A stretch of 64,000 nt of DNA from Guillardia theta CCMP2712 (GCF_000315625.1 NW_005434638.1:464121-528120), one strand, 5' to 3'. Counted from the first letter of the stretch, positions 1 to 64,000 are shown. Notes: generated by a model not told the origin, from the letters alone. A program made the numbers and translations.

Positions 1-1060
1 GGAGGGAGGGAGGAGCAACCTGATGAGGAAACAAGAGGTGCGTATTTATCAGGATGATCTCCGGACGAGGAAGGTGTTGACATCTTTGACAGCTGGGGAG
101 ATTGAAGAGAGGTTACAGGGAGCAGAGCAGAGAAGAGCAGAGCAGAGCAGAGCAGAGCAGAGGTCACCTTGAGGAGGAGAGCTTCATTCTTGCAAGCATC
201 GCGACTCTGTCGCCGAAGTCATGGAAGATAATGTCTTGCTGGTCGAGCAGCTCGATCTCGTGCTTGACGAGGGTGACCAGACCGTCTCCTCGCCCTCCTG
301 TCCGACTCAACTGCATCCACTGATACCTGCCGACAGCACGCGGTCATGATTTGCTTCCTCCTTACTTATTGTCCCCCCTTCGCCCCCCTCCTTGCGTCCT
401 CCTGCTCACTTTGATCCGAGCTTGTCTCTGTACATCTTCACTATTTCTTCGTTGTTGACCCAAAATTCCTGTCTGTGCTCAACAGTTGTCAAGAGTCATA
501 ATGGAGGAGGGAGGAGGGAGGAGGGAGGAGGGAGGAGGGAGGAGGGAGGAGGGAGGAGGGAGGAGGGAGGAGGGAGGAGGGAGGAGGGAGGAGGGAGGAG
601 GGAGGAGGGAGGGACTTACGAGGCAGATTATGTCGCTTCCGCATGATTGGAGGAGCTTGAGGATTTCTTGCTGTCTCTCGTTGTATCTGCAGCTCAAGTC
701 AGCACAAGGGTTTGTGTCTGGGAGCTGCAGCAGGCACAACATGGCAGGGAAGCTGCTCTCGCGTTCCTCTCCTTGCAGCCTGCGAAACAGAGGGCAGAGC
801 ATGTTGAACGTTGTCACGGAAAGCTCCCGTCCTCGGCACACGCACAGCGATGGAGACCCTCCACGTCCTGCCGCAGCCTCTCCTCCTCCTCCTCCTCGCA
901 ACGTCGGGCGCCCCAACCCTCCACTCAATGTCAGGCCATGGCGCGAAAGTCTCGGCGGCTCCGATTGACTTGGGGGCTCAGAGGGGGCGGGACAGCCAGT
1001 CCACGCGCCCAAGACAGCGAGGAGGATGAGCCTGCACAAGGTTCGGGACCCGAGCTGCAT
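1..1060 (-). CDS. EEP (endonuclease/exonuclease/phosphatase) family protein, similar to plant At1g02270-type proteins; multi-exon, 3' end beyond window
   Basis: Spliced reading SVTTFNMLCPLFRRLQGEERES...QQEILKLLQSCGSDIICL|QEFWVNNEEIVKMYRDKLG...QLSRTGGRGDGLVTLV...IFHDFGDRVAML; TFN and DIICLQE are EEP motifs; N-terminal hydrophobic leader. Confidence 0.8.
503..611. repeat. (GGAGGAG)n heptamer microsatellite in EEP intron
   Basis: Visible tandem array. Confidence 0.95.
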
Positions 1061-1440
1061 GCTCGGTCGTGTTCAAGAGCTCAGCTGGTGCGCAGCTCGC
1101 AAGTTGGTCAGGACAGCAGCTCATGTCTCATGCTCTCAAGCGAGGCAGACGCTTGCGGGTCGACACCTGCATTCACACTTGATGAGGATGAACGACAAGG
1201 ATGGACGAGGAACACTACCACACCCTGACAACCTGTTCTTGCTTCCCTCCATCCTCTCTGTTTCCCTTCAAGTGGCACCTGACTGCCTCTCCCTCCCTCC
1301 TTTGCTCTCTTGTCCATCTCTCAGCCTCTCAGCCTATCCTTCCTCTTTCCCTCTCATCCTCTTTCCCCCATCCCCTCCTCCTCCTCCCCTCCTTCATGTT
1401 CCCCTTTCTCCATGGCCTCACTTTCCTTGACTACCCTTCA

Positions 1441-1880
1441 GGATAAATGCGGGGTAGTACATATAGGGATGAGGGGGTCATGTGTGTTTGGGGGTCGGGC
1501 TCCGGGCCGGGCCGGCTCCGGGTCGGAGGGCCAGTCACTGGCACCGTTGACGGGACCGTTCGCCGGACCGTACTCCGACTTTTTACTCAAAGTTAAGTTA
1601 AACTCCGAAGTAAGTCGAACCAACCGGCGTTGAACCGCGTGTTCGGATGGTTTCCGAAGCGGCGGCTTGGCTCAGTCGGTACGGCCCGTCAGGCCGAACC
1701 GCGGCCCGGCCGCCGCCGGGGCCCATTCCATGGTACGGTATTTTCTAATCATGCGGCTGTGCCGCGGTGCGGCCCGGTGACTGACCGTCGCCGGGACCGA
1801 CTCCGAGCCCGAGCCCCGGGCCGGGCCGGGCGGCCCGGCGCGCGGCCGCCGGGCGACCGGGGGCCTGGTGATCTAAACGG
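1441..1880. promoter_or_regulatory. Divergent intergenic GC/CCGG-rich island containing TTTTACTCAAAGTTAAGTTAAA (1581-1602)
   Basis: Lies between head-to-head genes; motif recurs at 7113-7145 and 27477-27511. Confidence 0.5.
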
Positions 1881-1889
1881 CAGGTGGTA

Positions 1890-3972
1890 ATGTTAGAGGC
1901 AAGTGTCTATTTGTGGAATGGCGGCGGCATGAGACGGGGGGTTGCTGTGTGCGCGGCAGTCGCGCTGGCGATGGCGACGGCAGTTCTGATCGCTACGGGA
2001 GGCAAGAGCAACGACAATGGCGTGAGAGGTGGAGCTGTCGCGTTGGGAGGAAGGGAGGGAGAGGCGGCACGAGGAGAGGAGGACAGCCATGGTCGGGGCC
2101 TGGGGATGTACGAGCGAATCATGCAGGCGGTGATGAACTTCGATCAGAATGCGACAGACTGCGATGGTCTGGGGGCGATATGCGCCATAGGCCTCAAGAA
2201 CAAGAAGAACCCCGATGACTTGACCTCCCAGATGGCTCAGGACTGGCTCGCCCAACAGCCATGGGACGACGTTCCCTATGAGTTCTGCTCCGCGTTCACG
2301 GATCTGAACGAAGAGGAGCTGGAGGCCTGCCTGACTCACTTCTTGAAGCCGCTCAAGATCCTCAATCGCGAGAGCAGCGCCAACAGCTCGGCACAGAACA
2401 GTACGGCCTTGATCACAGATGACCCTCGTTGGCTGTTGTGCTACCATGCCGCGACTTCAAGCGAGGTAGCTCAGCTCGCGTGATGTCCGGCTGACTCACC
2501 TTGACATGCAGGACAAGGAAAGATGCATCAAGTACATCCACGAGGTCACCCAAGGGGATTACGCGAGCGCCTGTCTCAATGTGAACTCGGAGGAGGAACA
2601 GAAGCGATGCTCGAGGGTGGAGGGGGCGATCCGGAACGCGGAGCTCTTGATTGAGCGGCAGAATGTCTCAGCCCCAGCAAACACAAGTGACTCACTGAAT
2701 GCTTCCAGAGCAGAGATGGAGCGGGTGAGGACGAGCGACCGACTTGCTGCTCCTCTGACGTTCGACTGGCAGGAGCTGCAGGAGCAGAACAAGACAGAGA
2801 AGATGCTCGACGACATGCAGCCGAAGCTGCGAGACATGTTCTCCAGCGTCATGTCAGCCCGGAAGGAAGACGCAGGTTTGGAACTTGCCGGTCCTTGTAT
2901 TGTCGTGGTGACGGCGAGTTGCCGGGTATGCAGATGTGGTCGGCGGCATGGAGGCTTTGCTCAACGAGACGCTCAACGAAGATGCGATGAATGCGTCGGA
3001 GCTGCTGAAGCCGGCGATGAGATACCGAGAGGTGGAGTTTGGGAAGGAAGAGCATGAGTACATCCAATCGCATCCGAGACAGAGAGCAACGCCAACCTCC
3101 TTGAAGGAGACTAGTCCATGGCGACTGGGGGCTGCCACCAGCAAGCGAGCAGCCAAGTTTGAGGAGGTCAGGGATCAACAGTCGCTGCTGCAGAAGAGCT
3201 TTCATTCTCTCTCGGCTGTGCGTCCCAAAGTCAGTCGAGGATGTTGGAGATCAACGGCTGATAGCTAACACCCAATGTAGCAGGCCAACTTCAACGGTCA
3301 AGGCACTAGGAGCTGGAGAAGAGCTGGGAAAGTCCTATCGACAGGCCAAAGATCGACATTGGGTGGCCGAGAGGTTGGAAGGAGAGAAAGGTTGGAGAAT
3401 GCTCACTGGTTTTGAAGGCTTCGAGCGACAACCTTGGTTCCTTGGTCGCCATGGTCAAGTCAGAGAAGAGAAGGCAGCAGCAGATAGGCTTGCCAGCAAA
3501 TGGGCGGGGACATGATGCAAAGAGGATGGACTTTGGTCAACTCAAAGCAGCAGTGAAGAAAGAAGAGGAGAGGGATAGACGAGAGGACGAAGGTTTCCCA
3601 CCTGGCAAGATGTCATCACAGCACATGAAGCTCTTGGATAGTCAGGTCTGAGACATCTCGTTGCAGCATTGCATCATCGCCTCACATTCAACGTCCAGAT
3701 TGAGGAGAAGAGGAGATCTCTACGCCAGCACCTCGCCAACGCGCAGCAGGTGCCTTGCCGTTCTAGTCAGATCACTCCCTGATCCGGCTACTCGTTCTAG
3801 GAGGATCGCATGCAAGCAGAGTCAGAGAAGAAGATGTTGAAGGTAAAGATTGTCCCATCCCGACCTGCTCGATGAATGCTGCTGTCTCCTTCAGCTCGAG
3901 GGAAGCGATAAGAACCTTGTGAACGTCGTTAGTGCATTGGCTGTGGCAGGACAAGCAGGGTGGGGAGGCTTA
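1890..3972 (+). CDS. Uncharacterised type II membrane protein with Cys-containing lumenal part and coiled-coil C-terminal region; multi-exon
   Basis: N-terminal TM segment VAVCAAVALAMATAVLIAT; consecutive ORFs joined by short GT-AG introns (e.g. 2466-2511); end approximate. Confidence 0.6.
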
Positions 3973-4205
3973 AGTTGCCGCCGGGCGAGATGCTGATAGA
4001 CGATGTGCAGGAAGGAGTCGGCACACATGCTCTCGAGATATCTGCATCGATGACAAGAGATGAACACTGAGGCGTCAATTCATCTTCAGCAAAAAATGTG
4101 TTTTATTTCTTCCAGAGAGGAAAAACTTGTAATATGCCAAGGAAAGTACAAAATGAACAGAGTGTACAGGAGAGGATACAAGAGGAGGTGGAACGAGAGG
4201 AGGCT

Positions 4206-5042
4206 CTAACTCTCGTTCACCGAGAGCTTCAGCAGCGCTCGCAGCGCCTGCGGCTCGTGGGTCTTCATCCCCTCATAGAAGCTGAACTTCTTCAAGTTGC
4301 CCTCCAGCCGCGCGATCCTCCTCTCCTCTGCGTCCTCGTCTGTGACCGCACCAATCTTGCCCTCCTGCATGGAAGGAGTATCTGCCCGGGAGATCTGCTC
4401 CTCCATCGGAGAGTGCTCCTCCTGCGTCCTTGCTGAAGCAGCCAGCTCGTTCTTGTTGAGGACGGTAGGGGCAGAGTTCGAGGAAGTCTCCTCCGTGTTG
4501 CCCGCCAGGCTCAGGGAACCAGGGCCCATCTCCTTCGATTCCATGTGCTGGGAAGGCGAGCTCGACGTGGAGGACGACTCAGCGGAGGGGAGGAGGTCTA
4601 CAATGGAGGGTACTGAGCGGGACTGGCGCCCGAGGCCCATGGGCATTGAGGAGCTGCGAGAAAGATCTGGGATCTCATACTTGAAGTTCTCCCCGATCTG
4701 CATGCAGGCAGCGCAGACCCTCACGTGCCGCGCGAGCCCTTGCCCGGTGGCTGGCAGCAACAGCTTCCGACCCATGGAGCAGTCAGCGCACACTATCCTC
4801 CCGCACATCCTACAGTGATGACGAGACGATTTGCCCTTCAACAGCGCCGTGAGCTTACTCTCGATCTCCTTCCCGCACTCGGCGATGCTGCATATCATCG
4901 CCTCGCTGTCCTCTTGCCATTGCCACTTGGCACATTCTCTTCGCGGCGAGGAGTAGTCCCTGGGGCTGGATGGGTTGCACGATGCGCTTTCGATCTGCAG
5001 CGACGTGATTCGTAGCGTCTGATCCGCCTTGCTTTTGTACAT
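4206..5042 (-). CDS. FYVE zinc-finger protein
   Basis: WQED...C..C...RHHCRMCGRIVCADCS...RVCAAC = WxxD, RHHCR and RVC FYVE signatures. Confidence 0.9.
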   Translation of the reverse strand: MYKSKADQTLRITSLQIESASCNPSSPRDYSSPRRECAKWQWQEDSEAMICSIAECGKEIESKLTALLKGKSSRHHCRMCGRIVCADCSMGRKLLLPATGQGLARHVRVCAACMQIGENFKYEIPDLSRSSSMPMGLGRQSRSVPSIVDLLPSAESSSTSSSPSQHMESKEMGPGSLSLAGNTEETSSNSAPTVLNKNELAASARTQEEHSPMEEQISRADTPSMQEGKIGAVTDEDAEERRIARLEGNLKKFSFYEGMKTHEPQALRALLKLSVNES

Positions 5043-7380
5043 GTTCCTCCCTGACCCCTCTCAACCAGATATGTTGCAGATGAAAGCGATTTGCGACGCG
5101 AGGAAACAGGGCGAGACTCAGCTGTTGCGCAATGCAGCTGGGAAACTTGACGAAGATCTTGCGGGAGGGTAGAAGATGATGAAGGTTGGTGTGGTGAACT
5201 TAAAGTCTTGATATGAGGGTAAGAACGAAGGTAGGGGTGAGAGGAGAGAAGAGATGCGCGACGATAGTGAACGAGAGGAGGAGGAGGATGAGGATGAAAT
5301 TTGGAAGTATTATAAAAACAATGGAGAAGGGGGGGATGACTGAGTTTACGGGGGTAGGTGGTGAGATATGAGGGTAGGATATTGAAGAGGGTAGTTAGTA
5401 TTGAGCTATGTTGAGGGTAGGGTGAATAAAGTAAGGGTACTACTGACCATTGTAGGGTACTGGGTCCAATGTCTCTTTTCTCATGACAAATGTAGGGGTA
5501 CTTCGAAGATTCAGGAAGAATGTAAGGGTAGTTTATCACTCCAAATGGTACAAATGTATGATCTTTGAGGGGTAAAGTCGATTGATAAGGATATGATGGT
5601 GGTACCTGAGAGTTATGGGGGGTGGGAGGTACGAAACTGAATTTATCTATCATAGGGTAGGTCCAAGTGTGGTGGGGAATTAAATGAGCCAGAGTTCAGA
5701 AATGGTAGGGTACTGGGAAGGGAGGGTGGGGGTCATGTAATAAAAATAAAAAGAAGATCCGCTGATACAAGGAAAGAAGCTCAAAGGGATAGATGGGGGT
5801 GGGGGTGCGGCCAACAGAAATAGTGGGAAAACAGTGGGTAGTCGAAGGTAATGTAGGGGGGTAGGGTAGCATGTAGAGTTGTACTTTGGTTGGGGTAGTG
5901 GCGGGCAGCCCGGTTGAGGCATGGGGCTGATCTCTCTATGTAAAGCGTAAAGGTTTGGGGTGGGTACTTTGCTGGGGTCCGAACTGTAGATTGATGGGTA
6001 CATTTGTGGGAAATATGCAGGTGGGTACTATAAAGGTTGGGGGTACTGGGATCAAAAATTGTGGTCAGTGGAAATTGGGGGTAGGGTAGGAATGGTTTGT
6101 GATGATGTAACTGAAGTACCGGTACCCCCCATGATATGGAACTATGACACCACCCCTAAAGGTACATTATTAACCCTACCCATGATCTGCATATCTGATC
6201 ACCCCACCTACAAATTTGTCAGGTAAATGACCGGTATAGATTGAAATTTTGTTGTACCCGTGTAGTGAAAGAAGAGTTTGGCAATAAGTACCCCTACCCC
6301 CTCAGACAAGTCTAGAGGCCTTACACAGACTACCCCCACCCGTACTATTCGGTTGGATCCTCGGAGCTGATTTACGTACCCGTGTGATTTAGAACCCCAA
6401 ACTGTAACTATCCCCACCCACGAATTCCCTCGAAAACTGTACGTAGAGGACCCGTGCCAGTCCCACTACCCACCCCCCCTTTCTAGAGTCATCGCCCTTA
6501 TATGCTCAGCTCTCAAAAACATTTTAGAAACCATTACGGGGGGTGAGGGGGTACTGAGAGGAGGCCATGTATCGAAAAATACCCGGTACTTTCATGGTTT
6601 AAGTGGGGTGGGAATACACATGGCTGGATCATTTCTGTATTTGAAGGGGTAGTATGTGCATTCCCCTCATCGTATGTTTGATGGCCGGCGGGATCTCGAG
6701 ATCAGGTAACAGTTTTGGGAGGGGGTAGGGGTGTGCAAAGTACCCCACATTATATCGAGATGATGTGGGGTGATTCAAGTTGAAGTGGAAGTATCATTTG
6801 GTGGGTGGGGTACGGTATGTCAACCTCTGGCGGGAGGGAAGGGACGTCTCTCCATAAAATACAAGTATAAAACTATTTTAATATATATAAGTGTTTTAGA
6901 TAAAAGAGTTTTTGTGGGATTGCTGAGTACCATGAATTTTGCACAGGAAAGCAGGGGTCAGAAAAAGAAGCATAGACGCCAAAAGAGCTGTTTTCGGTCA
7001 CCATGCTCTTATATGTCAGTCCCCTCTAGCCCCGGTCAATCCAGGCATCAAGAAGGCTCAGGGTCCTCATGGCCCTCGCATGTCCCGGGTGAGTTAAACT
7101 TGACAAGCCTCTGGTACTGATTTTTAACTTAACTTTGAGTGAAAATGAAAGGACTGGGGTTCTTTCTCGGTCTTCATCTGTAAAACGATGGATTAAAAAG
7201 GATTTAGAGCCTCTGGGCTTTAGAGCGGCCCCGCGTGGCAACTGGCCGGGCCGCCCGGCCAGGCTGCCATAGCCCGGGCCTCAAGGGTCACCGGGCCGGC
7301 CCGGGGCCGGGCCTGCGGTCTATCGATTACTGGGCCGGGCCGGGCCGGCCCGGCCCCACGTCATACTATGATATCTCCTC

Positions 7381-9434
7381 CTACTCCCGGTCCACTTCAC
7401 TGTCATCATCAGAAGCACTAGTAGTGTTGTCACCAGCTTTGGCGCGGCTGGAAGACTGTCTTGGCTGGATGGGCCTCTGAACGTGCACCACTTCTTCTAC
7501 GCGCAGTAGCCGCACAAGAACATTTAGCAGCATACGGAGCAAGCTCTCCTGCGAACCGTCACCTCCCAATCGCAAACTGCCCACGGCTTACCTTGATCCC
7601 CAACGGCTCGACGATCCCGACGGCCACGGGGTCCGCGAGTGTCCAGCCCTTGCACGCCTGCGAGCCCTTGGCGAGGGGAGAGGAGGACACGGGCCTGAGG
7701 TTGACGTAGGAGGGGCCGGTGACTAGGATCCCTCGAGGAAGGTTGGGTGGTGAGGACGGCACCCAAGGCAGCAGTCGGAGGTCTCGGAAGCCGTTAGAAC
7801 CACTTCTCGCGGCGTTGTTGAGGAGGGCCAACGGGACGGCTGCAGTCGCGCGCCGGAAGATGCAGGAGAGTATGACATCGACCTTGTCAGATGCCTGCTC
7901 ACGCTCGAGCTCACCCCAGATAGCGAGCTCTGCTGCTCCTGCTCCCGGCACGAGGCCGGTCTTGCTGGAGGAGTCACCAGGGGCTGGAGGCTGAAGGGAC
8001 TCGAACCAACGGAAGAGCTTGGAGTAGGCTTGCTGCATGCCCGCGATCACGAGCTTCGAGTCCTCTGGCACGACCTCACGCAGGACTATGGTGTGCGCTT
8101 CGAAGCTGTCCTGCACCGTGTCGATATCGACATGGATCATGGAGGAGACGCCGACGTATCCTAGAGTGCAGTGCTCGCATAAACCGATGCTGCGCTCTAG
8201 AGGAGCGTCTGGTTGCAGGGCGTCAGGGGGCTCGTGCAGGACGGGGAAGTCGCACCAGGAGGAAATGGAGAGGCGATTGGAGAGATGCTGCAGGCCTCAC
8301 ATAGAGCCATGGCTTGCTTCCGGTCAACAGATGCGATCGACTGATACGCATCCTATCAGCTGGTCTTCACATCCTCCTCCTCCCTTCCCGGCTCTCGCAC
8401 CTGAATGTTCCATCGGACTAGGAGGGAGCGCACCAGCTCACCGACCTGACCACCGTCAGCATCGAACGCGCATGGTAAGAGGGAGCGACATCGGCAGTAG
8501 ACACAAGTACTTGAACCCCATTCCGTGCGAGACTTCTGATCTGATCCTCCACGAGCAGCTCGATCATCCTCAACGACTCCTCCCTCCCTTCCCTCGCAAT
8601 CTCCTGCTTGCAGCCCACAGGGTCCTGAGCCACAGAGAATGAGGCAAAACATCCAAGTTGAGAGCCGTCACGAATCACCCTCATCTCTTGCAACTCGAGC
8701 GAGCAGTCCAAGACCACGAATTTGGCATCTTCCAAGTAGGGAATCTCACAGTGAACGATCATCCCGTGCATGACGAAGCCGTGAACGATGTAAGACTCCT
8801 GTATCGCTGCTCCTGCCTCAGTGATGATGGGCAGACTACGAGGCAAGGCCTTGACCGTGGGCTCCTCGCTAGGCAGCGACGCTTGCAGCCATTCACAGAT
8901 GATCTCAGCGCACTTGGATCTGCATCTGCCAGCAAAGAATCAGTGTCACGTACAGCAGGTAGCCAAGGAGCTCGCTGACGTCGCTGACCTTAGCCTGCTC
9001 ATGCTGGTTTGCAGCAATGCATTTGCCAGCGTCTCCCAGCCCCAACCCTCATTCGCAACTTCGCTTTGACCCAGACGGGGGATCAAGACCTCTTCAAGAA
9101 ATCGCTCTCCATGCTCTGATACTGCTCTTGTTATCTGCAAGAGCTCCCTCCTTCCCCTTGATCCCTTCAAGAGCTCCTGTACTCCCTGCACGCACCCCCC
9201 AAGCATAACCAGCAAAGTAGTCATGCCTCCTCCTCGTCTCTCCATCTCCCTGTAAGTCTGCAAGAGAGTTCGCCTACAGCACTCACTTTCCAGCCAGTCT
9301 GCTTCCTCCAGCATCTCCCGCCAGCTCGACAGACCCTGCTTGCCCACAAGCGACGAGCCTGAAGGGCCGAATACTCGAGCTGCAGCATCCCCGGCTTGCT
9401 CTGCCCCTCGCAGGCTCCTCCAGACTTCCGTCAT
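7381..9434 (-). CDS. Divergent group II chaperonin-like protein (BBS10/BBS12/MKKS type, most like BBS10); multi-exon
   Basis: RVFGPSG, GGGMTTLLVML, SYIVHGFVM, LVPGAGAAELA and C-terminal LLNVLVRLLRVEEVV follow Cpn60/TCP-1 layout with a degenerate GDGTT motif. Confidence 0.65.
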
Positions 9435-9617
9435 TCTCTCTGATCCCGCATGCTCCCGCTCTCCTCCATGTCCCCCCGCTGCCTCCTCCTAGGCTCCCTC
9501 TGCTACATGCATGGAACCTTGGTCTGTGCTCAGGAACGCATCTAACCGTTACAAAAATAACGTACGTGGATGGGGATGTGGGGCTGTTGCTACTGGCCAG
9601 TGAGGTGTTTTCCCGCC

Positions 9618-11391
9618 ATGCGTGGAGTCGCTATGGCGGGGCTGGAGGGCCTGGTGAAGAGGAGGGAGGAGGAGAGGAGGAGAGAGGAGGAGAGCAGGAA
9701 AGAAGAAGAGAGGAGGAGGGAAATGTTTCTTGAAGAAGCAAGGTCGATGAAGGCCCCCGAGAGAGCAGCTGATCTCGTACCTTTCGTGTCGTCGGCACAT
9801 GCCGACATTCCGAGCCAGCATAAACTGGAAGATGATGGCAGAGACGGGGGAGGAAGCGAGCTCGATGAAGAGGAGGGAAGCCGCGGCTCCTGGGACACCA
9901 AGAACGAAAGATCGGTCTACATCGGGGAGGAGGAGGAGGATGGCAACGAGGTGGCTGTGGGAGTTTATGATGAGAATCTCGGCCACCAACCCTCGGAGGA
10001 GGAGGCGTCAGGGGATGTAGAGAGCAGCAACAAGCCCTCGTCATACAACCCCTTTGAGGCCTCGCAGGAGGAGCGTGACTCCAAACATCACGCGGCGCAT
10101 GTCCCTCCCGACCATTCCGACATGGATAACTTCCGCTTGCGGCAGGAGACGTTGGACCTCCATGCAGCTCTGCAGGAGCAGCTAAAGAGGAACGTGAAGA
10201 TAGAGGAGCGACATGTGTCTGAGCTGGAGGGCCTGCGCGAAACTTTTCTCAGCTCTCTGGAGGTGAAGGCTAGGGAGATGAAGGAGAAGTACATGGAGGC
10301 GATGGCGCAAGTGCACAAGGAGCACGAGCAGGAGAAGAGGAGGATCGTACAAGAGCTCCAGGAAAGGATAGCGCAGCTGGAAGAAGATGCGCTGAAGTCG
10401 AATCAACGACATGAAGAGCAGCTGTCGGACCTGCAGGCTGCGCTGGATGCTGAGCGAGCGGAGAAGGAACGTGAGAGATCGATGCTGGTCGGGCGATCGC
10501 CAGGAGAAGATCGAGGTAGTGATGGGAATGGGAGGCGCGAAGGCTACAAGCCGGTGAGACAGAGTATGCTTGCTTCCTCGGTCTGACGTGAAGGCTCAGG
10601 TGGGCGGAGGAGATGAGGCCTCAATGCGCTTAGTGGATGCTTCTGTTTCTGGATCGGGGACGGAGAGGAAGAGGAGTGTCTACAAGCGAGTGACACTAAC
10701 GCGACGGACGTTGGACGTCAGTGGCTACCATGAGTCGACGACGACCATCTGTGGCGTGGGGCTCGGCTTCGACATGTGCAGGCAGGGAAACTTTGTGATC
10801 AGGAAAACGCTGCCGGGGTCCAGCGCTGACCTGCATGAGGACGTGGAAGTCGGCGATCGCATCGTGGCTGTGGATGGGATCCCGACCTTGGGAATGGAGA
10901 TGGAGGAGGTTGTGGGTCTGATACAAGGAAGCGCTGGGACAAGTGTCTCCTTGCTGATCGAGTGCGACGACGCCAACGACAGCAGCTGCTCCTCCGGTCA
11001 CGCCTCCACGAGCATGGACAGCGACAAGCCGAGCAACGTCAGACACACGACAAGTCAAGAGGAGGAGGATGGCTTGTTTGATCTCATCGGAGAGGAGTGG
11101 GCGGAGGTGCTGCAGCACCTTGAGGAGGAGGGAGGGAAGGAGAGGGCGAGGCAGCGCCTTCCGCTCCTGCTCCATGTGATGAAGAGGCAAAACTGCAGCA
11201 ACGTGCAGCTGAGGAGAGAAGTGACGCAGCTGAAGGAGCAGCTGAGAACTTTCTTCATCTTTCAGATCAGACAGGAACAGATGATCGCCCGTGAAAGAGA
11301 CGAGGCTGAGAACCTCAAGAAGCAGCTCACAGCCTTGACCAGACTCGTCGGAGGGCGTCCAGCCGAGAAAGACCATGTGGATCATTCATGA
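9618..11391 (+). CDS. Coiled-coil + PDZ domain protein (intron near 10554-10599)
   Basis: GVGLGF...FVIRKTLPGSSAD...VEVGDRIVAVDG...EEVVGLIQGSAGTSVSL is a PDZ fold; flanking E/K/Q-rich heptads. Confidence 0.8.
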
Positions 11392-11476
11392 CTTGTGGAC
11401 ATGGTGTCGATGTAGATAATCTCTTGCGCTACTCCACGTGTTTCTTCCCCTCGCTTCTTCCCTTGGCTTGTCTCCG

Positions 11477-13912
11477 TTACAGCAGATCCGCTCGTTTGCC
11501 GCACAGCCCTCGAGCCTGCTGGAACGTGAGGAGGTGAATCCCGCATGAGGCGAGCGCATCCTCGCGGTAGCGGCTGGCAGGATCATCAAGAGTGTCAACA
11601 AGCCTTCGCATGTCCTTGACCGGCATGGCGAGGAGGATGCCGGTCTCCTTGAGCCGCTTGAGGAGGTTGGCGGGTTTGCTGGTGAAGGGAGCGAACAGGC
11701 CGGTGATGAGGCCGAGGTCCAAGTTGATCTGAGCGGCAGTGAGGGGGCTTATGACCCCCAGGCTGCTAATCCGCTCGAAGAGAAGTCCGTCCACCCGCTC
11801 CGCCACGCTGCTCCAGACGCGCACGCGAGCCTGCGGGTGGAGGGAGACGAGGATCGTGTGCAAGTGAGCCCGAAGGATCTCGAGGGGCTCGCACATGTCC
11901 GAGCTCATCTCCGTCACCTCCAGCACCGTCGGGTCGAAGGTCCTGCTCGTGCTCCTGCCCTGCTGCAGGTACCCCAGCGACGCGTCCTCGAAGTCTCTCG
12001 CTATCACCGAGATGATCTGCTCCGCACAGTCCTGGGAGACGGCGAGAAACTCCCGACTTGTCTGGAGGAAAATCTCGTAGATCTCCTCGTTCGCCTGCGC
12101 TGCCTGCATGCCGCCCTCAAACGTGTTCAACACATCCTCGTCTACAAACTCCTCTAGCGCAAGGCTGCAGTATCGGGCCGAGCAACAGATCCCGCAGAAG
12201 CTACTCAGCTCACAATCCTCCATCTCCTCCTCTCGACTAGCGTGCTCTGTGCTCGCCACGTACACGACAGCATCGATGGCATTCTTGGCCAGTCGACCCG
12301 TCAGCTTCTGGTTGCTCTGCTGCATCTCCTTCCTCCAGCTGGACTTTTTCTCCCAGCGGCGAATCCAATCCGTCGCCTTGTCTCGCAGGCCCTCCAGGTA
12401 CGGGACGAGGATGTGATCCTCTTGCACCTGCTTCGCAAACTTGACGCGCAGCTGGTCAGACAGCGTCGCACAGCGAGATACCACGTCCTCCACTGCCGCT
12501 ATCACACCCTGTGCGCTCCTGGAGCCCCAGTCGTGCAGGTACCGCATGCGCAGGGCGTGCGAGTCGTCAGCGTCGTCCTGCAGCTGGGAGGAGACGTGGC
12601 AGATGCGCATCTCCTCGTCGCTGCTGAGCCACAGGCGGACTTGCTCAGCACGCGAGAGCGACTCGAGCTGCAGCCAGCGGGCCATGAGGTTGTCCAAACG
12701 TGCGATCCTCGCCATGCAGGAGACGTCGCTGCTCCGGAAGGAGCCGATCCCCGAGGAGCTCAGCAGGCTGGCGATGGTCTTGTCGAATTGGAGCGCCTCG
12801 CTGATCGTCAACATCAGCAGACTCCCTTCCTCCACCAGCAGGTTGCTGTCAGCTTTGACCTTGTCGCTGCATTGCTGCGCGAGCGCGGAAGCGAATTGAA
12901 CAGCAGGGTTGTAGTCGAGGAAGCGATCATGCAAGGATGCTCGGACCAGAGGCTGGACCACCCGGATAAGGAAGGGAAGATGCTCCTTGAGGCGAGAGAG
13001 CTGGTACGAGAAGTACCAGTCGGGCTTGTCTAGGCGGTTCGTTGACCTGGTTGATCGGAAATGGTAGGTGAAACGGAGAGCGAGGGGAGCGAGCAAGGTC
13101 TGGAGAGCCCAGGACTCGAAGCGAGGAGGCTTCTTCTCCTGCTCCTCTGCCTGCAGACAGGCCACCTGCAGTCTTGTCATCTTGTGAATGGCGAGACTCA
13201 TTCGCTGCATGCCCCCAGCCCCTCCTTTGCCTCCTTTGCCCTTTGACTGGACCTCCCCGAGCTCGACGACCTTCATCGCCTCTTCCTCCGCATCATCGGA
13301 CAAGACAAGAGGCTTCGGCCATCCCACCTCCTTCATGACGGCGGAGAATTCTTCGGAGAGCTCCTTCTTCTCTCCTTCCACCAGACTCCCAAGTTTGGCC
13401 TGCACGGCCTGGCGGATGGAAGCGCTGAAGGTGCATTCCTGCAGCAGCTCTGACAAGGACGCGATGTTGGGCTTGCCATCTCCCGCTAGAACGACTTGCA
13501 TCGATTTCTCCAGCATCTCCGCCATCTTCTTCACGTCTTGCGTCTGCTGCACCTTCAGCTGTAGCTCCTCGAGCTCGTGGAACGCTCCTCCGCTCCCCCC
13601 TTTCTCCTTCAGCTCCCCGAGCTTCTCGACTAGCCTCCTTCTGCCCTGCTCCAGCTCCTCGACATGCCGAGTGCTCTCCTGTACTCTTCGTTGCGCCTCC
13701 AGGAGGCCTTTCCCCACTTGGCCCTCGAGGCTCAGGAGCAGGGAGAGATTCTTCTTCCGCTCTCCCTGCCTCTCCGTCACTGCTCTCATCCAGCCCATCA
13801 GGTCTCCCTCTCCCTTCCTCTCCTTCCCTTCTCCCGCCCTCTCCTCTTCTCCCATCGTCTTCCTCATCTCCTCCACCGCCCATGCCCGCAGCCCCTCCAT
13901 CGCCATTGCCAC
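11477..13912 (-). CDS. RINT1: RINT1/TIP20 family ER tethering complex subunit; intronless
   Basis: Signature LRFTYHFRSTRSTNRLDKPDWYF; 811-aa helical protein. Confidence 0.9.
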   Translation of the reverse strand: MAMAMEGLRAWAVEEMRKTMGEEERAGEGKERKGEGDLMGWMRAVTERQGERKKNLSLLLSLEGQVGKGLLEAQRRVQESTRHVEELEQGRRRLVEKLGELKEKGGSGGAFHELEELQLKVQQTQDVKKMAEMLEKSMQVVLAGDGKPNIASLSELLQECTFSASIRQAVQAKLGSLVEGEKKELSEEFSAVMKEVGWPKPLVLSDDAEEEAMKVVELGEVQSKGKGGKGGAGGMQRMSLAIHKMTRLQVACLQAEEQEKKPPRFESWALQTLLAPLALRFTYHFRSTRSTNRLDKPDWYFSYQLSRLKEHLPFLIRVVQPLVRASLHDRFLDYNPAVQFASALAQQCSDKVKADSNLLVEEGSLLMLTISEALQFDKTIASLLSSSGIGSFRSSDVSCMARIARLDNLMARWLQLESLSRAEQVRLWLSSDEEMRICHVSSQLQDDADDSHALRMRYLHDWGSRSAQGVIAAVEDVVSRCATLSDQLRVKFAKQVQEDHILVPYLEGLRDKATDWIRRWEKKSSWRKEMQQSNQKLTGRLAKNAIDAVVYVASTEHASREEEMEDCELSSFCGICCSARYCSLALEEFVDEDVLNTFEGGMQAAQANEEIYEIFLQTSREFLAVSQDCAEQIISVIARDFEDASLGYLQQGRSTSRTFDPTVLEVTEMSSDMCEPLEILRAHLHTILVSLHPQARVRVWSSVAERVDGLLFERISSLGVISPLTAAQINLDLGLITGLFAPFTSKPANLLKRLKETGILLAMPVKDMRRLVDTLDDPASRYREDALASCGIHLLTFQQARGLCGKRADLL

Positions 13913-14200
13913 GGGTGAGACGGGCCCTCATCCCCGCTTGTAACCATCATCTCCCTCATACTCCAAGGTCAATGAGGTCGAGGAGGTCGAGGAGGAGATC
14001 ACAACTAGATTTTGTCGACAAGAGGTCAGGTGAGGGTCAGGTGGGGCTCAGGTGGGGGTTCATGTGTGCAGGTGGGGGGTCAAGTGGGAGGTGAAGACTT
14101 TATTTGTCCGCTTTCCCTCACTTTCACCTCCGTCGCTTCACATCAAGTCTGCCAGCCTCGCCCTTCCATCCTCGTACATGCCAGCATGCCATGATCCTCC

Positions 14201-16054
14201 TCAGAAGTCTGGAGCAGCTCCCATCCGGCGGATCTGATCCCGAAGAGCCTCAACCTGCCGAGCAGCATGAGGCGCCAACAGACGAGCAGCAGCAGCAGGT
14301 CGAGGACGAGCAGGAAGGAGAAGCAGACCTGAGCTTCGGCCGTCAACGAAGTTCCTGACGCGTTGCAAGCTGCTCGAGCTGCCGTCGTCAAGGCACCGAG
14401 CTGTGGACGTGAAATCAGTCAGTCTGCCTCCTCTCTCTCCGAGCGACTCACCAGGAAGGCCGAGGGGCTCCTGTGATCTTTCCGCTTCGCCTTCGCCAGC
14501 CGCGTCTGCAAGTCCGTCAGCCACTACGTCTCAGCTGCAGCTGGCAGCACCTTGACGTGACGGAGGACGGAGCAGGCAACGGTGGGCTGAAGAGGAAGAG
14601 TGAGAGGGAGAGAGGGAGAGCGAGCTGCAGCCACCTGCATCCCCAAGAGGAGCGAGACGTGCGGCTTCTCGAAGTCAGAGTCCTCGAAGCAGGTCTGAGG
14701 GAGCGTGTGAGGGCGACGAGTCGGCATGCGGGAGGGGAGACGGACGCGACCTGACTTGTCAGCTCCTTGACACACTTCTTCACGGCTGGATTCAAGTCGC
14801 TGCTGTGAACGCCTTGGAAGTTGGTCATGTTGTTCTAGACGACCAACGTCAGGCGATCATCGCTGAAGACAAAGAGGAGAGGATGAAGGCCGCGAGAGCG
14901 CTGGGACGAGGAAGCCAGGAACATGTGAAGGAGAGTGAGAAAGGAGAAGGGGAGCAAGGGAGGGGAGGGGAGGCAGGAGAGGGGAGGCAGGGGGCAAGCA
15001 AGGAGGTAAGGAGATTTCTGGGCCTGACCGTCGAAGACTCGAAGGGCTTTTCCTTCTTGACCCGAGCGTCTCTCTGCAGGATCCGTCAGAGGGGAGGAAG
15101 GATACTCGGAGCGTCACCTCCTCCCTCGCCCGATCCTTAGAGGAGAGGAGGATGTTGTGAAGGAGAGCCGCGGGCTTCCTCACCTGCACCATCCAGTCAA
15201 GAGGAGGAAGGACAACAAGTGACGCGATGAAGACAGGAGGGAAGATGAAGAAGAGCTAGGAAGCGAGAGAAGATGGCAGAAAGAGGAGGACGAGGATGAC
15301 GAAGATGGATCGATAGATGGGAGGAGGAGGAGGAGGAGGAGGAGGAGAGGGAGAAAGTTGTAGATGCCACGAGACCTCTGTGCGCTTCGACGCGAACTGC
15401 AACAGCATGGTCCTGGCGAGCTTCACGATGGGGAGCAGATCCTGTGAGGAATGAGGCCGGGCAGGAGGAAGGAGGACCTCGCAGACCTGCAGGGGGATGC
15501 CGGCGAGGACCTGAAAGTGCTGCTTGTCAACGTCGAAGACACTGACGCAGGTCCCATGGCAGAGCTCCTGGAAGAGGTGCGGGAGCATCGAGTTCTGATC
15601 CGTCTTGCGCTGAACTTTGTTGGCAGGGTTGACGAGGTTGAGGCTCCTCTTGACTGCCTCACGCGATCGCAACAAGACCTGAGAAGCAGTTAATGACCTG
15701 AGAAACTGCCTGACTGTCCCTGACTGCCTGACTCAATGACTCCCTCATTGCTTTACTCCCTCCATCCATTCTTTTATCCTCCTCCCCTCCACTCTTGCCA
15801 GGTCTTCCGCCACCGCCTGCCTCTTTCCTCTGCCTGCCTCCTTCATTCGCTCACCTGTTGGATCCACCCTGGCAGGTCGCCAGCAGCTTGCTGCGTGCGA
15901 GGAGTTTGAAGCAGGAGGGTTCTGGCGGTCTCTGTGCTCGCGAGGTCAGTGGGAGGAGGAGCATGAGTAGGAGCAGGAAGAGCAGAACCTGCTGCTGTTA
16001 CTGCTACTGCTGCTGCTGCTGGAGAAGCAGGAGCAGGAGCAGGAGCTGCTGTTG

Positions 16055-16098
<44 letters not shown>

Positions 16099-16100
16099 GA

Positions 16101-16153
<53 letters not shown>

Positions 16154-19100
16154 TAACAACAGCAGCAGGAGGAGCAGGAGCAGGAGCAGGAGGAGCAGGA
16201 GAAGGAACTCAGGGGCTCACCAAGGAAGACGTTGGCGTCGGAGAACGTCAGGCCCCACAGAAGTTCCCGATGCTGGCCATTGAAGTCCGCCTCGGAGTAG
16301 GTCGTGCCCCTCAGCACCTCACTGAGCACCTCAGTGACTGGGATGCACTGTACGAAGACGTCCGAGCCCGGCCCCCCCCTCTGCTCCGAGTAGCCGGCTG
16401 GAAAGTAGCCCTCCTTCTCCTTCCCCAGCACCTTCCCAGCTCCTTCCTGCCCGTTCTCGTCCCGGGGCTGACTTCTCTGGAGTTGAGCCTTGTGGAGCAA
16501 AAAGTGAGAAGAGGGAGGGAGGGAGGGAGGGAGTGAGTGAGTGAGGGAGGGAGGGAGGGAAGGAGGGAGGGAGAGGAGAGGAGAGAGGAGAGGAGAGGAG
16601 AGGAGGAGGGGAGGGGAGGGGAGGGGAGGGGAGGGGAGGAGAGGAGCTCTGGCTCACCTTGAAGATCTCTTCGATGGAGGGAACAAGCATCTCCTGCTGC
16701 TGCCCGTTGACATCTTGACCGTCTGATACCAACAGTGACAAGTCTTCCTTGCGGGAGGACAGCTCACCGCCGTCGACCATGCTGGACAAGCCGTTCTGCT
16801 CCACACCGACTACATCCCTCCCTTGAGAACCAGCTGGGTTAGAGGAGACGTTCCCCTCCCCTTGGGCCTGCAGAGAAGAGGAGGAGGAGAAGGACGTCTC
16901 CTTCAGCAGGCCTGGAGCTGCAGCATCCCACGACGAGAAGCTCGTCATCCCTCCTTGGTAGCTCGACTCAGTCGGGGTTGAATTGGCCGACCCTTTGCCG
17001 CTCCGTCCGCGCATGAAGAGAAGCTCATGCTCTGTGTCGTCGAGGAGACCGGAAGGGATGGAGGAGATGAGCGAGGAGTACTCCTCCGCCTCATCCATCT
17101 CGTGCATCCCCGGCGCCTTCCACAGCAGCTGATGCCGGTCGGGCCCATGCAGCTCCCCTTGAGCTGCCGCCTGTTGAGGCAGAAGAACCGCAGGGACGTC
17201 GAAGGTATCGAAGGGCTGGAACCTCGCCGGCTGACTCTGCATCGGCTCCTTACTCGCGGTGTTGAGCGGCAAGGCGTTGGCGTCGGCGAAGGGCGAGTAG
17301 ACGAGAGGGCTGGTGAAGAGCGAAGCTCCCGGCTTTGCCTGCTGGCCCATGATGTCGCCGAATGATCGCGACGGTTGCGGCTGCAAGTTTAGCCCATACT
17401 GATCCATCGATGCCTGCGGGTCGGGCGCGCTCTCCTGCTGCAGGCGGGTCAGAGGAGGAGGAGGAGGAGGAGGAGGAGGAGGAGGAGGAGGAGGAGGAAG
17501 CAGACAGAGAGACAGAAATAGAGGAAACAAGAGGCAAGGGAAGGACAGGGGTTGGGAGGGGGAACGGGGAGGGAAAGGTCTTACCCCTTCAGCGCTTGCA
17601 TTCGCCATCTCCCACGAGCCGACAAACTTGCCGTGCACGAAGTATCCCTCCGTCTCAGGGCTGTCGAAGGCAAAGGCTTCCTCCTGCCCCAGGTCGTTGC
17701 CCTCCTCGCCCTCCTGCTTCTGATGCAACTCGTCCAGCGTCACTCCTCCAAGACTCGAAGGCTTCTCGTGCACGTCGTTTGGTTTCTTCATGCCCAGATC
17801 GCCATCGTTCAAGACGACCGGAGGGATTCTCCCCGGAAACACATCTCCGAGGCCCTTCAAGACCTTGTCATCCTCCATGCCCGCTCCCCTTGGGTCATCT
17901 GCACTCGCTATGATCTTCTCGGCATGGAAGACGACGGGCGACATGCGAGCTGTCGCGCTGCCCTCCCACTGGTTCGCTCGCAGCAACGAGGGATCGGCAG
18001 CCATCTGCTTCGACGGCATGGCGGTCATGACTGGCAGAGTGACAGCAGGATCAGGTTGAAACGGCGAAGTCATCCTAGGGATCCCCAAGTTGGCCTGGAG
18101 CTTCTCGCTCCAGGTGGGCTCAGAGGAGCCGAAGGAAGCAGAGGGAGGCTGAGGCGCCGAGCTAGAGGAGGAGAAGGAGAGACCTAGGCTAGGGAACCCC
18201 TGAGCCTCGGGGTCCAGCTGTTCCGTGGGGTTGGGACTTTGGCTATGATACATATTCAAACAAGCCGTCGGCTTCGTGTCTGACTCCAACGTGCCATCAG
18301 CAAAGGCAGAGAGGACGGAGGGCTCGCGCGCGTCCAGCACAGCATCTTGCGCATCCATCGCTTTCATCTCCGGGGGAAACAAGCTCCCTACCGCATCCTG
18401 CACGTTCCACGAGTTGGCAGGCGCTACTTCGGGAGAATTTCTCCTGTAAAACGATTCGTTCTTGGACCCATCCCTTGCCTGCCTCTCTCCTTCAGAGATA
18501 ATCTGAAGCAATTCGTCTTCGTGTTTCACCCCCTTGACTATGAACTGATTGTTGTTCACCAGTGGTTGTTTGCCTGGAATGTACAGCGAAACTTCCTTCG
18601 ACCAGTCTCTCCACTTCCCCATCACAAACGCACGGACCTGAAACCTGTGCAGCCCCTCCGGCAAGTCAGTGCAGACGCAGTCCAGACCCTCGTCGCTCCG
18701 TTGCTTCTTGCCCTCCACTCCATCTATCTTCAACTGGTAAGTCGTCGGCAAAGAACCAATGGGAGGCTTCCATGAGACGACGACAGTCTGCTGGTCCTCC
18801 AGCACCCTCGCTGAGACTGCATCAGGCACACATTGACCGTTGCTTGACCGCAAGAACCCCTTGATCACACTCCACCCGCTGCTCCCTGTGCTGGAGACAG
18901 CACGCACACGAAACTTGTACGTCTTTCCCGGCTCGACAGTGTGCGAGTGCTGGGTTGCGCTACCCACGTACACCTCATAGAAGTTCGTGCTGCCCTCTCC
19001 GCCTTCATCGATCTCAACGTGATAGGTGATGCTTGAACCGGCACCCTCCGGTCTATCCCAAGAGCAGATTGCGATCAGAGTATCGTTCTCTCCCTCGACT

Positions 19101-22100
19101 ATGAGCGACTGCAAGTTGGTTGGCACAGGCAGGGTGGAGTCAGTCCGGAAGACGACCGCTGGCCCGAAATCTCCATACCCGCTCTTATTCTTCGCCTGCA
19201 CCCTGATACGATAACCATAGCCCGGCCTCAACCCCGCGACGTCCAGTCGAGTCTCGTCTGACTTGGTCGCAAGGAACTCTGGTATCATCCCCTTGACCTC
19301 TGTGCTCTCCGGAATGATGTGAACTCGATAACTTTCAATCGCAAGGTATCCCACCGGCGCCTCCCACCGGATGCTCAACGACGTAGGACGAGATGTGATC
19401 AGCCGAGGCACTCCTGGAGCGCCAGGAACGGGCAAGGCTGTAGAGAAGTTGAACTGCTCGGAAAGGCTGCCCCAACCAGTTCGGTTCGCACAACGGATGC
19501 GAATCGAGTACTTGTAGTCCGGTACCAAATCGCCGATCTCCGCCTCGCTCTTTTCACCAGCAACGTCCAACTTCCGCAGATCTTTGTCGCACTTCACCTC
19601 TAACTGATACGAAACGATCGCCGCACCCCCGTCGTCGCTGGGGGGTTCCCACCCGATAGTCACAGTGGACGAGCCTCTGTTCAGCATCGAGATGTTCGTC
19701 GGGGGTGCTGGCACGCTCGGCAGCGTTTCAAGGACAGAAACAGCTCCGGGCTCACTCTCACCGATGAGGTTGCACGCTATCACACGAACATGATACTTCT
19801 TCCCTGCCGTCAAACCCTCACGCAGCTCGCATGTGCACTCCTTCCCTTCCCAGGCAACCGTGAACTTCATCTTCTTGCTGTTCGCCGCACCGACCGCCTC
19901 CGCCAGCTGCACACGATAAGACGTGATCTCAGCTCCGTTACACTCCGGCTCCGTCCATCTGATCCGCAGACTTGTCTTGTTTGCCTTCACAAGGATAGGA
20001 GCGCTACACATCGCTGGAGGGCTAGAGATCCCTGAAGTGGTAAACAGAGGACTATACTGTCCTGCGCCCTCCCCGTTACATGCCTTCACCCTGAACTTGT
20101 ACACCTTGCCAGCCTCCAGGCCCCTCACGGAATGGCGAGTAGCATTGCCGTTCATGATGACCATGAAAGGACTGCCAGAGGTAAAGTCCTGCTGCTCCAA
20201 GATGTAATTCGAGATGGGGTCACCATTTGAGTTGGGAACGTCCCATTCGAGAGTGATTCCTCCATGCTTCTCGTTAGCATCTTCGACTGTACGAATCTCA
20301 ACTGGAGCAGAGGGCACAGATGCCGAAGTGTAGAAGAATGCAGGTGGGCAGAAATTCCCAGCCCCTTCGTCGTTCATTGCTCGCACTTGAAATCCATAGC
20401 AGGAGCCTGGAGACAACTTATTGCATTTCCACGACGTTTCTCCAGGGCCCAACACAGGAGTTGCCCTAACCCAAGACTCTTCAGGCACTAAATTCCCACC
20501 CTCGTCCATCATCGCTTTGCACCATTCCACCTCATACCCCGTAATATCCAAGCCCCCTGACTCAGGCTGAACCCATTTAATCTTCAAGGCTGTCCGGCTC
20601 TTAGTAGACAACGTGATCTTGTCAGGAGCAGACGGGACAGCAGCAAGAGTCTTGAAGATTCCCTTGGTATCGAACATCGTCATGGCACCATGGCAGGGTT
20701 TGAATATTGTCTTGGCGATTGCCAGGACCTTGTACTCCCTCCCTGGCATCAAATCGCCAATCTCACAATAGTATTTGCCATCCTCTTTGACGTCATTCCT
20801 CTCCAAGGTGCACACATTGCGATACCCTGTACCACACCCACCATCGTAAACGAATCGACATCGTATGGTTTGTTCTGGAAACGTAGGCTTCCAACGTACC
20901 ACTAACCTATCCTGCAGAGCTTGAACCAACTCTACAACGTTGACTTTTTCATCTGACTCAGTGCATGGGGCTTTAGAATTGCCTTCACCACCTCTATCCC
21001 GCTCTATCCCTTCGAAGTTTAGCTCATCGCTGAGATCCATTTGCAGCGAACCTTGAACGTCTCGGCTTTCAGATGAATGAAATATTCCGCCGCAATGCTC
21101 GAAGAGCATATCCGACGTGAGGCACTGCAATGACGACGATCGTGCAAATCGGCCGTCTATTGAATTGACGGCGATCGTATCAAGTGCAAATTGTTGCTCT
21201 GACGTGTTTCCCTGTTGCTCAGAACCTTCCCTCCCAGACTTGTCTTGGGTCTGCACTGGCATTTTCCGTAGCCTGACTGAAGCATTCACAGCTGATTCAA
21301 AATCCATGTGTCGCAGAGCATCGACAATCTCCAACATTTGTTTTTCCGACACATTCCTTTCGTGACACCCGAATTGTTTCAGGGCCGACATCGTATCTAT
21401 ACCAAGAGCTGCAAGAGCCGCAAGGCATCCGTCTCGGACGTAGTGATTCGACGAGAGAGCATTCGAAACCAAGCTCTGAACCATCTTGACCGCCTCGACG
21501 TGGTCGAGAAGAGTCACCTGTCCAAACGAGGTGGCAGATAGCGAGGCGATGCAGCAAGCAGCATCACAAACGTGGAAAAAATCAGAAGATCTCAAGAGTC
21601 TTGACAGAGCTATGATGACGCCGTCCACAAAATCAATTTGGACAAGTAGGGCTCGCAAGAAGGTCTTATCTCTGGTAAAACTTCGTATCGCCCACGCAGC
21701 ATCAGACACATAATCCTCACAGGCCAGCTTCAAGACTCTGAAGATGCCTGTCAACAATAGTTGATGAGTATATTTGCACCACAATCAGAGGTTTGAACCT
21801 TTCACGAAGGTCTCGACATCAAAGTACGCCATGATTAACTCCCTCCCAGTTTCGAAATGTGCAATGTTTCCAAGTGAATACACAACATCCGCCACCGCTT
21901 GTTCTAGTCGGAACTGCAAGAACACCCTCATTATGGGGAAAGCTGAATACCAGAGATCTGCTACGTAGTGCTCGGTCTAAAAACATCCTCATCAGTCGGG
22001 GAATTCAGTGGAAGTTTTCGATACCGCATCAGGATCTTGTCGCGAGGAATAAGCAAATAGCAATGACTCATTTGTCTCATCAAACATCCATTCCATTTGC

Positions 22101-22940
22101 GTGGTGTTTGAAAATTTTTCGAGGATGAGGTTGACAGGAAAATTCTGCAAAATAAAATTCAACCTCATCTCTTCGCGACTGCGATCGTTGTCACCATCAA
22201 AATATTCCGCCTTGCTTTCGTATTTTCACTCAGGCGCTGCACGAAGAAGACAGCTGTAATACCAATAAGTCTCCTTATACACAACGGATGCAAGACGTCT
22301 GTCACATACCAAAGACTGCAAACTGTCGATTTTTGTGAGAGGCACATTTCGACAAGCACGAGAACAGTCGATCGCACAAATCCTCAACACTGAATTACAC
22401 AAGGACAGTTAATTGCCAGAAGTTGAAGGACCAGCCAGTCACCTCTTTTCATCTTGGAGAAAGAGGTTGTCAACAAGTTCCTTGTTCTTGCAGATCGCCC
22501 AGATCGCACCCAGCATAATCGCTTCTCTCTGCATCAACGTCAACCATCATGGAAAATGTGGAAGAGGTTCAAGACAACCCGTGCGTCATCTGGCTCCCCC
22601 GTCACGACGGATAACAGGTGACTCACAATCTTGTGGACGGTCTTGATCGACAATGCTTCCTTAAGCGCCTGCCAGCACATGCAGCCGTCATCCCAAGGCT
22701 CGTGTCCCCGTGAGGCATCTAGTCTTGCCTGTATCAGACTGCTTGTTGTCGACCCATTCACAGCCAACTCGTGTGCGAGCTGCTCTGCACCTAGCGTCGA
22801 CTATCTTCAGCGACTTTAGGCTCGGCATGCAGGCAATACCTTTTCTCAGCTCGTTCTCGCTGTTCGACGACAGCATGCGCAGAAGAGAGGGCTCCATGCT
22901 GAAAGTTTCAGACAAGAGGAGCTCTGCTCTGCTCTCTTGA
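14201..22940 (-). CDS. Large protein: ARM/HEAT-like N-terminus, ~8 fibronectin type III repeats, P/S-rich linker, unknown C-terminal domain; multi-exon
   Basis: Eight FN3 units (P.AP...W.....Y.V...L.PG..Y.FRV.A.N) at ~18575-20940; helical AAWAIRSF/AACCIASL repeats; in-frame splicing EEIFK|AQLQRS links to exons down to ~14201; start uncertain (22940-23200). Confidence 0.75.
15960..16205. repeat. Compound (CTG)n/(AGCAGG)n microsatellite in intron
   Basis: Visible tandem arrays. Confidence 0.9.
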
Positions 22941-23509
22941 AAAGGGGAGATGCCAGGATGAGAAAGTAACTCAAACTAGTTGGACCCCCGTGAAAGGCGG
23001 GAAAGTGATCGAGGAAATATTACAGGCAGCCTGCTGCTGCGACCCCCGTCACGAGGAAGCAAATGAATCTGTCAGGGGGCGAGGGAGTCAGCAGAGCTCC
23101 AAGGTCTTGAGATGAACAAGGAAGCTGAGTTGACAGAGCATCATTTGGCTAGCGGGAAGGCGAGCTTCTGTCGCCTCCTCCCGCCATCGCTGCAGTCGCC
23201 GCCTGTCCCCGGCATGCCCATGGTTGGCAAGGGAAGCCTCACGCTGGACTGGGGTGGTCACTCAGTATACTACCGGTACCGTTTCAAAGAAAGCAAATGA
23301 CCCACCACATTCCCATAAATATGTGGCTCTAAGAGGGGGTAGTTGCAGCATCGAATTTGGGACACCGGGGTACAAAGATTTACAAAGGGGTCAAGGGGTG
23401 GATGGTTACAATTCTGAGTATGATTGAATAGTTTTTAGTATATTTCAAATTTGAAGACTCCGAAACGAAACCTCTATCCTGAAATCAATAAAAAGAGTTT
23501 TAGTAAATT

Positions 23510-23800
23510 ATGGCCCGGCTACGGAGTACCGTGACCCCCGGCCGCGGGCCGGCCCGGACTCCGCCGGGCCGCCGCGCCTCCGACCACCGTTACCGTCACG
23601 GTGAGGACTCAGCCTGTTTAAGTTTGGCTCGGAGTACAAGGCTGGCATCATAAGTTCAACATCTCACGGTCGAGTCAATCATTCGGAGTTACAGTGAACC
23701 GTTGAACGGCGACTGTCACGGTTCCGAAGTTCGGTGCCGGGCGGCAAGCGGCCCGCCGCCGCGGCCGGGCCTTCACGTTCCTGAACTTGGGAAGTTCGTC
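23510..23800. promoter_or_regulatory. GC/CCGG-rich intergenic island upstream of the FN3 gene
   Basis: Same vocabulary as the other islands (CCGG, ACGGT, GAGTCA, AACCGTTGAAC 23697-23707); GGGGT-rich flank 23250-23420. Confidence 0.45.
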
Positions 23801-23913
23801 TCAGGCCTATTGCGAGTCAGTTTTGAGGCGATTTAGAATTTACTAGAAACAATAAGAAAGGCGTGCAGGCCTCAACTTGGCATCGCAAAACGTCGCAGTG
23901 AACAATATTGACC

Positions 23914-26760
23914 TCACCACAACTGGCAACGAGATTCGTCCTTGGGGGCCATGGGAGAGCCTGTTGGGCACTGAAAGACTTCAGCAAAAGGAGAGAACTG
24001 CGTGAGGGCTCCGATAACTCTGAACTTGCCAGGAGCATGCGCATCAGTGAGAACAGAGTTGATAGCGCTCTGCTTCCTGTCGACTTCACACCAGGTCTGG
24101 GCAAACGAAGTGAAGAACAGTCTCTTCTCAGCATGCGATCTTGGCTTCGAGGACAAGAAGGCACGGTAGGAAAACTTGATCCCTCCTGCATCGGCGATGT
24201 CCTCCCCAAGAGTGAGCTTGCCGTTGACATTCTTATCCATCACTTTGAACTTGCTGAAGAGGTTGGAAATACATCCGCTCCTCTCCTTAAACCCTTGCAC
24301 AGTCGCCTTCTCCCACCAGGGCTTCATCTCGCCCTTGGCATCGTACTGCCTGCCATCGTCGTCGAATCCGTGACTCATCTCGTGCCCCAATATTGTACCC
24401 ACCGACCCGTAATTCTCGGCATCGGAATTCTTGTAGTCAAAGAAGGGAGCTTGTAAGATACCCGCAGGGATCCACAGCCCGTTGTTCTTGGGGCCGTAAA
24501 AGGCGTTGACCTCCAACGGAGTGTTTCCACCCCACGAGAACCTCTCTGGCTTCTTGGAGAGCTTTGACATGGACCTCTCCATTCCCATCCTTGTGACAAT
24601 CTCACCGTTAACAAAGTAGTCGTCTCCGATGTGGCCGTCGAGCTGGTAAGTCTGCTCAGGCCAGTCCACGTTTCCTTCCTTGTCAGTGGGGATGGCAACT
24701 TGGAAGATCATCTCAGTCAGCTTATGCTGAGCGTCCTCGCGGTTCTTGGGAGTCATCCAGTCCGCATGAGGAATGGCCTTCATGAACTCGGCGCGGATGT
24801 TGTCGAGCATCGCAAGGGCAGCCTGTCGGTTCTCATGCTGGAAGAATTTGTCGGAATAAAGCTTAGCAGAAGCCCAGGAGGCAGCTCCAGTAGTAGCAAA
24901 GAAGCATTTCCTGGGTCTTGCTGACCTCTCTTGCACGCCATACAAATCTTTGTACCAATCAAGCAAAGCATCTTGGAAGTCAGTGCTGAGCGATGAAGCT
25001 GAACCACTGATAACTTGCCAGCGCATGTTTGCCTTGATGGTTTCATAGTCGGTGGTCTTGAGAATGGTTTCCAACCTTGGGAAAAAGTCCTTTTCCCGAA
25101 TGTAGAGAGGCTTTCCATTTTCTGTCCCCACTTTCATGATGTCGGTATGGTCAGATTTGCAGAAAGCAGGCATCCCATTGAAGGGCTTCGTGCACTGAGC
25201 AAGTTTGTTCAACCACGCCTTCCATTTCCATGAAGGAGTCATCTGCTCCATCTCACTCCAAGTAGTCTTCTTCGCATGAGACTTGTATGAATCTGTCCGA
25301 TCAACCTACGATGTGTAAGATTGATCATTTGATAAAATCATAGAAACATTTCTTACCATCGCCTTTGCCATTGCTGTTTCAAATGAAACAACTTTCTTGG
25401 CTTCGTCTTTGTGCTGCAGAAGAAAAGATAAGAAACAAGATTCGATGAAGGAAAAGAGGTTTCACATTTTCACGTCCAATCAACTTGAAGAAGTATCCGA
25501 CTCTCTCCTCAAACTTTGCACGATGTTCTTGCATTTCAGCTGTGTCCTCCGTGTAGTATGAAGTATCTGGAAGACTTGAAGATGTATTAGCAACGATTTG
25601 CGAATCATCATTAGCATACCTGACACCACCCTGGCTCAGAAAGAAAGCATTTTGAGAGTTGTCATGTGAGTCCGTGTCGATGTACCACGAGAACAAGATG
25701 TCCATGTTGCCCTGAGCAAAACAAAATAAGTTCCGAAGGATGAGCCCGAAGGAATACTTCACCTTGTTCAACTCCACGATCACATCCAGCAACGAGTCTT
25801 CGTCCTTGACTTTCTCAATCAGATTCAACCTGTTGAAAAGCATCAGAGGCTGCAGCGATCAGGATGCTTCCCACGAACCATGGAGTGAGAGGCTTGCTGC
25901 CTTCCTCGTTGATTCTCTTGGTGTCTACGCACGATCGGTAGTACTTGCCAGACACGCCCTGATCTGTTTCAAGGAGTTTGATCATTTCTTCTTGGATTTT
26001 CAGCTGAGCACGGTCCCATGAAAGCGCCTTGGACGTCTGATCCGATCAAACATTAGAACGACACCGCACAACAACCAAATGGCTCACCTCATATTTTGGT
26101 ATCTTGTCACGATTGGCCTTGTCCCAGCCTCCACATGCATACTCGTAGAAGTCTTCGCAGGGGTTCACTTCAAGGTTCAGACTGTGACAAGCAAGCAGTC
26201 ACTTTTAGAACGTTCGAGCTCGACACTCATACCTAGTCTTGACAGCCTCAGGGTAAGATGCGGAGAGCATTGACACAGCTACTCCACTCGCCTCCTTCGC
26301 AAGCTGCCAGCAAAGTCACAGCATGGCACAGAGTTCTCGCTGCTTACCGCATCCATTCCAGGCTTATTGCTCATCACAAACCACATGTCTTGCAGCTTTT
26401 GGACGAAAGCGACTCCATCCTTGCCCCGAGCTTCCGACGAGAGGTACCTATAGCAGTGTCAAGGGACCCTAGATAGAGTTCAGATATCGAATTACTTGAC
26501 ATCCATTTCGTCCCCCATGTACAAGGAATCCGGAGCCTGAAATCAATCTCACTATAAGCAAAGCAAAAGCTTGGTCAGCTTACCGTCGAGGTGGTCAAAG
26601 CCATCAAGGCAATGAGGGACAAGGCTGCCACACAAGACACCAGAGCAATTATCCTGCACACGGGTAAACGTCTTGTTGACCCCCTAGATGCCGCTTCACC
26701 TGCTATTCGATCCAAATCGCCTGAACGAAGGCAACGACCCAGAAGCAGCGGACGTGCCAT
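23914..26760 (-). CDS. M13 family zinc metallopeptidase (neprilysin/ECE-like), type II membrane; multi-exon
   Basis: VNAFY, GHEMSHGFDDDG (HExxH), GEDIADAGG, HAPGKFRV, C-terminal C..W; N-terminal TM IIALVSCVAALSLIALMAL. Confidence 0.95.
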
Positions 26761-26861
26761 AAACTGACAGAGAGGTCAGATACAAAGCTATGCTATAGAA
26801 GCCTCTTGTTGTAGATGCAAGACGGTTGGAACCAAATAGTGAGAAACACCAAAAGAATTGA

Positions 26862-26941
26862 TCCATCACCATCACCATCGTCATCAACATGACCATCACC
26901 ATCACCATCACCATCACCATCACCATCACCATCACCATCAC
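26862..26941. repeat. (CACCAT)n microsatellite
   Basis: Visible tandem array upstream of the M13 gene. Confidence 0.95.
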
Positions 26942-26989
26942 TGTCGTCATCCCCTCACCCGCATGGCTTCGTTTTGCCTCCTCCATGGT

Positions 26990-27640
26990 CTGCCTCTTCG
27001 CACCCTACAACAATCATCCCCCTCATACAATACCGCCCCTATCCACCACCCGATCCACTACCCCGACCACTACCCCATAGTTTCAGAATGAACCCTACCA
27101 TTTCAATACCATTTTCTGCAGAAAGTACCCCCTTATCATATAACCCTACCCTACTAGGGAAAAGTAGTACCGGTCTGTCACAAGTCACCGTCAGTGCGGC
27201 AGTTCAGCTCCGAAACGGCGGCGGCCCGGCCGTGCGGTCGGCTCGGGCCGCGGAGCTCGGAAAAGGCTCCGGGACCCGGGCTAGCGGCGGGCTGCAGCCC
27301 GCGTGTGACTCGCGGGAGCGTGGGAGCGCCCGGGCCGCCGGTGGGACCCGGGAGCGTCTCAGGGACGGCTATCCGGGCCGGACGGTCACTCACGCCGCGC
27401 GTTGGGCCCGGCAGCCTCAGCCCGGTGCTCGGGTGACTGTACGGTCCGACCGGGACCCGGGGGTTACGCAACGGTCGGTACTGAATTTAACTTAATTGCC
27501 TTTGAGTAAAACTTGACGCCACCGGCAGCCTTGAGAGAGATGCTACTTTTTGATGTCAGTTGACAAGCTCATGACTACCCGTAGTAATCATATGATAAAA
27601 AGGGGTACCAGTTCAGAAGGAGGGGTGGTGTGGCTCTTCC
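26990..27640. promoter_or_regulatory. Divergent intergenic region: TACCC-rich flank, GC island (27170-27480), conserved AT-rich motif 27477-27511
   Basis: Between head-to-head M13 and esterase-LysM genes; motif shared with two other islands. Confidence 0.5.
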
Positions 27641-28001
27641 CGGCAGACTGGCGGCAATGGAGGGACGAGGAGGAACAAGGTTCAAGGGGAAGGGGGGAGG
27701 ATGACTAGAAGCGGCAGGAGAAACTTCGAGTGAGTGTGGTACTTGCATGAGAGGAGTGGAGTGTGCAGACTTAAGAGCATCTTTACCAACATGTGATCGG
27801 ACTTCGGGAAGCCTGCCAAGTATTTAGTGTTAGAAGTCCACGATCAAATGAAACTCCATTGCATCAAGAGTACGCATCTGACTCTTCTTTCCTTCAGGTT
27901 GGTAAGCCAGCACTTCGAGGGATGAAGTTGCCTCATAGCACTTGATCGATCGTTTGATTTCACTTCTCCTTCATCTTCATCGAGCACGAGGAACAGTCAA
28001 G

Positions 28002-30522
28002 ATGTCATATCCACAACTTGGGCCTCAGACAGCCCGAGTGACGACGATGTTTATGATGATGATGATGATGATGATGATGAGTCTACCTGAAATAGCTGCT
28101 GTCAACGAAACCTGCAGCGATATGCCGCCAGCAGCTGTCACCTGTCCCGTCCTTCGGATGACCCCGTCTGCACTGTGGAATCAATATCAATACTTCAATT
28201 GGCAAGTAGGGAACAACTGGCCTGCCAACACTGCCTATCAAGACAACTATGATGTCCCTCCCTCCGATCGCCCTTGCATCAGCTACCCTGCGACATGCAA
28301 CGGGCCCAGTGACTACACGTGCACGAGGGGGATCAGGAGGCTGACTGACATGAACGTGAAGCGGAGAATGTACGAGGTGAAGCCAGGAAGTCCTGCAGTG
28401 TGCGGTCATGGGAACCGAGAGTTCTCATTCTTTGTTCGACCTGGGGACTCAGTACAAGACCTGATCATCCTGTTTGCAGCAGGCGGAATCTGTTGGGACG
28501 CAGCGAGTTGCAGCGGGGTGACGGGGTTGATGTCCATCGACTCGATGAACAGCCAGTACTACAAGGAGAAATTCGCATCGGTCCCTGTCGACATGAAACG
28601 AACTCTGAGAGACAATGACCCCGGGCTGAAGACAGGAATCGTAGATGCCTGGTCTATCGGCCTTGACTTCCTGCCATGGTCCCTGGTGGTCATCCCAGAT
28701 TGCACTGGTGACATGCACATCGGTAACCGAACAAGAGCCGTCAACCACGGAACGAGCTCCTGCTACACGGTCCACCACAAGGGTGCGGTGAACACCGGCC
28801 TTGCCCTCCAGTGGGTCCTCGACAACTTCAAGAACTTGAAGCGGCTCCTGCTGGTTGGCTCATACCAGGAGGCAAACTCCAAGGCATATGGCGCGCATGG
28901 TGTGATCTTCTGGGCCAAGTACCTTCAGGAGCAGATGCCGTCGACGGTCGTCCGGACTGTCGTTGACTCATCCATGGGAATCGCCGGGCCCTGGTTCAAG
29001 GCTTACATGGCGGACGATATATGGGGAACGGCGAACGCACTTGTTCCCACTGCTACTGGTGCTGGCGCCAAGGACAAGCTGCTGCCTCCGCCGTATGAGT
29101 GGGCGATCTGGAGTGATGACATCACGTCCTACTACCGCTGGGCCACGAGCCGCAGGCCGTCGCTCGCCTTTGCTGAGGTCTCTTCGATAGAAGACGACGT
29201 GCAGAAGAATTTCTTCATCATGACTGGTGGAATGTCACAAGATTGCTGCAACAATGGGTACACGTCGCTGAGCTGAATACTTGTTTGTTTTGATTTTACA
29301 CCCGCAGTTGTGGGTGCTCTAATCAAATCGTAAGGGATTCTAGGAACGGACAGCTGGATTGGACTAAGACGAGAAAGGTGGGAATTGAAACAGCTCGCGC
29401 GATCTTTGTGTGAAACGAGCTCAGGTGCAAATCTTGAGGAGGAACAAGTACATTCCAAACAACTATCGGTCCTGGATGATCAGCACTTCTACTACTCATG
29501 GACTTCTCGTTTCGCCGGAGTACATGTCAGTCTTTCCTGGACTCACGGTTGGGTCTGACTTGAACCGCAGGAGCATCTGCCCCAAGTTGGGTCTAGAGGA
29601 CTTCATGTGTCCACAGCAGTACATCCTGCAAACGTTGTTCTCCTGTCTGTCAATGTGCAACCTTGTACTGAACTTGTTTTTCTAAGGTGGACATATTCCT
29701 TCATCAATGCAAAGATCTCCTACAACCCTGAGGGGATCCCGATATCTTCGACTTTTCTGGGAACCACCTACAGCGAGAGAAATTTCGGCTACAGCACCTG
29801 CCTGGTGAGCCACATCGCCTTTAGCGTTCATGCTTCCTTGCTTGACCCCTGCCAGGGCTGTTTGGATGGCGTCTTGGGATCGGGGGAATACGACGAGCTG
29901 TGCAACGTAACGATCTACGACGATGACACGTTCAGGACAGGTACCTAGCTTCGACTACCTTTCCTCCTCTGACTTGTATCCTAGTTGCTGCCAGGTACAA
30001 CTCGAACTGGGTCTCGCTATGGGCGCTCAACGGAGGGTATTCAGACTGCCGTGGGGTGCGACTAGCTGAGACTTCTATCAGGGAAGCGCCGGACCAGCAG
30101 CTGTCGGGTCGACCCTTGAGGTTTGCGCATGAGTACAGAATGGAGCCAGGTTGGTCCCTTCCCCCCAGCTCGTCTCGACCTTCTTTCACTCGCAACGCAA
30201 CCGTTGCGATGGCGATTGACGGGTGGGGCAGGAGAAAATCTCGAGGACGTGGCGAAGCGTTTCGGGGTGACAGTGCAGGAGCTGGTCTACCACAACTACA
30301 ACCTGATGACTCACATCGACAACCCGCTCACCCTGGTATCCCTCGTCCCTCGCTCGCACCGGCGGCAGCTGACGAGTCTGTTGCAGCCGTCAGGAGATGT
30401 TGTATGTATAGTGTCAAGGGTGGCAGACGCTGTGGTAAGTTCTCTCTCCGCGCACTGACCCCGCGGGCTCAACGTTGTTGACGCAGGACGCGGGAGGAAG
30501 TCCGATCTGCATGCCGAGATGA
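28002..30522 (+). CDS. Secreted pectinacetylesterase/Notum-like domain + two C-terminal LysM domains (paralog A)
   Basis: FAAGGICWDAASC, WSLVVIPDCTGDMHIG, HHKGAVNT match the PAE family; DDTFRT|VAARYNSNWVSLWALN and GENLEDVAKRFGVTVQELVYHN...GDVVCIV are LysM-like. Confidence 0.8.
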
Positions 30523-30619
30523 AGCTCAGACGGACTTGTTGTTTGAGCTGGGTGATGAGAAGAAGAGCTTGCAAATGCTTTTGCCAGCCATCTTATGACA
30601 TGTAAAACTTATTGAAGAT

Positions 30620-33600
30620 CTTGTCCTATGACTAGTCAGCCGTCTCCTATCCGCTAGTCCTTCAGGACGTGAGCTCCGTAGCCACTCTCGGACCCGAAGA
30701 AATTCAACTCCACCTGCCGAATGCTTCAAAGGAGCAAGTGGGAGAGGGGAGGGCCTAGGAGAGAAGGGGGGGGGGCAGAGGCAAGGAGTTGGGAGGATAC
30801 CCTTCTGATCGCATTCGGGCCGAGGAAATCGACTGTCTGCTCTCGTCTCCTGCAAGCCAGCAAGTCACCAGTGACGTCATCAACGTTTCTCTCCCCGTCG
30901 ACTCACAGCAGGTCCGGGTGCATGGCGACTCTTCGCGGCATGTCTGAGGTTGTCACCACAGGGTAACGAGAGCTAGAGGAAGATTTCCCTGCCGCTGCCT
31001 CAGCCGTTGACCCACCACTTCCTTCCTCCTCTCCCTCGTTCTCCTCTGTTCCCTCTTCCTCCTTCCCCCTCCCCCCTCCACTCCTCCTCCTCCTCCCCCT
31101 CCCCCTCCCCCTCCTCTTCCTTCCTTCTCTCCCTCGTTCTCCTCTGCTCCCCTCTCCCTCCTTCCCCCTCCACTCCCCCTCCCCCTCCTCTTCCTTCCTC
31201 CTCTCCCTCGTTCTCCTCTGCTCCCCTCTCCCCCCTTCCCCCTCCCCCCTCCACTCCTCCTCTTCCTTCCTCCTCTCCCTCGTTCTCCTCTGCTCCATCT
31301 CCCTGCTTCCCCCTCCTCCTCATCTTTCCTCCTGCTCTCCTCTCCCTCGTTCTCCTCTGCTCCCTCCTCCTCTCCCTCACTCTTCAAAAGGACGTCTTGA
31401 AAATCTTCTTTCCCGGGCCGGGGGTAGAGCGACGGCTGATGGGGTGACGTCACCATGACGAGACTGCGGGGCAAGGAGTGGTGAACTCACCATCGTGTTG
31501 TTGAGGATCTTCTGGATCTTGTTGAAGTAACGATGGTCCTAAGCCAGCCATCAGCCTCCCCACCTCATCCGCTCCCTCTCCCGCTCCCTCCCCCTCCCCC
31601 TCCCCCTCTCCTTCTCCAACCTTGTCTTTCCCTGTGTTATACAGCTGGGCGATGTTGAGGGGGCTCATCCCATGGAAGTTTTGCGCCCCCGGGCTGACTC
31701 CGCACCTTCACCTCAGCGTAAGTAGCGATACTAGCATCTGTCGTCCTTCACTTCAAGATGAACTTCGCGGCCTCTCTCCTCCCGAACAGCACAGCGTAGT
31801 GGAGGGCCGTCCAGCCCTTCTTGTCCCTCCGTCTTGCGAAATGCCGCAGCTGGTAGAGCAGCGAGACGTTTCCCTCCTTGGCTGCGATCATGAAGTGGTG
31901 AAGGCGAAATCTTGGGCTCCCCTCGAATGTCCTCTGCAGCCTCATGAGGCGAGCAGGATAGACAGCGCTGGGAGGGGGGATGAAGTCTGAGATGTTGGAG
32001 AGGTTGGCGAGGTTCTCCAATTGTTCTGAGAAGATCGAATAGTTCTGGTCGTCCTCCCTTTGCTCTGGATCCTCCACCAGACGATGTTGAGAATCATTGG
32101 AGTACTTTTCAACACCTGTTCATTGCGTGAACAAGCACTTTCTCAGCCCCGAGGAAATTCCCTCCTCTCCACTTCTCACTCACATGCAGACAAGAAAGCG
32201 TTGGCTTGCTCACGCAGGACCTGTCGCTTTTCCTTCGGCTTCAGTTTGTCCCAGCCCTCAGGCAGCGGCTGTAAATCAAACAAGGACCTCAAGTCTGATT
32301 CAGCCTTCTTACATTCCTCAGTCTTCAATGATTCAGCCTTCTTGGATTCTTTAGTCTTCTTGGATTTGCGGGCTCGGACGAAGTGGAGCTCATCTCCAAC
32401 CTCGCTCTGCAGAGGGTTCACAAACAGCGCCTGAGATAAGCAGAACTCGAAATACCTGAAAGACCCAACGCCGCCCCTTGTGATCTGTGAAGGTTTGATT
32501 CTGTATCGCTACCTCCTGCTCCGTGGAAGTTCGGTTCTCTATCGCCTCCTGTTCCAACTCCTCCTCTTCGCTCAAATTCTGTTCTCGTGCCTTGCGTTGG
32601 TTGATTGCGCCAGGCAAGGGATAGAGCCTGAGCTTGACTTTCTTGCCATCTGGGGAGCACATTTGAGGTCAGAACAAGCACAGGAGCCAACACAATCAGC
32701 AGCAGGTGCACCTTGCAAGCCAAAGCTCTGCTTCTTGACTGGTAGCTTGACGTGGAATCCACTTTAAAACAAACAACAAGGTTCAGGTTTATGCACCGAC
32801 AAACATCTCAGAGGTTCACGTTCGCTTGCCCGCGTGAGTCTTCCTGTCCCACATGCTGTTTGACCCAGTCTCACAAGGTCGATCGTACAACAAACAAGCA
32901 AGGCTGGTTCCACCTCTGAATCTTCTGCCTCCTCAAACGAGTCTCCTCTCTCATGGCATCGAGGTCAGCCCTGGCGGAGGTCATACAACATGATCAGCTC
33001 AAGAGAAGCTCTCCAGAAGTCTCTCACTCACCATGCGTCTTGAATCTTTCCTTGTTCGGCAGCGCTCTTCTCTATCTCATCCCGTGAAGCCTTGTCTGTG
33101 GTAACTTCTCTTTCCCCCTCGTCTCCCTCATGAACCTGTTCATGAACCTGTTCATGAGCCTGTTCATGAACCTGTTCTATCTTGCTCTCAAAGAGTTCCA
33201 AGTCTGGTGCAGTGGTGTGATCGACAACTTGAGTAGTAGCTGGCTCGTATTCTGCAGCAGCTTTTCGACGCTTCTTTTTGTTCGCTTCATCAGCCTTTAC
33301 ATCAAAATCCTCCTGATCAGTCTGAGCAACTCCATCAGGCAGAGCTCTCTTAGCTGTAGAGACCTTCTGCTGCTCATCATCATCGTGCTTACTTGCATCC
33401 GCAGTTCTCTCCTCTCGCATCCTTCCCTCATCGCCTCCTGGCTTTGTACGCTGTTTCTTGGTCAACCTTGCTTTGGGCGCCTCAACATTTCTGTCCTCAG
33501 TGGCTTCAACCTTGACTGCTTCCCCGTCGGCCTGCTCTTCTCGCCCTTTCGACTGGTCGGCTGCCGAGCTCGCTCGGTTCGCAGATATTCTTGCAAACCT

Positions 33601-33825
33601 TGCGCTGCAGCCCTTGGAGGACCGGCGGTTTCCCATCTGATTGCTGATCTCCTTCCATTTCTTCCCCAGCTTCCCCTGCAGCTCCAGCAACTTCTGATCT
33701 TCCTCAGGCGTCCATGGCTCAGCTCGATCTGCTCCTCCTCTCAGGGCACACGAGGTGGAGGGAGGGAGGGAGGGAGCTGCGGCAATCCCCGACAGGAGTA
33801 GCAAAGCGAGGATTATGCTGGTCAT
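30620..33825 (-). CDS. Signal peptide + single Myb/SANT repeat + charged region + ankyrin repeats; multi-exon, 3' end approximate
   Basis: MTSIILALLLLSGIAAA leader; WTPEEDQKLLELQGKLGKKWKEISNQMGNRRSSKGCSARF; AAKEGNV...DKKGWTALHYAVLFGRREAAKFIL; GT donor near 33030 suggests one gene. Confidence 0.65.
31010..31380. repeat. Pyrimidine-rich higher-order repeat (CTCTCCCTCGTTCTCCTCTG core, ~5 copies) in intron
   Basis: Repeated core visible. Confidence 0.85.
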
Positions 33826-34136
33826 CCAAGAGCTCTGGCACAGGAGGCTTCTATTTTCATCCTCTTCCTCCTTCTTTGGCGCTGCTGTCTTTCTGTTCTG
33901 CAACCATGCTCATCTCCTCTCCTCTCCTCCTCCTCCTCCCAGTCATGCCCGTCGCCATCGACCGGCCGCATCGACAATCCGCCATGGCACAGGGAATGAG
34001 GGGGATGAACTGGGTTGAAAGAACCGTGAGTATGAGGGAGATGAACTATAAGAATGAGGGGGATGATTGGATTGTTAACAGGTACCCCTACTATTTTGGT
34101 CTCTTCCTGGGGTGGGGGTTGTACAACACGATCGGA

Positions 34137-34869
34137 ATGGCTGCGAAGGGTCGCGTGGTGGCATCGATGGTTGCGGCGATGGTGGTGGCCATGGCGTGTG
34201 TTCTCCTTCTCGTCCAGCATGGTAAGAGATCTTAGATTCCTTTGCTGGCCATTACCTCCATGTTTGCTCCTCCCCGCGACTGATGCCTTCATTCCTTGTT
34301 GATGTCCCGCTTGCAGATTCTGTCAGGGCGACTTCGCTCGATTCCGTGTACGTGGGAAACTGGAGAACGGATGAAAACTACCTTCCATGCGAAGAGGATC
34401 CATCCTGTGGATATGGTGCTAAGATTGCATGCCTGCCCTTGCTTCATGTAGCGCTGACACATGGGCAGGAAACATCAATCTCGACAGAGAGGCAGCGTAC
34501 AGCAACCCATCTCCTCTTGCTATCATCAACGATGACTACAAGGAAGGCCAGCTCAATCCCTACCCTGGCCCGAGGAACTTTGGTCCCGATTCTCCCGTAG
34601 CCTGGTTGCCTGAAGAGGTAGGATCGGCATGGGTAGACGAGAGTTAAATACACTGACGGGGTTGTCGTTGTTTGCAGGAAATGGACGACTACCCGGGGAT
34701 GGTTCGCAAGGTCTGGCCTGACTACACGGGCAGCGAGAACTCGATCTCAGCTACCAGTGCTGCCAAGAGCGTGGGAGTACAGCAGCTCTACATGTACTTG
34801 CGCATTCCTGCAGCAGTTTCAAACTAACTTTGATACAGGAGGAGGAGACCGACTCTCTTTGTTAAGTAG
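34137..34869 (+). CDS. Small orphan type II membrane/secreted protein; multi-exon
   Basis: TM VVASMVAAMVVAMACVLLLV followed by short exons joined by GT-AG introns (DSVRATSLDSVYVGNW...GNINLDRE...EMDDYPGM). Confidence 0.55.
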
Positions 34870-35061
34870 GAGACGAAAAGTTTTTAACCTTTCGGGACTT
34901 GGGGGTGTCAATTGTATCTTATAAACTTTGTTGTTTCTGCGACGGTCTTGTGCTTGTCTGTTCGACTTGCTTCATTGATGAGAACTTGTAAAATCTGGGA
35001 GATCGAATATCTACAGAGGACGGTCTCACGTAATGTACAGGAGCAGTGGGAGAAGATCCGA

Positions 35062-36719
35062 TTAAGCAATGCCCTTCGCCATGTTCTTGAAGCCAACCCC
35101 CACACAAGAGAGCACAAGAGATTTGGTAGCGTCGTCTGCCTTGATCCTGATGTTGCTCGTTAGCTCTGCCATGTCGATCGTGGCCGAATCTCACCGGTAA
35201 ACCACACCGAAGACATCGCGAATCATCCTCAGCAGTTTGATCTTCCGGGCCAGCGACGTCAGCCAGTACACCATCACCTCAGACTCTCACCGTGTTGGGC
35301 GAGAGCCGACCCAGTCGAACTCTCGAGACATCCTCTGGACAACACACCGCAAGCAACAGCACGATCCCCTATGGCAAAGAGCCCTCAGCTCATCTCTTTC
35401 TTACTGGGGACCTGCTGGCTCACCTGGTTGGAAGTGTCCACGAAGCCTCCTTGTGAAACTTCTTGTAGCAGCCGCTTAGCTGCTATGAGCCCGACGTCCT
35501 CGGGAATCTTCAACACCATCAGTTCCTGCTAATCTGCACTCGAAGGTTCTTCCTACCTGTCCTCCCTCTGCACACGCTTCTGCCCCGTACAGGCAGCCGT
35601 TCGTCGTCTCAGCGACGAGGCTTACACCATAGCTGAGAAATAGTTGAGCACATGGACTTGAGAAGCACGCGTCCGCAAGCTTACCCCGAGCTGTTCCCGG
35701 CGTTGTTGCCTTTGAAATGATCGGTGTAGACATACACGTCGGGCAAGACCTGTTATCTTTGCAAGTCAACCACTCTATCTTGCGCCCAATTTGCTCAAGT
35801 TGCCTTGTTCAAGATGCTCTTGGCTGAGTCGACGACACGATTGGGGACTTGAGGAGAAACCTTGTGGCATGGTCATGCTGACGTCAGCTCAAGCTATTTC
35901 AGTCACCTTAGAGGCGTACGCCACCCCGCGAACTCTCCTGACGTGTCCGATGTTGACCAGGTTTACGGGCTTCAGAGTCTACAGACCGGAAGTGCGTCAA
36001 AGAAAAGTTTACAGCAGCTTCCATCGGCTCACCTTCACGACGGGGCATCTGAACAGAACTTCTCCGCCGCCGTTGGGTCGCGCTCCTCGCTTGAGAACTC
36101 TCAGCTCAAGCCCTTCGGAGATTCCGAAGTGCTTCAGCAGCGGCATGGTGACAGTTCTCAGCGTGTCAACGCACAGGCTTGTCTCCTCGTTGGTGATGCC
36201 TGGGCCATCAGTGTCTCAGTGATCTGACGAGCTACTAGAGGTTGCGAGTCACTCCAGCAGTCACCTGTAAGAGTGATAGCGACTGGGTTCTTGGCGAACG
36301 GAGCTATACACAGCAAGGCTTCGAGGAACCATCCAATACCTGCACCAGGAGTTACCTTGTCTTCACGTACTGGATCAAAGTGCTTAACCTCTAGTCTTCC
36401 CGCAGTCATGTTCTAGTCCAGTCCCTCCGACCAGTACTCCTGGCTTGTATCGCATCTTTGTTCCCGTGTCGTTGATCTCAATCATACAGCCGTTGGACAG
36501 CTTCTCTATCATCCGAAGGAACGAAGCCTCGAAATCCCGGAGGCCAGGGGACTCAGTGTTAGCACGGATGTCCGAGATCCGAATGGCCTTCAATGCAGTC
36601 AGTTCGCCATCACCTTGCCCAGATGCTATCGAACCAACCTTTCCTGTCAGTGTGGATGCAATGATCCTGTAGCGGAAGATAGAACATCCTTTGAAGTTCA
36701 GGCTCTGATTCTTCGACAT
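35062..36719 (-). CDS. RCL1: RNA 3'-terminal phosphate cyclase-like protein (18S rRNA processing)
   Basis: FKGCSIFRYRIIASTLTGK|AIRISDIR...PGLRDFEASFLRMIEKLSNG...IEINDTGT...HDCGKTR|GIGWFLEAL; ends GFKNMAKGIA*. Confidence 0.93.
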
Positions 36720-36896
36720 CGTCTGCAAGAAGATATCAACACAAACATCACCCGATGATTGAAATCTCGATGTCCTTCTTCCTAGTGTGATTCTTTTCCC
36801 TTCAAGTCTCCCTCTCTCTTACGGTGAACCGACTTTTCAACTTGTGCTCCCTTGCGATCATCATCATCAGATGTGCGACCCCCCCTCTCTCTGTGC

Positions 36897-36985
36897 ATCA
36901 TCTTGTCTTGTAATCTTTACATCTTCATCTTGTCTTGTAATCTTTACATCTTCTTCTTGTCTTGTAATCTTTACATCTTCTTCTC
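36897..36985. repeat. 27-bp tandem repeat x3 (TCTTGTCTTGTAATCTTTACATCTTCA) in the RCL1/NFACT divergent promoter
   Basis: Visible directly. Confidence 0.9.
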
Positions 36986-37196
36986 TCTCTTCCTTCCCTT
37001 GTTTCCTCGTCTCATCCTCGCCTTCCCTCCTCTCCTTCTCCCTCCACCGCACGTGCCAAATCGCCATTGACTTGTGGCCCTCATCCCCGCACATCCGGGC
37101 CTCACCTTTGCTCCGGTGCCCCAGCCGGTACCCGGCGTGACTGAGATCGCCCCCGGGCCTTGATCGCCGGGTCAGGCCCTGACTCACAAGGGCGAC

Positions 37197-39001
<1,805 letters not shown>

Positions 39002-39095
39002 TGGGATTAACGAGCTTCAAGTGAACTTACAAGAACTTTCTTGTCCTCCCATAGTCGTTGTAGAACTTTCGGATCGGTTCCGACCGGCAGCCATC

Positions 39096-41932
39096 TCATC
39101 TCTCCCTCGGCCCCCAGATCTTCATCTTCGAGTCAGCAGATGCTGTCACAATCAGCGGCTTCTCATGGTGGAAACTTGCACAGTAGACCTGCGCTCCCGT
39201 TAGCTTCAACCTTCTCGCTCTCATCCCCTCCTCCCCCCCCCCAAACCCTCCCCCCTCCTTTTTCGTCCTCTCCCTCCTCCCTCCTCCCAATCTTCCAACT
39301 CCCTCTCACCCTGTCCGCATGACCCTCCAGCTTCTGAAAGAACTCGCCGAAGGAAGGGTTGCTGATGTCGTACACGTAACAGTACTTGTCGACGCTGCCG
39401 TCATTGTCAGCTCCTCCTACCCTTATGTCTCGATCATCGTCACCTCCCAGTCGCCACAAGGAGCGACTTGTCCAGGGTCGTGGAGCGAGAAGTGGAGGAT
39501 GCAAGTTGTTGGGTTGAAGCTGAAGAAGGGACAGTTACGTCAGGGGTGCACAACAGTACGAGGAGGATGAGGAGGAAGGAGAGAGGACAAGGAGGATGGA
39601 GGAGGGGAAAGTTTTGGGATGGACTAGAATCCTTAAATGGGGGAAAGAGGAAAGTACCGAAATCCTGTGAAAGTGCAAAAAATCAGCCGTCAAGCATTGA
39701 GAAGCAGTAGGGAAGGAACACGAGAAAAGCAAACACGCAGTGTGTATGTAGCGTCAAGAGCAAGGACAACAAAAGGAGAAGAGGAGAGAACGGAAGGAGA
39801 GCAGCAAAGAGACAAAGTTAGAAATGGAGCTCAGCCGAGAGCGAAAGGAGCTGTTACTGCAAATGCTCACGTTGGCGTAGTTGTAGAGTTTGCCCCTGAA
39901 GAAAGAACTCCTGATGGGGAAATTCTTGTTTTTGTGCCCCTACCACACAACTCGTCAATCCCACCCAACCCGTCCATTCATCCTCCTCCCATACTCCTCT
40001 ACTGTGATGCTCACCTGCAGCGAGTGGATCATTCGGAGAGACTCCCGGCTGCCCGGCATCTGGTCCCTTTCATGGCTTCCAACATTTGCTCGTGAGAACA
40101 CCTGAATTCAATCAGAGAAAAGCCAGGAAAATGCATCCATCATCATATGAAGAAACAATGAAGTGGGATGCGTCAATGAATGCAAAGTAGGTTGTTCCTT
40201 ACCCGTAAGATGTTGTCGTAGCTGTTCGCTGCTAATAGTGAAATCTAACGACAACAGAAGTCATGCAATGCTCGTACAAGAAGCATGATTTTCTCACCTC
40301 TTGCGATTGAGATAGTGTTGCAAAGTGTAAATCACTGATTGGTTTGTTGGACTCGATGTGGAATGCCACAGAATCGCAAGCTGATTCGTTCATCATGCGC
40401 AAATCCCATGCTTTGATGCATCCCTTAGAATCTCCAGAGAACAGCTTGTTGCACTGAAGCAAACCATCACACACACCCGGCAATGAGAGAGAAGCAAGAA
40501 ATTACATCTGGCGTAAAGCACAGACCATTCATCATCCCGTCGTTCTGCAGGACACTGGCAAACGTGGAAGATCGCTTATCGATCAAGCATGCCTGCAGCG
40601 AACACCTCGATCAAACCAACATGGCTCTTGAGAGAAAGGAGATCATCACTTGATTCTGAGAAGTTCCGGCCCAAATCTGGTTGCAGTCTAGAGGGTGGCA
40701 GACGCAGCAGAGGACAAATCCACAGAGCTCATACGAGGAGACTGACTTGCAAGCCTGAAGTCGGAGGACGTCAAAACAGCCCATGACTTCATCACTCGAT
40801 AGAGCAAACAACCTGCAAGTCCCAATACTTGACGGATCTGTCGTACGCACCTACCCTTGCACATCAGCACCAACAGAGAGGGGCTGGAGTTCTTGTTTCA
40901 CCGGAGACCAAGAACAAATCGTCACTTGTCCATGAGACATCGCTTACATTCAGGTTGTGCTCCTGGCAGCGTACACAATCAGATGTCTTCACGCAAAGTT
41001 TGATGAGACACCTGTAAGATAGACTTCTCCTCCCCCTGTTTCGTCATCACCAGCATCATCAGCTCTACCCTAGGGGCCAAGGTTCTGCAAGGTTTACCTG
41101 AAGTCGACCAGCCGAATCGCTCTGGACCGTCCAGATTCTACAAGTAGAGTCAGATTCGGGAGAGAACGCAAAAGGAGGGAATGTGCACAAGTGGAGGAAG
41201 CTATGACAAGAGGAAGGAGTGAATCTTCAGGGAGGCAAGGAAGGTGGGGTATGGAGCGGACGGGGTAATGGAGGGCAGCAAACAAGGGAAGACATGGGAA
41301 TGAAAGGGATGAATGAGGGAAGAGTCCGAGGTAGGGCAGAGAAGGGGAGGGGAGGGAGGGATCTGACCTGACGCTTTTGTCTAGAGACCCCGAGGCAATA
41401 TACTGCCCCTGCATGAAAATTGAGATCTAGCATGGTTCAGGAGGACGAGGGCGAATCACCTTATGGCAGAATCGCGCTACGTACACGGCACCAGCATGAC
41501 CCTGTGGAGGAAGTCACGAGGGAAGAGAGGAGATGTCAAGAGAGAAGAGGACCTCAAGGTCACACTTGCAAGAGAAGCTCTTCCCCTCCTCCTTCCTCTG
41601 CACAGGTTTGTTGTGAACCTCCTCCTGAAGTTGGTCTTGAATTCCTTCTGAAGTATCAATCCCATCGGAAATTGTCAAGGAATCCTGAAAAGACGGGCAA
41701 CGCCTTACTCACTGAGTACAAGGCGAGCAGACAGTGCTACCTGAGAGCCGACCATGTGGTTACTGGATCTTTGCTTGATGCTCAGCTCGAAGTATGCTCG
41801 CTTCAGCTCTTTGTACTCTCTTTCCATTTTCTCCAGTTTCGACCGAAGCGTTTTGTTCTCCATTTCCACGAGATCAATCGATCTTTGTGCGGAATGGACT
41901 TCACGAGTCAGTGAGGCTGCTGAGGTGCTCAT
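39096..41932 (-). CDS. N-terminal coiled-coil + WD40 repeat protein; multi-exon
   Basis: GQYIASGSLDKSV, LFSGDSKGCIKAWD, KLEGHADR|VYCASFH...IVTASADSKMKIWG; N-terminal heptads ENKTLRSKLEKMEREYKELK. Confidence 0.85.
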
Positions 41933-42299
41933 CTTAGCCTGCTTTCACGGTGCTTCTCAAAACTTATGCTCCGCAGCCAGCATTTCCAGCGCCCACGAAT
42001 CAGTTTTTGAGCAGGATTCTCATGATCTAGGTAGAGCAGGCAAATGCTGTGATTATTTTCTTCTTGTATGAGAGATCATATCACATGACGATGAGGATTC
42101 AGACACTGAAGGCGACGAGGACTACTGCTCCAACGCCACTTCATGCTCCAACAAGCCTCGTGAGCTTCGCCAGCCAAGGACAACTCAAATCCGAGACAGG
42201 AGGGGAGGCAACTACGGAGACAGGGAGAGAAGAAGGGGGAGCAGGATCAACTGACTGGCCTTTCTCTCACTTGCTCCTCCTCCTTCTCCGTCCTTCCAT

Positions 42300-44000
42300 A
42301 ACCCGTCTGTGCATGCCGCACCAACCCTGCCACCCCACCCCCCTACCAACTTCGTTTCATGTACCCCACCTTTTTATTTTGATGCCTGAATACTACCCCC
42401 ACCCCATTTTCGACTTCACACGCCATGGAAACCCTACATCATAGGATCCTGTACCGGTCCAGCATTGATCCGAGATTGGTACCCTACCCCACTTTTACTA
42501 CCTTCATGACCCCACCTCATATCACTCATGAGACTTCTTGCATACCCCTACCCCTCCTGCTTGTTGTCCTGGAAACAAGCTAAACTATTGGGCTGAGCTA
42601 AACTCAGTTCAGTGGCCCGGCCGGGCCCAGGGCGGGGCCGGCGGGGCACTCACCGGGACCGTCACGCCGTGCCGCGCCGCTGACACGCCAACCGGCGTCC
42701 GATCATACTATCCCGCGAGTCGGCCCAATCTGAGGAGCCTCGGGCCGGACTCCCGGGAGAGTTCAAGAGGACTGCGGCGCCCGGCCGGGGCCGGCACGGC
42801 CTTTTCAGCCTATTATCAGTCGGATTCAGACGCCGCCACTCAGTGAAGGGCTCTGGGCCAGTGGCATAATCATGATCGGATCGACCTTAGTTGCCAACCG
42901 TTGAACTGAGACAGTTTTGGCAGTGACCGGGTCCCGGATCAGCACAGGCTGCGGCACGCCGGTACCGTCCGTACAGTAGTACTGAACGGTACGGTACTCC
43001 GTAGTACCGCCGGTACTGCCTACATTGCCGCCTTGAAACGCGTAAGGGTCGTCTTGGTTTACAGGAGAGTTTTGTTATCTGAGAGTCGGCGGCCGCTTAT
43101 CTGACTGGCACGGCTGGCATAAAAAGTATCACGATCAATCAATCACTCAGCGGCCCCGCCGCCCGGCCGGCCGGTGGCCGGGCGGCACGGCGGCTTGCCC
43201 GGCGCAGTGCGGCCGCCGGGCGCCCCGGCAAGTCACCGTCACACTGAGTCAGTGCCGCGCTGCCATGCTACGGACCCGCGGCGGCCCGTACGGTCCGGCC
43301 CGTCCGGGCCCCGACGGTACGGAAGTTCGGCCGCCGCTGAGTCCCGGGCCCCGGCCCGTCGCCGGACTCGGGAGTGATCAAAAGGATCAAGTACGGTACC
43401 GGCGGTACGGTACGGTCATCGATCACGGCTGACCGTGACTCAGTCGCGGTAAACTTCGGAATGACCAGGGCCGGGCGGGCGGGCGGGCGGGGGGGGGGTA
43501 GGGTAGTCAGTGAGTCCTTACAATTTACCAGGGACCTGACAGATAGTACCCCCCACCCCCCACATCCGGCCACGTGACTGGGTGTAGTAACTTGCCGACA
43601 CTGTGACTTTGGAAAGGAGAGGGGTGACTACCCCTCTTGCTACTGGCCCTACCCCTATCACCTTATCGGATTTTGCTGCCGTGGGGTTGTTTTGACAATC
43701 TCAAAAGGGGGTAGGGGGTAGGGGGAAAGAAGCAGATTTTTGGTGCGATAAGTGATAGTAGACCTAGGACTTTGGTTCATAGAATACCTAGGACCTCCTA
43801 TAAATTCCAAATAAAGGTCAAATGAACATGACCGGGTGCTGAACTCGGAATATACTCATCATACCCTGCACCACCCTCATTAAATGACCCCCCTGGTAGT
43901 CATATGTACGGGTGGTGAAGGGTATATCTTACATACCACCGGTGAGTGGTTCTGGACCCCACCCACTGCTCCTCTACAGAATAACCCTGCGGTCAGCGCG
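42300..44000. promoter_or_regulatory. Divergent intergenic region with ~1 kb GC/CCGG/GTAC island (42600-43580) flanked by TACCCC- and GGGGTA-rich tracts
   Basis: Between head-to-head WD40 and LOV genes. Confidence 0.5.
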
Positions 44001-44091
44001 CCGGCCATGGCTACCATGCGGGGACGAAGCTGGAGCTGTGGAGAGACGAGCGGAGGATGCGAGGAGAGCGGGAGAGGGAAGGCAGGCGGAA

Positions 44092-46461
44092 GATGGTAGA
44101 AGTCAGGTTGATGATTGCGCGTTCCTTGGGTTGAGATCAGGAACACGGTGCCAGTATGAATGTTCAAAGGAGAGAATCACAAGTGGGACGAATTTGAACT
44201 CCATGGAGAGCGGCAGAAAATTGATGTGAAGGATCGATCGAGCACTAGGGTGGTGGGACCGGATTGACTGATGGTATACTGATGACTGAACCACTCTCAT
44301 GCAAAAAATTCTAGAGGTTCCAAAACATGCACTAGGAAGCGGTTGCAAGTTTTGTAGCCATTCATACCCAGAGTCAGCTTGTATAACTGTTCCTGTTCTG
44401 AATGGCATATACATCCTCCCAAAGCATGCTGGACTTGAAATGTTCCTTCAATTTGTGATAAGTGGCAGCAGGCAGGACTGATTGAAACTGAATAACGCCA
44501 GCCACGCATCGAGTACAATGCACCCGAAGGTAATTCTTCCGTCTGTTTCTTCAGTATTTCCCTGACCGCTTCCTCCAAGACTGATAACACCGCATCCCCG
44601 ATCACCTCCCCCTTTCCTGCGTCTTTGCCAACAAACCCAGCCGGTATTCTGTCGCCATTAACTGCCGCAAGACATGCGGGCAGCACTGCAGCGATGGAGA
44701 TTATGGGAAAGCTCAATCAGCAGGCAAGCAGGCAAGGATTGAAGTTTTCATCCTAGCAAAGTTCTGACAGGCAACGGATCAGCTTCTTTCTAGCGGATGT
44801 ACACAGAGATTCTTATCCCATCACTTTCGTGTCGGAGAATTTTTGCAAACTTACAGGTATGTTGCTGAACAGCCAGAGTTCGTCATATTCTTGACCATGA
44901 GCTTATCTTAGGGTACTCTATGGATGAATGCCTTGGAAAGGAATATTTCTTTTTCAAGGGACCTCAAACAGACAAGGACGCCGTCGAAGACCTGCAGAAG
45001 GCAAGTGTTTTTCCAACGTAAGACTGTCTCACTGGAGAGCAAACAGTCTGTCGAAGACGGAGTAGAGTATGGCTGCAAGCTGATTTGCCACAAACGGGAT
45101 GGGTAACACCGCTCGTACCTATTTATTGCTCTTGAAACATGTTTACAGGAGCACTTTCTGGACCAATCTCAACGTATGCCCTGGTTTGTGTGGATTGCTT
45201 GAACCGACCCGATGCGTCCCTCACAAGTATTTTAGTCAAGGATAAGCAAGGAAATCTGCAGATGATTGTAGGGAATTTGGAGGAGTTGGATGACAAGGGA
45301 AATACCTTGGTACGAGAGCAGGTTAAAGCCTTGGAAACTCAGTCCGTTGAAATTTTTGTTGCTACAGGATTTTCCCTCAGTAGACCATTTCGATTCGACA
45401 GAAGATTTTGCGCATCAGCTGTCCCATAAGATGATGATGCATGTACGTACAACGTACATGCCATGGTTGTGCAAAGGTGGTAACTGTGGCTATCAGGAGA
45501 AGAAGCCAGCTTTTATCAATGAAGCATACACGACTCGTTTGACAGATTTGCAGCGAAATGAGGCAAGTTGAAATCTTCTCAAGGGGCATCATAGAAATGT
45601 CTAACGCACGGGTATGGCAACACCAGGTTGTCTGCGTGGCAGACGCTCGACTTCCTGACTGTCCGATTGTCTTTGCCAACCAAAGATTCTTTGATTTGAC
45701 TCAGGTAGGTGGTTTTGCTTCTTGTTTGAATCTACTCCCAACCTCACTCGATTGACAAACCCGGCAGTACACCCGCGAAGAAATTCTTGGCCGTAACTGC
45801 AGATTCCTGCAAGGGCCCGACACAGACAGAGATGATGTGACTGAGATTCGCGAAGCGATCAAAGCTGGTCGTCCTGTGTCTTCATGCATTCTAAATTACA
45901 AGTGAGGGCGGCCTGTTGTTTGTAGGTCTTGTAATTTTGTTCTTTCTTGCTAACAGGAAAGACGGAACCCTGTTTTGGAATCACTTGCACATTGAACCAG
46001 TATGCTCTGCTTTCTCGCACCAGCTAGACTCTAAAAGTCCTTGAAGGTGCATGACAACAACGGGAGCATCACTTTCTTCGTCGCCTCACAGGTTGATGCT
46101 CATCAGTGCGGGACAGTTGCTGGGGGCTGACTCTGGTCTTGCAGCATGACGTCACGCACCTTATGGACGAGGCGATAGAGCACATCTGCGAAGGCAACTC
46201 TCTCACTCTCTCCAGCTTGTCGCTGGTCTGACGGTCGATGAGCAGGCAAGCCGATAGATCTTGACAAGTACAACGAGGGCAAGAGGATAGAAGAGGCTCA
46301 AGATGATGCCCTTCAGAGCGTTATCTTCTCGCTCCCAACAGCAGACCAGGTGAGAATCTCTTGGGTTGTGTCGTGGTCTAAGTCTGTTTCTCCTTCCTTC
46401 TCCTCTTGCTCCCTTACAGTTTGGCGATCGACATCTGCTCAAGCAAGGTTTTCATCACTAG
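44092..46461 (+). CDS. Dual PAS/LOV protein (degenerate LOV1 + canonical LOV2), no kinase or bZIP seen; start uncertain
   Basis: LOV1: SFFLAD...[14 protein letters not shown]|[21 protein letters not shown]; LOV2: [22 protein letters not shown]|[20 protein letters not shown]...LNYK|KDGTLFWN...FFVASQ|HDVT. Confidence 0.88.
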
Positions 46462-46519
46462 CAACGCCTATAGCCTATCAACACTTTGTTCTACTCACAA
46501 TCTCTCCTTCTCAAACTCC

Positions 46520-52936
<6,417 letters not shown>

Positions 52937-53207
52937 TGCGACCACCCCTACCCCTCCCTTAGCCTTCTTCAGTCCTAGACCCCTCCTGTAGAAATTTTCT
53001 CTCCCCGACACGCCCCGACACTGCATGGGATGGAACGGCAGCGAGGGAGCGATGGAGAGAGGATGAAGGAGAGGGAAGGGAAATGAGTGCATCACCATGA
53101 CGTGCTGGCGGTAAAAGACACACCAGCATGCTGATGGCAGCGAAAGAACGCTGATCGCCAGGATCCTTCGCTTTCTGCTCCTCCTCTTCTCCTCTTTGAG
53201 ACTTGCC

Positions 53208-55064
53208 ATGGTCGTCGGTGCCGAGGTGAGGGTTGTTGTTGTTGTCTACACTCAGCTCATTGCACGTGCAGGAAGCATGCCTGCTGACAGCAGCAGAAGC
53301 TCGTGAGTGGCGATACAGGGGGGAGGGCTCCATGAACTTAGTGATGGCCTACATTGGCGGTGAACTCTTCGGGTTTGTATGAGCGACAACTGATAACTTA
53401 GGTTCATGCAGACAAGGAGGGTCTTCAAGGAAAGGTCTTACGACTCCGCAAAGCTCCAATAGACAGCGACGAGAGCTTCAAGTGCGCATCAATAGAGGAA
53501 AGCTACGCATTTCTACAGCGGCAACAGTTCTCCAAGCTTGATGGCTCCTGCCTTCCACGAGGACTCCTCGTCTTAGTGTCTCGAGACTTTCTCGCCAGCG
53601 TCAAGTCCTCCTGTCACGGTCTGCGACCTGCGCACCGGCTGACCAGAGACTTGGACTTGACCGCGAGGTCTGGATGGCTGCTGCCGGATCTAGTATCCGT
53701 GCCTAAGGAGCTCTTGGTGGGAAGCAAGGTCTTTCTCGGCATTGAGATCAAACCAAAGTGCGGGACCCTGCCCGATCGCAAGCTGTTGAGTTCAGCTACA
53801 GCCATCAAGGCACAAGTCAGCAGATACCGCATGATGCAATACGAGAAGCTGAGGACCGGGAAGATAACATCTATCAGCTCCTACGACCCCCTCGACCTCT
53901 TCTCAGGAGATTTGCTGCGAATGCAGACAGCGGTAGAAGTATTGATAACTTCAGGGACACGTTTAGACTCACTCCTAGCTCTCAGGTGCGCAACATGATG
54001 CAGGACCCGCAAAACGTGTTCAGAGTTTGGGTCTGTAGCGGCCCCAGCAGCGCGATCAGGTTGGGATGGACGGGTTTGTCATCTGTGCATGAAAGAACTT
54101 GTCTGCAGACATCTTGGGAGCGAAGAAGAGCTCCGCGAAGTGCTGGGCAGGTTCGTTGCCTTCACTGACTGACAATCATTCAAATGTTCCTTTAGCCCTG
54201 GCCTCTCTCGCAGTTGGGAGTCCGAAGAGGACTTTTGCAGGTATTGTTGCTCGTGAGCATTAGCCTTAAATGCTCTGATTCCCCAGGCTGTAGGCTGTTC
54301 GCCAAAGTCGTTCAGCACTCGAAAGTGCTTGTTCGAATCAGGTGCCCTGTCCGAGTTTGCAAGTTTTGTGCTTCATTCCATTCTTTTATCCTTGCCCATT
54401 GAGTTGGCCGATTGAGTTTTCCCCTTCCTTGCAGGGAGCTACAAGCTCTGGACGCCCTTGACATCGAAAACATCTATCACATGCACAGATGCCTGGCCAA
54501 CCCTGACGAGTATTCAGAGGCTGATGCACGGTCGTCGGCACCTGCTAAGCTCCCTCCTGTACGTTTGCTGTGCGCTCTTCGCTGATCGCTGTAACATGCT
54601 CTTGTCTCAAGGTTGGAGACTGGGACAGGCTCATCGAAGAGTACTTGATTGCACATGTGAGATGCTGATTGGCTCCATCGTAGAGCACTGAACGGTTGGT
54701 TCTTGCTTCTCGACAGAGCGCTAAGGATTGTTCGGTCATCTTCACGCTGACCATGATTGACAAGCAAGAACACGATTCATCCTCAATCATGTCATCAGCC
54801 AAAAGTCATGGATTCGAGCTTGTTGATGAAAGTGAAAGCTGCGCTGTGTTGTACAGGTTTGGCGTGGTAACGTGTTTCCGGATGGAAGCGTTTGTGTCGC
54901 GATTGACACAGGCCCAGATTGACCTTGATATCAAGCTTCGCACCAAAATCCCCGAATACATGTAAGACCATCTCCTCAATGATCCCGTGACCCCGTGCTT
55001 GCCAAGGTCACAAGATTCACGGATCCTGGAGGGGTACCTGGAGCACAACGCAGATAAATGTTGA
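53208..55064 (+). CDS. IPK1: Inositol-pentakisphosphate 2-kinase; multi-exon
   Basis: WRYRGEGSMNLV, GKVLRLRK, IEIKPKCG, SRYRMMQ, YDPLDLFSGD, PQNVFRV, SAKDCSV, IDLDIK = full IPK1 motif series. Confidence 0.92.
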
Positions 55065-55679
55065 ATCAATCCGCAATAAATGTTGAATCAATCCGCCATG
55101 AGCTCGAATAACATCAACTCTTGTCTTCCAACTTAGCATGAAGATCTCTTCTCCCTATCATCCATGCTCCATGCTCCCTCCCGCTCTCCTTCCGCTTCCA
55201 GTCCCACTTGACCAGTGTTTGTCGGGGACTGTGATCGGATACGGGTACTTTGCCCTGGAAAGAAGGGGGTACCAGCACCCCTCGTATCAATGTCCTCTAG
55301 TGGGTGGGGGTGACACAAAATGGTACAAAAAGCTGGGTAGTTACTCGATCAATGAGGGGGTGGGGTAATCAATGAAGGACCCCTGGAACACCAGACACTT
55401 GGCTTTTGGGAGACACCGACATGCTGGTACTTGGAGGGAATGCAGAGGACATGGGAGGAACCGGGGGGGGGGAGGAGGAGGAGAGTGGAAATGATGGAGA
55501 GTTCATGATAGAGTGGAGAGGATGGAGACGAGTGGAGGAAGGATTGGAGGCAGATGGAGGAGTGCAAGACGGAGTGATGGAGGGGAGAGAGGAGAAGAAA
55601 CAGGGAGCGGGTATGTTCTGACCAAGATGTGTTACAGGCTGTGAGGAACTGGTATTGAGCTCCGTACACTCATTCCAAG

Positions 55680-58090
55680 ATGGTTGCTATGCCTGCAGCG
55701 AAGCTGTCGTTGTTGACATGTGAGAACTTGTGAGACTCACCTTGAGTTGAGTTTGACATTCCTTCTAGTCTACTCCTGCCTGCCTGCGCTTCTATACGCG
55801 CAAACTGCTTCTGTTCCTGGTTGTGGATTATCACGTACTCCTCAGCCATGCCCGATCTTGACCAGTAAGGGATACATGCATCAAAACCCCGATGGCTCGC
55901 CGAACGACCAAGTTTTTGAACCGCCGTTGAGTCAGCAAGACGTTGCATGTGAGTGATCAGGGCTGCAGTGCATTCTTGCATGCTGAGAGATGTCTGTTTC
56001 TGAGAGATGTCTGCTTCTGAGAGATGTCTGCTTCTCAGAGATGTCTGTTTCTGAGAGATGTCTGTTTCTGAGAGATGTCTGTTTCTGAGAGATGTCTGTT
56101 TCTGAGAGATGTCTGCAGGTACAAGTAAGGCAGCAACATGCGTGAACAATGTCTGTAACTATGCGAACGGCATGACCGGATTGGGACCGTAAATTTCTTC
56201 ACTGATGATTGGTTCTCCTTTGACACGACATTGTAGATCTAACGTTTGGTATGAATTGAAGCCCGGAAGTCCTGCTGTGTGCGGACACGGCAACCGAGAG
56301 TTCTCATTCTTTGCCAAGAAGGGAACCAACGCAAACAAGGTTGCCGCCTTCCTCCCTTGATACCTACAGTCTGATGGATGTCTAGGTCTTGTTGGTTCTG
56401 TTGGCCGGTGGAATGTGTTGGGACTCAGCTACGTGCCTTGGGAGCACACCCTCTGACCGCAAGATGGCTGTAGACTCGCTGTCTGACAGCTACCAAGTCG
56501 TCGTTGGGGGCGTTCCCCAGACCATCGACGAACTTGCCCCCGCTGTTCCCAAGGCCTTGAAGAATGTTTGGTCGCCATCTGGAAAGTCGACGTTTGAGAC
56601 AGGAATACTGCAGTCAGATTCGCAGTTCGCGGATTGGTCAGTTGTAGTCGTGCCGGATTGTACGGGAGACATGCACATTGGTAACAGGAGCATCACGTAC
56701 GATGCTGGGGCGCCCTCTTGTATTACCGCTCATCATGTCGGAGCAGTCAACACTGGTCTGGCAGTCCAATGGATGATGAAGTACTTTCCTTCCTTGACTG
56801 ACGTGCTCGTGGTTGGAACTGGGCTGAAAAACTCCAAGGCAACGGGTGGATCTGGAGCTTCGTTCTGGGCATGGTATGTGCAAGAGAGGTATCCTAGTGC
56901 GAAAATTCGATCCGTCACAGATTCAGATTTGGCAATTTACGGGCCCGACAAGAAGCATATTTTTCAGAACGATCCATGGGGTACCTTGAATGCGTCGGTG
57001 CCAGATAAGAGTTTCCTTGGCAGCTACACCGCTCCCACCTTGCCCGGCAAGAAACCAAACTTCCTCACCCAAGGTTTCCTCCTTCCTGCAAAGAACGAGT
57101 GGTTCTTTGCAGACGATGATAAGACCTACTACATGAGGTACATCACGCACTACTATCCGTCCATAATCTTCGCCGACATTTCGTTTCTCAATGATCAAAC
57201 CCAGGAGATGATTTTCGTGCAAACTGGTGGAAAATTACACGACTGTTGCTATGACGGTTGCAGTTGTAACGCACAGCAGGAGATTAGAGGTGGCAGGTAT
57301 GATTGGTTGAAATCTCAAAAGGTCACGATCTTGAGAAGAAACAATTTGCTTCCAAATAATTACAGAATTTGGCTTTCTGACCAGAACCCTCATCATTTCT
57401 TGTTCTTCTGGAGTGATTTTGTTACCCATCAACTCATTGTCAATGATATGATGACGAATTTTTATCAAAATTCAACAGCGAACACATGGCTTTTCAATCT
57501 TGTGAACTCCATGGTGAGTTTCACTACACAGGCTGGTGACAGCACCAGCATCATCATCTCAAACAATCTCAAGCCGTCGAACACCTCCATCTGCTTGACA
57601 TGTTTGTCTGGAGTTCTTGGCTCTAAACAAGGAGAGGAAAAATGTCTAATGTCGTGGGGATCTGGAGAGAGCTCCATATCTGTCGCACCGAAGTTCAAGA
57701 CCGACTGGCTTGCTTTGTGGTCCCTCAACGGAGGAGACAGCCCAGATCTGATCATGAGCCAATCGACATATCGTTTCGGGCACGAGTATGTCATCTTGGT
57801 GAGCAACTTTCCTTCCTCGCTCCTCCTGCTTGCTGATTCTTTCCTTCCAGCCAGGAGAAACTCTCGCTCAGATTGCTTCTCGGTTTGGAACGACAGATGC
57901 TGAGCTAGCAGACCTCAACTACAACTTGATCACCCACATCAGCAATCCTTTCCACGTCATGGCTGGAGATGTCGTCTGCATAGTTCCTCATTTTACAGCT
58001 GCTCTTGATAGGATGGGAAATCCTCTTTGCCCGAGCAACTTGCAAACCCTCGGAGCTCAACTCCCTTCCTCGGTGGCTCAGCCTGTGTAG
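55680..58090 (+). CDS. Secreted pectinacetylesterase/Notum-like domain + two LysM domains (paralog B)
   Basis: Leader MVAMPAAKLSLLT|FYSCLPALLYA; WYELKPGSPAVCGHGNREFSFF (near-identical to paralog A); GGMCWD, PDCTGDMHIG; GESSISVAPKFKTDWLALWSLN and GETLAQIASRFGTTDAELADLN...GDVVCIV. Confidence 0.82.
55983..56118. repeat. 17-bp minisatellite x~8 (CTGAGAGATGTCTG[T/C]TT) forming the 3' part of an intron
   Basis: Visible; last unit ends in ...GTCTGCAG acceptor. Confidence 0.92.
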
Positions 58091-58390
58091 ATGAACTTGG
58101 GCCCTTGCTTGCAGGGGTTGTACCCCGCCGACAGGCTGCAAGGTCGGAGTTGGCTGTTTCTTACTTGATAGCTTGAAGATCCTGAGTGTAATGGCATGTA
58201 GAAACTTAACAGGAATAGAAATCTTTGAAACCTCGTTTGAATCTCTTGTATCAGAATCTCATGTCAATCGCTCTGCACTGTCATGTAGCTTGTTTCTATT
58301 GTCCATCCTACAAAAACAGCAATTGCCTATAAAATGCTGCCTCTATAAATGGCGAATTACAAAAAACTTTAACAAATACAAGTCACCGCC

Positions 58391-60301
58391 ATGCTGGGAG
58401 GCGGGGGCGAGGAGGAGGAGGAGGTGCCGCACTCGTTCATGTGCCCCATCCTCCTAGAGGTCATGCGAGACCCTCACGTTCTCAGGTGACAAGCCCGTCG
58501 AGATGTGCTGATTGTGCGATCTGTCATTGGACATGCCCAAGAATGTTCTGATGAGTTTGCTGCTACCTGATCTGTGGTTCGGTCGATGTTGTTGTTCAAG
58601 CTGTTGTTCGGTGCCGCCGTCTTGCCTCCTTCGTTTGAGCCATCCGGCTTGTGACTCTGTAGAGCATGTCTGACTTGTTCCTAGGGAAACTGGGCACACG
58701 TTCGAAAAAGCAGCGATAGAAGACCACCTGAGGAGGTACAAGACTTGTCCCATCACAGGCATACAGCTCAAGGACACAACGATCGTTCCCAACCATGCTC
58801 TTCGAAACGCCATCGTCGACTATGTTGAGATGAAGCAGCGCACGAGACAGCGAACGGCAGGAGGAGTGGCGATCCCTGACGCATGGATGTTGAAGCGCGA
58901 GAGGATAGTGCTCAAGGGAGCCATTGGCCAGGGGAACCAGGGGACCGTCTATGACGCGGAGCTGCTCAACGGGAACGGGCAGCCGACTCAGGTTGCAGTC
59001 AAGCTGTTGAAGGGTGATAACTTCACCCAGCCGCAGCAGATGAACGAGATCTTCCTTATGCAGAAGGCTACAATCTTGTGCGACCATGTCTGCAAGCTGC
59101 TGGGCATCTGCGAGGACAGGGAAGGGATCCTCATGGTGATGAAGAAGTACGACATGAACCTGCGGCAGCTGTGCGATGCCTCCGGTGGGTCTCTCCCTCC
59201 CGTGTCATGCTGCAAGTATGCCATCGAGATCTGCGAGGCCATGGAGAGCCTGCACGCTCAGAACGTGGTCGCGATGGACCTGAAGCCTCAGAACATCCTG
59301 TGGGAGAAGAGCAGCGACGGAGTCTTCGTCAGCGATCTCGGCACCTCCCGCCAGATGGACTTCAAGTGCAAGAGCTTCAGCCCGGGGCAGGTGATGGGAA
59401 CCCCAAACTACATCTCCCCCGAAGCCTGGAGCCCCCCGGCAGGAGGAGTGACGACCAAGACGGATGTGTGGAGCTTCGGCTGCACTCTGCTGGAGATGAG
59501 CACGGGGAGGATGCCATGGGAGACGATGAAGATCGGGGAGATCATGCGAGCTGTGTGCGAAGAGAACAAGACCCCTGACGTCTCCTCCGCACCCCCCGCG
59601 TTTCATCCTGTGCTGATGGGCTGCTTCATGCGAAACCCGGTTGAGAGGCCGAGCTTTGGGCAGCTCGCCGACTCGTTGAGGGGCGTCATGCAGGAGCTAG
59701 AGAAGCAGGAGAATTCTTACTTCGCCACAGCAGCAAAGATTGCCCGAGGGGCGTTGAGCGCGGGTGCTGCCGGTCGAGGCTCGGAAACACCAGGGGAGGG
59801 TCAATCAAGCTCGGTGAGGGCCCTGATCTGAAGTCGACCCCCTCTCACATCCTCCTCCTGCAGCTCTTTACCATGAAAGCGATGGACTTCGCCATGACGG
59901 GAGCGATTGTTGCTGCCCAGGCGTCGGTCATCAAGGAGCAGACGGGGTCACTGGCTGTCTGCTCAGCGTGTCTGTACTGATCGTCGTGGCTTGCAGGAGG
60001 CTGAAGAGCACGATAACTGCCTCGTCCTTCGTGAAGGACTTGAAGAAGAAGGGGGCGAACATGGTGGCAGAAACTATCACAGAGAGACTCAAGTCCAAGA
60101 GCAGTCAGTACCAGGTGGGAGCGAGAAGGTTGGGGGGGTAACAAAGCAAGTTCTGAGCTCCTTGGACAGGACCGCGTGTGCCAGAAGTTGAAGGAGACGG
60201 TGAGGAGTCAGGAATCTCTCTGGATCTCTGTCTCACTTCCTTGTCAGATGTTGAATGCAGCGGACAAGCTGGAGGAATACTCGAAGCATTCCAGCAGATA
60301 A
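58391..60301 (+). CDS. U-box E3 ligase domain + TKL-like protein kinase; multi-exon
   Basis: VPHSFMCPILLEVMRDP..|ETGHTFEKAAIEDHL...TCPITG...IVPNHALRNAI; GQGNQG, VAVK, MDLKPQN, SDLG, GTPNYISPE, DVWSFG. Confidence 0.9.
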
Positions 60302-61484
60302 CAAACATGATGGCAAGTAGTGTATTATAACTCGTAAACCCTCGTCTCGCAAGGTCTTTCTCGATCGCAGGGTCCACACGCCGCCTCATGGTACCTGCTG
60401 CTCACGTCAAACCGAAAGTCCCACCTTACGAGACTGCTCCATGACAACTCAAGAACGTGATGAGAACACAACAACATTATGTCCGTGAAAATAACAGGAA
60501 CTTCGTCAACGATCAGAGTCCCGTTGTTACATCACGAGGGTGTTGGTGAGTTCTATACCATTGTGAGATGGCCTTCTCACAACGGTTCAAACTCTCACCG
60601 TGCATCATAGCGAGCATGCTAGTGGTGGTGATGGCGGATGAGAGTGAAGATGAGTAGAAGGAGAAAGATGAAGAGGATGGTGAGTGGGACAAGGAGGACA
60701 AGGATGAGGATGAGAGGCAGAAGGACGGGGACTAGGATGTGGAAGAGCAGGAGCATTACGATGCGTAGGGGCAGGAGGAGTATGAGGAGGGGCAGGAGGA
60801 GGGGCAGGAGGAGGAGTAAGAGGAGGAGAGAGGGAGGGGCAGGAGGAGGGGCAAGAGGAGGAGGAGGAGGAGGAGGAGGAGGAGGAGGAGGAGGAGGAGG
60901 ACGGTGAACTGCGTTCGCACATCACTCACGTGCATTCAGTGTCGTTCTCGGTTTCAAAAGCCGTTACCCTTAAACATTGTACTTATCCGTTACGTAACGG
61001 ATGGGGCGCTGGAATAGAGCAGGAAGCAGAGCAGGGGAAGAGAGCCAGGGAATGGGGGGGGGGGGGGGGGGAGAAGGAGGAGGAGGAGGAGGAGGAGGAG
61101 AAAGGTGAGAAGGATGATGATGAAGATGAGGAGGAAGGTGAGAAGGAGGAGGAGGTTCATGATGATGAGGAGGAGAGAGAGTGAGGGAAGGTGGGGGGGA
61201 AGAGAAGGAGGAAATGTTGAGACGAGACTTGGAAGAGGTCTCAGGAAGACAACAGAGCAGTGCAACAGGTCAGGCGCGGGGCAGCAGGAGATCATGGCAG
61301 CGCAGAATGAGAATTTGGTCAGAGTGTGAATGTTTTACACTCTCCATTCCTCATCAGTAGAAGTAGACGTAGAGAGGTCACTGAGTTACTGCGTCACCTC
61401 ACAATGTTTGCGGGCAGGTCCATCCGCCATGGCATCGAAGGAGTAGGGAGAAGGTGCCTGACTGGAACCAACGAGCGTTATAAG

Positions 61485-64000
61485 ATGAAAGGACGGGTGG
61501 GGAAGCGAACGAGACCCCAAGGGATGCTGAAGGTCATGTCCTCTCCTGTCGTGATGTGCTCTCTCGCGATCCTACTCGTCTGGGTATCTGTCTCCTACTA
61601 CTTCGTCAGCTACAGAGTTCCGAGACACGAGGAGCAAGGGTCCCTCCCAGCGCACGAGCCCACCCGCCCGCATCCACGGAAGTCTGTACTTGATGCTCGG
61701 CGACCTATTCGTGTGGACGAGATGAGGCGTGCAGCTGAAGCTCTGGTGGAGAGAGTGGTAGGGCGCAAGGCAGCCCAGGCCTTCCAGATAGAGGTCTTCA
61801 TCAAGTCGAACGAGGACGACGCCGACTCCTTCGAAGTGCATGACCTTGTGACGGTGGATGGAGGACCCCAAAGGATCCTCCTCCGAGGGACCACTGCTGT
61901 CTCCGTGGCGTCTGCTCTCAACTGGTACCTGAGGTATCACTGCAGCGTCGACACCTCTTGGATGTCAAAGTTTCCCCTGGTGCTGCCCCGCCAGCTCCCG
62001 AGGGTTGGCAGGTCGATCGTGAAGCAGAGCTTGGTGAAGTGGGGATACTACGAGAACGTCTGCACCTTCTCGTACACGCAGGCTTGGTGGGACTGGGAGC
62101 GGTGGGAGAGAGAGATCGACTGGATGGCAATGAGCGGCATCAACCTTCCCCTCTCCTTGACTGGCCAGGAGTATATCTCTCAGCGCGTCTTCAGGAGGCT
62201 CGGACTCACAGACGAGCAGATGGCCTCCTACTTCACGGGCCCTGCCTTCCTTGCCTGGAACAGGATGATCAACATCAAGGCCTGGGGAGGGGGCCTCACG
62301 CAGTCCTGGATAGATCAGCAGAGAGATCTCCAGCTCAAGATCCTCGCGAGGGAGAGAGAGCTGGGAATGCTGCCTGTGCTCCCTGCCTTTGCTGGGGGTG
62401 TGCCCGAGGGAATGAAAAGCCTGTTCCCTGAAGCAAAGTTCACCCGCCACGGCAACTGGGGCGGATTCGCTGAGCAGCACTGCTGCGTGATGATGGTGGA
62501 CCCGACGGACCCTCTCTTCCTCAAGATCGGCAAGATGTTCGTCGAGGAGGTGCGAGCGGTCTACGGCAGCAATCACATCTACTCCTGCGACACCTTCAAC
62601 GAGAATCGGCCGAGGAGCGAGCATGGAAGCGTCGGGCTAGACTTCCTGTCGCACTCCTCCCGAGCAGTCTTCGAGTCGATGCGAGCAGCTGACCCCGACG
62701 CCGTGTGGCTGATGCAAGGGTGGCTGTTCATGAACGACGCCAGGTTCTGGCAGAAGAGGGAGCTCGACGCGTATCTCAGCGGCGTGCCTGAGGACAGGAT
62801 GATCATCCTTGACCTCTTCACCGACGTGTTCCCCGTGTGGAAGAGGAGGGACCTGCAGCGGCCGACGCCGATCGAGAAGAGAAGGTGGGTCTGGAACATG
62901 CTACACTCCTTTGGAGGGAATTCAGGCATGTACGGGAGGCTGCAGGTGATCTCCAAGGACCCGGTGGTTGCCAAGAAAGAGTCCCAGACGATGGTGGGGG
63001 TGGGGATCACGACTGAGGGTATCGAGCAGAACCCAGTGGTATATGAGATGATGGCGGAGATGCGGTGGAGGGAGCAGGAGGTCGACGTTATGAGCTGGGT
63101 CGAGAAGTGGGCGGACAGGAGGCTCGGGCCGGAGGCTTCGAGGGAGAGGAAGGCCTTGGGGGAAGAGGCTTGGAGGGAGCTCGCTTCCACTGTCTACAGC
63201 TGCCCGGGCACGCAGATGGGGCAGGTGAAGAGCATGGTGGAGTCGCGGCCGCGGCTAGACTTGGCGTCAGGATGGATCCCTAACTCGGACTTCATGCCCA
63301 TCAAGAGGCACTACCCTGAAGAAGCCCTGGTGCGAGCATGGCTGAAGCTGCTGCGGGCGACGCGAGGAGGAGCCGATGGCTACACGTGCTCGAGCTCTGC
63401 TTCCTTCGACATAGCCGACGTGACCCGTCAGGTCCTCTCCGACCTCTTCGCCAGGCTCTTCCAGCCCCTCTCCTCCTTCTGCCAGACTCGCCTCGCCGGG
63501 TCTGCTGCTGTGCGGTCGTCCGCTCGAGGAGCAATCAGCACGGAGGAGGAGGCGGAGGAGAGGATGCAGACGCTGCTGGGCATCATCTCTGACATGGACA
63601 AGATGGTGGGGACGCAGCCGCGCATGCTGTTGGGGAAGTGGATCGAGGACGCGCGAGCGTGGGGGAAGAGCAAGGAGGAGGAGGAGGTGCTGGAGTTCAA
63701 CGCCAGGAACCTCGTGACGCTGTGGGGGCCGAGGGGAGAGATCGCCGACTACGCCTCGAAGCAGTGGCAGGGGTTGTTGTCAGACTACTACATGAGTAGG
63801 TGGAAGCTCTTCTTCGAGCACCTGCAGCAGGCGATCCGGGGGACACGAATCTTCAGCCAGCAGAGGTTCCAGCAGGAGCTTCTCGTCTTCGAGCAGCAGT
63901 GGCAGACGCGGACTTCGTCCTCCTTCCCCTCCTCCCCCGAGGGAAATGCAGTCGAACTGGCATGGCAGCTGCACGACAAGTACATCAAGCTGATCCAAGG
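61485..64000 (+). CDS. NAGLU: Alpha-N-acetylglucosaminidase (GH89), N-terminal TM anchor, apparently intronless; stop lies beyond window
   Basis: Own translation: ALNWYLRYHC, YYENVCTFSY..AWWDWERWEREIDWMAMSGINLPL, GPAFLAWNRM, CDTFNEN, WLMQGW, TEGIEQNPVVYE, NARNLVTLWG...DYASKQW. Confidence 0.95.
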   Translation, partial: MKGRVGKRTRPQGMLKVMSSPVVMCSLAILLVWVSVSYYFVSYRVPRHEEQGSLPAHEPTRPHPRKSVLDARRPIRVDEMRRAAEALVERVVGRKAAQAFQIEVFIKSNEDDADSFEVHDLVTVDGGPQRILLRGTTAVSVASALNWYLRYHCSVDTSWMSKFPLVLPRQLPRVGRSIVKQSLVKWGYYENVCTFSYTQAWWDWERWEREIDWMAMSGINLPLSLTGQEYISQRVFRRLGLTDEQMASYFTGPAFLAWNRMINIKAWGGGLTQSWIDQQRDLQLKILARERELGMLPVLPAFAGGVPEGMKSLFPEAKFTRHGNWGGFAEQHCCVMMVDPTDPLFLKIGKMFVEEVRAVYGSNHIYSCDTFNENRPRSEHGSVGLDFLSHSSRAVFESMRAADPDAVWLMQGWLFMNDARFWQKRELDAYLSGVPEDRMIILDLFTDVFPVWKRRDLQRPTPIEKRRWVWNMLHSFGGNSGMYGRLQVISKDPVVAKKESQTMVGVGITTEGIEQNPVVYEMMAEMRWREQEVDVMSWVEKWADRRLGPEASRERKALGEEAWRELASTVYSCPGTQMGQVKSMVESRPRLDLASGWIPNSDFMPIKRHYPEEALVRAWLKLLRATRGGADGYTCSSSASFDIADVTRQVLSDLFARLFQPLSSFCQTRLAGSAAVRSSARGAISTEEEAEERMQTLLGIISDMDKMVGTQPRMLLGKWIEDARAWGKSKEEEEVLEFNARNLVTLWGPRGEIADYASKQWQGLLSDYYMSRWKLFFEHLQQAIRGTRIFSQQRFQQELLVFEQQWQTRTSSSFPSSPEGNAVELAWQLHDKYIKLIQ

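What the first reader, a model, noticed from the sequence alone, without database searches (positions are those of the whole stretch)
28002..58090. Two paralogous secreted pectinacetylesterase-like + tandem LysM proteins, both apparently lacking the catalytic serine
Seen: genes at 28002-30522 and 55680-58090 share signal peptide, Cys-rich N-terminus, PAE-like domain and two LysM. Known: PAE/Notum hydrolases carry the nucleophile in GxSAG; LysM binds GlcNAc polymers (chitin, peptidoglycan). At the equivalent site A reads LVGSYQEANSKAYGAHG (28857-28902) and B reads VVGTGLKNSKATGGSG (56815-56856): a loop insertion and Ala where Ser is expected, in two otherwise well-diverged copies. Inference: a conserved pseudo-esterase/LysM family acting as an extracellular sensor or lectin for bacterial or chitin glycans (prey recognition or defence), or an enzyme using the shifted Ser of NSKA. 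I do not recognise this architecture from described proteins.
Basis: partly seen in the sequence, partly recalled or inferred. Interest (0 to 1): 0.8.

Follow-up and report, generated by a model that had tools for sequence, protein, structure and literature searches.

The report
Serine-less PAE/Notum-fold proteins with tandem LysM
Two old paralogous genes of the alga Guillardia theta encode secreted proteins whose esterase-like domain has alanine in place of the catalytic serine and carries two sugar-binding LysM domains, making them members of an undescribed cryptophyte family that probably binds glycans rather than cleaving them.

Summary
The window is Guillardia theta. Gene A (28002-30522) is GUITHDRAFT_139190. 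Gene B (55680-58090) matches an MMETSP transcript. They are about 40% identical and sit in different old clades of one monophyletic family of about 20-30 clusters, from cryptophytes and aquatic metagenomes.

The central domain is a true but divergent PAE/Notum fold:
- hhalign against bona fide bacterial PAE proteins gives probability 100%, E 7.5e-49.
- AF2 models match Notum at Z 23-27, against about Z 12 for other alpha/beta hydrolases.

In a 57-sequence alignment the outgroup's invariant nucleophile Ser aligns with Ala in 23 of 26 family members, including A255 in gene A and A283 in gene B. A 6-7 residue insertion turns the tight elbow into a 10-11 residue loop. The triad Asp and the D-x-x-Q glutamine are kept. 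The triad His is kept in A, B and four relatives, and is Arg or an aromatic residue elsewhere.

Tandem LysM is confirmed. The fusion stands in single transcripts and in single ORFs.

Best reading: a secreted pseudo-esterase/LysM glycan binder. Activity through another residue (Ser287 in B) or a new centre is not excluded. No paper was found. The function is inferred, not shown.

The parts
28002..30522 (+). Gene A (GUITHDRAFT_139190). Exons by the NCBI model: 28122-29258, 29309-29380, 29428-29529, 29575-29634, 29688-29804, 29856-29939, 29984-30151, 30234-30335, 30387-30434, 30487-30519, then the stop. The true start is probably the ATG at 28002 or 28047.
   Evidence: The family alignment shows conserved N-terminal Cys upstream of the NCBI start.
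28047..28103 (+). Putative signal peptide of A, with a poly-Met hydrophobic region encoded by an (ATG)9 repeat.
   Evidence: This is an inference; relatives have classical signal peptides at this place.
28359..29870 (+). PAE/Notum-fold domain of A (P0001 residues about 80-501, introns included).
   Evidence: VIA-align to Notum: Z 23.3, 304 residues aligned, model range 81-498. hhalign to true PAE proteins: probability 100%.
28857..28907 (+). Remodelled nucleophile elbow of A. It comprises the end of strand beta5, a 7-residue insertion, and S253-K254-A255 in place of G-C-S. A255 (28884-28886) stands at the Ser position. H259 (28896-28898) is at the helix N-cap.
29193..29204 (+). Retained acid motif D358-x-x-Q361 of A, equivalent to the PAE/Notum D-x-x-Q.
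   Evidence: the motif definition comes from PMC5465549.
29497..29499 (+). H427 of A, aligned with the invariant triad His of bona fide PAE proteins.
29898..30124 (+). LysM1 of A. It holds a probable unannotated in-frame intron at 30037-30081.
30125..30413 (+). LysM2 of A (introns included).
   Evidence: Pfam LysM, 33.7 bits against a 20.9 cut-off.
55680..58090 (+). Gene B. Exons: 55680-55718, 55771-55950, 56121-56189, 56238-56342, 56389-57798, and 57851-58090 including the stop. The protein is about 681 aa.
   Evidence: The orthologue in Hanusia phi is 78% identical.
55680..55790 (+). Signal peptide of B, with a hydrophobic region of about 16 residues ending L-Y-A before Q-T.
   Evidence: This rests on reading the sequence; no predictor was run.
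56241..57603 (+). PAE/Notum-fold domain of B (P0012 residues about 99-537).
   Evidence: AF2 pLDDT 78.9, pTM 0.85. Notum Z 26.6 and 25.2, against about 12 for the next alpha/beta hydrolases.
56815..56856 (+). Remodelled elbow of B. A283 (56839-56841) stands at the Ser position. S281 belongs to S-K-A. S287 (56851-56853) of G-G-S-G-A is at the helix N-cap.
57193..57204 (+). D401-x-x-Q404 of B.
57391..57396 (+). H467-H468 of B. H468 aligns with the triad His.
57649..57798 (+). LysM1 of B.
57851..57982 (+). LysM2 of B.
   Evidence: Pfam LysM, 33.5 bits against a 20.9 cut-off.

Best explanation
Genes A and B belong to a cryptophyte-restricted family of secreted, disulfide-rich proteins.

Anatomy: signal peptide, a short Cys-rich head, a domain of the PAE/Notum (CE13-type) alpha/beta-hydrolase fold, and a C-terminal tandem LysM.

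The domain descends from bacterial-type 'pectin acetylesterase-family hydrolases', which have an intact Ser-Asp-His triad. In this family the canonical catalytic machinery has been dismantled:
- The nucleophile Ser is Ala.
- The tight strand-Ser-helix elbow is opened by a 6-7 residue insertion into a 10-11 residue loop.
- In most members the triad His is Arg or an aromatic residue. The two G. theta copies keep it.

The pocket scaffold is kept: the oxyanion G-G-x-C-W motif, the C-T-G-D loop, the H-x-G-x-x-N motif, and the Asp and Gln of D-x-x-Q. New invariant polar residues appear in loops next to it. They include C-G-H-G-N-R-E-F-S, Asp for Tyr in P-D-C-T-G-D, a second His in H-H, D-P-W-G, D-D, and a C-C-x-x-G-C-x-C insert.

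Most likely mechanism (inferred): the LysM pair holds the protein on a GlcNAc-containing polymer, which could be bacterial peptidoglycan, chitin, or a component of the alga's own surface. The dead esterase cleft binds, without cleaving, a sugar or acyl/acetyl-bearing ligand. The protein would then act as a lectin-like recognition or scaffold protein at the cell surface.

Shown: the anatomy, the homology, the loss of Ser, and the conservation. Inferred: secretion, the ligand, and the lack of activity.
For: Identity and family
- G. theta, Hanusia phi, MMETSP cryptophytes and metagenomes.
- the exhaustive search finds 19 representatives at E<=1e-30, then a gap down to ordinary PAE proteins (1941 hits at E<=0.001).
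- the family is monophyletic (support 100), and A and B lie in different old clades.
- a metagenomic orthologue sits among eukaryotic genes, and that contig's L15 protein is closest to the cryptophyte Baffinella frigidus among named hits.

Homology and fold
- hhalign of the family against 30 proteins that are bona fide Pfam PAE (five sampled at E 1e-19 to 1e-27) gives probability 100%, E 7.5e-49.
- Notum matches at Z 23.3 (A) and 26.6 (B) over about 300 residues.

Loss of the catalytic serine
- In the 57-sequence alignment the outgroup Ser (31/31) aligns with Ala 23, Ser 1, Val 1, Gly 1 in the family.
- The register is fixed by the invariant Gly at +2 and +5 and by the F/Y-W that follows.
- The AF2 models place a 10-11 residue loop between beta5 and the helix. 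pLDDT is 87-96 there in B.

Other triad positions
- The His column reads H 6, R 8, Y 5, F 2, N 1, T 1, K 1.
- Asp is kept in 23/26 and Gln in 26/26.

Conservation
- B is 78% identical to its Hanusia orthologue.
- About 50 positions are family-specific and at least 90% conserved, mostly in loops.

LysM.

Ligand class
- Bacterial relatives occur fused to Acyl_transf_3 and to YdjC, which fits a group that handles acetylated glycans.
- Unchecked scan notes report LysM on many other extracellular G. theta proteins.
Against: - No biochemical data exist.
- Both G. theta copies keep Asp and His, which a fully dead site need not do.
- Gene B and its Hanusia orthologue have Ser at the helix N-cap (G-G-S-G-A).
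- The many new invariant His/Asp/Glu/Asn/Arg residues fit a rebuilt catalytic or metal site as well as a binding site.
- The most conserved motif (C-G-H-G-N-R-E) is modelled with low confidence in A (pLDDT about 38).
- Gene A is almost silent in the one RNA run with raw reads (4 reads).
- The signal peptide of A is atypical.
Confidence: 0.55

Rival explanations
1. The family is still enzymatic. Either a shifted residue serves as nucleophile or base at the old site (Ser of S-K-A two positions upstream, or the His/Ser at the helix N-cap). Or the family-specific invariant residues form a new centre, for instance a metal-dependent or acid/base deacetylase acting on the GlcNAc polymers that LysM binds. 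Those residues include His, Asn, Arg and Glu of C-G-H-G-N-R-E, Asp of P-D-C, the H-H pair, D-P-W-G and D-D.
For: - About 50 family-specific positions are at least 90% conserved, many of them polar and in loops that follow strands.
- Asp, Gln and the oxyanion motif are retained.
- His is retained in A, B and four relatives.
- Relatives in bacteria are fused to glycan-acetyl-handling domains.
Against: - No candidate nucleophile is conserved family-wide. The Ser of S-K-A is T/N/G/A/E in one clade. The helix N-cap residue varies among H, S, E, V and N.
- The triad His is replaced in 18 of 24 aligned members.
- The elbow geometry is lost in both models.
- No known metal-binding motif was matched in Pfam.
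Confidence: 0.25
2. The two copies differ. Gene B, with its Hanusia orthologue, is an active serine esterase using S287-D401-H468. Gene A (H259 at that place) is the dead partner. This would be an enzyme/pseudoenzyme pair.
For: - Only the B clade has Ser in a G-G-S-G-A context together with Asp and His.
- AF2 puts S287 directly before the helix, which is where nucleophiles sit in alpha/beta hydrolases.
Against: - The sequence register, fixed by two invariant Gly and the Trp, places S287 at nucleophile +4, not at the nucleophile.
- The sister clade (P0005, P0006, P0024) has His there, so Ser in B would be a secondary gain.
- An 11-residue loop precedes it instead of a strand.
Confidence: 0.12
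3. The missing serine is an artefact of wrong gene models, or the genes are decaying pseudogenes.
For: - The NCBI model of A has a wrong start and probably a retained intron.
- The transcript of B retains an intron.
- Expression of A is very low.
Against: - The elbow lies inside long uninterrupted exons in both genes.
- The same Ala and insertion recur in about 25 independent sequences from transcriptomes and metagenomes.
- The reading frames are intact, and orthologues are 78% identical.
Confidence: 0.03

Closest known systems
Bacterial 'pectin acetylesterase-family hydrolases' (Pfam PF03283; e.g. WP_141732235.1 of Oligoflexus tunisiensis, P0032)
   Same: These are the closest sequence relatives (E about 1e-33 to the family profile; hhalign probability 100%). 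They share the P-G-x-x-x-C...F-S-F-F start, G-G-x-C-W, C-T-G-D-x-H, H-R-G-x-x-N, G-x-x-G-x-x-Y/F-W, D-x-x-Q and the C-terminal Cys pair.
   Different: They keep G-x-S-x-G, Asp and His invariantly. They are about 350-400 aa, without LysM, without the elbow insertion, without the C-C-x-x-G-C-x-C insert and without the Cys-rich head.
Notum (Wnt deacylase; PDB 4uz7, 4uzk) and plant CE13 pectin acetylesterases
   Same: Notum is the best structural match (Z 23-27, about 300 residues aligned). These are secreted and disulfide-bonded. The motif series matches: oxyanion G-G-(G/W)-x-C, Y-C-S-S-D type loop, D-x-x-Q. PMC5465549 gives GCSxG, NxayDxxQ and HCQ as the triad motifs.
   Different: Sequence identity is only 12-15%. 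Ser is replaced by Ala. The HCQ His is not conserved in the family. No LysM is present in Notum or in plant PAE.
Catalytically inactive alpha/beta-hydrolase-fold binding proteins (neuroligins, GID1 gibberellin receptor)
   Same: A hydrolase fold that has lost a triad residue yet keeps a conserved pocket used for binding. GID1 (3ebl) appears among the general alpha/beta-hydrolase matches at Z 10.7. That neuroligins and GID1 are such cases is from my own knowledge.
   Different: They belong to different subfamilies (cholinesterase-like, hormone-sensitive-lipase-like) and have different ligands and domain partners. Lack of activity is not shown for the family described here.
Tandem-LysM glycan binders (Ecp6 4b8v; T. 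thermophilus NlpC/P60 LysM pair 4uz2; LytE 8i2e)
   Same: The C-terminal pair aligns over both LysM units (E 8e-6 to 6e-4).
   Different: Those are effectors or peptidoglycan hydrolases with other catalytic domains. None carries a PAE/Notum fold.

Membership tests
PAE / Notum family (Pfam PF03283, CAZy CE13 type) | Notum-type alpha/beta-hydrolase fold | tested here: met
   Z 23.3 for A and 26.6 for B against Notum, with the next folds at about Z 12.
PAE / Notum family (Pfam PF03283, CAZy CE13 type) | Score above Pfam's gathering cut-off (26.6 bits) | tested here: not met
   A scores 24.9 and 23.3 bits, and B has no hit. One relative passes (P0025, 36.6 bits). Profile-profile homology is nevertheless certain.
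PAE / Notum family (Pfam PF03283, CAZy CE13 type) | Nucleophile Ser in G-C-S-x-G | tested here: not met
   Ala in A (A255), in B (A283) and in 23 of 26 family members, against Ser in 31/31 outgroup proteins.
PAE / Notum family (Pfam PF03283, CAZy CE13 type) | Triad Asp in D-x-x-Q | tested here: met
   D358/Q361 in A and D401/Q404 in B. Asp in 23/26 and Gln in 26/26.
PAE / Notum family (Pfam PF03283, CAZy CE13 type) | Triad His (H-C-Q / G-x-x-H-C) | tested here: inconclusive
   H427 (A) and H468 (B) align with it, but only 6 of 24 aligned family members have His there. The spatial position was not measurable.
PAE / Notum family (Pfam PF03283, CAZy CE13 type) | Esterase activity | not testable with these tools
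   This needs an enzyme assay.
LysM domain (PF01476) | Pfam score above the cut-off (20.9 bits); beta-alpha-alpha-beta unit | tested here: met
   LysM2 scores 33.7 bits in A and 33.5 bits in B. LysM1 is seen only by profile alignment to the tandem LysM of 4uz2 (E 8e-6) and by secondary structure in the models.
LysM domain (PF01476) | Binding of GlcNAc-containing glycans | not testable with these tools
   This needs pull-down, ITC or a glycan array.
Pseudoenzyme (inactive homologue of an enzyme family) | Loss of an essential catalytic residue, with conservation of the protein under selection | tested here: met
   Ser to Ala family-wide. Orthologues are 78% identical, and the family has diversified into at least 5 clades.
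Pseudoenzyme (inactive homologue of an enzyme family) | Demonstrated lack of catalysis | not testable with these tools
Alternative residues are not excluded.

The most novel reading that the evidence does not exclude
The family is not a dead esterase but a re-engineered one. The PAE/Notum scaffold has lost the Ser-His-Asp chemistry and has acquired a new active centre, built from the family-invariant His/Asn/Arg/Glu/Asp residues around the old pocket and possibly metal-assisted. Tethered by tandem LysM, it would modify GlcNAc polymers such as peptidoglycan or chitin, for example by de-acetylation. That would be a new catalytic solution on an alpha/beta-hydrolase fold, used by cryptophytes in dealing with bacteria.
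Probability: 0.15. Interest if true: 0.75.

Novelty: new variant of a known kind. Interest (0 to 1): 0.45.

Why it matters
- Cryptophytes are ecologically important algae, and their extracellular biology is almost unknown.
- This is a conserved, multi-paralogue, lineage-restricted family. It joins a glycan anchor (tandem LysM) to a Notum/PAE-fold domain whose catalytic serine has been removed.
- If it binds bacterial or chitin glycans, it would be a candidate recognition molecule for alga-bacterium contact, whether prey capture, defence or phycosphere interactions.
- It would also be, as far as my searches show, the first pseudo-enzyme branch reported for the PAE/Notum fold.
- It corrects two gene models.
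- It gives a clean test case for how alpha/beta hydrolases turn into binding proteins.

Tried and rejected
- Sequence search of PDB with gene A alone found nothing. With family profiles it found only the LysM pair and a 40-residue oxyanion-motif match to Drosophila Notum at E 0.2. Residue equivalence to Notum could therefore not be taken from sequence.
- hhalign places the elbow gap arbitrarily, aligning the Ser with E250 in A. I rejected that placement in favour of the register fixed by two invariant Gly and the Trp, which MAFFT on 57 sequences reproduces.
- The AF2 outputs give only secondary structure and confidence. No coordinates were available, so distances between candidate triad residues could not be measured.
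- RNA evidence for gene A was uninformative. There were 4 reads in the sampled 6% of one RNA-seq run. The 'RNA?' contigs cover only the neighbouring minus-strand transcript at 30576-30714. Neither the start codon nor the proposed 45-nt intron could be verified.
- Six literature searches found no paper on this architecture or locus tag.
- The ESM Atlas feature search returned only generic PAE clusters at scores of about 0.82, which are not significant.
- A giant-virus or bacterial origin of the intronless metagenomic copies was considered and rejected. Their neighbours are eukaryotic genes: COPI-associated, CLPTM1 in pieces, PP2C.

Full report
**What is there**

The window is nuclear DNA of the cryptophyte Guillardia theta CCMP2712. 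The long ORF of gene A is 100% identical to NCBI protein GUITHDRAFT_139190 (P0001, 641 aa, named only 'hypothetical' or 'LysM domain-containing').

- P0001 maps to ten exons between 28122 and 30519, with GT..AG introns of 44-82 nt.
- Gene B is covered by an MMETSP transcript (P0012, 636 aa) mapping to 55680-57900. That transcript reads through the last intron. The DNA shows a GT at 57799 and an AG at 57849-57850. The exon that follows (57851-58090) encodes the second LysM, exactly as in the Hanusia phi orthologue P0018.
- A and B are about 40% identical over the large domain.
- tblastn with five family members finds only these two copies in the window.

**Gene-model corrections**

- Relatives have conserved Cys and a signal peptide upstream of the NCBI start of A. 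The start is therefore the ATG at 28002 or 28047. The second is followed by an (ATG)9 repeat encoding a poly-Met hydrophobic stretch.
- Inside LysM1 of A, positions 30037-30081 begin with GTATTC and end with AG, and are 45 nt long and in frame. Removing them turns an A-specific 15-residue insert into L-N-G-G-E-A-P-D, which is the family consensus. This is probably an unannotated intron.
- RNA reads could not confirm either point. Gene A had 4 reads in the sampled part of the one raw RNA-seq run.

**The family**

- The word-based search found 21 clusters.
- The exhaustive profile search of 1.84 billion representatives found 19 at E<=1e-30. After that there is a sharp gap, followed by 1941 ordinary PAE proteins at E<=0.001.
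- Named members are G. theta, Hanusia phi and MMETSP cryptophytes. The rest come from aquatic metagenomes and metatranscriptomes and are called 'hypothetical'.
- One metagenomic orthologue is a single 698-aa ORF on a 62-kb contig among eukaryotic genes (COPI-associated, CLPTM1 split by introns, PP2C). The best named hit of that contig's L15 protein is the cryptophyte Baffinella frigidus.
- A maximum-likelihood tree, rooted with ten bacterial-type PAE proteins, gives a monophyletic family (support 100). A and B lie in different old clades. B is 78% identical to its Hanusia orthologue, and Hanusia has at least two paralogues.
- These are therefore conserved, functional genes, not decaying copies.
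- The esterase-LysM fusion is real. It stands in single transcripts and in single ORFs.

**The esterase-like domain**

- Pfam PAE (PF03283) scores just under its cut-off for A (24.9 against 26.6 bits) and gives nothing for B. 11 of 21 relatives hit weakly.
- The next-best proteins of the big search are bona fide PAE, with Pfam E 1e-19 to 1e-27 for the five sampled. One is 'pectin acetylesterase-family hydrolase' of Oligoflexus tunisiensis.
- Thirty of them have invariant G-x-S-x-G, D-x-x-Q and His.
- hhalign of the family against these thirty gives probability 100%, E 7.5e-49 over 279 columns.
- The AF2 model of A has pLDDT 67.8 and pTM 0.75. Its best PDB match is Notum (Foldseek E 3e-7; VIA Z 23.3, 304 residues aligned).
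- The AF2 model of B, built with a deeper alignment, has pLDDT 78.9 and pTM 0.85. An unfiltered search of 48,161 chains gives Notum at Z 26.6 and 25.2. All other alpha/beta hydrolases score Z 12.4 or less.
- The fold and the homology are settled.

**The catalytic positions**

PMC5465549 gives the PAE/Notum triad motifs as GCSxG, NxayDxxQ and HCQ. The table gives the columns of the 57-sequence alignment (26 family members, 31 outgroup proteins).

| Outgroup residue (31/31) | Family members | Gene A | Gene B |
|---|---|---|---|
| Ser (nucleophile) | Ala 23, Ser 1, Val 1, Gly 1 | A255 | A283 |
| Asp | Asp 23, Glu 2, His 1 | D358 | D401 |
| Gln | Gln 26 | Q361 | Q404 |
| His | His 6, Arg 8, Tyr 5, Phe 2, Asn 1, Thr 1, Lys 1, gap 2 | H427 | H468 |

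- The register at the elbow is fixed by the invariant Gly at +2 and +5 and by the following F/Y-W. These are conserved in both groups.
- Relative to the outgroup, the family has 6-7 extra residues between strand beta5 and this motif.
- In both models the strand ends where the outgroup's would (A 241-248; B residues 270-276). A 10-11 residue loop follows, and the helix starts four residues late, at H259 in A and G288 in B. Confidence in B is good here, with pLDDT 87-96.
- The canonical tight nucleophile elbow is thus gone.

**Caveats**

- The residue just before the helix is His in 22 of 29 sequences. It is Ser in gene B and its Hanusia orthologue (G-G-S-G-A), Glu in two, Val in one and Asn in one.
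- B also keeps Asp and His, so a Ser287-Asp401-His468 arrangement cannot be excluded without coordinates, which the tools did not give me.
- The Ser of S-K-A (nucleophile -2) is present in A and B but is T/N/G/A/E in one clade. It is therefore not a family-wide nucleophile.
- None of the candidate positions is a conserved Ser.

**What replaced the triad**

- About 50 positions are at least 90% conserved in the family but not in the outgroup, and most lie in loops. They include:
  - G-H-(G)-N-R-E-F-S after the first Cys;
  - Asp instead of the outgroup's Tyr (94%) in P-D-C-T-G-D;
  - a second His before the shared H-x-G-x-x-N;
  - D-P-(W)-G;
  - D-D;
  - an inserted C-C-x-x-G-C-x-C;
  - D-(W)-x-K;
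  - further Cys.
- From the standard alpha/beta-hydrolase topology (my own knowledge), the beta1-beta2 loop and the loops after beta3 to beta5 lie on the active-site face. These residues therefore probably line or roof the old pocket. I did not measure this.
- Such a pattern fits a conserved ligand-binding site. It would also fit a rebuilt catalytic site.

**LysM**

- LysM2 passes Pfam's threshold in both genes.
- The family profile aligns across both LysM units with the tandem LysM of a Thermus NlpC/P60 protein (4uz2, E 8e-6), LytE and Ecp6.
- Both models show two beta-alpha-alpha-beta units.

**Context for the ligand**

- Bacterial members of the nearest PAE group occur fused to Acyl_transf_3 (the membrane acyltransferase family), to YdjC, and to MMPL/sterol-sensing domains. 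This fits a group that handles acetyl or acyl groups on glycans or lipids.
- Unchecked notes of this scan report LysM on many unrelated extracellular G. theta proteins. That suggests LysM is a general surface tether in this alga. I did not test this.

**Verdict**

- The best-supported reading is a secreted, LysM-tethered pseudo-esterase of the PAE/Notum fold acting as a glycan- or acyl-ligand binder (confidence 0.55).
- Rivals:
  - a re-wired enzyme (0.25);
  - B active and A dead (0.12);
  - an artefact (0.03).
- No paper on the architecture or the locus was found.
- It is a new variant of known kinds (pseudo-alpha/beta-hydrolases and LysM fusion proteins), restricted to cryptophytes as far as sampled. 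Interest is moderate.

Noticed in passing
window 28053-28080: A perfect (ATG)9 microsatellite lies inside the 5' coding region of gene A. It encodes a poly-Met run that would serve as the hydrophobic core of the signal peptide. The reads tool skipped this stretch as a repeat.
   Followed up: partly
window 30037-30081: This is probably an unannotated in-frame 45-nt GT..AG intron in LysM1 of GUITHDRAFT_139190. Removing it restores the family consensus L-N-G-G-x-x-P-D.
   Followed up: partly
window 55983-56115: A 17-nt tandem repeat (7.8 copies, 96% matches) fills most of intron 2 of gene B. On the minus strand it mimics a repetitive ORF.
   Followed up: partly
window 30576-30714 and 31011-31375: Transcript contigs of three runs end at 30576 with a T-run, which is a poly(A) tail of a minus-strand RNA, and leave the genome at 30714, probably a splice site. 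This is a convergent neighbour whose 3' end lies about 55 nt from the stop of gene A. Further on lies a CT-rich low-complexity array that reads as Glu/Gly/Arg-rich ORFs on the minus strand.
   Followed up: no
L001:10001-12097 (ENA ERZ10646630 contig_23106): A family member (698 aa) is intronless on a gene-dense eukaryotic contig, while the G. theta copies have 5-10 introns. The contig's L15 protein is closest to Baffinella frigidus among named hits.
   Followed up: partly
proteins P0075, P0111 (Acyl_transf_3+PAE), P0033 (PAE+C39-like peptidase+YdjC), P0052/P0056 (MMPL/sterol-sensing+PAE): Relatives with intact PAE domains, of unknown source organism (the library carries no names), occur in unusual fusions. 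These include a membrane acyltransferase fused to a PAE domain, reminiscent of OatA-type O-acetyltransferases but with a different extracytoplasmic domain.
   Followed up: no
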